In this document: piece by piece, positions 1 to 64,000 of the stretch
How positions within the stretch are numbered: the first letter of the stretch is position 1
Layout: every line of letters begins with the position of its first letter
NCBI RefSeq assembly: GCF_035084215.1
Contig: NC_090349.1
Location: 35,960,001 to 36,024,000, forward strand
Length of the DNA: 64,000 bases
Source: Heptranchias perlo
Taxonomy: Eukaryota
Reading direction: 5' to 3'
Position numbers and translations under genes: made by a program
Notes under the pieces: model-generated
Databases searched by the model: none
What the model saw: the letters and a program-made list of their open reading frames with translations, nothing else
What the model was told of the DNA's origin: nothing

Positions 1-40
1 TATCCGTTCCCCTTAATATCTTATAAACTTCGATCAGTAT

Positions 41-1396
41 ATGGACTTTCAAAAGGCTTTTGATGAAGTGCCACATAATAGACTTGTCAGCAAAATTGAA
101 GCCCATGGAATAAAAGGGGCAGTGGCAGCATGGATACCAAATTGGCTAAGTGACATGAAACAGAGAGCAGTGGTGAATGGTTGTTTTTCGGACTGGAAGG
201 AGGTGTACAGTGGTATTCCCCAGGGTTTGGTACTAGGACCACTGCTTATTTTGATATATATTAATGACTTGGACTTGGTTGTACAGGGCACAATTTCAAA
301 ATTTGCAGAGGACACAAAACTTGGAAGTGTAGTGAACAGTGAGGAGGATAGTACAAGAGGACACAGAAAGGCTGGTGGAATGGGGGACACATGGCAGATG
401 AAGTTTAATAGAGATGTGGGAATTGATACATTTTGGCAGGAAGAACGAGGAGAGGCAATATAAATTAAATGGTACAATTCTAGAGGGGGTGCAGGAAGAT
501 AGAGACCTGGGGGTATATATGCACAAATATATCGCCGTTCCTTCATCGTCACTGGGTCAAAATCCTGGAACTCCCTTCCTAACAGCACTGTGGGAGAACC
601 GTCACCACACGGACTGCAGCGGTTCAAGAAGGCGGCTCACCACCACCTTCTCGAGGGCAATTAGGGATGGGCAATAAATGCTGGCCTCGCCAGCGACGCC
701 CACATCCCGTGAACGAATAAAAAAATTTTTAAAAAATCTTTGAAAGTGGCAGGACAGGTTGAGAAAGTGGTTAAAAAAGCATCCCCGGAATCTTGGGCTT
801 TATAAAAGAGGCATAGAGTACAAAAGCAAGGAAGTTATGTTGAACCTTTATAAACACTGGTTCTGCCACAACTAGAGTAGCGAATCCAATTCTGGGCATC
901 GCACTTTAGGAAGGGTGCAGAAAGGATTTACTAGAATGGTTCCAGAGATGAGGGACTTCAGTTATGTGGATAGACTGGAGAAGCTGGGGTTGTTCTCCTT
1001 AGAGCAGAGAAGGTTGAGAGGAGATTTGATAGAAGTGTTTAAAATCATGAAGGGTCTAGATAAAGTAAAGAGAAACTGTTGCTATTGGCGATAGGATCGA
1101 GAACCAGAGGACACAGAATTAAAGTGATTGGCAAAAGAACCAAAGGTGACGCGAGGAAACACTTTTTTACGTAGCGAGTAGTTATGATCTGGAATGCGCT
1201 GCCTGAAGTGGTGTTGGATGCAGATTCAATCATGGCTTTGAAAAAGGAATGGATAAATATTTGAAGAGAAAAAATTTGCAGGGCTATGAGGAAAGAGCAG
1301 GGGAATAGGACTAACTGGATTGCTCTTACACAGAGCCAGCACAGGCTCGACGGGCCAAATGATCACCTTCCGTGCTGTGACAATTCTATGATTCTA
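41..1396 (+). mobile_element. CR1 LINE, 5'-truncated, degenerate (RT C-terminal half plus 3' UTR)
   Basis: ORF 41..463 has CR1 RT motifs DFQKAFDEVPH, GIPQGLVLGP, ISKFAEDTKL. It ends in a ttctatgattcta microsatellite-type tail. Confidence 0.92.
525..736 (+). mobile_element. 3' fragment of LINE family B nested in CR1
   Basis: Near-identical to the reverse complement of 62992-63195 (ggatgggcaataaatgctggcc...gaataaaaaaa). It interrupts CR1 at gcacaaat/aaatctttg. Confidence 0.9.
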
Positions 1397-1419
1397 TTAA
1401 ATACCCCCTCCATTTTTTG

Positions 1420-2160
1420 ATCATCTACAAATTGACAATCCTCTCCGCTCAGGGATCCCACCTTGCTTTTAATAGTTCTCATTTCTACTGAAATACATGC
1501 AAATTACTTGACTGTTTCTTTTGATGTTTTTGAAATGTTTTCCTCATACTCCTTAGTTTTCCTATTCTGCTCTTGACCTCTTATTTCCTCATTCTCTATT
1601 TTTTTCCCCATTATTATTCTTTGAGTCATAATTGCCCCCCTTCAATTCTCATTGGTTTCCTCTATTTATCCATGGCATCCTAAAACTACTAGTAGTTTCC
1701 TTCTTTAATGGAATATACTTCTGTACTTTAGCAACCTTTTTTTTAAAAAAACCATCTCAATGTTGCTTTACAGTCCTGTGTGCCAATTTCTCTTTCCATT
1801 TCACCTCAGTTAGCTTGCTCATCTTCCTAAAATATGTCCTAATCCAAGCTGGTGTTCCAGTTTTTGCACTGACTTTTTCATTGAGTTGGATCTTAAACCT
1901 CATCATATCGTGGTCACTACTCCAAAGATGCTCACCCACATTTAGTTCATCTAACTGATCTATTTCATTACTTATAACCAGAACTAGCAACACCTCCGCC
2001 CTTGAAAGCTTACCAATATACTGCTTTAGGAAGGTCCTCTAACTATTGAATGTCCCATCACTACTGCTTTTCTAGCTGTACTCTCCTCCCATCTACCCCT
2101 TTACCGAGCCATCTTGTTTATTGGTGCCATTGAGATTCGTTGTCCCTGCCCAGTGTCATA
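1420..2160 (-). mobile_element. Old CR1 LINE fragment (endonuclease region)
   Basis: ORF 1757..1993(-) contains VGEHLWSSDHDMMRF, the SDH motif of the APE endonuclease. Heavily decayed. Confidence 0.7.
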
Positions 2161-2190
2161 ATTTTCCTTACAGGTATCTAGAGCTTCAAA

Positions 2191-5100
2191 TTTTTTTAAA
2201 AATTCATTCATGGGACGTGGGCGTCGCTCGCAAGGCCAGCATTTACTGCCCATCCCTAACTGTCCTTAGAGAAGGTGGTGGTGAGCCTCCTTCTTGAACC
2301 GCTGCAGTCCGTGTAGTGAAGGTTCTCTGATGGTGCGGTTAGGTAGGGCGTTCCAGAATTTTGACCTAGCAACAATGGAGGAACAGCGATATATTTCCAA
2401 GTCAGGATGGTGTGTCAACGTGCATGTGCCTGCTGCTCTTGTCCTTCTAGGTGGTAGAGGTCGCGGGTTTGGGAGGTGCTGTCAAAGAAGCCTTGGCGAG
2501 TTGCTGCAGTGTATCTTGTAGATGGCACACACTGCAGCCACGGTGCACCGGTGGTGGAGGGAGTGCCAATCAAGTAGGCTTTGTCCTGGATGTTGTCGAG
2601 TTTCTTGAGTGTTGTTGGGTCTGCACTCATCCAAGCAAGTGGAGAGTATTCCATCACACTTTTGACTTATGCCTTATAGATGGTGGAAAGGCTTTGGGGA
2701 GTCGGGAGGTGAGTCACTTGCCATAGAAGACCCAGCCTCTGACCTGCTCTTGTGGCCACAATATTTATGTGGCTGGTCCAGTATAGTTTCTGGTCAATGG
2801 TGACCCCCAAGATGTTGACAGTGGGGTATTCGGTGATAGTAATGACATTGAATGTGAAGGAGGGGTGATTAGACACTCTTGTTGGAGATGGTCATTGCCT
2901 GGCACAAAAGTTACTTGCCACTTATCAGCCCAAGCCTGGATGCTGTCTTGCTTCATGCAGGCATGGACTGCTTCATTACCTGAGAGGTTGTGAATGGAAC
3001 TGAACACTCTGCAATCACCAGCGAACATCCACATTTCTGACCTTATGATGGTGGGAAGGTCATTGATGAAGCAGCTGAAGACAGTTGGGCCTGGGACACT
3101 GCCCTGAGGAACTCCTGCAGCAATGTCCTGGGACTGAGATGATTGGCCTCCAACAACCACTACCATCCTTCCTTTGTGCTAGGTATGACTCCAGCCACTG
3201 GAGAGTTTTCCCCGATTCCCAATGACTTCAATTTTACTAGGGCTCCTTGATGCCACACTTAGTTAAATGCTGCCTTGATGTCAAGGGCAGTCACTCTCAC
3301 CTCACTTCTGGAATTCAGCTCTTTTGTCCATGTTTCTATGTTTGGACCAAGGATGTAATGAGGTCTGGAGCCAAGTGGTCGTGGTGGAACCCAAACTGAG
3401 CATTGGTGAGTAAGTGCTGCTTGATAGCACTGTTGACACCTTCCATCACTTTGCTGATGATTGAGAATAGACTGATGGGGCGGTAACTGGCCAGATTGGA
3501 TTTGTCCTGCTTTTTCAGGACAAGACATACCTGGGCAATTTTCCACATTGTCTGGTAGATGCCAGTGTTATAGCTGTATTGAAACAGCTTGGCTACAGGC
3601 ATAGCTAGTTCTGGAGCACAAGTCTTCAGCACTACAGCCGAGATGCTGTCAGGGCCCATTGCCTTTGCTGTATGCAGTGCACTCAGTCGTTTCTTGATAT
3701 CATGTGGAGTGACTCGAATTGGCTGAAGGCTGGCTTCTGTGATGGTGGGGATATCGGGAGTAGGCAGAGATGGATCATCCACTCAGCACTTCTGGCTGAA
3801 GATAGTTGCAAACGCTTCAGCCTTGTCGTTTGCACTCACACGCTGGGCTCCGCCATCATTGAGGATGGGGATATTCACAGAGCCTGCTCCTCCCATTAGT
3901 TGTTTAATTGTCCACCACCACTCATGACTGCAGAGCTTTGATCTGATCTGTTGGATGTGGGATCGCTTAGCTCTGTCTATAGCATGCTGCTTCAAACTGT
4001 TTAGCATGCATGTAGTCCTATGTTGTAGCTTCACCAGGTTGGCGCCTCATTTTTTTTTTTAAAGGTACACCTGCTGCTGCTCCTGGCATGCTCTTCTACA
4101 CTCCTCAATGAACCAGGGTTGATCCCCTGGCTTGTTGGTAATGGTAGAGTGAGGAATATGCCAGGCCATGAGGTTACAGATTGTGCTGGAATACAATTCT
4201 GCTGCTGCTGAGGGCCCACAGCACCTCATGGATGTCCAATTTTGAGGTGCTAGATCTGTTCTGAATCTATCCCATTTAGCACGATGGTAGTGCCACACAA
4301 CACGTTGGACGATGTCTTCAGTGTGAAGACGGGACTTCGTCTCCACAAGGACTGTGTGGTGGTCACTCCTACCAATAATGTCATAGACAGATGCATCTGC
4401 GACAGGTAGATTGGTGAGGATAAGGTCAAGTAGGTATTTCCCTTGTGTTGGTGTTCTCACCACCTGCTGTAGGCCCAGTCTGGCAACTATGTGCTTCAGG
4501 ATTCAGCCAGCTTGGTCAGTAGTGGTCCTACCGAGCCACTCTTGGTGATGGACATTGAAGTCCCCCATCCAGAGTACATTCGGTACCCTTACTGCCCTCA
4601 GTGCTTCCTTCAAGTGGTGCTCAACATGGAGGAGGACTGATCCATAAGCTGAGGGAGGGCAGTTGGTGATAATCAGCAGGACGTTTCCTTGCCCATGTTT
4701 GACCTGATGTCATGAGATTTCATGGGGTCCAGAGTCAATGTTGAGGGCTCCCAGGGCCACTCCCTCCTCTCTGCATGCCACTGTGCCACCACCTCTGGTG
4801 GGTCTGTCCTGCCAGTGGGACAGGGCATTCCCAGGAATGGTGGAGGAGTCGTCTGGGACGTTGGCTGAAAGGTATGATTTTGAGAGTATGGCTATGTCAG
4901 GCTGTTGCTTGACTAGTCTGTAGGAAAGCTCTCCCAATTTTGGCACAAGTCCCCAGATGTTAGTAAGAAGGACTTTGCAGGGTCAGCTGGGCTTGGTTTG
5001 CCTTTGTCACATCTCCTGCCTAGTGGTCCGATGCCGGGTGGTTCATCTGGTTTTACCTTATGACTTCCTGTAGCGGGATTTTAAAACGGAGTGGCTTGCT

Positions 5101-5411
5101 CGGCCATTTCAGAAGGCAGTTAAGAATCAACCACATTGCTGTGGGTCTGGAGTCACGTATAGGCCAGACCAGGTAAGGACGGCAGGTTTCCTTCCCTAAA
5201 AAGGACATTAGTGAACCAGATGGGTTTTTAAGACAATCCAGTAGATTCACGGTCACGATTACTGATACTAGCTTTTTAGTCCAGATTTTATTTAATTAAC
5301 TGAATTTAAGTTCCCCAGCTGCCATAGTGGGATTTGAACTCATGATTCCAGATTATTAGTCCAGGCCTCTGGATTACTAGTCCAGTAACATAACCACAAT
5401 GCTACCACACC
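2191..5411 (-). mobile_element. Near full-length LINE family B (APE endonuclease + RT, CR1/L2-group-like), no ORF1, tRNA-derived 5' head; frameshifted
   Basis: Motifs occur in order on the minus strand: NIWGL..PDIAILS (~4960-4880), GDFNVHH (~4560), LDLILTN..GRSDH, AMGPDSI, YRPISL, QFGF, LDIKAAF, GVPQGSV, FAGD. An A-rich tail lies at ~2191-2202. Confidence 0.9.
5325..5411 (-). promoter_or_regulatory. tRNA-derived Pol III internal promoter (A box, B box) at the 5' end of LINE family B
   Basis: The minus strand has A box TAGCATTGTGG (5404-5394), anticodon-like arm CTGGA-CTAGTAA-TCCAG (5385-5369) and B box GAGTTCAAATCC (5341-5330). Confidence 0.8.
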
Positions 5412-5543
5412 CTTAGTTTAAGGATAAGTTGCTCTAGCTACTGCTGCTCTATTCTTTCCTTTCTACCTTTCCCTACTCCTCGGATAATCATCCATCTTTC
5501 CTCCTTCACCGCTCGCTCCCTATCTCTCACTGGTGTGACTAAA

Positions 5544-5982
5544 AAAGACTTGTATTTATATAGCGCCTTTCATGCCCTCAGGATGTCCAAAAGAACTTTA
5601 CAGCCTATTAAGTACTTTTGAAGTGTAGTCACTGTTCTAATGTAGGAAAAGCTGCAGCCTATTTGCACACAGCAAGATCCAAAAACAGCAACGTGATAAT
5701 GACCAGATCATCTGTTTTTAGTGATGTTGGTCGAGAGATAAATATTGGCCAGGTTAAGGGAAGAACCCCCCCGCTCTTCTTCAAAAAGTACCATGGGATC
5801 TTTTATGTTCACCTGAGGGGCCAGATGGGTCCTGGGTTAAACATCTCATCCGAAAGATGGCACCTTTAACAGTGCAGCATTCCTTCAATGTCGGCTTAGA
5901 TTTTTTGCTTAAGTCTGTGGAGTGGGACTTGAACCCACAACCAGCTAGCTAAGAGTGCCACCAACTGAATCACAGCTGACAC
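5544..5982 (-). mobile_element. Deu-domain SINE (SacSINE1/AmnSINE-like) with tRNA head and L2-type tail
   Basis: B box (gggacttgaacccac on +), Deu-like core ccatgggatcttttatg..cacctgag..catccgaaagatggcacc, and L2-like tail ttgtatttatatagcgcctttca. Homologous to 59400-59775. Confidence 0.8.
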
Positions 5983-6523
5983 TACTCAAGATAATGGACA
6001 ACTTTCAAAGCTGGCACATTAGGCGCCAGTTTGTACACATTTTAGCTCATTCTAAGGCAGCCAGCTCCTTTTTTTCCTTCACACCACTCAGCATTTGTGA
6101 ACAAATCTGAGAGTGCAGGCACCAAATTCTCCCACCTTCAAAATGGTACATCATATGCATCATTGAGAGTTTCTGGCACAACTGCGGTACAATTAGAGCT
6201 CGGCCTGTTTTTACAAAGCTTGACATTTGTAGCATCTGTCACCGCTCCCGGATGCTGCATTTTGCGCTTTAGAATTGCTGGTTAAAGGCACCTTGCCATA
6301 CATTGCGCAGAACTCCCCCTGCAGTGGCATCACGAAATCAGCTGAGGCTCAAAGTCCCGTTTCATGGCGCTGCTGGAGGAACTTCATATCATTGTCGGAG
6401 TGTACAACACAAAATGACTGTTACCCGGGTTGTCTCTAATGGACAGTTTTGAAAGGCAAAACACAGGCTTCTATAACTCAGTGTTTAAATGCACTGCATA
6501 ATGGAGGTACAGAGCCACAGAGT

Positions 6524-6866
6524 AACACCATGCATTTGTATAGTGCCTTTAATGCACTAAAACATCCCAAGGTGCTTCACAGGAGCGTAAACAAACAAAA
6601 TTTGACACCAAGCCACATAAGGAGATATTAGGACAGATAACCTAAAGCTTGGTCGAAGAGGTAGGTTTTAAGGAGTGTCTTAAAAGGAGAGCGCGGTAGA
6701 GAGCCAGAGAGGTTTAGGGAGGCAATTCCAGAGCTTAGGGTCTAGGCAGCTTATAACACGGCCATTAATGGCGGAACAATGAAAATCGGGGATGCGCAAG
6801 AGGCCAGAATTGGAGGAGCGCAGAGATCTCGGAGAGTTGTAGGGCTGGAGGAGAATGCAGAGATAG
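6524..6866 (-). mobile_element. L2 LINE 3' fragment
   Basis: ORF 6680..6889(-) reads PYNSPRSLRSSNSGLL..LWNCLP. The L2 tail is tgcatttgtatagtgcc on +. Confidence 0.8.
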
Positions 6867-6869
6867 CAC

Positions 6870-7085
6870 GAGAAAGCCTCAGGTTTCATCCCTATTGCGC
6901 ATCAGGTTAGCAACTCCCAGCCAGGGTATTGGTGTGAACATTAAAAGTACACCTCAAGGAATTTCCCTCCTACTCCCTTAAGCCAGGGTTGAAGTTACCA
7001 GCCTGAGTCACCACTTCCTGATCGCTATCCAGTGAGCTATCTGGAAAGTATATCAAGCACATCTGTGGTGCTTCCCACAATGGTA
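6870..7085 (+). mobile_element. Degenerate fragment of ancient tRNA-type SINE family S
   Basis: Shares agccaggg and cctgatcgctatccagtga..ctggaaagt with copies at 27435, 55495 and 59890. Confidence 0.55.
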
Positions 7086-8447
7086 TATAGCCCAACAATG
7101 GGAAGGCTGCCAAGTACCTGTGAAACCCCACCACAGCACTAGACTCTGTTATCTTGTCCTGAAGCAGTAAGTGCCAACAGTAACAAAAAGTCAAAGACAT
7201 GTGCAAATATCTTTGACAAATCTTAGCAATAAATTTCACAGGGTTTCCTCCAGCACAAATGTTTTAAAAAAAAAACAAATTTTAAATCCACAAAAATAAC
7301 AGATTTCATAGTTTTTTTTTTGAAAGTCCTTAGGTGTCCTATCAACACCAAGGTTTCTTCAACACGAGTTAGACAGCACTGGATAACCAAACATTACCTA
7401 AACATGCAAACAGGATTAAAACTAAAAGGAACACAAATGGAAAGTTGAAAATCTGAAATAAAAACACTTCACTGTGCTTTCCACATACATCTCCAGTCCT
7501 GCTGCTTAGATATGTGAAGTATGCTGGTGGGCTGTGGAGAACAGATTGCAGTCATATATTCTTTGGAGTCGTTCATGGGTCAAACTCCATGGGCTTTTTG
7601 CCCATTGAAACTCAACCCATTTGTAGTGCATTTTGAGGTTCCCGGTCGAGGTCCCGCTGAGAGTCTATATTAACCCATCGCACTGAACTTTCTGCGTTAC
7701 CTCAGTGCCTTGCTGTGCACTGGCAGCAGACTATGCTGTACTTCATACTCAGTCTGGTTCACAGGCTCTGGGAAATAGCCCAATCTGAAAAATCAGATTC
7801 TCTCAGGACAAGTTCCTTTGGGTGTGGTTAAACATTTGTGCAGTATTGTAATGGGGGCTCAGATGAGACTGCCAATCCACTAGATTTTCAATTGACTGTT
7901 GGGACCCCCTTTGTATTGGGATGGGTCTAGTAGTGAGGCAGTGAAGTATCTGTGCGACACTTCTTATAGCAGGTTTGCATCATTAACATGGGTGGTTCCT
8001 ATTCTTTTTCGTTAATAACTCCTCATTCCTGGTTTCACACTTTTACCTTACGTAGAACCATACAAGTTTACAGCTCACATGAAGGCATTTTCAGCTCATC
8101 ATTTCTGTGGCAGCTCTTTAATCGAGCGATCTAAAACTAGTCTCACTCCATCACTCTTTCCCCATAGCCTATTTTTCTGTGCTTCAAATATTTATCCAAT
8201 TTTCCCTTAAAAGCTACATTGGTGCCTCTTTCCACCACTCCCTAAAGCAAAGCATTCCATGCTCCAACCCTCAATGTAAAGTAATTTCTCCTAACCTATC
8301 AACTTAGTAATAATTTGAAATTGATGACAACGTATAATTGACTCCCCAACCAGAATAAAGCATCTTTCTTTATTCACCATCAAAATCCTTCTAATTTGAA
8401 AAACTTCTATTAAATCTGCTGTTAGCCTTCTCTGCTCCAGCAGAAAT

Positions 8448-8538
8448 CCCACACTCACCTGACGAAGGAGAAAGCCTCCGAAAGCTTGTGATTTTCAAAT
8501 AAAACAGTTGGACTATAACCTGTTGTTGTAAGATTCCT
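8448..8538 (+). mobile_element. Penelope-type pLTR fragment with hammerhead, single arm
   Basis: TSD tccagcagaaat at 8436-8447 and 8539-8550. Homologous to the arms at 32404, 34043 and 50970. Confidence 0.85.
8455..8491 (+). ncRNA. Minimal type I hammerhead ribozyme motif
   Basis: TCAC-CTGACGA-A-GGAG(aaagc)CTCC-GAAA-GC-T-T-GTGA: stem I TCAC/GTGA, conserved core, palindromic stem III AGCT (dimer type). Predicted cut after 8487. Confidence 0.8.
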
Positions 8539-9514
8539 TCCAGCAGAAATTGTTCCAGTATCTCAAGTCTCTCTTCATAATTATAGTTTTCCAACCATGG
8601 CCACAGGTCAACACTCTGTAGATGTCACAAATGGTATAGGCACATCTTGTTTCCTTTTAGTCTGGATGCTCCTATGCCTAACACATGTGTACCATAGCAT
8701 ATATAGTTTTGGGTTATATTTGCTCTTGCTATATGTTTCCCCGTTTGGGGTTTATTGGATGGACTTGTTAGATTCTGCTGCACTTTGTTCCTATTTTTTA
8801 CTTTTTAAAAATAATGCACAGAAAATGCTGGAAATAGAGCAGGTCTGCTGGCATCTCAGTCCACAAAAAACTATCCTTAACCCAGCTTTTCTTTTCAGAT
8901 GCAAGAAAGCCCGTTTATTTCCAACATTGTGTGTTTATTATAAACTGCCCTCCTGCATTCCTTACCTTAAGCAAACAGATGGACTTCCCTTTGAGTGGAA
9001 TGGAAATCAGCTTTTAAACTCATTTTGTTCCCCAGCAAAACTCTATAACCTCCTGATTTAGGCCTGCAGCCTAAAGATAAATTATCTTAAAGAAACCTAA
9101 TCCACCCACAAAAGGCTAAAAAGCAATAGTTAAATGGAGACTGGAGTTATTCATTAAACAAGTGGATCAATGAGCCCAAGACTCAAGTGCGTTCTGGATG
9201 ACATGTCACAATTAGGCACACCCAATACCATTTATAGATCAGTAAAGAAATCATCACTCCACACAGGTTACAAGAATTCACTGCAAAGTTCAGTCATGTA
9301 ACTGCCTTTGACGTAAATCTGTGACTGCACCCTGAAATCTAGGAAGCACCTAGATGCCAATCACACTCAGTGATTAGACCACAACAGCAACTCCAGGATA
9401 CACACAAAAGAAGCTGTTAGGGTACTAGGACCAGTTTCCCCTGGTCGAATGAGCATGCACAGATGAGTCAGGGAAAAGAACAGAGAAACAGAACTAGTGG
9501 AAGAAAGGAAGGAA

Positions 9515-11070
9515 GTGGCATTTATGTAGCGTAGACAAACATCTCAAGGTGCTACACAAAAGCAAGAAAACACATGGATGCCGAGCCAAAGGAAGAGATA
9601 TAAAAGGGATAACCAAAGTTTAGTCAGAAGTGGGCTTTAAGAAGGATCTTGAAGAGGAGCGGGGGGTTTAGGGAGGGAATTACACAGCATGGGGCCTGGG
9701 TGGCTGAAGGCAAACCAGTGAATGGTGGAACGAAGGAAGGGGGGAGATGCATAACAGGCCAAAGTCGGAGGAAGAGAGTATGTGGGGGGTGAGGTTGTAG
9801 AACTGGAGGATGTTAGAAAGAGAGGGGCGAGGATATAAAGGGATTTTAAACAAGGACGATGAGAATTTGAGGCTGTGTGGGACCGGGAGCCAATGCAGGC
9901 CAGCAAAGACAGTGGTAATAGGCGAGTAGGATAGGATACAAGCAGCAGAATTTTGGATGAGCTGATGTTTATGGGTGGTTGATAATAGGAGGCTGGCCAG
10001 GAGAGCTTTACAATAGTCGAGTCTGGAGGTGACAAAGACACGGACTTTAGCATTAGGACTGAGGTAGGGGCAGAAGCATACGGTCTTTGCGATGGAGAGG
10101 ATATGGGGTCAGAAGCTCAACTTGGTGTCGAATACGATGCAGAGATTGCCAACAGTCTGATCCAGGAGACAGCCTGGGAGGGTGATGGAATCGGTGGTAT
10201 GGGTGAAGAGTTTGCGGCTGGGCCCAAAGACGACAACTTCGATTTTCCCAATGTTAAACTGAAGAAAATTGCGGCTCAACCAATGCTGGATGTCGGACAA
10301 GCAGCCACATAGCAGAGACGGTGGAGAGGTAGAGCTGGGTATTATCAGCATAAGCTGACCCCCTGCCTGCCGATCATTTCGCCAAGAGGCACCGTGTAGA
10401 TGAGAAAGAGGAAGGAGCCAAGGAAAAATCCTTGGGGGACTCTGGAGGTAACAGTGCAGTGGCGAGGAGAAAAGCCTGAGGTCCTCTAGCTACATTCAGA
10501 TAGGTAAGAGTGGAAGCATGCAAGGGGAGTCCCACTATGCCAGACAACACAAGAGAGGTGTTGGAGGAGGATGGTGTGCATGAGCACGTCCAAGGCTGCA
10601 CAGGTCGAGAAGGATGAGGAGGGATGATGTATCATGGGCATAGAGAATGGTCATTTGTGACTATGGTTAGGACAGTTTCAGTCCTGTGGCAGATGTGGAA
10701 ATCTCTGATTGGAGAGATTCAAACATGGAGTTGCAGGAAAGATGAGCCAGGATTCAGGGGACGACAACACGGTCAAGGACTTCAGAGGGAAACAGGGGAT
10801 TGGATATGGAACAGGAAATTGGATATGGAGCATTAGTTTACAACAGAGGAGTCAAAGATGAGTTCTTGTCAGGAGATGGGGTGATGTTGGCAGTTTTGAA
10901 AGGGAGGGTACAGTACCCGAGGAGAGAACCATTTACAATGTCAACTAGCATGGGGGCTAAGCAGCGAAGTTGGATGGTCAGCAGTTTTGTGAGAATGGGT
11001 CAAGGGAGCAAAAGGGGGGTCTCAAGGACAAGGGGAGCACACAGAGAGCATGAGCAAGATGTGATAGAAA
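9515..11070 (-). mobile_element. L2 LINE fragment (RT to 3' end), degenerate
   Basis: ORF 10109..10351(-) reads CLSDIQHWLSRNFLQFNIGKIEVVVFG. A degenerate GVPQG motif lies at ~10430 and an L2 tail at 9515-9560. Confidence 0.85.
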
Positions 11071-11117
11071 CATGGCTTGGCTTGGGGAAAGGGAGAAGCA
11101 GAAACTGCAGCTGAACA

Positions 11118-12586
11118 GAATCTTTTTGAGGAGGTCACAAACATGGTGGTTAGTGTGTATGTATGGATGTGTGTGGATGGAGTGTGTATGGATGTTATCT
11201 ATATGGACTTCCAGAAGGCGTTTGATAAGGTTCCGTACAAGAGATTAGCAAAAATTAGAGTGCACAGAATTGGAGGCAACTTTGTGACACGTTGGAAATT
11301 GGTTGGGAAGTAGGAGACAGTGGGGGATAAAGGGTACGGACTCTGATTGGCAGGATATGACACATGGTGTTCCCCAGAGATCTGTACTGGGGCTCAGCTT
11401 TTCACCATATTTACGACTTGGATGAAGATGACAGTTGTATATCGAAGTTTGCAGATGACACTAAGTTGGGAGGCACAGTAAATTGTGCAGAGGGGAGGAG
11501 GATGTTACAAAGGGCCATAGACATATTAAGTGAGTGGGCAAAACAGTGGCAAATAGAGTTCAAAATGGGGAAATGTGAGGTCATTCACTTTGGATCCAAG
11601 AAAGACAAATCAGAGTATTTTCTAAATGCTGAGAAACTAGGAATTGTGGATGAGCAAAGGGATTTGAGTCTCCATGTACACAAATCACTAAAATCTAGTG
11701 GCTAGGTTAAAAAAGAATCAAAAAGGCTAACAGAATGTTGGCCTTTATCCCATGGGGGTTGGAATATGAAGGGGGTGGAGTTATGCTCCAGTTGTATAAA
11801 GCCTTGGTCAGACCCCATCCGGAGTACTGCGTTCAGTTCTGGGTGCCGCACCTCAGGAAAGATATATTGGCTTTGGAAAGGGTACAGCGCAGATTCACCA
11901 GAATGATATTGGGGCTTAAAGAGTTAAATTATGAGGACAGGTTGCATAAACCTGGCTTGTATTCCCTCGAGTTTAGAAGATTGAGGAGTGATCTAACTGA
12001 CCTGTTTAAAATGGTTACGGGATTCCATAGAGTAGATACAGAGAAACTATTTCCTCTTGTGGGGGAAATTCAGAACAAGGGGGCATAATCTTAAAATTAG
12101 AGCTAAACCATTCAGGAGTTAAATCAGGAAGCATCTTTTCACACTAAGGGTAGAAGAAATCTGGAACATTCCCTCCCCAAAACGCTGTGGATGCCGGGTT
12201 AATTGAAACTTTCAAGGTGGAGATCAATAGATTTTTGTTAGGTAAGGAAAGGGTGGTGAGTGTCTGGAACGAGCTGCCAGAGGCAGTGGTAGAGGCGGGT
12301 ACAATTTTGTCTTTTAAAAAGCATTTGGACAGTTACATGGGTAAGATGGGTATAAAGGGATATGGGCCAAGTGCAGGCAATTGGGACTAGCTTAGTGGTA
12401 TAAACTGGGCGACATGGACATGTTGGGCCGAAGGGCCTGTTTCCATGTTGTAAACTTCTATGATTCTATGATATCGAGGGATATGGAGCAAAGCCAGGTA
12501 AATGGCATTGAGGTACAGATTAGCCATGATCTAACTGAATGGCGGAACAGGTTTGAGGGGCTGAATGGCCCACTCCTGTTCCTATG
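11118..12586 (+). mobile_element. CR1 LINE, 5'-truncated
   Basis: MDFQKAFDKVP, SKFADDTKLGG and LYKALVRPHPEYCVQFW. The 3' end is cctgttcctatg. Confidence 0.92.
12248..12471 (+). mobile_element. Young CR1 3'-end insert nested in older CR1
   Basis: WNELPEAVVEAG..FKKHLD with a ttctatga tail. It splits the host at ggtaagga/tatcgaggg and is near-identical to 14586-14797. Confidence 0.9.
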
Positions 12587-12649
12587 ACAAGTCCATGAGC
12601 TCCTTGCACTTGTTGGAAGTGAGGGTAGTGGGGCTTAAGGAAAGAAAGA

Positions 12650-12862
12650 TCTTTCATTTATGTAGTGCCTTTTACAATCTCAGGACATCCCAAAGTGCTT
12701 TACAGCCAATGAATACTTTTGAAGTGTGGTCACTGCTGTAATGTGGGGAAACACAGCAGCCAATTTTCAGGTAAGTTCCTGAAAACAGAAATGAGATAAA
12801 CGAACAATTAAACTGTTTTAGTGGTGTTGGTTGAAGGACAAATGTTGGACAGGACATTGGGA
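12650..12862 (-). mobile_element. Deu-type SINE 3' fragment
   Basis: Matches 5544-5750 (ctcaggacatcccaaagtgctttacagccaatgaa..tttgaagtgtggtcactg). Confidence 0.75.
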
Positions 12863-14261
12863 AACACAGCTAAAATTCCAGGAAAATTTAGTAGTATAAG
12901 AAAAGGTAATTTAATTTATTTAATCACTAAGTACCAATTGGCCCAATTACAAATGGCAGAACGCAGTATCTAAAAGGACCAGTAAAATGCCACAAGATTC
13001 AGAATGGATTTGACAGTGTAAAACAGTGCCCTGGTCTCCAGCAATTCGCCTGCATCAAATCTAACTCTCTTCTGGTTGAAGAGTCTATCTTTTCTCCTCC
13101 TCTCCTCTCCACCCCACGATCTATTTTAAGACCAACAGCTGTAGTAGAGGTGAAGTACTGCAGCCCCTCATTCCAAAGGAAACGCATCCTGCCTGGGATT
13201 ACAATGCAGGAAGGGCCCCAACTGTTGAATTGTTCAACCCAGCCGTCTGTGTGCTTGCAAGCAGGATTCAAGTTATTTTGTTCAGTAAATGACTTCCTCT
13301 GGGAAGAACGTCTGGTTGAAGCTTCAGTTTTTTTTTGGATACTGTATTTCCAGTATTTCTCCAAGAAAAAAGTGGTAGAAAAATGATTGTTCTATCGAGC
13401 TCCTGAGACAAACAGACTAAAGGCTGGTGATGTCTTGCATACTACAGTAAAGGGAAAGTCAGCCATAATTAATGATTCTTGTAGGGGCTGTTTTGTACAC
13501 AAGTATAAAACCTAAGCAGCACAGGTTTTGGGTGGGGGGGGTGGAAAAAGAGCGTGGAAGAGAGGATCGCTGCATAAGCTGAAGTACTCCGCCGATACCC
13601 TTTTCTTTTTCGTTGAGTATGATGTAAAAATGAAAGAAAAACGTTATAAAGATTAGAGATAATCTTTTTAGTACGGTGGATGGAATTCACTTGGTGTTTA
13701 GTTCCCATCCATTGTGCTCCACATGCAGGTCGACTACTATACATGCGTTTGGTTTGGTCTTTTCCTATAACAAGGAAGTACAGAGCAGTTCCTACAGGGC
13801 CCAGAAACTGAAGGTTGACGTATTGGATATAATGTAAAGTGTACTGAAAGCCTCTTACTCCCATAAAAAAGGAGCCACAGAATCAATTATTTGCCCCTGC
13901 CTGTCTCTAAACAATAAATTAGACTATACTCCCATCTCTGACAAGTGCTTTCAAAATCTGATTCTGTTGTGAAGTTAGGATTCTTTCAAATTCAGTTACT
14001 GCAAGTTTTGGTTGGAAAAAAAGCAACGTGTCACCTACGAGGCAGAGGATGCAAACTTACTGTTCTCTACCCCTGCAGAGACCTTGCATCCTTTAGGATT
14101 CAAATAATCCTTGAACACAAGTGCTCACTGCACTTCACATTTTTTCTCCAAGCCACTCCAGAAGATGTACATTTAATCAAAATACCACACTCTCGCCAGT
14201 GTCAGTCAGGTTCTAAAATAACTAACTAGATTCATAACCAAAAATTCAACAAGTAGGACAC

Positions 14262-15087
14262 AAGGTGTCTCTTGTCTTTGGTTCCAAACAGTATTAAGAC
14301 AGGAAGATCTTGGTTGGAAGACAGGTGTGCACAGCACCCACCTTTGGATCATTCAACCTGCAAATTGGACCATCTGAGGAAATATTAAGCCACTGATGTT
14401 TACCCCAGACAGCTCAAAAGCTAATAGGTTATTTAATCCGGTGGCCATAGATACAAGGACGGAACCACAAAAAGAATTTATGTAAAGTGGCCACAGTAAA
14501 AGGCATGATTTTTATTTATTTTCTTTACAGTTACACTCTGCTGACTCAGTTTCTTTACCCACAGTCTGCAATATGCCCCATGACTCATAGAATCATAGAA
14601 TCATAGAAGTTACAACATGGAAACAGGCCCTTCGGCCCAACATGTCCATGTCGCCCAGTTTATACCACTAAGCTAGTCCCAATTGCCTGCACTTGGCCCA
14701 TATCCCTCGATACCCATCTTACCCATGTAACTGTCCAAATGCTTTTTAAAAGACAAAATTGTACCCGCCTCGACTACTGCCTCTGGCAGCTCGTTCCTTT
14801 CACTTTCAGTTGTTTCACCCAGGGCCATCATGCTTCTCATGTTTGCTGTGTTGTCTATCTCTTTCACATGGGCACCAGACTTAATGAGCAATTAGTCTCT
14901 GAACTGTCTAGATTGCACATCAATGGCTTAATACTTTTCAGAAAGGCTTAATATTTCCTCATAGTCCAATTTCCAGATTGAATGATCCAAAGATGGGTGA
15001 TGTTCACACTTGTTAACATATAAATGGAGGTTCTCTCTTTAATTAACTCATTAATACTGTTTGGATCCCAAAGACACGAGACACCTT
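14262..15087. mobile_element. Old fold-back element with ~190 bp degenerate inverted arms
   Basis: 14262-14450 is the reverse complement of ~14860-15087, e.g. ggtgtctcttgtctttggttccaaacagtattaa vs ttaatactgtttggatcccaaagacacgagacacc, and ctttggatcattcaa vs ttgaatgatccaaag. Confidence 0.75.
14586..14797 (-). mobile_element. Young CR1 3'-end insert
   Basis: (tcatagaa)3 tail on +. About 5 differences from 12266-12471. Confidence 0.9.
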
Positions 15088-15214
15088 CTGGCAATCGGAC
15101 ATGCTGGAGCCTAACCTTAGCTTTACATCCGACACTACGAAGTATTATTTCTATGCAAAGCTAATTTCACCTCTATCTACCTACATACAGTTGCAAGAGA
15201 CTGATATTTGTTAT

Positions 15215-15380
15215 AGATGGGTTAACATTTCAGGTCTGGAACTTCATCAGAACTGGCAAAAGAACAAAACTGCAGAAGCTGGAAATAAAAAAAAACAAAG
15301 TTCTGGACACGCTTAGTAGGTCAGCATCTGTAGAGACAACAGACAAGCTGAAGTTTCACATGTGGACCCTTCAATCAGGA
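15215..15380 (-). mobile_element. Old Penelope-type pLTR remnants of a second family with decayed hammerhead motifs
   Basis: Minus strand 15253-15221 reads GTT-CTGATGA-agttccagacct-GAAA-TG-T-T-AAC. A more decayed motif lies at 15378-15347. Confidence 0.6.
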
Positions 15381-15851
15381 TTTGCAGACAGAATGGAGGT
15401 ACCCAGCAAAGCGATTGTCTAGTCTGCGTTTGGTCTCCCCAATGTGCAGTAAACTGCACTATGAGCAGTAAATGGAACATACTAGATAGAAAAAAAGCAT
15501 ATGTAAACTGCTGTCTCACATTGAAGCATCTGGGACCCTGGACAATGGTATGGGAAATGAACAGATGTTGCATATGCTACAGTTGCAGAGTGCCAAAGAA
15601 GATCAGCCAGTCGTAGGGGTGATGGAAAATTAAAGTTTATGCGAAGCACATCTCTGAAAATATATCGCCATAGTTTAAAGTTAGAATCTGGATTATATTT
15701 TTGAATTGATCACAGCATTCTTCAATTAGAAAAATGTTAAATTACACATTCAGCAGTAGGAATCATACAAAGTGTAATCGTTTCAAAGGCAGAATAAGAA
15801 AATACTTGGTAGGACGAGGCCTGATACAATCCTTTAAACTACTCTATTTAC

Positions 15852-16750
15852 ACAGGAATAGGAACAGGAGTAGGCCGTTCAGCCATCCAATCAGATCATG
15901 GCTGATCTGTACCGTAATTCCATTTACTTGCCTTTGCTCCATATTCCATGACTCAGCCTTCAACATTTCAATTGATCCAGCATCCACAGCCTTTCGGAGG
16001 AGAGTGTTCTAGATTTCCACTACTATGAAAAAGTGCTCCCTAATTTCACTCCTGAATGGCCTAGCTCCAATTTTAAGATTGTACCCCCTTGTTCTGGATT
16101 CCCCACCAGAGGAAATAGTTTCTCTATCTATCCTATCAAATCCCTTTATCATTTTAAAGTCCTTAATTAGATCAAACTTCTAAACTCAAGGGAATACAAG
16201 CCACGTTAATGCTCTGTATAACTGAAGCATAATTTCCTCCCTGTTGTATTCCAGTCCCCTTGAGATAAAGGCCAACAATACATTAGCCTTTTTGATTACT
16301 TTTTGTAGCTGCGCACGAGCTTTTAGTGATGTGTACATGGAGACCAAAAATCCCTTTGCTCCTCCACAGTTCCTAGTCTCTCACCATTAAGAAAATATTC
16401 TGATTTGTCTCAGATTCAAAATGGATGACCTCATACTTCCTCACATGGAATTCCATTTGTCACAGTTTTGCCCACTCACTTATCTGTTTATGTCCCTTTG
16501 TAACTTCCTTCTCATCCACACAACTTCCTGTGCCTCCTAACAATCTTAGATATGCAACTCTATTCCTTCATCCAAATCATTATTATACATGGTTAAAGGT
16601 TGACGCCGCAGTACAGATACCCAGGGAACACCACTGGTCACATCCTGCCAATCAGAGTACACTCCTTCAATCCCTACTCTGTCTCCTGCCTCTCAACCAA
16701 TAACCAACCCATATTACAAGGTTACCTCCAATTCCATTCACTTATTTTAA
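15852..16750 (-). mobile_element. CR1 fragment, degenerate with internal deletions
   Basis: Begins with the CR1 3' end aggaacaggagtaggcc. RT-region remnants follow (ccatttgtcacagttttgcccactca; gatacccagggaacaccact). Confidence 0.8.
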
Positions 16751-17964
16751 ATAATCTCTATTTCTCAACAAGTGAATCTACAGATCAACAGTTATGACTG
16801 AACTCACTTAATCAAAATCACTACAAATCATCTACCAAAAAAATTACATGCTATGCTTCCCCATATCAGTTGGTTATCTTACTTAACTTGATGACTCCTA
16901 CTCTCCGGCACTCAAACTTCTGAGCCTGGCCAAGCATAAATCTGAGCGGGCAAACTTTGAAGACCAGTCTTGAATCTCGCAATTGTTCATAACTGGAAGG
17001 GAAAGCTGCCAGACAACTATTGTTGAGCACAGGGGACCAAAAACTTCCCAACACCATGGGTGTGAGGTGTTTAATTGATAAGACAAGCTAATAAATTGCT
17101 TGTTTAGTGTTTTAACCAACTCTCGCCTCAGTGCCTTTTTCAAACTTGTGTGAATACACTTTGGTTTAAACCCCAAACATTTAAAAGTAACTCTTCATGG
17201 GAAAAATCCCAAAGCATGATGATCACCCCCTACTTTCCAAGCAAAACTCAGGGTAATTTTTAAAAAAAACAAACTCATGACCCGTGTGTTAGACGCCCAG
17301 TCACAGCGGCTCCCCATAATCCAGGAAATGAGACTCTAATGCACTCTATTCCAAATACAGACAGGGACACGGAGACCAGGTGCCTTGAGGGAGGGGAGAG
17401 AGCAGTACTGAAGGGTCCAGAGTAAAGTCAGCAGGACTAGATTAGAAGCAGAGAAATGAACTCCCCAGAAAGAGTTCCAACGCAACGGTATAACGTGACC
17501 CTGTTACTTTCAATCCTCAATGACCTACATTTCTGATCATACAAAAGCATATAAGCAACCAAATTAAAACCTTGGACATCCCCCTGTACTAACCTCATCA
17601 GGATACTGCATACATCAGTAATTTCCTCAATAATACCAGCATCCCCTGTATGCGTGTATGGCTCATTAGGGCACGAAGCATTTTTTTTAAAATATAAAGT
17701 TATTGATTTCACACTGGTATAAAGTCAAACTTTTATTCACTTTAGCTGCCTCCATGCAAGTCATTGAAAAGATCATCTTTCTTGGATTTAAAACCCAAAA
17801 TGAATTTCAACATAAAATTTTTAATTGTAAACTATGTTTTGGCACAAATAAGCCCATTTTCTTACTGAGGTTGAATAAAGACACAATTTACTTCAAAGGA
17901 TTAAAATAAGCTGTTGACCACCGTAGTATTTCCATAAATTCAATCTAAAACCAACAGGTTCAGA

Positions 17965-18365
17965 GAGTTTATCTAGTGAATAGTAGACTCGCACAAATGC
18001 AGAAAGTCCCAGGTTTGATCCCTGGTCTATATGGAGGTAGATGATCTCAGCAGGTACAGCATACAGAAGTCAGAAGACACAAACCAACATCCAGAAAATA
18101 CAGACACATACCAGAGTGACATGGACAGAAAAACCAGGCAAAACCAACACAAAACTACAGGCAAACATCCATGGCTCTCACTAATCACTATTCAACAATC
18201 TCTAGTGGAACTAGGTGCGGACACCAAGAGCAGGATCAGACTTGGCTCCAATATCCTAGCTCCTGCCCCATGGTTAAATGGCCTGCACCACGAATGGCTA
18301 CTTGGGTGAAGGCGGGTAATGCTTGGAATACTACTCCAACCACACCTTCGGGCGAGAAGAATGGT
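17965..18365 (+). mobile_element. SINE family S copy with internal insertion
   Basis: agaaagtcccaggtttgatccctggtct head; later caggatcagacttggct and gaatggctacttgggtgaagg. Confidence 0.6.
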
Positions 18366-19547
18366 GAGACAAATAAAAAGCCAGAGGTTCTAAGAATACA
18401 TATTCAAAGGCCCAAATAAGGGATATTTTGAATTCTAGGGTTAGAGCTTCTGCCCTATTCCCATTACGTTGCAGTGAGCAACCACACTAGGTGCTGCTAC
18501 AATCATTAGCGTTGTTACAGTACTGCTAGCAAGATTTAGATTGTAATGTTACTTTGGGGATAAGACTGGAAACAGAAGAGTTCAGATTGTGAGATTAAAC
18601 CAGTTTGGTTAGTTGCCCTCAGTATAATACTGTGGGTCAATTTTACTACATCAATGTTTTTGATTTTCAAAATCACGAGTGATGCATTTTAAGGCACCTT
18701 TATAATCTCTACATTTTATTGGCAAAACAGTAATTCCGTAAATCGAAGGGGCCACTAGTTGCGAAAGTTATCAATGTAGCTAAACCCAACAGGAATCTCC
18801 AGCTAAAAGCTGCGCTATTTAGATTTAATTTCCCTGCACCATGATAAGCGTATAGACCATATGAAATGTGCCTACATTTAAAAAAAAATTACACTTAAAA
18901 ACATGTTTCAAAGGCTCATGAAAGTAAATCCATTCATCTACAACCGAAGAGTATTAAACTCTTGACAAGCTGAAATCCTACTGGTCCTTCAGATTTTTTT
19001 TTAAAGTTTCTCACCTTATCTGCCCATTTTGGGGAGGGGGACAATGATGCAGGAGTCTCATCATACACTGCTCAAGCTCAATCTTCTGATGAATTGACAA
19101 AGGTGAGTGAAGGAGGAGAGAATAAAAATGGGTTAAAAAAAACTTTGAATGCTTAATGGCTGATGCCATTGACTGACTAGTGCAGGGCTGAGGGGATCTG
19201 AACCCAGCAGTTTGCTCTAGCCCGATCTACATCACTCAATTGTTATAGGCTTCCTTTAACTGAAAGTTTTTAATCATCTTGCTGGACTCGAAGGAACAAT
19301 TCTTCATTTTTTCCAGCTCTGACCACACCATAGTCCAAGACAAAAACAACCCAGAAAAGGGACACTTGGAATTTAAAAAATTTAAAACAAAAAAAAAGGC
19401 AACTAAAATCTTTAATCTTTACAAGTGTAGCAGTACTTGCAATTGAAACTGTTCAAAACTTCTCAATATCAAAGTGGATCCTGCACATTTGCAAGGTGTT
19501 ATCAAAGGAATCCATGTATGTTATATTGTATTCATGTGTTAACACCA

Positions 19548-19735
19548 GTTTTGGCCTCTACTCCTCTCTCTCCCCTCCTTTAAGTCGCTCCTTATAACCT
19601 ACCTCTGACCAAGCTTTTGTTCACCTGTCCTGATATCTCGTGGTTTGGTGTCAAATTTTGCCTGATAAAGTTCCAGTGAAGCACTTTGGGATATTTTTGC
19701 TACATTAAAGGCACTATATAAATGCATGTTGTTGT
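19548..19735 (+). mobile_element. L2 3' tail
   Basis: ctcctttaagtcgctcctta..gaccaagctttt..gtgaagcactttgggat..ggcactatataaatgcatgttgttg. Confidence 0.75.
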
Positions 19736-19814
19736 GATAAAAGACTTCCTTAAAATATACAGTAGCATTGAATGGTTAGTAGTTTGCAGCATCCAGCCTG
19801 CTTAAAAACACAAT

Positions 19815-20385
19815 GGAATCATATAGCACAGGAGGCCATTCAGCCCATCGTGTCTGTGCTGGCTCTTTGAAAGAGCTATCCAATTAGTCGTACTCCTGTG
19901 CTCTTTCCCCATTGCCCTGCAATTGTTACAATTTCAACTATATAGCCAATTCCCTTTTGAAAGTTACTATTGAATCTGCTTCTACCACCTTTTCAGGCAA
20001 TGCACTCCGGATCATAACAACTTGCTACATAAAAAAAATTCATCTCCTCTCTGGTTCTTCTGCCAATTATCTTAAATTTGTATCCTCTGGTTACTGAACC
20101 TCCTGCCACTGGAAACAGTTTCTCCTTATTTATTCTATCAAAACCCTTCATAATTTTGAACACCTCTATTAAATCTCCCCATAACCCATACTGCTCTCAG
20201 GAGAACAATCCCAGCTTCTCTAATTTTCCACGTAACTGAAGTCCCTCATCCAGTAATTTATAAAGGTTAAGCATAACCTCCTTGCCTTTCCACTCTATGC
20301 CTCTATTTATAAAGCTAAGGATCCTGTATATTTTCTTTTTAAAAATCAGACTTCTCAACTTGTCCTGCCACCTTCAAAGATTTGA
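19815..20385 (-). mobile_element. CR1 3' fragment
   Basis: ggaggccattcagccc 3' UTR. Reverse-complement similarity to 740-1270. Confidence 0.8.
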
Positions 20386-21319
20386 TTATGAATAGGGATA
20401 CCTGGTCATCTGAATGCCTGTTAATTTTTTTTCAAACAATAACCAACTATATTTTAAAAGTACACCTGTGGACATTACTTACTGAAGATGGCATGTGTAA
20501 AAGTCTGCTCTGAGTTTGTTGAGTGGGGGGGTGGGGGATAATGATGTGATCACCATACTATTAATGCAATGTCTTCTGGATGGGTCATCCTGAGTGATGT
20601 TCATTCTCCACCAATTGCTGGATAGCAACAATTATAGTTTTTGCCAAAAAAGCCAGTTGAAGACTTATTATGTACAGTTTCTAACAAACATCAATACAGA
20701 GCAGGCAAAAGTCAGCTACAGTATCAGATGCTGCTCACTGAAAAACCATTTGACACTGATTACAAATTTGTGATCCATAGCAAAAAACTGTTCACCTGCA
20801 ACATTCAATAACGAACAGCATCTCAGTCTAAAGGTTAATATGGAACAATAGGATTAGAAAGCAGCAAGACAATGGAGTGGTTCTGGTCAGATCAAACCAT
20901 AAAAGCAAAATTCAAGCCATTAATCTCAATAATAAACCTCCAGGTTGGATTACTGGCTTTAACTCACTGCCAGCTTTGCTATTCTTAATAATACATTACC
21001 AAATTTATTCTTCTGTGGAAGGTATGCTGAGGCGAGTAGCAATAAGAATTAGGTGAAAGAGCAATAACAATAGAGGTTAATGTCTCATTTCTACTGCTTC
21101 CAGTGGAAGCAATTCTCCAGTTGTGTTAAATGCACTGGTGCTCAGAATTTGCAAGACAAGTCCTGATGGCAACACTGGACTGATTTTCTGTTCAAACTAA
21201 TTGTGGCAACAAACTTTCCTCAATTTAGGGCAAGTACCATACAGACCAGCTATATATGTGGAATTACTAAAGATAAAACCAGACCAATGGGCTCCTCCAA
21301 GGATTTGAAGACTTCATCT

Positions 21320-21630
21320 AGTGAGCAACTAAGCTATGCAGAGCAGGAAAGTCTCAAGATTTGATCCCCAGTCTGTGCGGAGTTACTTTATTGCAGCTGG
21401 GCCTTAGCACCCCTGCATTAGGGCAGGGTGGGGGGAAATGGCCAGGGTCCCTATCCCTGTTAGGGAACTGCACACTGGGGGAGGACTAGATTGGGATCGC
21501 TTGTAATGCCCTATACAGTGGAATATCCTCCCAAAACTCACTGTCAAGGTTCACTAACAAATAATGGCCTGTTGACAAGGCACTGGGCAATACTCCAGCA
21601 AGGAGTGGATACCTTTAGGAAAGGGAGGGG
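21320..21630 (+). mobile_element. SINE family S copy
   Basis: ggaaagtctcaagatttgatccccagtctgtgcggagtta..ggccagggtccc..aactcactgtcaaggttcac. Confidence 0.6.
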
Positions 21631-23979
21631 AGGGGAAGAGGATGAGGACAGCAGTGAAAATTGGCAAGGGAAAACAAAAAGCTTAAAAAGGTGGTCAAAG
21701 CTGTCTGCTGGCACAAGGGACAGGATACATGCAAATTGTTTTAAAGAGCTAAGTGCTTTCATTAACCCAAGGTCCCTGATGCCATGTCAAAGCCACTTGG
21801 TTATTACAGTTCTGAATGGATGAACAGCAGTTTTCGTTTTTTTTTAACGAGACAGAAGAATGGAGTGTTGCTGAATTTCTCTGATGAAATGCTGTGCAAT
21901 CAGATTATTGTGGGGATGGGGTTGGGAAAGAGAAAGCAGCCTTTAATAAAAAGATACAAAACCCATAAATATGAAGAGGTATAACAAATATATAGACCTA
22001 AGCTACATAATCTTAAATCAAAGACCAGCTTAGAGATTGATTACAGTACTTTTGTTTACACTCCCAACTCAAAACGTGCAACTGTCCAACACAGAGGCCC
22101 ATTGTAAGATTCCAGCCGCATCCCCCTTCCCCATGACTGACATTAACTAACTCAGCAGTGACCAGCGATTGAACCTAGGGAGTTGCCAGTTCCTCATGGC
22201 TCAGTTTCTGCCTCTCAAGGAGGTTTCACAGTCATGGGGAAGGAGGAGAGTTGGGTTAGATGGTGGAGAGGACAGGCTCGATGGACTAACTGGTCTCTTT
22301 TTCACTTGCTCATAGTTCCACACTCACCGTTGGCAAAAAAAGATTCAAATCAGTTCCCATTTGCTATTCTGCAGTGGTCATAATTAAGATGCTGGGGTGC
22401 AAGCAGTGCAGGAATAAGCAGCCAACAACTTCAAATGTCACATAGAACTCCCCACATCCAAAGACAATGGATTTAAATCAAAAGGCATTTCCTCTGACAT
22501 TATTTTCAATGTAGAATCTTTTTCAATGAACCAAAGTCCTCATATTTTGGCTCTAAGCATGTAACAAATGGTAAAAAGTCAATTTTGTGTTCAACGTTAG
22601 CCTGCAATTCCTCAAAACATGGTGCCATCACTTTCAGAGCCTCTAATATGTTGGCCATACCAACAACTTTTCTGCTTATCCAAGAAGCCATTTTGTTAAG
22701 TTATCCACTTTCAGTTTACTGAGAACGGGACAATAGCTACAACAGAAAAGCAGGTCACAGATCTTGGATTTGAACAGATACAAATTAGGAGCTCTAAGGA
22801 TGGTGGCATAACCCATAACCCTGCAAGCCAATATCCTGAACAGGCAAGGTATTTCTAGCTGGACAAACAGCAGGAAGCTTATCTGTGCACACTGCTGGAA
22901 AACTGGATAAACTTCAGCAGTACCACTAAGCACACTTAAGGGGGGGGGGGGGGGGGGGCCTAAACCTTGGCTGTTCAGAACACAAGCTCTCTGAACTTAA
23001 ATTATATGTTCCTTCAGGCAGAGACTGTGCACAACATATTAGGAAAACAAACTGCATGATTTTCAGTACTTTGGTTTGGAGTGTCAAGCACACCAACGGA
23101 TTTCTACGTGTCAAGATACCCAGCTGACCTTTTGAAATAAAACCTGCAGCACACTAACCAGATTCACACAAGACAATTACACCAAATAAAACTCGGCAGA
23201 AAATTAGCAAGCCTCGAACAAGACTGGCGCAATTAGATATCCCCTCTCACACTGTAGTAAAGATATGGAATAACCTCCCACTAAACTCGGTTAATGCTTT
23301 GAACATCCTAGTCTCCCATGGCAATCAACCTATGAATCCATTGCAAAATGTTGCTGGGCCTTCTGAAAGTTAGCTGAATAGGTTGGAGACTCATCGGTCC
23401 ACTCTGTTCACAGGAAGTGACTTCTCCTCCACGACTTAGTCACGCAGGTGAATTTTTAAAAAAATCCTGAATGTCAGTTATTTCACAACAGAACTAGTTT
23501 GGGCATGCAAGACACAAAACTATAACAGTCAGCTTTTTCTCTCTCCACTCCCTAACCCTAATCCCACCACCCCCCCAAAAAAATACATACAAGCTTAAAT
23601 ATTTGTAGCATTCAAGAACGAAAGCAGGACTTGTCCAGGCAGACAAAACAGAAGAGAATCCCTTACTGACAGGGTTTGTAGCACGTGGCCCTGCTATGCA
23701 ATCAAGCAGATAACATGAAAAGAATGTTCAACACTTCTCTGCATCTGTTCATATTGCTGCAGTTAAAGTACCTCATACTGTTTAAAAACAAAAACTGTGT
23801 GAACGGCTGGAAATGTGGTGAATGAAAACTAAATTTCTAATGGAACTTGTACCCCACCCCCCTCATTTTGTTCCACACATTACAACACATTAAAACGCTG
23901 ATGAGAACTCCAAGCTATTAATCCATAGTACTGGGTCACAAGACACAAAGATTGACTATTTGATAAAATATCAATGGAA

Positions 23980-25748
23980 TTAGACAAAGTCAACATGGGT
24001 TTATGAAAGGGAAATCGTGACAAACCTACTGGAGTTTTTTTGAGGTTGTAACCGGTAGAATAGATAAGGGAGAACCAGTGGATGTGGTTTATTTGAATTT
24101 TTGGAAGGCCTTTGATAAAGTCCCACATAAGAGGTTAGTGTGCAAAATTAAAGCGCATGGGATTGGGGGTAATATACTGGCATGGATTGAAAATTGATTA
24201 ACAGACATGAAACAGAGAGTAGGAATAAATGGTTCTTTTTCGGGGTGGCAGGCAGCGACTTGTTTTTTTATTCGTTCATGGGATGTGGGCGTCACTGGCA
24301 AGGCCGGCATTTATTGCCCATCCCTAGTTGTCCTTGAGAAGGTGGTGGTGAGCCGCCTTCTTGAACCGCTGCAGTCCGTGTGGTGAAGGTTCTCCCACAG
24401 TGCTGTTAGGAAGGGAGTTCCAGGATTTTGACTCAGCGACAATGAAGGAACGGCAATATATTTCCAAGTCAGGATTGTGTGACTTGGAGGAGGTGAGTCA
24501 CTCGCCACAGAATACCCAGCCTCTAACCTGCTCTTGCAGCCACAGTGTTTATGTGGCTGGTCCAGTTAAGTTTCTGGTCAATGGTGACCCCCAGGATATT
24601 GATGGTGGGGGATTCAGCGATGGTAACGCCGTTGAATGTCAAGGGGAGGTGGTTAGACACTCTCTTGTTGGAGATGGTCATTGCCTGGCACGAATGTTAC
24701 TTGCCACTTATGAGCCCAAGCCTGGATGTTGTCCAGGTCTTGCTGCAAGACTAGTGGGGTACCGCAGGGATCAGTGCCCCAGCTATTCACAATATTCATC
24801 AATGATTTGGATGAAGGAACCAAATGTAATATTTACAAGCTTGCTGACGACACAACACTAGGTGGGATTGTGAATTGAGGGGAGGATGCAGAGGCTTCAA
24901 GGCAATTTAGACAAGTTGAGTGAGTGGGCAAATACATGGCAGATGCAGTATAATGTGGATAAATGTGAAGTTATCCACTTTGGAAGGAAAAACAGAAAGG
25001 CAGAGTATTATTTAAATAGTGATAGATTGGGAAATGTTGATGCACAAAGAGACCTGGGTGTCCTTGTACACCAGTCACTGAAAGCAAACGTGCAGGTACA
25101 GCAAGCAGACAGGAAGGCAAATGGTATGTTGGCCTTCATTGCAAGAGGATTTGAGTACAGGAGCAAGGATGTCTTACTACAGTTATACAGGGCCTTGAGA
25201 CCACACCTGTAGTATTGTGCACAGTTTTGGTCTCCTTACCCAAGGATATACTTGCCATAGAGGGAGTGCAGTCAAGGTTCACCAAGCTGATTCCTGGGAC
25301 GGCAGGACTGTCGTATGAGGAGAGATTGTGTAGGCAAAGCCTGTGTTCACTAGAGTTTAGAAGAATGAGAGGGGATCTTATTGAAACATATAAATTTCTG
25401 ATAGGGTTAGACAGACTGGATGCAGGAAGGATGTTTCCCCTGGCTGGGGGGTCTAGAAAGAGGGGTCACAATCTCAGGATACGGGGTAGGGCATATAGGA
25501 CTGAGATGAGGAGAAATTTCTTCAGAGGGTGGTGAACCTGTGGAATTCTCTACCATAGAAGACTGTGGAGGCCAAGTCACTGAATATATTTAAGAAGGAG
25601 CTAGACAGATTTCTAGACACAGAAGGCATCGAGGGGTATGGGGAGGGAGCAGGAATATGGTATTGAGATAGAGGATCAGCCACGATCATATTGAATGGCG
25701 GAGCAGGCGCGAAAGGCCGAATGGCCTACGCCTGCTCCTATTTTCTAT
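23980..25748 (+). mobile_element. CR1 LINE, 5'-truncated
   Basis: QHGFMKGKS, KAFDKVPH, WANTWQMQYNVDKCEVIHFG and RMRGDLIETYK. The 3' end is cctgctcctattttctat. Confidence 0.92.
24261..24748 (-). mobile_element. LINE family B 3' fragment with internal deletion, nested in CR1
   Basis: Matches 62992-63825 except for a ~340 bp deletion at ~24490. gact is repeated at both junctions. Confidence 0.9.
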
Positions 25749-26383
25749 TTAATCAATGAGCATCACCCAATCTGATCCTCGCCTGACATCTATACAAGCT
25801 TGCCTTCCAGCAGTAGATAACGATTGGGAGCAGAAACTATTAATTTTGCCTCCTTTCCCTACTCAAGCGGTGCAGAGTTTATGCTCTCATTAGATTTAGG
25901 GTATTTTATATTAATAGAGCCTCCATTTACATGCACCCAGTATACTCAACATCAACGGATGAATGTAAACCACTTACAACAATGGAAACGCACATTTTCT
26001 TGGGTCTCATGAGCAACTGCTGCCTGTTGAATCGTATCCTAAGACAATGCCTGTCGGTTGGACATAGGGTGGGGAGAATCGGCAGAAGGGGAAAAACACC
26101 GCGACTGAAATTTATTTTTAAAATTGCCTGTTAGTCACTAACCATTTACAACTCGACAAGCACAGCACAGTAACTGGAGACCTGTGAGATATTAAAGCAG
26201 TCCATCCCCTCCCGCCAAAAGATTGTAAATACAGAGATAAAACAAACCACGCCATCAACTGGAACAGTCACTTGTGTCACGGGAATAATTTATTAAAAAT
26301 ACTTTGCTCTCTGTAAAGCAGAATTTTCCTCCCATTGCTGTTAAATCCCATCCACCTCATTCTGTTTGGTGAAGCTGCTAGAC

Positions 26384-27145
26384 TTTTTTTTTTAATATAT
26401 TTGTTCATGGGATGTGGGCATCGCTGGCGAGGCTGGCATTTATTGCCCATCCCTAATTGCCCTTGAGAAGGTGGTGGTGAGCCGCCTTCTTGAACCGCTG
26501 CAGTCTGTGTGGTGAAGGTTCTCCCACAGTGCTGTTAGGAGGGGAGTTCCAGGATTTTGACCCAGCGACGATGAAGGAACGGCGATATATTTCCAAGTCG
26601 GGATGGTGTGTGACTTGGAGAGGAACATGCAGGTGGTGCTGTTCCCATGTACCTGCTGCTCTTGTCCTTCCAGGTGGTAGAGGTCGCGGGTTTGGGAGGT
26701 GCTGTCGTAGAAGCCTTGGCGAGTTGCATGCAGTGCATCCTGTGGATGGTACATACTGCAGCCACAGTGTGCCGGTGAAGGGAGTGAACGTTTAGGGTGG
26801 TGGATGGGGTGCCAATCAAGCGGGCTGCTTTGTCCTGGATGGTGTCGAGCTTCTTGAGTGTTGTTGGAGTTGCACTCATCCAGGCAAGTCGTGAGTATCC
26901 CATCACACTGCTGACTTGTGCCTTGCAGATGGTGGAAAGGCTTTGGGGAGTCAGGAGGTGAGTCACTCGCTGCAGAATACCCAGCCTCTTGCAGCCACAG
27001 TATTATTACCTCCAGGATGTTGATGGGGGACTCGATGGTAATGCCGTTGAATGTCATGGGGAGGTGGTTAGACACTCTCTTGTTGGAGATGGTCATTGTC
27101 TGGCACGAATGTTACTTGCCACTTATGAGCCCAAGCCTGGACGTT
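26384..27145 (-). mobile_element. LINE family B 3' fragment
   Basis: ORF 26535..26966(-) reads WMSATPTTLKKLDTIQDKAARLIG. Poly(A) tail at ~26384. Confidence 0.92.
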
Positions 27146-27434
27146 GGGAAACAAACAGGAAAGACTCGAGGCATGAGCTTCTACAGAACTTCCCAAACAA
27201 GCAAGGGTCAGGGGTAGGGGGGGGGGGGGCGGGGGTGGAAATAGGCTGGGCAGTTTCCAGCAAATGTTTTTTTTATTTTGGACAAAAAAGCATGGAATTT
27301 TTTCTTGTAAATTCACAACTCCTACTTTTTCAGGTACTTTTATGCATCTTAAAAATACGAATTCTCCTGCAAAATATTTAGGAACAGAAATGCCACTAGT
27401 TTAAGCAGATTCAAAACTGCATGCACTTCCCCAC

Positions 27435-27800
27435 TAACCTAGTGCAGCGCTAAGCCATAGAAAGCAGAAAGTCCCAGGTTCGATTCCTAGCCTGTGCCGA
27501 GTTAGACGGTGGAGCAGTGGTTAGAGGTTGCTTGGTCACAATGTCCCTCAGTTGTGGGGGCAAACGTGCTACAAAAATCAGCCGCGGTTTCTGCACCTGA
27601 TGATTTCCAGCCATCTGTACTAGAAAGTGCGGGTGTGTGGACATCAGCCGAGGATCAGATTGGGCTAGGCTGCAATGCCAGTCTGATGCTCACCACCGAG
27701 GCTCAACCATGACGAACGGCTACTTAAGTGAGTTAACAGAGTGCAGCTGCTACCCACAGAGCTGTACTCCCAGCTTCAGAAAAGGAGAAGATTGGAGAGT
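27435..27800 (+). mobile_element. SINE family S copy
   Basis: B box ggttcgattcc at 27477, followed by the family body (aaaatcagcc..gaaagtgcgggtgtgtggacatc..aggatcagattgggctaggctg). Confidence 0.7.
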
Positions 27801-28765
27801 GAAAAAAGGTAATGTGTTCAGCGAAACTGGTATGAAAAACTGTACAAACAGCCCACCCATCAGTTAACAGTTCTATAGACAACTGAGATCGGAAGTTGTA
27901 TTAACTTGCTTGCATTTAAAAATACAACCCAAGTCTCAAAGAGGGTCATTAAAACAGGTTTTATTGCACCAGTGCAAAGACTGCACAGTAAACACTAGCA
28001 GTTCAGTCTGGTTTGGATAACAAACTCAGTGAGAGCACTTACAAAATCCGTGATCACTGCCATTTTAAATAACATTCATTTAGGTTAGCCCAGAACAAGA
28101 ACTTGAAGTGTATGATAAAGGAAAATTTACTTCTGTATCCCCTTTTTTTGTTCTTGTATTTTGTGCTTCAACAGGCACTCTGGTTACAGATATTTAGTGT
28201 AGAGCCTCTCTTTTGGTAGCATGTGGGTGTCTAATGTTAGAAAGATTGTCAAGTACAACTTCAGTCTTCACCTCCAACACAGCAAGTTACTGATTTCCAT
28301 CAATGCCATTGTTTCAGGTCATCAGACAAAGGCTCTCACTGGCTGATCTTGCACATTTCCCAACAGCTGCTGTGTCAAGGGCAGGGAAACTCGGGGGTGG
28401 GGTGGGGGATAAGAGAAGACAGGAGAGAGAAAGTGCTACAGAGGATCTGGTGGAAGTCTGTGTATTGTGGTGTTGAGCAGAGAACCACACTTCCCGACTT
28501 TAGGATGGGTGGGGAAAGGAGTCCCAAGCTAATCCAGAGCAGCATTAAAAGAGCAAACTGCCTGCGGAGAAAATTATAGGTTTATATATCAAAAAAATAT
28601 TAGGCGTCTTTGAAATTAGTTACTACAAAACGGTTTTCTATCAGTGAGGCAGCATTTGGGTAAACAGCGACACAGTCTCTGTCTAAGAATCACTGGTACA
28701 TAAGATTGCAGCCTCAAACCAGCACCAGCTCCACAGGGCGAGCCTCAGCCTGACCAGATTATTTT

Positions 28766-28908
28766 TGATGTGGAGATGCCGGTGATGGACTGGGGTTGAC
28801 AATTGTAAACAATTTTACAACACCAAGTTATAGTCCAGCAATTTTATTTTAAATTCACAAGCTTTCGGAGATTTTCTCCTTCCTCAGGCAAACATTTGCC
28901 TGAGGAAG
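28766..28908 (-). mobile_element. Penelope-type hammerhead insert with tail and 14 bp fold-back
   Basis: TSD cagattatttttga at 28755-28768 and 28909-28922. Hammerhead on minus at 28892-28854. Short inverted arm cttcctcaggcaaa-ca-tttgcctgaggaag. Confidence 0.9.
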
Positions 28909-29464
28909 CAGATTATTTTTGAGCAGAGTTGCAATTTACTATTCTGCAGCTCAGATTGGTGACATTGCACAACTCTCTGCAGGGCTAGAATTTGATGGTG
29001 GTGGCTGATAACCAAAGAATGCACCAAAATACAAATACAGCTTTGGTTCTGTCTCGGGAGGGAAAACATACACATACCACATTTACACACTGGACTGGAG
29101 GCATGCCAGGCATTTTAGGAGTTTTCTACTCCGGACGGAAAGCACAAATTTTAGCCCTGCTGTACAGATAATCCTGGCATAATCAGCAAATGGTTGTGGA
29201 ATTAACATGTTTAAGGAAGGGCATCATGCTTTATTACAGCACTTTGAATATTCAGAGTTAATGGGGGAAAAAAAGTTCTTTATATAGAATACTCAGCAGA
29301 CCTGGGTGGGTGGTACAGAGAACACACAAATAACACGATCCCATGGCTGGAAAACATCAATGCCGAGCTGGCTGTTGGCAGCAACTGGCCTCAGCATCTC
29401 CAGGCTAAGGAGGAGAGGGGGAACAAATCTGGCTTCAATTCCAGCTCCTGATTATCCAATGATC

Positions 29465-30030
29465 ATCGACATCCATGACAGCAGCTTGCATTTATAGTGC
29501 CTTCAATGTTTTAAAAATAAAACCAACGAGGAATAAAATGAGGAAACTGATGACTAGCCAGGAAGGGAGAAATTAGGAGAGGTGGCCTAAAGATGAAAAG
29601 GTTGTGAAAAAGTTTTTGAGACACAGAGAAGTTAAATGACAATTACAGAGAACAGGGATATGGCAGCCAAAATCTCTGCCACCAAAGGGAGAAAGAGAAA
29701 TGCTCACAAAGACCAGAATGAGAGAACCTGAGCATACACAGGCTGGAGGATATTGCAAAGATAGGATGGGGCCAAGCCATGGGGTGGGGGGGGTGGGGAT
29801 TTGAAGACAAGGAACTGTGAATGTGATGTGTTGGTAACAGGGAGCCAATGTAGGTTGGTGATGGATGAGCAGGACAATATGGACAGCAGAGCTTTGGATA
29901 AGTCAGAACTAGTGGCAGTGGAGTGGGGGATGGAGGCTAGCATAAGCAAATGGAAGCTGGATGGGAACCACGGCATTTTTAAAGGGTTTCCGCAGTGGAG
30001 GTATAATAAGGCGATCTTGATGGTGAATGC
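29465..30030 (-). mobile_element. Old L2 3' fragment
   Basis: ORF fragments read LHWLPV and HGLAPSYLCNILQP. Tail ttgcatttatagtgcc. Confidence 0.7.
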
Positions 30031-31479
30031 TATGCGAGATGCAGAGCTCTGCTGGGATTGATAAAGGCACAGAGTGCATGTGATCTAGTTCAGTCTCTAG
30101 GAGTGGCCATGGGGAGGAATGGAATATGTGGCAAGATTTGCGGCAGGAGCCCAAAACAATTTTCCCAAATGTCGAGCTGGAGGAGGACCTGCCTCATCCA
30201 TGACATCTTGACAAGGCTGCAGCAGGATTAACAGAACTGAAAACTGTCTATCTACTAGGATAAATAGCAAACTTGAATAATGTAGTGGCACAGATGGTTG
30301 CACAACCAGCTTCACACAAGTCAGGCCACGACAAATCAAATAAGTGCCTGATATGTGGTCACTGTGGGAACCACGGGAGCTTATCTAAACATAAAAGATT
30401 GCATGAAGATGCTATACGCAACACGGATAGAGAACACATATTTGAAGCAGGCAGAACAAAGGGCTGGCCTTCTTCAATCCATGCACCAATCAGCCACAAT
30501 GAATTATTTATCAAATCTTTCCACTTGTTCTGAAGCACAGGTTTACTGCAAGCTTGATTCACAAGACAATGTTCAGAACTTAAAAAAATGACTGCACCAT
30601 TAAAGTCTACTGCAAAATTTAGTGAAATAAATTAAGATTTAATTCTATGTAAGGTCAGTACAGATGAGGATGGCCATTTGTACTGATTTTAACCAGTAAC
30701 ACGTGTACAGTAGTGTAGTGGTTAAGTGCCCAATGTATTATTCACCCCCCCATCCTTTTCCATTCTACTTTTAGCTATTTCTACATTATTCACAGAATAC
30801 TTAGGACAACTATGTTTCCTTTCAGTGTGTGAGACCATGCATTTATCTGTACTGAATTTCATCTATCACTGTTCTGCTCATTTAGAAGTTTAATTCACAC
30901 ACTTCCAAAAATCACCCCTTGGAGTGCTAGCACCTCTAAACAGAATTTTTTCAAGTGCTGTGCCCAAATTAGATCACAGTACCACAAAGGGTCCATCAAA
31001 GCTTAAGACAGTCGAGATGCTACTACAGCAGAGCTTTCTCCAAATGCCAAACCCTGTAGTATTATCTTGATATATGGCACTGCATTCTATCTTTGGCCAT
31101 GCAACAAATTTGCTGTACAACTAACACCAATGGCTCATTGGGTAAATGCACCATGTCGTACTTACTGAGTATTCAGTCAATACTCAGAGCCATAACTTCA
31201 AAGGTCATCATCCTGATTTTCAAATCCCTCCACCTTACTTGAGCATTCTTCTTCAGCCACATTTCCTAATCCACTCCCTTTCTCCTAACTCTGAATTACT
31301 ACTAGAATCCTATTCCTTCTGCTCCGCATATAGCCAATCATTCAGTCGCTCCATCACTGCTCTTTGGAGCTCTCCCAAAACTGCATTGCCTTTGTACCTT
31401 CTCTTCTTTCAACAACCTCTGAACATGTCTTTGCTTCTTTCCTCTTCAATCTTTGACACTCCCACTCTGCATTTTCCTC

Positions 31480-31714
31480 CTTTTAAAGCAATAAAAGAGA
31501 GTCTTCTCCATGAGGGGGTGCAGAGGGAAATAAAGGCAAATTTTTGTACATCAACCACCAGGCCAGGAGTCGGTTTCCCCGCGCTCAACTTCATTTGGAA
31601 GTGCAAGCACAGGGGCATATCAAGGGCTTGATGTGATTCCCTCTGCCCCCCACATCTGCCTCACAGTATAGCACTCCGATACTGTCTAGCTTCACAAATC
31701 AAGAATGGCAGCTA
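31480..31714 (-). mobile_element. SINE family S fragment
   Basis: tggaagtgc..gggcttgatgtgattccc..actgtctagcttcacaaatcaagaatggc resembles the family S body. Strand call is uncertain: the motifs read as in the + copies. Confidence 0.35.
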
Positions 31715-32040
31715 GAGAAGATGTTTCCACTTGTGGAGGGCGACCATAACTAGAGGCATAATTATGAGATAGTCACTAATAAATCCAATAGGGAATTCAG
31801 GAGAAACTTCTTTACCCAGAGTGTGGTTAAAATGTGGAACGCGCTGTCACAAGGAGTAGTTGAGGCGAATCGCATAGATGCATTTAAGGGGACGTTAGAT
31901 AAACATGAGGGAGAAAGGAATAGAAGGATATGCCGATAGGATTAGATAAAGAGGGGTGGGATGAGGCTCGTGTGGAGCATAAACACCGCCATAGACCAGA
32001 TGGGCCAAATGGCCTGTTTCTGTGCTGAAAATTCTACACG
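31715..32040 (+). mobile_element. CR1 3' end
   Basis: gaattcaggagaaacttctttacccagagtgtggt..tggaacgcgctg..tggcctgtttctgtgctg. Confidence 0.85.
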
Positions 32041-32290
32041 ATCAGTGGACCCGACACTGAAGGAGCAGGAATAAAAACATTAACTGTAAGAGTAAAACAG
32101 TAAGAGGGGATTTCTACATCTGTTAATTCAACTCCCTCGCTCTGGTTAGGCTTTGTGGTAAGTGAGGTCACCGGCACTCACCATAAAAACTCAACAAGGT
32201 ACAGAAGGAGGTTTTGATCAGTTTTTAAAGCAGAAGACTGCTCCTGTTACTATCTGTCTTACTGTTACTGATACTATCCTATTAAGGATA

Positions 32291-32531
32291 ATTATAAACA
32301 ATTTTACAACACCAAGTTATAGTCCAGCAATTTTATTTTAAATTCACAAGCTTTCGGAGATTTTCTCCTTCCTCAGGCAAATGTTTTTCTCCTTCCTCAG
32401 GCTAACATTTGCCTGAGGAAGGAGAAAATCTCCGAAAGCTTGTGAATTTAAAATAAAATTGCTGGACTATAACTTGGTGTTGTAAAATTGTTTATAATTG
32501 TCAACCCCAGTCCATCACCGGCATCTCCACA
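32291..32531 (+). mobile_element. Penelope-type hammerhead fold-back insert (96 bp arms, 18 nt spacer, tail)
   Basis: TSD ctattaaggata at 32279-32290 and 32532-32543. Arms 32290-32385 and 32404-32499. Hammerhead core CTGAGGA..GAAAGCTT at 32413-32441. Confidence 0.92.
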
Positions 32532-33951
32532 CTATTAAGGATAGTATTAGATTAAAAGAAGAGGCCTATAATGTTGCCAAGAGTAGTAAGCCTGAGGATT
32601 GGGAGAATTTTAGAAACCAAAGGACCAAATAATTGATAGAAAGAGAAAATCGAATATGAAAGTAAACTAGCAAGAAATATAAAGACTGATTGTAAGAGCT
32701 TCTACAAGTATGTAGAAAGGAAGAGAGCAGCAAAAGTAAAACATTGGTCCCTTTGCGGTTGAGACTGGAGAAATTATAATGTGGAAATCAGGAAACGGCA
32801 GATGCGTTAAAAAAAATATTTTGTATCTGTCTTCACAGTAGAAGACAAAAAACATACCAGAAATAGTGGGGAACCAAGGGTCTAATGAGAGTGAGGAACT
32901 TAAAGTAATTAATATCAGTAGAGAAAGAGTGCTTGAGAAACTAACAGGACTAAAAGCTGATAAATCCCCTGGACCTGATGGCCTACATCAGAGGGTTCCA
33001 AAAGAGGTGGCTGCATTATAGTGGATGCACTGGTAATGATCTTCCAAAATTCTCTAGATTCTAGAACAGTCTCAACGGATTGGATGGTAGCAAATATAAC
33101 CCCACTATTCAAGAAAGGAGGAACAGCAGAGAAAACAGGGAACTACAGGCCAGTTAGCCCGACATCAGTCATCGGGAAAATGCTAGAATCCATTAAGTGG
33201 TAACAGGGCACTTAGAAAATCATATGATTAGGCAGAGTCAACATGGTTTTATGAAAGAGAAATCATGTTGACAAATTTATTAAAAGTTTTTTGAAGATGT
33301 AACTAGCAGGATAGATAAAGGGAACCAGTGGATGTAGTATATTTGGATTTTCAAAAGGCATTCGATAAGGTGCCACATAAAAAGGTTGTTACGCAAGATA
33401 AAGGCTTATGGGGTTGGGAGTAACATTAGCATGGATAGAGGATTGGTTAACCAACAGAAAACAGTAGGGATAAACGGGTCACTTTCAGGTTGGCAGGCTG
33501 TAACTAGTGGGGTGCCGCAAGGATCGGTGCTTGGGCCTTAGCTATTTACAATCTATATTAATGACTTAGACGAAGGGACCGAGTGTAATGTATCCAAGTT
33601 TGCTGACGTTACAAAGCTAGGTGGGAAAGTAAACTGTGAAGAGGACACAGAGAGTCTGCGAATGGATATAGACAGGTTAAGTGAGTGGGCAAGAAGGTGG
33701 CAGATGGAGTATAATGTGGGGAAATGTGAGGTTATTCGCTTTGGTAGGAAGAACAGAAAAGCAGAATATTTTTTAAATGGTGAGAAACTATTAAATGCTG
33801 GTGTCCAGAGAGACTTGGGTGCCCTTGTACAAGAAACACAAAAACTAAGCATGCAGGTACAGCAAGCAATTAGGAAAGCAAATTGCATGTTGGCCTTTAT
33901 TGCAAGGGGTTTGGAGTACAAGAGTAGGGAAGTCTTACTACAATTGTACAG

Positions 33952-34170
33952 TTGTAAACAATTTTACAACACCAAGTTATAGTCCAACAATTTTTATTTG
34001 AAATCTACAAGCTTTCGGAGGCTTCCTCCTTCCTCAGGTAAATTTACCTGAGGAAGGAGGAAGCCTCCGAAAGCTTGTAGATTTCAAATAAAAATTGTTG
34101 GACTATAACTTGGTGTTGTAAAATTGTTTACAACTGTCAACCCCAGTCCATCACCGGCATCTCCACATCA
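33952..34170 (+). mobile_element. Penelope-type hammerhead fold-back insert, perfect 190 bp spacer-less palindrome plus tail
   Basis: Arms 33948-34042 and 34043-34137 are exact reverse complements. TSD tacaattgtacag (33939-33951) / tacagttgtacag (34172-34184). It interrupts the CR1 ORF. Confidence 0.93.
34044..34080 (+). ncRNA. Minimal hammerhead ribozyme motif (mirror copy on minus strand 34041-34005)
   Basis: TTAC-CTGAGGA-A-GGAG(gaagc)CTCC-GAAA-GC-T-T-GTAG. Confidence 0.75.
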
Positions 34171-36429
34171 TTACAGTTGTACAGGGCTTTGGTGAGACCT
34201 CAACTGGTGTTCTGTGTACCATTATGGTCTCAACTAAAGAAGGATATACTTGCTTTAGAGTTGGTGCAACGAAGGTTGACTGGATTAATTCCTGGGATGA
34301 GAGGGTTGTCCTATGAAGAGAGGTTGAGTAGAATGGGCCTATATTCTCTGGAGTTTAAAAGGATGAGAGTTGATCTCATTGAAACATAAGATTCTGAGGG
34401 CTTGATAGGGGAGATGCTGAGAGGTTGTTTCCGCTGGCTGGACAATCTAGAACAAGGGGGCATAGTCTCAGGATAAGGGGTCAGCCATTTAATACTGAGA
34501 TGAGGAGGAATTCCTTCACTCAGGGTGTTGTGAATCTTTGGAATTCTCTACCCCAGAGGCTGTGGATGCTGAGTCATTGAATATATTCAAGGCTGAGATA
34601 GTAAGATTTTTGGACTCTAGGGGAATCAAGGGATGTGGGGATCAGGCAGGAAAGTGGAGTTGAGATTGAACGGCTGAGCAGGCTCGAGGGGCTGTGTGGG
34701 CTTCTCCTGCTCCTATTTCTTATGTTCTTATATATACAGCACACCATTCACTAAGGATGCAGAGTATTCTACATACATTCATAAACTGGTAAAAAGCTAT
34801 TTTCCAGCACTCCAATATAATTCCAACCCTGTACTTTGTATAAGGTCTGTGCTTATGAAAAAGCAATTGGAAGCTTTTTTGTTTAAAGTTCCAATTGAGG
34901 GCGCTTTTGATCTACAACCACATCCGGTGGTAGATCTGTGGTGCAGACAGAGAGCGCAGTTGCCAGTTTTAAATCATGTCGAAACACTACTTGCAATAAA
35001 GACAAGTGGAACCCTACAAGCCCCTTTTCTACTCAGTTACGTAGGCAGGACGTGGCAAAGCAGATACTTCATGGCATCTACCATCATCTTGTTTTAGCCA
35101 GAACAAAAGTGCAGGGCAGACAAGGAGGAGGCAGGGGAAGAAGAGGGGAAATGGTAGCATAGTAGGCCACAATGTTTGCCCTCTAATGCAAAAAAGAATG
35201 GAAGGATACAGGTTCACACCTGTGGTTCTCGTATGATGAGTTACTTATCTTAAATCATGTCTTGACAGGAGAAGCTTCTCCACAAGGGGGGAGGGCAGAT
35301 GGCTGACAGGTTCCTGCACCTCCCGCCGGTGAGTCAGTGCCACATTAGCAGCAGCCAAAATCTCAGCATGTTATACAGTTTCTCCTGCTGGAAGTGCATA
35401 AATGTAGACATCGGGCAAGAGGGTTGAGCTCAGCTGTGATAGCACCCCCCCGTCACGGTTGAATACCCTGTCATCACTTGCTGTCAAAGGTCGGAGAGCA
35501 ACCGTGGAATCATACCTCAGCAGGGAGCTGGCACTTTTAGGAAAGGAGGCGAAAAATTAGCGGGGGTGGGGGGAGATATTCCCCACTGGGTTACAGCAAA
35601 AATTAGCTGACAAAATGCTCGTCTAGATCACAAAATGAGTCAAAACTACAGGGCTTTGCTATAAAAAGTCACCCACCCAAGCCAAAAGAAACACCACAGT
35701 GCAGATTTCCAATTTCTTTTTTAAAAGTCTAAATAATTCAGAGATGCTAGTGGCCTTTTGTCGTTCTGCTTTATTATGCAAAATATAGAATAAATGAGCA
35801 AGAGAGCGTGAGAGAAAGAGAAAGATTTGAAATCTGCAGATAAAATCTGACCTTAAAATAATTCTGCAAAATGCAAGTGGAGCCAGCCATAAACAGCCTG
35901 TTTTAGCTCATCACTGGATAGCCAAATGCACTAGATGTTTCGAAGCCAATCAGCTAAGTGAATCACCAGCTTTGCATTCTTCCCCCATGCAACTCGCGTT
36001 ACGGTCACTAGCCATCTCCCCCTCTCCCAGGTCACCCAACATGCTATCCTTAGCTAAACAATGATTTAATATATAATGGAGAACTATTAATACATTTCAA
36101 ATCATTTCAAACCTTGCCAAATAGATGTTTCAGTTCTGAAAATCTTCCCCGTTATTGTACATTTGCAGTGCGGGAAAAAAAATGGTCTTAGTCCAGGCAC
36201 CCAATCTAGGTACATATGACAGCTGATTCTATACAAAAGAACATGGTACTTAGTGGCACCACTGAATTACATAATCCTAAAGACAGTATTGCATTAAGAA
36301 ATCAGTAATACCATTTTTTTTTAATAAAAATTATAACTCGAGAGACAGCACATATGGACTTGTTAACTTTTGAGAAGGAAGAGGACGCAGTTTCAATCTT
36401 CGCGTAGAGTTTGCCACCTCAGCCATATT

Positions 36430-37130
36430 GGCCCGGAATTTGTTCCAAAAATAACGGAGAGCCTAACAGCACTCACCGTTATTTAAGGGCAAATGGAAGA
36501 GCAACTGCAAATGTGCAAGTGCGCACGCGCAAATACGAGATTCGCTGCTCGTTTGAAAGCTGCGCGGGAAGGACAGCTCACCGGTGAAATGAATGGACCA
36601 GCGCACCGCTCTGCTGGAAACGGACTAATCTACACAGAAAAAGGTACGCTGGGTTTTTTAGGTCTAAACTAACTTTTAACAGTGATAAGTCTTAATGACT
36701 GACAAACAACCTCTCTGGCACTGAAAATTAACTTTTAAAAATGTGGAATCTCATTCCTTATGATTTTAATTGTTGACTTTGAAAAATGTTTTACTTTTTA
36801 TTTCTGTCTCTTATCTCTGTCTTTTAATTTAACATTTCTTTATTTATTTCGCTTTCTCTAATTGATTTTACATTGAATTAACTGTTCTAGCATGCACTTC
36901 CTGGTTCTGACATCAAGGATGTTAAAGGATGCTTCAATCTGATTGAACAGGGAAAGGATCTCTGTCCTCAGCTACGCAGCTCACAGATGCCCGGGAGAGG
37001 ATGCTGCACTTTTTGCAGCTCACCATTAGAGAACGGTCCTGCACTAAAGGCCATGGATCGTTTGTGGGCAAGTTTAAATCTAATGAGCGGCAGGCACTGT
37101 TCGGTCGCTGCTCAGAGCAAATTCCAGGCC
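36430..37130. mobile_element. Non-autonomous DNA transposon (PIF/Harbinger-like MITE)
   Basis: TIRs ggcccggaatttgttc / gagcaaattccaggcc with 3 bp TSD att. Homologous along its length to 57951-58681. Confidence 0.75.
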
Positions 37131-40100
37131 ATTGTCACAAAGAGCACTGCACTTCTAACTTGTCAGTGCTGCTGTAAAAACCCTTTAGTGACCCCCTCGC
37201 AAACAAATAATTATGCATGTCCCAGCCTGACAAGTTAGGGATTATGTAAATTTCCACATCATTGCTTTCCTGGGTAATGCACAATACTCTAGTGAAGCAG
37301 AACACATACCAACTCAAGGGGGTATGCTAGGGCTGGGATAGTTATTTTTTGATCTGTAGTAGTGGTCTATGAATTTGTATTACCGTTTCTTTCCTCCTTC
37401 TCCACCCCATCCACCCCCCCATCTAAAACTACACATGCATTTAGTAACCCCTAAGACACAGTAGAATTCTTCCAGCTATTTTGGAGTAGGACTTAAGGCA
37501 GGATTGAACTATAAAACAGTTTTTTTAACAAGACATTATGTACAGAGTACTGTACAAAACACTGTTCAAACAGTATCAACAAGAGCATGCATACTTAGGA
37601 ACATTTAAAATAAATATCAAAGAAATGTACACCCACATATCAGACTCCTGGTAGCAGCAGCATATTGCTATAAACTTAAGCCATTCCTTTCCCCAACCAC
37701 CCAAGTCCTGAAGCACAAAATTGGGGTAGAAGTGAGCACTGCAATAATCCTGAAAGGTTTTTTTTGAATGTGGCTAATTATACTGTGTTACATAATGTGT
37801 GAAATGAACACACACACACTTCCTGTCATAAGAGAAAACTTTTAGAAAAAGGTCTGGTCAGGGTAATGCTGTTATGTTTTGGAAGCTTTGGTTTTAAATG
37901 ACCATTAGAAATGAAAAATGAAAGTGTTTTATTTGCTCTGATTGAGTTCTTTTCATTAACAGAGCAAAAAAAGACACGTCCGCACAAAATAGCTTTGAGT
38001 TTGAAACTCCAATGTAGCAACTGAAGTTAGAACAAATTCATGTCATAAATCTCGCAACCCAGCAAACTCAAAACTTTGTAGATACCACTCGCTGCACCAG
38101 AAGCAGCACTGCCTGTGCTTCGAAACCAATAACGTCTATTAAAATAGACAGCCAGCAACATGCAGAACGTCTGTGCTGTTTTCTCCATGTCTTGTGCACC
38201 TTTTTAAAAATAGGGTAAATTGGCTGGCTTAGGGAGACTGGTGCCACATTAGTTGTTGAAGTATCAGTTATTGTGCCACGTTAGTTGTTGATGTACATTG
38301 GAAACTACCAGCATTGTCACTGGGCTTATTTTGCACATTGGTACCAATAAGCTATATAGAGACAGGGGACCCGGGGGGGGGTTTACAATGCATCATCAAA
38401 AACTGGTTCCCAAATCTCTGGGACCCTAGTGATGTACAGCTCAAAAATGCTCTTACCAAAAATTGGATGGATACGTGGACACCTACCACCTTACTGAAAT
38501 CCTAACGAGGGCACGAGCTTAACTATTGAAAAAAAGAAACTAAGCAGCACATGCTGATAACCATTACAGGAGGAAAAATGAGTTGTAGCATTAATAAGCC
38601 TGAATGTGACAAGAGCAAAATTTGCATAAAAGTTTAGATCGAAGCAGTCCAGTTTCATGGGTGAATGATTCAGTTCCTTACAGCAGTCCCGCTCAGCCTG
38701 TACCCCCTAATGAGAATCTCCGGGCTCACAGCCGAAATACTCAAACGTGACAATTCCTTTTTACACATTGTGAAAGCAACATCAGAGTTTCAGCCATCAC
38801 ACAAAAGCTTATAGCCAAAAAAAAAATCCAGCATGGAATGGGTTAAAATTGCACTGGAACACTGGGTCTCATTTTAAAATTGCTCTGTATAGGGCTCAGT
38901 TAAGGATCCCTGCTGTGTGCAATTGAGATGCTTTGAGACAAAAAAAAGCTACACTACGCAGACTGTGATGTCACGTTGAATGCTCATGGTTAAAATAATG
39001 CGGATCCGCAGGAGACGTGACACCTCTTCAGACACAAACAGGAGGCAGAAGTGACGAGGCCTGGCAGGGCTCCCTTCCCCCTCCTGACACTTGCTGGGTG
39101 TGGCTAGTTCAAAATATTCCACACAATGTTCTAATCCAATTTCCCTAACTGAGCAGTTGACTTCCGCAAACCTGCGTCAGCCTCATCAATATGAAGGAAG
39201 GGCTTTGTTCAAATGCCAAAAACTATTATAGAATCAATAACCTTTGCACTCAATCAACTGATTTGACATTGGTGTGATATTACATCGATAATGCACTGCA
39301 GAAAGCCGCAAGACAAGATGAAAAAGAGCTACAATACCCAACAGTTTTGTCATCAAAAGAATAAAGCTTGAGGGAATATCGAAAGTAGTAAGCTCAATGA
39401 CTGCTTAAAACTTACTGCTAGGCATTTAGTTTATTGTTCCTTTCCTATCCCCACCCAAAACACACACACACAAAAACAGAAAAATTACAATTGTTAAGAG
39501 TCATTCGTGGATCTTAGCCAGGCCGAGATCATTTCAAAACATCAGCAACTGAGGTTAACCTCAACCCAGAGAATAATGTGGTGAGGAAGAGTGAAACATG
39601 ACAGTGAGCCCATCATGCCTGTCCCTTAGGAGAAGCTGCCCAGGAGTAGAGTCTGACTGCTTGGGGCCTCTTCGTTATTTAGGATGACATCTGAACCACT
39701 CAATTAAAAAGCAGCAGAGCAACAGCCCGTCTGATACTTCAGCAACAACATGTCACCAGTCTCCCTGCTAGGCATCATTTTATTTCCACATACACCTCTC
39801 AATAAAAGGCTAATTATTCCATTTATTGGGACTCATTTCTTTTAAAGCATTAAAACACCTACAAACTGCAAATGAGGCTCAGCGCTGCATTCCAACCACA
39901 GGAGGACACAAAAAACAAGGCAAAATTCACAGCATCCAGAGGTTCATATATTGGCTCCACTTCTAGCAGAAGAGGTTTTGCAATATAAATACAAGCATCT
40001 TTTTTTCTTCCCCTCTACTATTTTTTTTTGACATGGGGGGGTGGGGTGGAGCTCTCCCTTTGCATCCATTTCATAATCCAAATCTCATTAAGTGCATCCT

Positions 40101-40329
40101 CATCCAGTACCTTAGGCTGGAGGGTGTATCTGACTAGTCTCACATTTGGAACTAACAGTGCGGTATTTGAACCAGGCCGACAAGAGTGGATGGCGCACAC
40201 ACACACAAAAAAAATTCCTTTTTAAAATGACATACACAAGAGCAGATTTTCAGGCAGTTACCAGGGTTATTAAATATTACAGTAACAACCTTTAAATACT
40301 CCTTACAGATCTGCTGTAAATTGTAATTA

Positions 40330-40930
40330 TAGAACTCACTCCCCTGAAATCACAATCTAGTTAAGGATAAGGAAGGCAATTTGACTAATCTTAATTGAAC
40401 CAATCAGAAAGATCCTAACATCTCCCCTTTGCAACATCCAATTGTTTTAAATAAGTCCAGAGTTTTCACCTCCATTACTCTATCTGGAAGTCAATTCCAC
40501 ACATTGATCTGTGCTCTTGACACCAGTCCTAAATTTACCTTTTACTAGTTTGAAAACGATTGTTCTACTTTCAAATTGAAGTAACACTCCAGGTTTAATT
40601 TTTTGATTCCCTTAACTATCTTGTATACCTCTATAATATCACTTCTCCAATGTCTCCTTTCCAGGGTAATAACCTAAAGTGTCTCCGGTCGTCCCTCATA
40701 ACATAAGCCCGACACTAGGAATCAGCTTCGTGGCTCTGCTCTTTCTCCAGTGCTCAATTATCTCACCGACCACAACTGGGCTCCATATGTAAGCTGCAGT
40801 TGATTTGATCCTTACCTCCCCAACTTATATTGTGTTTTGCTTATGCAGTTCAACATTCTATTGGCTTTGTCAATTGATACTCTGAATTAGTTGGACCTGC
40901 TTAGTGTGGTCTGTTAAGTTTCCTAGGTGT
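40330..40930 (-). mobile_element. Very old CR1 3' fragment
   Basis: tccattactctatctggaagtcaattccacacattga; atcttgtatacctctataatatcac; tccctcataac. Confidence 0.6.
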
Positions 40931-41169
40931 TTTCCAGCTTCATCCATAGCTACAACACTTTCATGGAGTGCATGCGTGCCCTATTTTTCCTTCCTATGTG
41001 CAGTACTTCACACTCATCTGACCACTTCTTCAGCATTTTGGCCAGCACATCTCCTGCAATGGCTTTTCCTCCACACCTACATGGAGTGCGCAATGTTCCA
41101 TCCTTGGCCCCTCAGCCAGGAGTCAACTTCCATGTGTATGCTAAATCTACCTCGCTGTCAATTTGCTGA

Positions 41170-41620
41170 ACTTCAGGTGGCCAACGCGTTGTCTGACTGC
41201 TTGTCAAACATGTCGTGATTAAGTCAGAACTTTCCGTGCCATATCAGTGGCAAGTCAGAATTCATCCTGTCCAACTCTCACCACAAACTCAGCCCCCTAG
41301 CAGCCCACCTCAATTCCAGCCTCCCAACCACCCCCACAGACTAAACCCAACAGTAATCAACCTCAATATCCTGTTGGATCCTCAGCCCAGCTTGAAACGT
41401 TTTATCCTATCCATCAATAAGACTGCCCATTTCCACCTCCACAAAGCTGTCCACCTACAGCCATCTCAGCACTAAATTCTGGAACTTTCTCCCTAAACAC
41501 CCTGCTTTGCTTCTTCTCTCCTCACTTTCAACAGGCACCTTAAAACCTTTGTTCAATCATGCCTTGTCATTTCTCCTAATTCTTGTAATGCTTGGTGTCC
41601 ATTATACCCTCCATCCCTTT
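41170..41620 (+). mobile_element. Old L2 fragments
   Basis: tgtctgactgcttgtcaaacat..; NLNILLDPQPSLKRFILSINKTAHFHL; ctggaactttctccctaaac. Confidence 0.6.
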
Positions 41621-42859
41621 TGGGACTTGAAAAAGCTCCTACATACTTGACGTGTACTGCTCTTCTCACCAACTAGCAGTAAGTAGTCAACTGAATTCTA
41701 ATAGTTTCAATAAGTCACCAGTGCCCACATGACAGTTTACATTTTACAAGTCTTACTGGAAGTAACACAGCAAACTGATTTGGTGAAACAATGCAATGCA
41801 GCAGCAACAGTCCGCGTGTCCCAAGTTTTGCTGAAAGCCATTCAGAAAATGGCACAGTAGTGTAGACAGCCATTTGGTAGCTAGTACAAGCAGCCATGTC
41901 CACATTAGAAGAGAGCAAATATCAACAGGCTATTTTACCCTGGATATGGCAAAGACATGTGTGAGGGTTACAGCAACAGTCGAGGAGGGTTAAGGATGGA
42001 GACAGGTGACATTGTGGAGTGGATATGGGCTGTCTTAGTGATTGATAGGATGTGGGGTTGTGGGATGAGGGTCAAACAGGATGGGGTGGCTTATGGCTGA
42101 ACAAGCACTCAAGGAAAGGGATGGAATGAGGAGTGAGGGTGTGGTGTGGATCGAACAAGGTGGCTTCCATTCTAGTGACGAGGATTCTGGCTTATCCACA
42201 ATTAATGTCCAAGTTCCTGTTACTGGGGGGGGGGGGGGGAAATGGAAAGAGAAAATATTAGAACAGCCACCTCTTACTGCAAACCTCTGGGGTGCTAGCT
42301 AGAGTAGCACTCATCCTTGCACAAAACAAAGCCTCTGGATTACTGTGTCAGCTCACAACAGCATCCAGCATGAACTATTTCAGCACAAAGCTACTGTAAA
42401 TAGTATAATCATCGGAGATAATTTCAAACCAAATTATCCCATTCCAGTGCACAAGCATGTCAGCTTCACAACCGAAGTCAGAAAACCTCCTTCTCAGCAG
42501 AAGAATATTTTGCTGCTCATGCACTGTTTATATCATGGGTGTGGTCAGAAACAGTTGGATAATTTTTGCTATCATGCTCCTGAAGGGCTACACCGTTTCT
42601 CTCCTGGCCTCTGATGGTCAGCATTGGCTCAGCAGCCTTGCATGGAGCTTCACACTTCTCTTTATTTCCTTAATCTTTTACATCCTCCTGACTGGTCTGC
42701 TGAGCCAATTTGAACAAATACCACTCCTCTGACCAAGGCGATTCACTTCATTCCTGGTCTAAGTCTGGATTGCTCTTACAAAGAGCTGGCACAGGCACGA
42801 TGTGCCGAATGGCCTCTTTCTCTGCTGTAACCAGTCTATGGTTCTCGAAGTCAAAGCCT

Positions 42860-43110
42860 CAATGGCTGAGCATGGCACTGAGTCAACAGAGCGGGCAGGT
42901 CCCAGATTTGATTTTAGCCTGCAATAAGTTAGCTGACCTCAGTGGTGGCAGTGTGCTACAACTGACCTCGCCATCATCGGTGGATAGAGAAAAATTATCC
43001 ACAGTACCTGCTGCTGCTGAAGGCTATCCAATGACCTCTAATAGAAAATGCGCTCGTGGACATCAGCAGAGAAGAGGATCAGGTTCAACTGTGATGCCTT
43101 CCCAGGGAAA
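42860..43110 (+). mobile_element. SINE family S copy
   Basis: ggtcccagatttgat..agttagctgacctcag..gtgctacaactgacctc..gtggacatcagcagagaagaggatcagg. Confidence 0.65.
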
Positions 43111-43864
43111 AATAACCTATTAATATTCAATGTCACGAAGAACAACTAGTTGGGTGAGATACCAAGGAGGGGGGGGGGGGGGGGGGGCGGTGGTCGAGTT
43201 CCAAGGAATGACACCCCAGCATATTAGCACCTTTAAAAACAGGAGGCTTTTTTCTAAAGTTAGCCTGTATGAAAAGTATGGGCCCACTATCACACCACTC
43301 CAGCTGTCCCGAAACACTCCCTTAGCAAGCAATTACCTAGCCCCCCAACTGGCTCACAGGCTTAATGGTTATGACTTCACTAGGGTGGGGACTATGAAAT
43401 ATACTTGGCAGAACTGCCAGACCACTTGTGTGGCACTGAAGTAAAATTAGGACTTCAGAAAAAACAATAGCCCTCCTGTGAAAAGATTCTGCGATGTTCC
43501 TATACCTGTATCAGCAGGCAGAAGTGAAAATTTCCAATCCCCCATTCTAAGGAAATGTTAAAAATGGTCATCCTAGTTAGTTTGTCTGCAGTGTGCAATA
43601 ACTAAAAGCAGATCAGGAAGGGAACCTTTTTGCCATTTCTGCAGGAAAATCATAAGCAAAGAAGGAAATGAACTGTAATTTTGTGGTGCCATACCTGGGT
43701 TGGTTCCAGGATTTTCTTTCTTTACGTCAACAAAAAAAAATGGAGCTGATCTTTGTAACACTTCATTAGCCCAAGGCCTACCCAACAGTTTGGTATCACT
43801 AAATACACACACATCAGGCATCACTTCAAGCAGCTGGATACTTTACTGATCAGTAATCAGCAGG

Positions 43865-44110
43865 AACCTTTATGTAGCACTTTATCACACAAGTGTCTCA
43901 AAGCACTTTGCAAAATAAATTACTTCCAAAGTGCTAGGAATTGTGTAAGCAAATGGGACAGCCATTCTACACCAGTAATGTGCCACGAACAGCAATGCGA
44001 TAAATGGTCAATTAAACTGTGTGTTTGCTGGTATTCGCTGAGAGAAGGCATTGGGAGAACTCCTTGTGCACTTCAAAGTCCAGTGGATGAGGACCTCCGT
44101 TTAATGCCTT
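43865..44110 (-). mobile_element. Degenerate Deu-type SINE
   Basis: tttatgtagcacttt..caaagcacttt..cagccatt..gaactcc..ctccgtttaatg, collinear with 5544-5840. Confidence 0.5.
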
Positions 44111-44459
44111 GTACAGGGCAAAGCTTTCGATCTTCATGTAGTCACAGTTCTACAGATTCTAGCTATTCTTCTGGAATCTGATTAGCTGCACAAATACAGT
44201 ATTTTAAATCTCAGATGTCTCCTCGTCCAGACAGGATATTGTCTTAACCTGCTGCTATACCATTTCCTCACTAAACCTTCGATTTGATGTCCAAATCTGG
44301 ACCAGCAGGCTTTCACACCTACCGCCAGCTCAAGCTGTTACAGGGTGTGCAACTGATCAAAGTCTGATAGGTACTTGTAAAATTAGGTGGATGCTCTAAA
44401 ATAAATATATACACGCATACAAAGCTCTGAGACATCGTGCAATGAAGTTAGCGTATACG

Positions 44460-44820
44460 CTTACATCACCCATGTGCTCGCTGACCTACATCAGCTCCCA
44501 GTCCACCAATGCCTCAAATTTAAAATTCTTATCCTTGTGTTTAAATCACTCCATGATCTTGCCCTTCCCTATCTCTCTAACCTCCTCCAACCCTCTGAGA
44601 ACTCTGCGGTCCAAAATTCTGACCTCGTGTGCATCCCCGACTTCCTTCACCCCACCACTGGCAGTCGTGCATTCTGCTGCCTAGGCCTTAAACGCCATTT
44701 CCCTTCCTAAACCTCTCTGTCTATCACTCCTCCTTTAAGACACTCCTTAACACCTGCCTCTCCCCCGTCCTATTGTCTCCTTCTTTGGCTCGGTGTCAAT
44801 TTCTGTCTGATTACGCTGTG
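44460..44820 (+). mobile_element. L2 3' fragment
   Basis: ORF 44474..44710 reads LADLHQLPVHQCLKFKILILVFKSLHDLALPYLSNLLQP. Confidence 0.85.
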
Positions 44821-46309
44821 AAACGTAGCAGCCAATTTACGCACAGCAAGATTCCACAGATAGCCATACGCACATACCTGCACCATTCACTCTTCTGACT
44901 CTGGATTACTGGTTTAATCACTCCATCATAGGCCAGTCACTACCCTGCCACCTTCTAGAATTCTCTCTCTCAAAAACCACTTGCCGTCTCTTTCTTTTTT
45001 GAGCACACCTTCAACCACCCCTTAAATTGCCTCCCTTTCCCTGCTTGGTGTCCACTTTTCGTCAAGTACTGAGGTGCTTCTTTTACAGGTGGAATATGAT
45101 AAAAAGACAACCATTATTTGGCAGATCATTTGCAGAACAAAGATTTGCCATGTACATGAATAGAACATAAAAATGACACGAACTAGACCAAATGAGAAGA
45201 GCAACATACCCAGTGGACTGCACAGTAATGGAGAGACAGGATGTTGATTTTGTGTTAGATAATGCATTCTCCACCCTATGTTCTATACAGCCCCTAAAAG
45301 AAGCAGATGCACTGTGTTGTGTTTATATTAGCGAATCACTTCCACTGGAAGCAATGAATTCACCAGCAGCGACACAGTTTCTTTCCCAGTGAAGAAAATG
45401 CTTCCAAGTCACGTTTCCCTGACCATATTTCAGAGCGTGGACCTTCCCTGGAGTGTTTGGGCAGACTGTATACTGAATTAGAAAAAAAATATTAGTGGCT
45501 TACGGTATCTGTGCTGCCGCAGAAGCTAGTGTCAATGTTCCGGAGCTGCAACTGAGGGCAGGGCTGCCTCTGATAGCAGTACTGTGATGTAAACAGTATT
45601 GGAAAGGGTCTGTATATACACACATAAATCAAGCTCAGAACAGAGGTCCTAACCTTGTCATTCCAATACTTTCACTGTCTTGAATACCTCAGGAAGAATA
45701 TTACGAGTTCCAAAGCAGATTTAGACTTGTGGCAGGCAAGGCAAATCATTCATACAGTTTGAAAGCAGCATACAAATGATGCCGAACATCATGGAAAAGA
45801 GTGGGGAGAGGGCATCAGTGCCAACAATTTTTAATCTCTTATTCTGGCACTGTACTACATAGTCACTGAAAACAAAATGCCTCAGTTAAAGAAAATACAT
45901 ATTCCACTCTCCAGCTAGCCTGGGGCAAGATCCTGGTCGTATTAATGATCTAGAGCAAAAGGGAAAGCAACAAAAAGTTTCTCCCTCTAATTTTCTCTAG
46001 CTCATTTTTAGCCTCTTGCAGTTTTCAGCCTGTACTAAAAGTAGTCAATTTTATTCCTTTTTGTTTTGAAAAACAGGATTGATTTTCTCTAGGTAAAATT
46101 CAACGGTGCTTTCAAACTTGAGTCCAGTGACTATGGGCAGCCCTTCGCACTTACACTGCTAAATTTGCTCGCATCTCAGTGACAATTGTAGGCCCATGAA
46201 TAAGAAAGCCAAATTTAGCAGTGTAAATGCAAAACCACTGGATCATTTAGGAAACAACTGGATATAGCAGTGTGTGTTTGAGTGGGGTGGGGGGAGGAAA
46301 GAGAGACCT

Positions 46310-46565
46310 GAAGGGTCTTTCTGCACTCTCAGATGGACATAAAAGATCATGACACTATTCAAAGAGGAATTCACCCGGTGTCCTGGTCAATATTTATCCC
46401 TTAATCAACATCTAAAACAGATGATCTGGTCATTTATTTCATTGCTGTTTGTGGGACCTTGCTGTGCACAATTTGGCTGCCATGCTTCTTACTTTACAAT
46501 AGCACAAGCAATGAAGTACTTTTGAAGTGTAGTCAAAGCACTTTGGGACGTCCTGAGGTCATGAA
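46310..46565 (+). mobile_element. Deu-type SINE fragment
   Basis: ctctcagatggacataaaagatc..tcctggtcaatatttatccct..cattgctgtttgtgggaccttgctgtgcacaatttggctgcc. Confidence 0.75.
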
Positions 46566-48872
46566 AGGCCCTTTAAAAACTTATAACTGTGATATTGTAA
46601 ATGAAAATAAGGAAATGGCGGACATGTTAAATAATTACTTCGCGTCAGTATTTACAGTAGAGGACGAGGATATCCTGCCGGACGCCCCAAGGAAACTAAT
46701 TTTGAATCAGGGACAGGGACTCAGCACAATTAACATGAGCAAATTAACAATAATGAAGAAAATAACGGCACTGAAGAGTGACAAATCTCCAGGACCAGAT
46801 GGTTTCCAACCCAGGGTTTTAAAGGAAGTAGGAGAGAACATTGCAGAAGCCCCAACTATAATTGTCCAAAGTTCTCGCGATTTAAGAACTGTTCCTTTAG
46901 AATGGAAAATAGCGGAGTGACATGTGCAATTTAAGAAAGGTGAGAGGGGGAAACCAGAGAATTGTAGACCAGTTAGCCTAACATCTGTTGTCGGGAAACT
47001 ACGAGTGTCTATAATTAAGGAGAGAGTGACTGAACACCTTGAAAATTTTCAGCTGATCAGAGAGCACCAGCATGGATTTGTGAAGGATAGATTATGCCTG
47101 ATGAACCTGATTGAATTTTTTGAAGAAGTAACTAAAGTAGTGGACAGTGGAATGTATATGGATGTTGTTTATATGGACTTCCAGAAGGCATTCGATAAAG
47201 TCCCTCATAACAGACTGTTAGCTAAAGTTGAAGCTGAGAAGTTGAAATTATTGACCTGGTTAGGAAATTGGCTGAGCAGCAGGAGACAGAGAGTAGAGAT
47301 AATAGGCAGGTATTCAAATTGGCAGGATGAGACAAGTGGTGTCCCACAGGGATACAGGGCCTTGATGAGACTACACCAGGAGTAGTGTGTGCAGTTTTGG
47401 TCTCCTTACCTATGAAAGGATATACTTGCCAGAGGGAGAGCAGCGAAGGTTCACCAGACTGATTCCTGGGATGGCAGGACTGTCATATGAGGAGAGATTG
47501 GGTTGACTAGGCCTCTATTCACTAGAGTTTAGAAGAATGCGAGGGGATCTCATTGAAATGTATAAAATTCTGACAGGGCTTGACAGACTGGATGCAGGGA
47601 GGATGTTTCCCCTGGCTGGGGGTCCAGAACGAGGGGTCACAGTCTCAGGATACCGTGTAGGACATTTAGTACTGAGATCAGGAGAAATTTCTTCACTCAG
47701 AGGGTGGTTAACCTTTGAAATGCTCTACCACAGAAGGCTGTGGAGGCCAAGTCACTGAATATATTTAAAGAGATAGATTTCTAGACACAAAAGGCATCAA
47801 GGGGTATTGAGACAGAGGATCAGCCATGATCATATTGAACGGCGGAGCAGGCTCGAAGGGCCGAATGGCCTACTCCTGCTTTCTATGGATCTGTGTTGGG
47901 ACCTCAACTATTCACTATTTATTAACGACTTAGATGATGGGATAGCGAGCCACATACCCAAGTTTGCCGATGACAAAGATAGGCAGCATTGTAAGCAGTG
48001 TAGAGGGAAGCACAAAATTACAGAGAGATATTAATAGATTAAGTGAATGGGCAAAACTGTGAACAGGATTTCAATGTAGGCGTGTGAGGTCATCGACTTT
48101 GGACCTAAAAAAAAATAGATCAGAGTACTTTCTAAATGGTGAAAAGCTCAAAATAGTGGACGTCTAAAGAGACTTAGGGGCCCTTGTATGTCGACAATTA
48201 AAATGTCACGGACAGGTACAGAAAATAATCAAAAAGGCTAGTGGATTACAGGCCTTTATATCGAGAGGACTAGAATACAAGGGGGTAGAAGTTATGCTAC
48301 AGTTATACAAAGCCCTGGTTAGACCACACCTGGAGTACTGTGTTCAGTTCTGCGCACCGTACCTTAGGAAGGATATACTGGCCTTAGAGGGAGTGCAGCG
48401 TAGATTTACCAGAATGATAACTGGACTCCGAGGGTTAAATTACAAGGCGAGATTACACAAACTAGGGTGTATTCCCTGGAATTTAGAAGATTAGGGGGTT
48501 ATTTGATCAAAGTTTTCAAGATATTAAGGGGAACTGATGGGGTAGATAGAGAGAAACTATTTCCGCTGGTTGGGGAGTCTAGGACTTGGGGACGTAGCCT
48601 AAAAATTAGCACCAGGATTTTCAGGAGTGAGGATAGGAAACACTTCTACACGGAAAGGATAGAAGAAGTTTGGAACTCTCTTCCACAAACGGCAGTTGAT
48701 GTTAGCTCAATTGTTAATTTTAAATCTGAGATTGATAGACTTTTGTTAACCAAAGGTATTAAGGGATATGGGGCTATGGCAGGTATATGGAGTTAGGTCA
48801 CAGATCAGCCATGATCTCGTTGAATGGCAAAACAGGCTTGAGGGGTTAAATGGCCTACTCTTGTTCCTATGT
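46566..48872 (+). mobile_element. CR1 LINE, 5'-truncated
   Basis: LNNYFASVFT, KSPGPDG, QHGFVK, MDFQKAFDKVPH, GVPQG and LVRPHLEYCVQF. The 3' end is cttgttcctatg. Confidence 0.93.
47354..47886 (+). mobile_element. CR1 3' fragment of another subfamily nested in CR1
   Basis: Closely matches 25186-25748. It interrupts the host at cccacagggat/ggatctgtg (ggat duplicated). Confidence 0.88.
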
Positions 48873-50679
48873 GTAAATGCAAGTCTTTCTTTATGAATGA
48901 AGGATGGGCTGACTGGCAGTGCTCATCCATATTTACCCCGTGATTTTGTAAACAATGTAAAAAAAAAAGTAAAAGCACCTCAACTGACTACGTCCCACTA
49001 AGGGTTCCTTTACAGCACAATTATATGTAAAATCACATCACCCAGCGTCCTGAGGCTGTGGAATCTCACCCTGTTAATATTAGAAAGCAGACTCTACAGC
49101 AACTGAACAGATAAACAAGTGCAAGCACAGGAATTTTACAGTTGTGTTTTTCAACTTCATTTTTGCCCAACATCTTCCTTAATGGCTGAGGAAACCACAT
49201 ACTAACCAGAAGACTGCTCAAGTTGTCACCAAAAATCACGGCTGTACCTCCAGCAGCACTGCTTATATTGCCACCAAGGATACTATTGCCTCTGGCGACA
49301 CTGGCAAAACAAAGCATCTCTTTTGGTGGGGCTGAGTCTCTGGAGGTAGCAGTACCTTTTCAATTATTTTATCACACCATCATTAAAGTCAGGATTGGTA
49401 CCTGCAGCTGCAACAGACAGAACCAGCATTTAAAAGCTATTAAAAAATGAAAGGACGGCAAATATTGATTTCAAACTTTAGAATGCTTGGATTACATGTT
49501 TTCATTAAAATATTGGTAATCAGACTTTAAAGAGAGCAATCGTGTAATTGACAATCTGTTGTCAGATACAAATGAACCGGGGGGGGGATCCACGCAATTG
49601 CTCTTCAGCTTGCTTTAGCCCAAGAGTGCAATATATTGACCACACACACTTCAGGAGACTGTGGCAAGAAACACTAGAGTCAAAATTCAGGAATCAGTTA
49701 TAACCGATCCCTCACCGCAGTGAATAAGGATATTTACAGCATTTTATTTAACAAAGATATTTCGTAATTTCTGCACAGTATACCAACAATGAAGCTCATT
49801 CTAACTTCCTATGACTCAGTCGTGCTTAAACGGTATATTAAAACCACTTTTTAAATGAACAGCAGCAAAGGGCAATTCTTATGCTAATGTGGAGCAGTTT
49901 ATGTCAATGTCATCATCACCACAGAGTGCTTAAGGCTTTTCAGTTTTGAGGATCCAGAACTTCCTCTTACAAAAGGAAGGGGAGACCCAGTGGAAACACT
50001 GGGCATTCTTGGCAGCTCAAAACAGTACACACATTATATCACGATCACCAAAGACAGCATTTTTAAACCAAAAACAATGAAAATATTCTTTTCCACTTTA
50101 AAATTCACAGGACTGAGTCACTCATATTTGAGGTTTTGGTCAATTTGAGATTCTGTTTACAACAGATTTTGCTGATAACTAACACAGCTAGGCTGGCGTG
50201 GTGTAAAAATGAAACCTTTGGCACTGACATCTCAATTAGTAAGAGCACTGCTTGGCATGGAACATCATGACGCAGACCAAGGTGGTCCCAGGTCTGTGTT
50301 GAGTTAGCTGATCTGAGGCAGGGAGGCTCACACAAGCTGTGCGTTAGCATCTAGCATCATCTCAGTTTACTTTGATATAAAATGTTTAGATACTTGGAGA
50401 TTGTATTATGGTGACAACAGCTGGCCTGGAAAAAACATTTTGAGTGCTCAACTACACATCAGTAAGTCACAGGTACAAGTACTCAAGCTACTTTTCATGG
50501 GGTAGACTTCATCCACTGAAAAAAAACACCCAGTGATTCTTCCTCCTAATCATTATCCAGCAACGACTGTTGGAACCATACATGTGGACAGTGGATGAAG
50601 ACAGCTTTGAGCTCTGTTGTGTTGTCAAATGACCTGTTGACACTCATCAGTCTCGCAGCAGGGAATCAAATTAAAATTT

Positions 50680-51380
50680 GCACTTTAAGTATCTTTAACT
50701 CAATGAAATGTCCTAAGGCACTTTACTGGCAGAAGGGAAGGTACGAGGAGTGGAGAGAGAGAGAGAAGGGGGAATCTGAGCAATAAGGGAAGTACAAGAC
50801 GTAGATTTTCAGGAGGTGCCAAGAGGTAGCAATGATGTGGAGATGCCGGTGATGGACTGGGGTTGACAATTGTAAACAATTTTACAACACCAAGTTATAG
50901 TCCAGCAATTTTATTTTAAATTCACAAGCTTTCGGAGGCTTCCTCCTTCGTCAGGTAAATGTTCAGGAGCTCCTTGAACATTTACCTGACGAAGGAGGAA
51001 GCCTCCGAAAGCTTGTGAATTTAAAATAAAATTGCTGGACTATAACTTGGTGTTGTAAAATTGTTTACAAGAGGTAGCAAGGCAGTGGATTTAGGAAAAG
51101 AATTCATAATGCAGGGATACGATTGCTGGATACACAGTAGACTAGAGCTAGAAGGGCAGGGCCTGCCTGCTGGGATACAAGGCTAGACAAGACCGCATAG
51201 GTAGGTATAAGTGTGACCAGAGAAAGGGTTGAAAATGGGGTCAAAGTCGACATGGTGGGGAACAAGGTTTGGAGTGCAGAAGACAGTTAGCAAGAAATAA
51301 AGTGGAACAGACAGGATCCTTCTCTGGAGACACAGAATAGGAACAGTAAAGAGGCCTGAATTAAGAAGTTTCAAATACGA
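50680..51380 (-). mobile_element. Old L2 fragment hosting a Penelope-type insert
   Basis: aaatgtcctaaggcacttt tail; gaggtagcaaggcagtggatttaggaaaagaattc. Confidence 0.55.
50833..51070 (-). mobile_element. Penelope-type hammerhead fold-back insert (100 bp arms, 37 bp tail)
   Basis: TSD caagaggtagcaa at 50820-50832 and 51068-51080. Arms 50870-50969 and 50970-51070 differ by one extra T. Hammerhead core CTGACGA at 50986. Confidence 0.93.
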
Positions 51381-52849
51381 CTGAAGCATCCTATGCTAAT
51401 GACTAAATAATGTTAATGACTAAATCATGTTAATTCAGTTTTCATTCAAGCCCAGTAACTCCTCCAAGCTAATCTCTCTTCTTCCATCAACCCCCTCCAT
51501 TATACAGGAAGCAATGATAAAAAGTGCGCATCACTAATGATGAAATTTCACATCAACTGTATTTCACAGTAATTAACAATTACATCTGTAGCTTTTTATC
51601 ACAACCCTTCAACGTGAAAATTGGTAGAGACGCTTTGAACTTTTGAGGATACATCAATGCTATTTAAGCTTTTTTGCAACATTCTTAAAACATTAACAAA
51701 CCCAAAAGATCATACAGACAGCATAAGGATCAATCCTGATTGGAAAATTCATGATCAGACCAGCTGTCACACATGCTGAGCACTTAACAATCCCATGTTA
51801 ATCCTGAGACAGATAGGTCTAGCCTGTTGACACTATGGAAGGTTACAAGTCTAAAAAAAACTGAGGTGACAATGCAGCCCCTGGACCTTTTATACATATA
51901 TTTTTTTTAATGCATTAAGTTTACAGAAACTCAAAACACAATGTCAATGCAACAACAAGGATGAGAATTACACACCCAAACTATTACTTGCAGTTCAAAA
52001 AACATACCACGCCATGTGGTCACAAACTGATCAACCCTTCAACTTTCTGTAAAAGCTTTCTATCTCTTCCCCACTCCAGATTTTTCCATTTTCTTTCAAT
52101 TAAGCCTGTACATTAGTTATAGGTTATTAACCATGTTTTACATTATAAAGCCTAATACAAGCAAATTTCAAGTGACTACTCAATTGGTACATAGGACACT
52201 CCTGACCATTTCCCATGCAATGGGTCAAAGATACAAAACATGCTCACAAAAAGTTGGCATGGACTTAACACTGAAAACTATAACTCATCAAAAAAGAAAA
52301 ATGCATTACTTTTTATTAAAAAGATTCACACTAAAAATGTTTGCTTTTTTAGATAAAATAACCTGTACTTTTCACCACCAAGGTGTAATTTATTAAATCA
52401 AATATCCAAACTGCACATGAACTCAGAATTTAGACAATTCTCGTCTCGATCGTCAACAATGTATTTAACTTAGATTTTAAAAAAATCACAGCACATCCTG
52501 CTCCTAAAAATAATGCACTTCTCTTCCTTAATCTGCTTCTGCCCACCAATATTGAGTCCCGACCAACATCCCCAACAATTGAAACCAATATAGTTGGAAA
52601 CCTTTTAACCATTAAATTGCCAATCCTTGCCAAAAACACGCGGACGACAACAAAAAGGCTTCGGCAAACACATTGAGGGTTAATTGCAGGGACCCCCAGC
52701 TGAGCAGCCCCTGGATGCAGCTCATTCATTCCCATCAGTGTCTCTGCATCGCTCTCGTGGTCCCCACAGTAACTATGCCAACTATGAAGCGCCAATGCCA
52801 GATTTACACAATTATAAATATCCCCGTTTACAATAAGCGCCCTCCCCGG

Positions 52850-53460
52850 AGTATTTTGGCCTCTCTCGCCCGAGTTCTTGGTCCCATTTACCTCAAGTTT
52901 TGACTCTCTTTTCTCTCTCTCTCTCTCTCTCTCCCCTCGCTCGCTGTCGCCGGCTCCGAGCGCTTCGCTCCTCACTCACACTGCCACCGACCTGACCGGA
53001 AGCAACGCCCTGCGGCCAATGCGCCTGCGCGACCTCGCCTCCCCGACTGGCCCCGCCCTCGCCTGATTGACAGCCCGGCCGGCCAATCGTCGCCTTCCCT
53101 CCGGCGGCATCCGAGAGACCTAATATGGAAGCGGCAAGTCGGGTCTGGATGGAGGAATGAGCGAAGAAGGAGCCAAAGACGGGTGGGGCTGTTAACCACT
53201 GCCTTTTGGCGGCGGCTGGTGCCGTACCTCACGTCCCGCGGCCGTTGGTTATTGAAAAGTGCCGCTCTGCCCCGATCCAATATTGGTTCGAGAAATGAGA
53301 AGGTTTTCCACACGATTAACCGACAGCAGGCCACGATTTACGTCGTTTAAATTTTAGAGTTAGGTGAGCGTCCAATGGTGCGTGGGTTTGGGCGGGACCA
53401 ACGCCTGATGGACACGCATTTCAACCAATCACCGTTTGACTGAATGGAAGTGAGTTGGGT
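52850..53460. promoter_or_regulatory. CpG-island promoter
   Basis: The most CpG-dense stretch in the window. ETS CCGGAAG 52996; CCAAT 53016, 53083, 53277, 53372, 53425; NRF1-type TGCGCCTGCGC 53020; GC boxes 53051 and 53390; TGATTGACAG 53064; CArG boxes 53119 and 53277. Confidence 0.88.
52892..52985 (-). other. Probable non-coding first exon of an unidentified minus-strand gene
   Basis: GC/GA-rich leader (agtgtgagtgaggagcg..(GA)n) directly beside the promoter motifs. It ends in donor GAG|GTAAAT (GT at 52891-52890) and has no ATG. The 5' limit is approximate. Confidence 0.6.
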
Positions 53461-54230
53461 TTTGACTTTTCTTAATAAAACCCCTAAGGAGATATTGCCC
53501 CAGTGTCATCGAACAAAAAAAACCTAACAAAAGTGCCCCTTAAGGAACTAAACCATAAAACAAAGAAAATTTATAAAATTAAATAATAACAACAACACCT
53601 AGTGTCCACTATGCCCACCATAGGCTTCAAGCGTACTGTCGAACACTGCGTGCACCTTCTCCAAGGCCACCTGGGGGACGGACGAGGCCACTGAAGAGAG
53701 GCAAGCAGCCAGAGCGACCACCGCCACGGGCCGGGGCGAGTTGGGTTTGCGATTGACGGATGGACTGTTGGTTTATACTATGTACGAGTCACAGTGACCA
53801 ACCGTAGCTGGGTCCAGGTGATTCCATTGACTTTCCACTTCTACCACCTCACCTCTCGAAGTTGCCCACTTTTGCTGAAATATGGTTCCACTGGCGTCCG
53901 CCAGTACTTTGCCCATTCTTCATTAGCAAGTCTCGACAATGAATGCTGGCAGACTAGTTGTAGGGTTGCTAACTCTGGTTGGACGTATTCTTGGAGGTTT
54001 GATCGTGTGATGTTTGCCCACAGTTTGCGAATGTTATTGCACTGAGCAGCCTGTCCGTGACCGGCCTATCCTGCTCATTGAGCAGGTGTGGACAGCTCTA
54101 TTGGACATTGTTCCTGCTCCAGGGTTTTGGGATTGTTGTCGTCGTTCATGAACCTTTCAGAACACGTGCAGACTAATGCAAAGGAAGCTTCAGCCTGACC
54201 CCCTGACAGCACCTTAGCTTGCGCTGTGGA

Positions 54231-54560
54231 TAGGGTTGCCAATTCAGCTTGGACATATTCCAAGAGGTTTCATCACAATCTCCAACCGTCATTGGCCGTC
54301 CGACACGTCCATCCTTTGGGGCGCACCGCCTTCCCACGCCAATTAAAAAAAGAACTGAGACTTCTTTACCCGTTTAGATGAATCTTGACTTGCTCCAACA
54401 GCCATTTTTCCCCATTCCCAATATTTTTATAACTAACTAAAGTGTTCAAAGAAATGAAGATTCACATTTTTTTTAACACTATAATTTTTCTCCTGGGTTG
54501 CTTGCAGTGTGTCCTAGAGATTAATCTTTAATTCCTGGAGACTCCAGGTTGGCAACCCTA
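54231..54560. mobile_element. hAT-type MITE
   Basis: TIR tagggttgccaa / ttggcaacccta with perfect 8 bp TSD gctgtgga (54223-54230, 54561-54568). A related orphan left end lies at 53961. Confidence 0.88.
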
Positions 54561-55074
54561 GCTGTGGAGGAGAAAAATTTCAAACCAACGGAGCAAGAAA
54601 TCTTGCGCGTGTAAAACAGTCCTTTAAACACCAGCACCTTCATCGGAAACTCTATAGCAAATACAGAGTCACAGCTGATGTTATATCCACACATATGTCC
54701 ATACTTCTCTTTAAATCTTAAATCCTTAAATACAATAATAACACAAACCTTAAGCTATAGCTTCTCGTTGACCCAACTTCTAGATGCCCAGACACACAAT
54801 AGTCAACAAATACCAGCAAACGGTCTGGGACCCACTCACTTCCCCTGTCTGACTGTAAATCCACCTCTCATAGGGAGCCAATTAAAATATAAACTTGCTG
54901 CCATTGGCAAGCCATGCTAACAAATCATAATCCACTAAAAGGAGAGCTTGTTTTTTTCTGTCTTGTTGAGTGACGTAAGAGAAGGAGTTGAAGAGCAACT
55001 TAAATTACAACGTTAGCACTCTGATAACAGAAATTATTGTCACTTTTTCAAAAAGGAGAGAATGGCTGGACGCT

Positions 55075-55450
55075 CACTAATTGGCTCAGTTGGCAAAGTG
55101 TACAGAGTAGGAAGACCAAAATTTAATTGTCAATCTGCTCTGAATTAATTGGAGAGGTAGTAGGTTGCCACACTTGGGCTCAGTGCCCCTTGGTTAGGGA
55201 AGGGAAATCAACCATAGTTCCCACCTCTTGAATGCTATCCTTTGATACTTTGATAAAGAGCGCATTTATGTGGACATTAGATGAGTACAGGATTGTCTTG
55301 GTTTTGATGTGCACATGGCCCCTGAATAGTATGTCAACATTCAATGTTCAGGCACATAGGTGAAAAATTACCACTTGGGAGAAATACTGGAGGGTTGTTG
55401 ATGCCCATGGAAACCGTACCCTCGCATGAGTGAGCATCTTCAAGACAGAA
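55075..55450 (+). mobile_element. SINE family S copy
   Basis: A box-like tggctcagttgg; body gggctcagtgccccttggttaggga..gtggacattagatgagtacaggattg..ccacttggg. Confidence 0.65.
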
Positions 55451-55494
55451 ACCGAAAAAAAGCAATTTTTTTCTTTTAAAAGCACTTCAGACTT

Positions 55495-55870
55495 TCAGCT
55501 GGCCTAGTGGGTAAAAGTACCACCCAGTGTAGCACGAAGACATACAGATCAGAAGGTTTGTAAGTTTGATTCATGGTCTGTGATAAGCTGATATCAGCTT
55601 GGACTGCAATTAAAGTGCTAAAATTGGCTTCAGTACCCTGGACTAGGGAGGGGGAGGAACCAACCAGGATTCCAACATTTGAACACTGTCCAATAACTTC
55701 TGCTGGAAAATGCTGTACGTGAACATCAGGTCAGGTCAGCTGTGAAGCCCCTGCTTAATGGCGAGCCTCACACATGAAGAATGTCCACTTGGGTGAAGTA
55801 AATTGAGAGCTGCCGGTGTCTTGGAACCATATTCCAGCAACAGTCAACCTTTCGGGAGAAGAGGGATGAA
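55495..55870 (+). mobile_element. SINE family S copy
   Basis: tggcctagtgggtaa head; attggcttcagtaccctggactagggagg..ctgctggaaa..cacacatgaagaatgtccacttggg. Confidence 0.7.
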
Positions 55871-56204
55871 CTTGACAAAAAAACTCTCAACTGATAAAAA
55901 TGGTGGAAATAATAAAACTAACAGAACTGCTGATGCCTCTCTGCAGTGTGTGATACCTAGTACATGGAGGTTGGGATACTTTGTTGATTTTAACTCAGTG
56001 ACAAATGCTCGAGTTAATTTAACCCTGCAATTTCTCTCGAATGCCAGTTCATAACCTATACATCTCAGTTTATCAAAAAAGTCTTATTTATGTACAGTCA
56101 TTTCCCATTAAGACAGATTGTATCAAACAGCAAGGACAACTGGACAAAAACACACTTTCAGGCCATGTTCTTTGGTTCAAGATCAATCAGCAGCAGGAAC
56201 ACCA

Positions 56205-56705
56205 AAAGCATGCATTCATATAGCGAAATTAATGGAGTAAACATCCCAAAGTGCTTCACAGAGGCAAGAATGGACTTTGAGTATGAATTGACTGAAGGTT
56301 TAGTTAAGGAGGTATGTTTTGAGAAGGCCTTTCAAGGCTGAGGGATTTACAAAGAGATTTCCAGAGTATGGGACCAAGACAGCTAAAAGCTGTGCCGCCA
56401 ATAGTAGAACACAGGGAAATAGAATGCAAAGGAGGGTGTAGTCTACCACGTAGAGTTGGATGAAATTGCAGAGGTAGGGTCAGGTGAGCCCTTGGAGGGA
56501 TTTGTAAATGAGGACAAAGATGTTCAATTCAATGTGTTGGGGGTTGTGGAGCCAGCAAGAACAGGAGTAATAGGCAAGTGGGACCTCAGTGTGGATTAGA
56601 ATGCCAGAGGCATTGATTTGGAGAATTGGTGATTGCATAGAGTGGCACTCAGGAGAGCATTGCAGAAATTGAGCCTGGAGGAGACAGAGGTGTGAATCAA
56701 AGTTA
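56205..56705 (-). mobile_element. L2 3' fragment
   Basis: tgcattcatatagc..aacatcccaaagtgcttcacag tail, collinear with 6524-6866 and 9515-10040. Confidence 0.7.
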
Positions 56706-57489
56706 TCAGTCAGAATTGATAGAAAATAAATACATCCAACAGCTTTTAGTTAGGAGGCAACAGGAATTCAAGCCTGGATGAGAGCAGTCATGGGAATTCA
56801 AGACTGGATGGGAGGTATTTTTGTTTTCCACATGCCAAGTAACAAATCCAAAAACTTTCATATTGAGGAAGAAAATACTTCCTTCATCCTTATTAACCAA
56901 GCACACGCAGAGTGGAAGTATTCCAGAGAGTGACTGTACCCACCCAGCTTTGTTTATCACTCACATAAGCTCTATAAACCCTTCCAAAGTATGAAAGCAA
57001 ACTTCACTGTCAATCTCTGTGAAACTCTATCCAATATGCTTTACTGTTGGCACAAGTAAAATCTACGACATATCTACTACTAATGAAACCCAAGTGTTAA
57101 AACCGAATATTAAATTTTATATGAAAAGAAAATGAACTTCCACACACATTGTTTGACAATATGACAGATTATTTTCTGAAGAATTCCATTGGATCAGATA
57201 TAACATTATTGCAGCTGTGTGGAACTTTGGGCTGCAGCTAATGATGTAATCACATCATGTAATGATTAGCTGATCGATGGTGTTGAAGTTGCAGAAACCT
57301 ACTTCCATAGAATCGGATTCTGGCAGTAAAATATAAAAATATTTTACGATGAGTAAGCACATCTCAGTTGGAAAGTTTCAGGCAGCTTTGTTTCCAGGAA
57401 CAACAAGGGTCCACAAACTGTGCTGTTACAGAGCCATTTTGGCACAATTTTAATCTTGGATTCTATTGAAAAAGATAGATTTAGATTCC

Positions 57490-57850
57490 CCAATGAGTCA
57501 GTCAGCAAATGTACCATGTAGCAGAGCCAGAAAATCCCATATTCGATGCCTCATATGTGTGGAGTTGATGACCTTGGCGGGAGCAGCAGTAGGGAACTAG
57601 AATAGGCTTCAATACCATGGCAGGGGGAAAGAACTCAGCCAGAGTTTTCATCCCCAATTGTTATACAGTGACCCTGTCATTGTAAACGTGTGAATGTCAA
57701 ATAAGGACTGGATCAGGCTGCAATGTCTCCACAGTTGAATTATACTGACGATGTTCACCGATACTGCAAACACAAAAATATCCATTTGGGTCAGATACTA
57801 GAGGCCTGTGGAACCATACCGATTGTGAGTCAATGCCTTTAGAAGAGCGG
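57490..57850 (+). mobile_element. SINE family S copy
   Basis: agaaaatcccatattcgatgcc..ctcagccagagtt..cagtgaccct..aggactggatcaggctg..gtggaaccatacc. Confidence 0.65.
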
Positions 57851-57950
57851 TTGGAAAATAAAAAGTTTATAGCGGCACAGTGTTTGAAAGCCTATTCAAT
57901 TTTTAAACGATGCAACAGTGTCCATCCAACTTCTTATCATAAAGTCATTG

Positions 57951-58681
57951 GGCCAGAAATTGCTTTCAAGTTCAACAGCACATGTTGCAACTGCACATGC
58001 GCAGTCAAATGCAGAAATCCGGAACTTGCTCTTCCTGGTTCGCCAGCAATCTGACAGATTCACCTTAAAGGGATATCGGTGGCTGTAATCAATAGAATCA
58101 ATGGGCCAGCGCCAACTTGCTCTCCTGCCCACCTGGAAACTAACTAATATCGCCATAAAACAGGTACGCTCAGTTTTTTATTTCTAAACTAAGCTTTAAC
58201 AGTGTGGTAAGTCTTAATGACTGCCAAACAACCTCTCTGGCACTAAAATTAACATTTAAAAATGTGGAGACTCATCACTCCTGATTTTAATAGTTTTAGG
58301 ACATTTTTTAAAAATTAAATTATTTTTTACTTTTTCCTTCTGTCTCTCTTATCTTAGTCTTTTAATCTTATTCTCTCTTTATTTCGCTTTCTCTATGTCA
58401 CTTTATCATAACTTACGAGGTACATCCGATTTTTGGTCTGCGCTGTTTGTCTATCAACTGTACTTCCTGGTTCTCACAGAGTGGCTTACTTCAAGCTGAT
58501 CGGCTGAGAAGCCTTGGAGCTCCTTCCACCACTCACACAGCCCGGGAAAGAATGCTAATGGTTTTTGAACTTGCAGTTCAAGGACGTTGCTGCCAAAAAG
58601 AACACGGTAACTTAGTGGGTCAATTTAAATCTAATGAGCGATGACCACTGCTGGTTTGCCGCTCGGAGCAATTTACTGGCC
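57951..58681. mobile_element. Non-autonomous DNA transposon, same family as 36430-37130
   Basis: TIRs ggccagaaattgct / agcaatttactggcc. Shared interior taagtcttaatgactg.caaacaacctctctggcact and tttaaatctaatgagcg. Confidence 0.75.
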
Positions 58682-59399
58682 AATAATATATTCTTCCATT
58701 TACTGACTTGAGTGGTCTTGCCTCTTGATAGTGCCCCTGTAAGCACAGATGCTTTTTATGCACAAGGTAAATACAAAATGTCACAATAACTTGCATTAAT
58801 GTAACATTCATTACATCAGAAAGGCATCTAATCATGTATAAAACTTGCTGCACCACACAGTGGTGGGATGCAGGTACTTACTGACTTAGACTTTCTCTTC
58901 TCTTCCGTCCGCTCACCACCCCCCCACCCCACACACACAGACACATTCACACACACACACAAAGTTCTGACCCTTGGTAAAACCCAAGTTACGGAGCAAG
59001 ATTGGTAGAGGGTTTGGATCAATCACCTGGGCAGCCCCTTGATTAGACAATGTCACAGAGTAGAGTGGAAGGAAAAAAAATACTTGCATTTAGGTTTTGC
59101 ACTGTCACTGCTAATTATATCTGTTTCCCACTAGTGGGCAGAGGTCTGCAGTGACACATGCAAACTCTGCTCTTCACCTGAATAATATCCTGAAGTAGAT
59201 GTTTTTATATACTATAGTATGGAGGGTTATTAGCTGAAACTTCAAGCCTCACTGTTTAAACACAACCCTGCAGTGCTCTTTTTAAATTGAGAAACCAAAG
59301 TAAAGTGCCAAGTCTCTGTCAAGTTTGAAAAGAGTATGAGGGATGACAGGCCAATGAGGAAGGTGTGATTAGGCAGCACCGAACCTAAGAAAGAACAAA

Positions 59400-59775
59400 A
59401 GAATATGCATTTATAAAGTGTCTTTTGCAACCTCAAGACAAACCAAAATGGTTAGCAGCCAATGAAATACTTTTAAAGTGTAGTCACTGTTGTAATGTAG
59501 GGAAATGCAGCGGCCAATTTGAGTACAGCAAGGGTCCCACAAACAGCAGTGAGATAAATGACCAGGTAATCTGTTTTAGTGATGTTGACCAGGACACCAT
59601 CAGAACTCCCCTGTTCCTCTTGAAATAGTGCCATGGGATCTTTTATGCCCACCTGAGAGAGAAGACGGGACTTCAGGTTAACATCTCATCTGAAAGATGG
59701 CACCTCTGACAGTGAGGGTTGAACCCACGACCTTCTGATTTGGAGGTGAGTGTGCTGCCACTGAGCTGAGGCTAA
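59400..59775 (-). mobile_element. Deu-domain SINE
   Basis: tgccatgggatcttttatgcccacctgagag..aacatctcatctgaaagatggcacctc..ttgaacccac; homologous to 5544-5982. Confidence 0.8.
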
Positions 59776-59889
59776 TATCCTTGATTTTAAAAGTGTGTAA
59801 ATTGAAAGGGGAATGAAAGACTGAGGGAGATAAGGAGTTCCACCATTTTTTTACATTTATGTAAGACTATATAAAATAAAACTTTGGTT

Positions 59890-60260
59890 CCCTAGTTAGG
59901 CTTGACTCAGCAGGAAAGACTTATAGACCAGGAAAGTGCCAGGTCCATCCTACGTGTGTACTGAATTTGTGATCTCAACTGGATGGCAGTAGGGATGCTA
60001 CAATTCACTTTCGAACCAATGGGTTATGAAGAGAGGAAAAACAGCCAGGGTTCCTACTTCTGCTCTCTATTCAGTGAATCCTGCTGGAAAGTATGTGTGT
60101 GTGGACGCAAGGTAATACAGGAAAACTGGATTGGGCTTGGATGTGAAGCCTCCTACAGTTAATTAACCTACCAACACTCACTGTCAAGTCTGACACAGGA
60201 ATGATCACTTGAGCAAGATACTGGATGGATGCTGGAGCCCGTGGAACATACAAGCATCAA
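59890..60260 (+). mobile_element. SINE family S copy
   Basis: gaccaggaaagtgccagg..cagccagggttcct..cctgctggaaagtatgtgtgtgtggac..acactcactgtcaag..cccgtggaac. Confidence 0.7.
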
Positions 60261-60367
60261 GAAGTTAACACTTGCAATAATTTTTTATATACCTGTATAA
60301 AATATATTGAAATATCTGTATAGAAATATTTTCTATATCCTATTACATGTACTCAAACCCTTCCAAT

Positions 60368-60685
60368 ATAGAATAGAATGGTTACAGCACAGAAGGAGGC
60401 CATTCGGCCCGTCAAGCCCGTGCCGGCTCTCTGCAAGAGCAATCCAGCTAGTCCCACTCCCCCGCCCTTTCCCCGAAGCCTATCTTAGTGACTGTCTTAT
60501 ATTTATGACCTCTAGTTTTGGACTCCCCACAAGTGGAAACATTTTTTCTATACTACCCTATCAAATCCTTTCATTATCTTTAGGACCTCTATCAGGACAC
60601 CCCTCAGCCTTCTCTTTTCTAGAGAAAAGAGCCCCAGCCTGTTCAGCCTTTCCTGATAAGTATATCCTTTCAGTTTTGGTATCAG
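60368..60685 (-). mobile_element. CR1 3' fragment with internal deletion
   Basis: tagaatagaatggttacagcacagaaggaggccattcggccc 3' end, followed by ORF2 C-terminal remnants. Confidence 0.8.
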
Positions 60686-61721
60686 CAGCCAGTGCACAAT
60701 TTTCCAAGCTGAGCATGCTCAGGTCCATACAAGTTCCATAAATAATTGATCATTAAAACAAATCCATAAAAAACACATTCTGTCAAATATGCATCAAGTT
60801 GATGTCAAATAGAATTTCTTAAGCCAGACAGCTTGATTAAACAATCACCTGTAGCAGAACAGGTAGACAGCTATTCAACAGGAGTTTCAACCAATTGGTG
60901 CATGTAAATGAAAGCTACAGAAATATTTGAACAGAGAGATTATGGCAGCTGGCTTGGGAATGTTTCAGGAAACACCCAGTACGTGTTACAGCCTGGTCTG
61001 AAATCTCTGCTACACTGAAAGTATGCATCATAGCCAGCTTCTCATCTTCCATCATTTTTATTTCCCTTGCCAATTTTTCTCTGCCAATTTTGATTCATTG
61101 CTGGGGTACTGTTCATAGGCAATGGTTGCCCTCTAGTACTTTTCCCAGTAGGAGTTGCTGGAGAACCAATCAGGAATAGAAACGCCAGTTCCCTCCCCCC
61201 TCCCTTCCTTGAGGGCAGCTGCAGTGCCGCTACCTCCACCATCCTTGCCAAGATCAGCTAACTGAGCACTCGTCAGGGATATCTGGTCTGTGTGACTCAT
61301 TTACTCACTGTGCCATCAAAGGGCTCAGCCCCATTTGAATTAATTTTTAAACCAGTTATACTTGACCGGTGATGCAATAACACCATCATCTCACCGACAA
61401 GGTCAGGCAGTTCTGTAGATATGCAGCATGTTAAAATAGCTGTGTAGGATAGTTAAGCTGAAACCAATTGGTGAGATTTTATACTTTGGCGCCAAACTGG
61501 TGCGATATTGGCAGGGCATCCGCGGCGTCAGCCCAATGCAGCAGTCGGGATGCTTGACCCATTTTCAGGTTCGAGCCCATTAACATTTTTCCGATGAGCT
61601 GCAGGCGTCAAACGGGCAGCCATCAGCCGCTTGCTGGTTTCCTGTGACGGAAAATCCTGCACTTTTGCTCCTTCTGGCTCCACAAAAATTTAAAATAGAA
61701 CAAAAAATTTCACTTTTTTGG

Positions 61722-61805
61722 CGAGGCCTTCCTTTAATGAACGTTGGCTCGAGGCCTTCCTTTAATGAACGTTGGCTCGAGGCCTTCCTTTAATGAACGT
61801 TGGCT
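61722..61805. repeat. Perfect tandem repeat, 3 x 28 bp
   Basis: cgaggccttcctttaatgaacgttggct at 61722, 61750 and 61778, with no spacers. Confidence 0.95.
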
Positions 61806-62991
61806 AGGCCATTCAACGCCTGGAGAAAGTGAGACTAGTGTGCACCGTGCATGCTCCGCCCATTTCTCAATTAAACCCCGATTTGCACATTTAAATGGTC
61901 TCCTGTCTATTTTGGGCAGTAGTTAATTGAACAGCCAGTGCAAACGGAATTGTTAAATCATTAACTGCACCATTATGCATATAAGCAATCAGTGTTAAAT
62001 CAGTCTATGAACTGTTGCTAAAAATCTGAAAGTCTAGAACCCAGATCCTAAATAATGTAAAATCATAAAATGTGCACAATAAATTTATATACAAAAAAAA
62101 TCCGTAATGTCCTGTTACCAGCCCTTTCTCAACATGAAAGCACAGCACCACCTGCAGGTAAATACCAAGCAATCTGCAATTAAATACTACCAATTTATAC
62201 TGTTCTTTAGGTTCGGGTGCATGCCGACAATCCACCTAAAGTGAATTCATCCATGATCACAGCTTTGGGAAAGTGTACTCCACAGGCAGCCTGGACTATT
62301 TATCCTGGTTATTGTAAACTAAAAGGCTAAAGAAATTGGAAAATGCTCCAGTTTTCAAATGCCAATATAAACAGGGATTGTATGATAGAGACCACATCAA
62401 AGGTTGATGCAGCCATTTTCTTAGCCTGAATGTAAAGGATGAGCAAAACTGTTACCCACAACAGTAGCAGCAGGGACCATCGCTATAGTTCTATTTGATT
62501 GCTGCGCATTACAGTCAAGCCCAATTCTGCCCCACCCGATGTCCACGCACGTGCGTGCACACACTTTCTAGTGGTTCACTAGATAGCAATCAGGAGTAGC
62601 TAATTTCCTCCTTCACTAGCCCAAGGATAGATCCAAACTCTTGTGTATATATAATAATCTGAGAAATACAATCTAAAATGACTTCCTCTCACTTGTGCTT
62701 TTTGCTGGTTAGCTGCTGGGACTACTCTGGGGTCCAAGGTCCTATGCAGATACCAAATAGACAGAGATGGGTAGTGAATGATTAGCGACCAAAGTGCATA
62801 GACTGTGGCTGGGCACACAAAGTGTGTAATAGTCAGGCACAGAGTAACTAGAGACCCAGAGGGCAGAGTGTGGCTGAGCACAGCGACTAGCTACGCTGGA
62901 TGTATAGCAGTAGTACAAGGCACCAAAAACCCAATACGGAGGAGTCCCCAGCCAGCAAAGTGACCATAGATACAAACAACAGCAACCAGAG

Positions 62992-64000
62992 TTTTTTTTA
63001 AATTCGTTCACGGGATGTGGGCGTCGCTGGCGAGGCCAGCATTTATTGCCCATCCCTAATTGCCCTTGAGAAGGTGGTGGTGAGCCGCCTTCTTGAACCG
63101 CTGCAGTCCGTGTGGTGACGGTTCTCCCACAGTGCTTTAGGAAGGGAGTTCCAGGATTTTGATCCAGCGACAATGAAGGAACGGCGATATATTTCCAAGT
63201 CGGGATGGTGTGTGACTTGGAGAGGAACGTGCAGGTGGTGTTGTTCCCATGCGCCTGCTGCTCTTGTCCTTCTAGGTGGTAGAGGTCGCGGGTTTGGGAG
63301 GTGCTGTCGAAGAAGCCTTGGCGAGTTGCTGCAGTGCATCCTGTGGATGGTGCACACTGCAGCCACAGTGCGCCGGTGGTGAAGGGAGTGAATGTTTAGG
63401 GTGGTGGATGGGGTGCCAGTCAAGCGGGCTGCTTTATCTTGGATGGTGTCGAGCTTCTTGAGTGTTGTTGGAGCTGCACTCATCCAGGCAAGTGGAGAGT
63501 ATTCCATCACACTCCTGACTTGTGCCTTGTAGATGGTGGAAAGGCTTTGGGGAGTCAGGAGGTGAGTCACTCGCCACAGAATACCCAGCCTCTGACCTGC
63601 TCTCGTAGCCACAGTATTTATATGGCTGGTCCAGTTAAGTTTCTGGTCAATGGTGACCCCCAGGATGTTGATGGTGGGGGATTCGGTGATGGTAATGCCG
63701 TTGAATGTCAAGGGGAGGTGGTTAGACTCTCTCTTGTTGGAGATGGTCATCGCCTGGCACTTATCTGGCGCGAATGTTACTTGCCACTTATCAGCCCAAG
63801 CCTGGATGTTGTCCAGGTCTTGCTGCATGCGGGCTCGGACTGCTTCATTATCTGAGGGGTTGCGAATGGAACTGAACACTGTGCAGTCATCAGCGAACAT
63901 CCCCATTTCTGACCTTATGATGGAGGGAAGGTCATTGATGAAGCAGCTGAAGATGGTTGGGCCTAGGACACTGCCCTGAGGAACTCCTGCAGCAATGTCC
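62992..64000 (-). mobile_element. Young copy of LINE family B (RT C-terminal half, runs off window end)
   Basis: ORF 63043..63906(-) is open for 287 aa with FADD, WADKWQVTF and YKAQVRSVMEY. GVPQGSVLGP lies just upstream. Poly(A) at 62992-62999. Confidence 0.95.

Follow-up and report, generated by a model that had tools for sequence, protein, structure and literature searches.

By the usual division, LINEs encode protein and use RNA polymerase II (Pol II), whereas SINEs are non-coding and use RNA polymerase III (Pol III). According to the portion of Kojima (2024) consulted here, transcription of non-LTR retrotransposons relies on Pol II, and SINEs are kept to 100–700 bp by the limited processivity of Pol III (PMC10886601). 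Zenon elements, of the CR1 group, are reported in elasmobranchs, coelacanth and hagfish; they have no ORF1 and carry a poly-A tail in all phyla covered by the consulted part of that survey (Stuart et al., 2026; PMC13343379). In what we consulted of its main text the terms tRNA, promoter, polymerase, Pol III and start codon occur zero times, as does tRNA in the supplement. A lepidopteran Zenon derivative, Persaeus, keeps the 5' UTR; the sections consulted describe it as lacking both a Pol III promoter and homology to tRNA, 5S or 7SL RNA (Wang et al., 2019; PMC6740152).

The element studied here lies near one end of the window, by which we mean the whole 64,000-nucleotide stretch of DNA analysed. 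Its features, all on the minus strand, are as follows.

2191..5412, minus strand: whole element, a decayed full-length copy of an elasmobranch Zenon LINE; over its entire length it shares 88.2% identity with the majority built from 21 full-length copies
5320..5412, minus strand: tRNA-derived head with a duplicated anticodon-like arm between the boxes; closest of those tested is tRNA-Thr(AGT), from alignment, with an ARAGORN call in one relative and a below-cut-off Rfam match in another
5394..5404, minus strand: A box, from sequence; first T at +9 counted from the common 5' end
5330..5341, minus strand: B box, from sequence; kept in the shark Zenon supplement rows, one base short in the stingray row (by eye)
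5085..5319, minus strand: AT-rich spacer and conserved body (5' UTR), common to SINE-length derivatives; spacer predicted to pair with the head
4962..5080, minus strand: linker; in the endonuclease frame it codes for an N-terminal extension rich in Arg and lacking an AUG; length a multiple of 3 in all measurable young copies and most older ones
4350..4961, minus strand: APE endonuclease domain, broken, low end approximate; PF14529 and PF03372 pieces, equivalent to aa 43–246 of the intact protein P0001
2790..3510, minus strand: reverse transcriptase domain, broken, ends approximate; PF00078 pieces, equivalent to aa 528–776 of P0001 (E 2e-35; tblastn mapping)
2198..2262, minus strand: short 3' UTR, common to the LINE, truncated copies and SINE-length derivatives (copy comparison)
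2191..2197, minus strand: A tail, from sequence; this copy has no clear target-site duplication

Read directly, the minus strand agrees with the order given by the initial annotation, namely head, body, linker, NIWGL and A tail. The element starts with G at 5412, the NIWGL codons run from 4961, and no A tail separates head from ORF in this copy; the roughly 450 nt between 5' end and NIWGL therefore leave no space for ORF1. This copy is a dead family member. Its longest stop-free piece is 148 aa, Pfam recovers endonuclease and reverse transcriptase pieces from its broken frames only below the curated cut-offs, and its 5' region has gained a T5 (5202–5198) and a T4 (5086–5083). Neither ARAGORN nor Rfam calls a tRNA in it, so its tRNA origin rests on better-preserved copies. 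Four further family pieces in the window all lack the 5' part. The one that crosses position 64000 (L061) is headless, being 5'-truncated about 1.5 kb into the element. At 24260–24747 lies a family 3' fragment with an internal deletion of about 330 nt.

Other repeats occupy the same window. A second, older tRNA-type SINE (5541–5950, minus strand), which may resemble the Deu-domain SacSINE1, sits upstream of the element, some 130 bp away and equally oriented, and has further copies near 12640, 46320–46580 and 59390–59715. Near-perfect palindromes of about 200 bp, fold-back or MITE-like, occur at 28766–28912, 32287–32537, 33948–34172, 50831–51070 and 8451–8535, with family copies 78–98% alike. 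Pieces of another, more distant LINE family (46528–48871, 11178–12586, 24750–25741 and 33030–34711) show 20–35% protein identity to the Zenon frame over long matches, and the neighbouring loci L064, L067 and L070 carry long open CR1-type frames. In a database protein named aldo-keto reductase-like (P0002), one stretch matches 22% of the Zenon frame at 96% identity; this is either a gene model that absorbed a Zenon piece or an exonisation.

A 566-nt query spanning head and junction was compared with the host genome, giving 40 scored matches of 8,566 candidates, one of them the window copy. The other 39 scored loci all share the head–ORF junction, at 86–89% identity over nearly the whole query, and the upstream flanks of the 29 other loci viewed are unrelated to one another. 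When all 39 are extended, 20 align as one piece from end to end. The majority of the 21 full-length head-selected copies has a single frame of 972 codons from stop to stop, preceded in the family by about 350 nt and no ORF1, and one real copy (L048) is open for 973 codons. In P0001, the protein of an intact relative, PF14529, PF03372 and PF00078 all score above the Pfam cut-offs. A tails are found in the window copy, the family majority and young copies; a crude detector finds target-site duplications short or absent in most copies.

A head-blind search of the host genome with the endonuclease protein listed 150 matches of 89,575 candidates, and 61 of these 150 have a frame of at least 960 aa. 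Among the first 30 protein-selected loci, 19 extend to the head (L048 among them), 10 end early, at element nt 105–323, where they abut unrelated DNA, and 1 is rearranged. Forty of the 61 intact-frame copies were fetched whole; 26 extend to the head and are 97.4–99.4% identical to their own majority. No alternative common 5' UTR and no ORF1 is present among the 30 protein-selected loci and the 40 intact-frame copies. Two explanations that treat the fusion as inconsequential, a SINE landing by chance beside a truncated LINE or a non-coding chimera amplified passively, agree with a window copy that is broken and lacks a target-site duplication. They do not agree with the same junction at 39 other loci, in intact copies and in the consensuses of five other species (as displayed in the consulted supplement), nor with an ORF under purifying selection (below). 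Chance insertion is already refuted, and to the two explanations together we attach next to no probability. Because the junction recurs at other loci and the intact copies with heads bring no different 5' UTR or ORF1, the head–ORF fusion that the initial annotation had read from one copy stands as a real structure, and the intact ORF it had proposed to look for in other copies is present many times over.

We lean, with modest confidence, towards the reading that this is a Zenon whose 5' end was adopted from a tRNA(Thr)-like promoter and which is putatively transcribed by Pol III. An alternative that we think unlikely, though it deserves serious weight, accepts the tRNA head as the true LINE 5' end but assigns the coding RNA to Pol II, which would either start at an internal promoter within the conserved body or read through from host genes; the boxes would then be kept for TFIIIC binding (insulation, start-site setting) or through head exchange with Pol III-made SINE derivatives. 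In its favour, 14 of the 40 intact-frame copies are without a whole head and could serve read-through transcripts, and in the consulted text of PMC10886601 all characterised APE LINEs are taken as Pol II-made.

The family itself is a published one. Two body motifs of the window copy are present in the consulted parts of the PMC13343379 supplement, at 6 and 7 places, and all 7 places of the second are elasmobranch Zenon rows from five species including stingray. The first 400 nt match the published rows by eye, not by alignment, with exact 15–17-mers in common. We accordingly place SquAca_Zenon-1/2/3, CarCar_Zenon-1, ScyCan_Zenon-1, RhiTyp_Zenon-1 and HypSab_Zenon-1 in the same family as the window element; the spiny dogfish (SquAca) rows look nearest by eye. 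The elasmobranch Zenons and the window element's family are alike in being about 3.3 kb long, with one APE and reverse transcriptase frame, no ORF1, a poly-A tail and the same 5' 400 nt, and no structural difference is seen. Vingi, RTEX and L2 had been considered as the clade ahead of the Zenon match; host-genome CR1 frames are only 27–30% identical to the Zenon frame, and named homologous proteins are uninformative on clade.

This identification changes how two earlier arguments read. The absence of ORF1 had been taken as anomalous, but Zenon elements lack ORF1 across the phyla covered in the consulted text (PMC13343379), so that argument falls and a missing ORF1 is ordinary for the family; it and the poly-A tail are already known for Zenon. 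The body had been likened to a fish tRNA-SINE, a likeness that finds no confirmation: the four motifs are in no paper text searched, nor in the MetaSINE supplement PDF or the Kojima 2018 supplement, and the body motifs occur in the elasmobranch Zenon consensuses displayed. No match to a Deu, Meta or V domain was demonstrated for the body. Intact frames are also more numerous than the published tables suggest, with at least 61 of at least 960 aa in the host genome against few intact ORF2s in the tables consulted (0/2313, 1/1419 and 3/612, top lengths 324–747 aa; PMC13343379). Counting from the first Met, which gives 724 aa in the host family, may explain those low counts. Across the literature searched, with Repbase, Dfam, SINEBase and subscription journals outside its scope, neither a tRNA-headed Zenon nor a coding LINE transcribed by Pol III is described. 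This is a known family with a previously undescribed promoter architecture.

The head appears to be an elasmobranch gain, judging from the few published rows compared by eye over their first 400 nt: seven shark and ray Zenon rows from 5 species open with the same A/B-box head, and two hagfish rows and one coelacanth row have other beginnings and many T-runs. Aligned with a host tRNA-Thr(AGT) gene, heads of the family score 49.5–52 against 42–45.5 for the best shuffles (window head, 52 against 43.5 for the best of 300); the gene was located by a pattern that included the element's own 7-nt loop, so the search favoured this isotype. Among the 4 element loci submitted to ARAGORN, 1 is called as a tRNA (L138, a copy lacking the duplicated arm), and the Rfam tRNA model gives the young copy L298 18.7 bits (E 0.5), below the cut-off of 29. 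The A box starts at +9, as in a tRNA, and the 5' end of the element is the tRNA +1 position. Transcription by Pol II does not predict a 5' end placed so exactly, although the body is better conserved between species than the head (by eye, in the rows displayed), as a promoter within the body would have it.

The first 200 nt are predicted to form a long head–spacer stem, not a cloverleaf (young copy, fold z=-3.9; 0/100 shuffles equal). In L298 the spacer after the B box is predicted to pair, across nt 135–335, with the tRNA 5' half, and by eye the displayed whale shark Zenon row changes both stem strands together. Speculatively, a stem of this kind could mask the tRNA fold, so that processing enzymes would not recognise it. 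In the 80 metagenome relatives fetched (23–41% identical) nothing resembles the head or the tail, and where ARAGORN with relaxed settings does call a tRNA (4 cases), the call falls within the coding stretch that matched. When an older subfamily bearing the head was sought, the matches were mostly to the same family (30 of 41 viewed). With A and B boxes at its 5' end and tRNA homology the element resembles a SINE2; a 3.3-kb LINE with a 973-aa frame is neither short nor non-coding, and only derivatives of about 430–470 nt are both.

A jump from body to tail, giving a SINE-length derivative, occurs in 5 of the 29 other head-selected loci, and a query built on the SINE junction gave 40 scored matches of 2,552 candidates in the host genome. 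In the 30 viewed, the joints recur at element nt 330/3209 (10 copies), 333/3211 (6), 343/3195 (5), 328/3209–3210 (3) and 325/3211 (2), with four single ones, the 5' sides all falling at nt 323–352. Sequencing runs from four other organisms, of unrecorded kind, cover the whole element and contain further joints, the commonest about 30 nt closer to the 3' end. That one frame has several different joints is better explained by internal deletion of the LINE, more than once, than by a single SINE that lent its head. Formation of a SINE by internal deletion, as first proposed, is supported, and the two alternatives then offered, an autonomous element or the parent of a SINE, look to hold simultaneously. 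In the 14 SINE heads sampled, the variants of older LINE copies are present and those of young copies are absent, so the LINE head has been evolving by itself, which counts against head exchange as the means by which a Pol II-transcribed element would keep its boxes. A SINE was nonetheless the likely source from which the head was originally captured.

The ORF has been maintained in copies that carry the head. Across 61 copies compared, private non-CpG changes divide into 336 synonymous and 836 non-synonymous (omega about 1.0), and changes common to at least 4 copies into 45 and 20 (omega about 0.18). For the 47 headed copies the corresponding counts are 312:778 private and 41:20 shared by at least 4 copies (P 2e-9). 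The 249 codons ahead of the first Met (aa 250) give 81:187 private and 13:3 shared changes in the same 47 copies (P 7e-5). Young headed copies alone, which were picked for open frames, give 5:5 shared changes and no signal. All 38 young copies in which the linker could be measured, and 14 of 18 older copies, have a linker length divisible by 3, and linker changes in common comprise 4 synonymous and 1 non-synonymous. Of 39 open young copies, a single one has a Met ahead of the endonuclease. Purifying selection thus acts on the ORF of tRNA-headed copies, and it extends to the 249 codons that precede the first AUG. The master elements therefore carried the head, and their endonuclease was likely translated from a start other than an in-frame AUG. 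Loss of a start AUG behind eight upstream ATGs (within the first 520 nt) is unpredicted if Pol II makes the coding RNA.

Two ATG-based alternatives were considered and set aside. An ATG frame of 76 aa that overlaps the ORF (+1 frame), a candidate mini-ORF1 or frameshift leader, has an omega of about 1.3 (2:7, small numbers) and no canonical slippery site that we could see, and is interrupted by eye in the displayed dogfish and stingray rows. Read-through of an in-frame ATG-GCC-TAG fails because the triplets are in frame in three published rows and not in two (by eye, as displayed), and host young copies carry a second stop seven codons further on. This two-codon ATG-GCC-TAG lies just upstream of the ORF, at element nt ~320–330 (window ~5107–5099), and is present in six of the seven elasmobranch rows displayed and in most host copies; among 36 young copies its last triplet is polymorphic (TAG 20, GAG 10, CAG 6).

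The sense strand of both family majorities contains no run of four or more T, against 17 and 21 runs of four A (zero against 21 in 3,335 nt). A T4 run has been gained in 5 of 40 young copies, and by eye the elasmobranch Zenon rows have none in the 400 nt displayed. Runs of T4 or longer are present in all 31 long metagenome relatives counted, of the 80 fetched, and in 3 host CR1 frames; the 31 relatives are T-richer (23–37% T against 20% in the element). Within the ORF, 5 runs of three or more T are observed against 16.3 expected when amino acids are fixed and third positions are drawn from the element's own composition, and 0 of 1,500 such recodings are as low. A-runs number 15 against 15.2 expected, and two CR1 controls recoded in the same way show no T-run deficit. 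Pol II transcription does not predict a loss of T-runs confined to one strand, but the absence of T4 by itself, a point in its favour, is not significant, at P about 0.10 against the element's composition in three nulls and 0.0035 only with uniform codon use. Among copies, 15 sites give no clear selection against new T-runs. The depletion has the look of a terminator-avoiding template and is circumstantial. Contigs from four runs guessed to be RNA cover head and ORF, although start, strand and polymerase are not readable from contigs.

The boxes, the 5' end and the T-run loss could also be explained if two RNAs divide the work, a Pol III uncapped transcript serving as template and occasional capped Pol II transcripts of the same copies supplying protein in cis or in trans; translation of uncapped RNA would then be unnecessary, and intact frames, 61 of the 150 listed matches, are numerous. 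Were protein supplied from other loci, the ORF of the copied template should drift, but in headed lineages it is under purifying selection, which is compatible with this scheme only if one master locus gives both RNAs. We regard it as improbable.

Returning to a Pol III promoter, the scheme we consider runs as follows. A tRNA-derived head with A and B boxes was likely acquired from a SINE ahead of the shark–ray split, and TFIIIC would bind these boxes. Pol III could then transcribe 3.3 kb, since no T4 would stop the polymerase, and would end at a T-run in the flank. Ribosomes would enter the endonuclease frame within the linker, with no AUG, on uncapped RNA, and the resulting protein would use target-primed reverse transcription, beginning at the 3' UTR and A tail, to copy the RNA that encoded it. 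Deletion of the ORF would leave head, body and tail as a ready-made SINE, apparently several times. Our belief is evenly divided on this scheme in full: that shark and ray Zenon is an autonomous coding retrotransposon whose 3.3-kb uncapped Pol III RNA is translated from an AUG-less start, whose coding strand has been kept clear of Pol III terminators from a time preceding the shark–ray split, and which repeatedly sheds tRNA SINEs by internal deletion.

If the tRNA promoter works, it would break the polymerase split between LINEs and SINEs, provide a natural example of translation of a long Pol III RNA, and reveal how a SINE can form in one step. Because the host genome has dozens of intact copies that are nearly identical, polymerase, cap state and start codon are directly testable. 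Compact single-ORF APE LINEs, namely ZfL2-2, Vingi-1 and RTE-1, are under development for gene insertion according to the excerpt consulted (PMC13708176). A LINE that possibly needs no cap would be of practical interest for that purpose.

Translation from unusual starts has precedents among LINEs. L1 ORF2 tolerates loss of its AUG, and R2 is translated from uncapped RNA that lacks a conserved AUG, a Pol I co-transcript cut by a ribozyme. No Rfam ribozyme, HDV-like ones included, matches the head or body of shark Zenon, a comparison that would miss a new fold. Lepidopteran Zenon and Persaeus offer a further likeness in the sections consulted, since there too a single-ORF Zenon has given rise by internal deletion, more than once, to short derivatives made of its 5' and 3' ends; the shark derivative differs from Persaeus in being a tRNA-headed SINE by structure (PMC6740152). 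RTE-1_DAn and the elements related to it, as described in the consulted part of Kojima (2018; PMC5786205), are likewise LINEs with a tRNA-like sequence matching many SINE2 elements; they belong to the RTE clade, however, and their tRNA-like matches were discarded as accidental. In Bov-tA, CoeSINE4 and SINE2_Gav, from the same source, SINE body and tail are both LINE-derived (from RTE or Vingi ends), but a separate tRNA head was added after the deletion and the LINE is headless. In shark Zenon, by contrast, the coding LINE itself bears the head, and its clade is neither RTE nor Vingi.

Follow-up and report, generated by a model that had tools for sequence, protein, structure and literature searches.

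Five short inserts in the window analysed here (64 000 nt of Heptranchias perlo contig NC_090349.1, positions 35,960,001 to 36,024,000) carry a minimal hammerhead ribozyme, and their four sequence lineages end, on the 5′ side, inside one 15-nt span just upstream of its core. We propose that the inserts are solo pseudo-LTR (pLTR) ends from a Penelope-like retrotransposon (PLE) of the endonuclease-bearing kind and that they arose when RT primed at two internal sites and ran off the 5′ end of uncleaved RNA, the resulting cDNAs being joined by microhomology; to this identity and mechanism taken jointly we assign a probability of about 0.55. Judged by the parts of the literature examined, the type of element is already known and the fixed 5′ limit is the unreported part.

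Anatomy of the inserts

All five inserts were located in the window at the places where a first-pass annotation of the sequence had put them (Table 1). Their sizes range from 91 to 241 bp, and the TSDs of 12–14 bp claimed in that annotation were found in 5/5 cases, directly adjoining the insert ends; of 3000 random window pairs, one gave an exact repeat of at least 12 bp. The A+T content of the TSDs (n = 5) is 0.54–0.79, compared with about 0.57 in the window, and a poly(A) tail is absent at every insert end. Both flanks of insert D align to one paralogous LINE copy (24991–25371) with a 13-nt overlap, so that this paralogue represents the empty site of D. The named relatives of a LINE RT in the window are from sea turtles and Callorhinchus milii (52–56% identity); by themselves they place the host no more narrowly than among non-mammalian vertebrates.

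Table 1. Parts of the five inserts and their TSDs (window positions; arm positions are numbered from C3 of the hammerhead core as +1)
Feature	Positions	Strand	Details
Insert A, single arm	8448..8538	+	−11..+80, without tail; C3 8459; predicted cleavage after 8487
Insert A, left TSD	8436..8447	.	12 bp; right copy 8539–8550
Insert B, long arm with tail	28766..28892	-	−5..+119/122; C3 28887
Insert B, inverted stub	28891..28908	+	18 nt, −9..+9; 2-nt overlap joins stub to long arm
Insert B, left TSD	28755..28768	.	14 bp, last 3 nt common to tail end; right copy 28909–28922
Insert C, arm without tail	32291..32385	-	−9..+86; C3 32376
Insert C, centre	32386..32403	-	reads as re-copied stub, +15..−2 of ribozyme, plus one extra base
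Insert C, tail-bearing arm	32404..32531	+	−9..+119; C3 32413
Insert C, left TSD	32279..32290	.	12 bp; right copy 32532–32543
Insert D, arm without tail	33952..34043	-	−6..+86, one extra A in A-run; C3 34037
Insert D, tail-bearing arm	34042..34171	+	−6..+124; C3 34048; loop-less palindromic junction 34042–34043
Insert D, left TSD	33939..33951	.	13 bp, one mismatch; right copy 34172–34184; inside LINE RT remnant
Insert E, tail-bearing arm	50833..50965	-	at least −11..+122; C3 50954
Insert E, centre	50966..50974	.	part of 10-bp palindrome; 5′ limits between −11 and −20
Insert E, arm without tail	50975..51070	+	at least −11..+82/85; C3 50986
Insert E, left TSD	50820..50832	.	13 bp; right copy 51068–51080, first 3 nt common to arm end

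The 3′ ends of the arms fall into two classes, +80..+86 and +119..+124, which lie 33–40 nt apart, the difference being the tail; inserts C, D and E have one arm of each class. In four of the five inserts (B, C, D and E) an inverted arm is joined head to head through a palindromic junction, with the cores of opposite arms 11–37 bp apart. Insert A is the most divergent lineage (83–87% to the other inserts), and B and C are identical over −5..+77; thus, the inserts represent about four lineages, though five separate junctions. No open reading frame was found in the inserts; in the arms, each sense frame has met a stop by the AATAAA region. The very high genomic copy number suggested in the annotation extrapolates from one window: five copies in 64 kb would equal about 78 per Mb provided that the window is representative of the genome.

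Some simpler origins were rejected. Snap-back of a single cDNA fails for insert D, which has no loop, and for insert B, whose centre has sense-strand bases for which the long cDNA is no possible source. A single palindromic master as common ancestor disagrees with the four different centres of the paired-arm inserts, and later collapse of longer palindromes with insert A, which has the same limit and no second arm. A tRNA-derived SINE was discarded, as the window has 0 tRNA genes (a decayed head could be missed) and the ends have no A tail.

Circular RNA monomers of a retrozyme-like kind, or MITE-like DNA transposons with inverted repeats, are very improbable sources. Non-LTR retrozymes do derive from pLTRs and occur as monomers, according to the part of bioRxiv 10.64898/2026.07.22.740005 examined, but none of the five tandem arrays in the window is within the inserts, all paired arms are inverted and the ends are away from the cleavage site; a circular intermediate of the retrozyme type is incompatible with the data because tandem units are absent and a circle has no end at which copying could stop. 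Inserts C, D and E do resemble fold-back elements, yet A lacks an inverted arm, the tail makes the arms unequal, and neither the variable TSD length (12–14 bp) nor the differing centres suit a MITE.

A minimal hammerhead in every arm

The minimal hammerhead that the annotation had recognized was recovered with a type-I descriptor: there were 8 matches, all inside these inserts, against a background of 0.04 matches on average per dinucleotide shuffle (50 shuffles). In 8/8 arms the predicted cleavage site follows +29 and AATAAA is at +40. All eight fit the consensus taken from the supplement of PMC4209133, in the part examined, in the core, the bulge before helix II, the G10.1-C11.1 pair, the palindromic 15.2–16.2 and the NUH; a turtle hammerhead in the same supplement has the same G15.2/C16.2 core, then AAUAAA. 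Helix I is predicted to have 4–6 bp and helix II 4–5 bp, with helix III possible only between two molecules.

Among the eight rows, which are related, 102/104 helix cells (98.1%) pair, a value equally high in 3/500 shuffles, and slid controls gave 22–56%. Helix II shows an A-U/G-C swap among arms. Two-sided change was observed in 1/13 pairs only, again for eight related rows, and the other four covariation shuffle measures were not significant (457, 31, 486 and 28 of 500). In a nearest-neighbour model the dimer is not favoured, the strand-swapped form having −10.9 to −18.5 kcal/mol versus −11.8 to −19.4 kcal/mol for two monomers. Folding z-scores of the arms, −1.8 to +0.2, indicate weak helices, and the arms of C, D and E are predicted to form a perfect hairpin of ∼95 bp (−156 to −182 kcal/mol) hiding the ribozyme.

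The Infernal/Rfam check that the annotation had called for matched no hammerhead family: there was none among nine matches of the window at E up to 5, nor did either of two arms searched singly give one at E up to 10. Rfam microRNA matches on C and D were below the gathering scores and were set aside as a mere reflection of the palindromes. The published activity of minimal hammerheads is low or protein-assisted in the sections of PMC4209133 and PMC11167929 examined.

Relation to Penelope-like elements

The TSDs, the 3′ ends, the junctions and the core all support the earlier suggestion that the inserts are terminal repeats of a PLE, with hammerheads of the minimal dimer type, arms in inverted orientation and a tail. 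In the parts of these papers examined, the PLE tail is a repeat of 34–37 bp (PMC2377424), and PLE arms can stand head to head with palindromes at their junctions (PMC3846280); PMC8557442 gives the tail 30–40 bp, and both figures are like the 33–40 nt observed here. A parent element with RT and GIY-YIG, which the annotation had proposed to look for, was not found linked to this repeat in the window. A Pfam scan of 38 of the 69 listed ORFs gave four RVT_1 matches, from LINE-type remnants, and no GIY-YIG. Further searches for the insert family gave 0 matches in bacterial and archaeal genome contigs (two pattern scans) and no match in plasmids; five short insert motifs occurred in the literature text in one paper, unrelated, and in a protein search with an antisense reading frame of five arms none of the 1337 candidates passed at E up to 10.

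Separately, we observed a decayed GIY-YIG remnant (15381–15488), followed by hammerhead-like motifs, within 15216–15620; it belongs to a family other than that of the inserts. The remnant was identified by phmmer with seven matches, two of them with a Pfam GIY-YIG domain; one other is clearly similar by eye, and the rest are repetitive and uninformative. Alone, it gave no Pfam match and no homologue by word-index search. Together with the hammerhead-like motifs it indicates that another endonuclease-bearing PLE family was once present in this genome.

Clustering of the 5′ limits

The 5′ limits are −11 in A, −5 (tail arm) and −9 (inverted stub) in B, −9 in both arms of C, −6 in both arms of D (with a 2-nt overlap) and from −11 to −20 in E, where the palindromic centre makes them ambiguous. 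Within the junction ambiguity they agree with the 11, 5, 9, 5 and 16 nt reported in the annotation, and the clustering away from the cleavage site (+29) described there is real within the window, the 5′ ends being at −5..−20. The B/C lineage contributes three arms with their limit at −9 (or −10). Among all matches in the window there was no shorter or longer copy of the family. For this sample, five events from one pre-selected window flagged for the pattern, limits that fall within 15 nt or less of one another have a probability of at most 3.7e-4 under a geometric null and 1.4e-3 under a uniform null; the probability of the clustering is 0.055 if an intact ribozyme is conditioned on and processivity beyond the ribozyme is taken as very low (mean 20 nt).

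These values bear on a reading with no fixed boundary, in which 5′ truncation at very low processivity, chance and the selection of the window produced the pattern. PLE insertions are typically heavily 5′-truncated (PMC8557442), solo minimal hammerheads are widespread (parts of PMC8557442 and PMC4209133), and n = 5 from a flagged window leaves room for such an account; still, geometric truncation would predict 7–25 shorter copies for each copy in the span, and the expected shorter copies without a core are missing from the window. We consider this account quite unlikely. Truncation at the cleavage site was rejected because the ends are 34–49 nt upstream of it, as was a halt of RT at the branch point of a lariat, for which ends are expected at −1 or −2.

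The annotation had suggested that the ribozyme fold defines where RT stops, a claim that found weak support. If RT stalled or switched template on a long template at the fold, or at a ribozyme dimer in an RNP, one could understand why the ends all coincide with the 5′ strand of helix I or lie slightly past it and why the ends in C, D and E are symmetric; moreover, the sections of PMC11167929 examined report that PLE protein is required for cleavage by the anole hammerhead, so that an RNP structure exists there. The first part of the fold that RT would encounter, however, is the 3′ strand of helix I (+30..+35), and 0/8 arms end there or inside the fold. The same sections report that the length of the anole product tracked the template's 5′ end, a shorter template giving a shorter product, and that catalytic hammerhead mutants (which may keep the fold) left product size unchanged. 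Since the ends are past the whole fold, and the anole RT copies to the 5′ end of its template, a stop at the fold fits poorly and is rather improbable.

The template end could instead have been made by a 5′-to-3′ exonuclease halted at the folded or protein-bound ribozyme domain, with RT running off it; the fold would then set the boundary at the RNA level, partly rescuing the idea of the annotation. The limit seen most often, −9, is 3 nt beyond the foot of helix I (−6), and −20 is the edge of the predicted domain in insert E, where −19..−16 is predicted to pair with the tail end, +113..+116 (p about 0.9). None of the five junctions shows an additional G such as copying of a cap would leave, which also suits this reading. 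Against it, the helices are weak by their z-scores, the closing stem has 4 bp and is seen in one copy, and nuclease resistance of minimal hammerheads was not found in the parts of the literature examined. We regard this origin of the template end as unlikely.

Proposed mechanism

In the run-off mechanism that we prefer, PLE protein would make staggered nicks 12–14 bp apart, the spacing being that of the observed TSDs. The two nicks would prime cDNA internally on uncleaved RNA, one at a distal site (+119..+124) and one at a proximal site (+80..+86); the ends are observed, and the priming is proposed by analogy with the anole PLE. Distal and proximal priming would leave the tail on one arm and none on the other. 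RT would pass the ribozyme and run off the RNA 5′ end about 9–20 nt upstream of the core; slightly trimmed cDNA 3′ ends would anneal via 2–4 nt of microhomology into head-to-head palindromes, and a single arm, as in insert A, would arise when only one cDNA is joined. The junctions are observed and the order of these events we infer from them. The arm would be laid out as hammerhead, AATAAA and a stem-loop region that holds the two sites where RT starts, and the ribozyme would be retained because its position is between the start of the RNA and that of RT, rather than through any stopping of RT. The RNA 5′ end is most simply the pLTR transcription start, as the region where RT starts would have a 5′ copy in every PLE transcript.

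The distal ends are 111–116 nt after the start of helix II, versus 111–118 nt in the anole PLE (PMC11167929, part examined). The centre of insert C reads as a jump back on the template after −9 was reached, and we count this apparent re-copying in favour of a fixed template end. For D. virilis Penelope, the sources as far as examined give RNA start 371, intron 416–491 and C3 496, so that by our own arithmetic, one numbering being assumed, the start of the spliced RNA is about 49 nt upstream of the core. The stub of insert B counts against run-off, as it ends at +9, at neither RT start site. Also, the limits differ (−5 to −20), so trimming or several start sites are needed, and such palindromes have been explained otherwise, by self-priming on an antisense template (PMC3846280, part examined).

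We tentatively consider, as possible though not likely, that the inserts are stranded ‘strong-stop’ products exposing an LTR-like step of PLE replication. RNA would start just before the hammerhead and be polyadenylated or cleaved just after the downstream copy, making the ribozyme the terminal redundancy; RT would prime at the start site's 5′ copy, then run off and, normally, jump to the 3′ copy. The ribozyme dimer would keep the 3′ copy near, and failed jumps would integrate as units of 90–240 bp. A unit of this kind with an internal promoter and an internal RT start could be a self-sufficient non-autonomous element of ∼130 nt with a fixed 5′ end. A mobile ∼130-nt non-autonomous RNA is compatible with the data.

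Comparison with known systems

In the text and alignment of Cervera and de la Pena 2014 (PMC4209133) that were examined, metazoan PLE pLTR hammerheads have, as here, a type-I core without loop III, and share the bulged base before helix II, the G-C first pair of helix II, the palindromic 15.2–16.2 and an AU-rich 3′ flank. Most are solo copies taken as truncated PLEs. Opposite-strand pairs occur as well, about 100–700 bp apart, whereas the cores here are 11–37 bp apart. The inserts differ in that no parent ORF was found for them in the window. A 5′ breakpoint analysis and cartilaginous fish were not found in this material.

PAc, a Poseidon PLE from Anolis carolinensis (Frangieh et al. 2024, PMC11167929, text examined), has two internal sites at which RT starts and which define the tail, as proposed here, and cleaves and extends both strands on an uncleaved template. 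Its ORF begins in helix II, whereas the arms here have stops in the three sense frames by the AATAAA region; a clustered 5′ limit is not reported in that text.

For Penelope of Adineta vaga and Drosophila virilis, the parts of PMC3846280 and PMC2377424 examined describe inverted 5′-truncated pLTRs, head-to-head palindromes, a one-sided tail of 31–37 bp, TSDs and solo pLTRs, all shared with the inserts, and an internal promoter with the RNA start in the pLTR. Those pLTRs are about 180–220 bp or variably truncated, mostly beside an ORF, and rotifer TSDs are 8–10 bp versus 12–14 bp here; unlike them, the whole insert here is a pLTR end and the 5′ limits are clustered. Non-LTR retrozymes, as presented in the parts examined of PMC7229834 and bioRxiv 10.64898/2026.07.22.740005, are similarly short, non-coding, hammerhead-bearing and pLTR-related, and dispersed monomers of them are known. 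They are defined by head-to-tail tandems and circular RNA, with mostly canonical hammerheads, in contrast to the single or inverted arms, PLE tail and TSD of the inserts.

Implications

A fixed 5′ limit near the hammerhead of PLE ends was not found in the parts of the literature searched. In the sections examined, no obvious mechanism was seen for the regeneration of pLTRs in PLEs (PMC2377424), and hammerhead cleavage was unnecessary in vitro (PMC11167929). Double-stranded RNA might also arise from the perfect hairpins that C, D and E are predicted to form. If the limit fails genome-wide, the inserts are ordinary truncated PLE ends; if it is true genome-wide, the fixed 5′ limit before the ribozyme is the end of the RNA template and would account for the thousands of solo minimal hammerheads in genomes.

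Inserts and their target sites

The five short inserts (A–E) were present at the places and in the form claimed by the first-pass annotation, which had described them as truncated hammerhead retro-inserts. BLAST searches of the window with four arm queries (an arm is one copy of the hammerhead-bearing repeat end) returned eight long arms (91–133 nt) and one short stub, all within A–E, with no further arm match in the window at E < 0.05; a profile search concurred, giving eight matches with E < 1e-25 followed by two stubs (inverted or re-copied arm pieces), in B and C. Both flanks of D align to a single paralogous copy of a LINE, where they overlap by 13 nt and thus show the empty site. LINE RT remnants are abundant in the window, and their named relatives come from turtles and a chimaera (52–56% identity), which supports a non-mammalian vertebrate host.

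B and C are the same in sequence across −5 to +77 (+1 is C3 of the core; negative positions are upstream), with D and E differing from them by 6–12% and A by 13–17%. Given these lineage differences and four palindromic centres, each different, the inserts represent five separate junctions and about four lineages. Arms are identical within each palindrome (C, D and E) despite the mutated target-site duplication (TSD) of D. The TSDs, ends, junctions and motif are direct observations.

Features of the window, with TSD lengths and 5′ limits of the inserts
Feature	Position	Strand	TSD (bp)	5′ limit(s)	Observation
Insert A	start 8448		12	−11	similarity to other inserts fades near −8
Insert B	start 28766		14	−5, −9	
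Insert C	32291–32531		12	−9, −9	
Insert D	33952–34171		13	−6, −6	one TSD mismatch
Insert E	50833–51070		13	−11 to −20	
Part of D	34042–34171	+			predicted ensemble: tail end (+113 to +117) can pair with helix II 5′ strand
Part of E	50833–50974	−			predicted ensemble: tail end (+113 to +117) can pair with −19 to −16
Decayed PLE, second family	15216–15620	−			GIY-YIG-like stretch, then two hammerhead-like motifs
GIY-YIG-like remnant	15381–15488	−			phmmer: 7 matches, 2 with Pfam GIY-YIG domain
Two degenerate hammerhead-like motifs	C3 at 15378 and 15250	−			128 nt apart
Inverted pair	12259–12453 / 14610–14804				195 nt each, 2156 nt apart, with 96% complementarity; another short repeat, probably present as two young copies
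GC-rich region	52400–53350				overlapping open frames on both strands; CpG-island- or first-exon-like; no Pfam match
Tandem repeat	61722–61805				3 copies, perfect 28-bp unit
Weak inverted similarity	8811–8856 / 8897–8941				46 nt, 74%; possible old palindromic insertion from a different family

The hammerhead motif

A minimal type-I hammerhead descriptor matched eight sites, every one in the arms of A–E (0.04 per shuffle over 50 shuffles). Helix I has 4–8 bp in the descriptor and helix II 4–5 bp; helix III is without a loop and formable only between two molecules, and cleavage is predicted after +29. The minimum-energy fold holds helices I and II in four of five arms tested. Of the helix cells of the alignment 98.1% are paired, a level reached by 3 of 500 shuffles (slid controls, 22–56%). 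An A-U/G-C swap is seen in helix II and three forms of one helix I pair; the remaining four covariation measures were not significant, and the alignment rows are related.

The motif agrees with the consensus of minimal hammerheads from Penelope-like elements (PLEs) in the PMC4209133 supplement, which also lists a turtle example sharing the core variant, with AAUAAA downstream. The Rfam hammerhead models gave no match in the window or in two single arms, a result that the first-pass annotation had itself named as counting against its claim; the miss is plausibly compatible with a motif lacking loop III. In modelling, the active dimer was not favoured energetically; when transcribed, C, D and E are predicted to form perfect hairpins of ~95 bp. 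These hairpins match microRNA models, with scores under the gathering thresholds. The modelled pairing of the tail end (the tail is an extra 3′ stretch on one end only) could possibly be a switch holding the ribozyme off in RT templates.

Penelope-type anatomy

The 3′ ends fall into two classes, +80 to +86 (A, C, D, E) and +119 to +124 (B, C, D, E), spaced 33–40 nt apart. In the predicted folding, short ends sit on the 3′ side of an inner hairpin, and long ends extend a few bases past an outer stem. This difference is the PLE tail, a documented feature (PMC8557442; also PMC2377424). Work on anole Poseidon attributed the tail to two internal sites of RT start and showed that both target strands are extended and that the main template is uncleaved RNA (PMC11167929). 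Head-to-head arms, palindromic junctions and solo pseudo-LTRs (pLTRs) are described for rotifer Penelope elements (PMC3846280). The parent element was not found among the 38 of 69 listed window ORFs scanned with Pfam or in bacterial and archaeal contigs, plasmids and a protein search, so that PLE membership of A–E rests on non-coding signatures; a retrozyme or MITE origin is very improbable.

At 34134, just beyond the short-end position, the D tail arm has C against T in B, C and E. The target at the left junction of D (33948–33951) carries that same base, suggesting microhomology-guided priming or inter-arm conversion. All arms carry a possible 3′ splice site in the tail (about +90 to +98, CAG after a C-run) and a poly(A)-site layout, AATAAA at +40 with a GT-rich stretch near +62 to +72.

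Origin of the 5′ limits

Clustering of the 5′ limits away from the predicted cleavage site, as originally claimed, holds within the window, with limits from −5 to −20. For five inserts in one selected window, a span of ≤15 nt has P ≤ 3.7e-4 under geometric truncation (mean 30–1000 nt) and P ≤ 1.4e-3 under uniform nulls; given an intact ribozyme, P (n = 5) is 0.055, 0.013 and 0.0016 for mean extensions of 20, 30 and 50 nt. That chance produced the span, with no fixed boundary, is improbable. BLAST and profile searches found no shorter copies in the window, where 7–25 are expected per copy in the span, thus excluding reader bias within the window; selection of the window itself may contribute to the clustering.

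The ribozyme fold had been proposed to stop RT. Such stops are expected at its 3′ edge (+30 to +35), but none of the eight arms ends there or within the fold; in the anole assay, moreover, the product shortens with the template 5′ end, whereas core mutants leave its size unaltered (PMC11167929). The proposal is weakly supported, and an RT stop at the fold is again improbable; a simpler reading is that RT runs off the 5′ end of an RNA that begins shortly upstream of the core. In the B/C lineage three arms end at −9 or −10, and at the centre of C the stretch +15 to −2 is re-copied adjoining the −9 limit, from which we infer that synthesis jumps back after reaching −9, as at a template end. PLE transcripts initiate within the pLTR from an internal promoter and therefore contain the RT start region near their 5′ end; in D. 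virilis the spliced RNA would begin, by our own arithmetic, ~49 nt before C3. It is unlikely that the RNA end is set by an exonuclease halted at the folded domain.

We favour, with a probability of about 0.55, priming from both nicks, run-off and cDNA joining as the origin of A–E. Both nicks would prime cDNA at this 5′-proximal RT start region; RT would then run off the RNA 5′ end just upstream of the core, and two cDNA ends would join via a 2–4-nt overlap to give B–E, or one cDNA would be joined to give A. The enzyme, the priming, the run-off and the nature of the RNA end we infer.

Known and new aspects

Published work already covers minimal hammerheads within pLTRs, solo copies in the thousands, inverted arms and tails (PMC4209133), and A–E are a new, real family of a known kind. 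Full-text searches of largely open-access literature, and the text consulted of the main papers, showed no earlier description of 5′ ends that cluster immediately upstream of the core. The density would be ~78 inserts/Mb if the window is typical; for such motifs PMC4209133 gives counts of about 4,000 (coelacanth) and 9,000 (Xenopus). A less probable further reading is that A–E represent strong-stop products left stranded during an LTR-like strand transfer, or else a mini-pLTR able to propagate itself.
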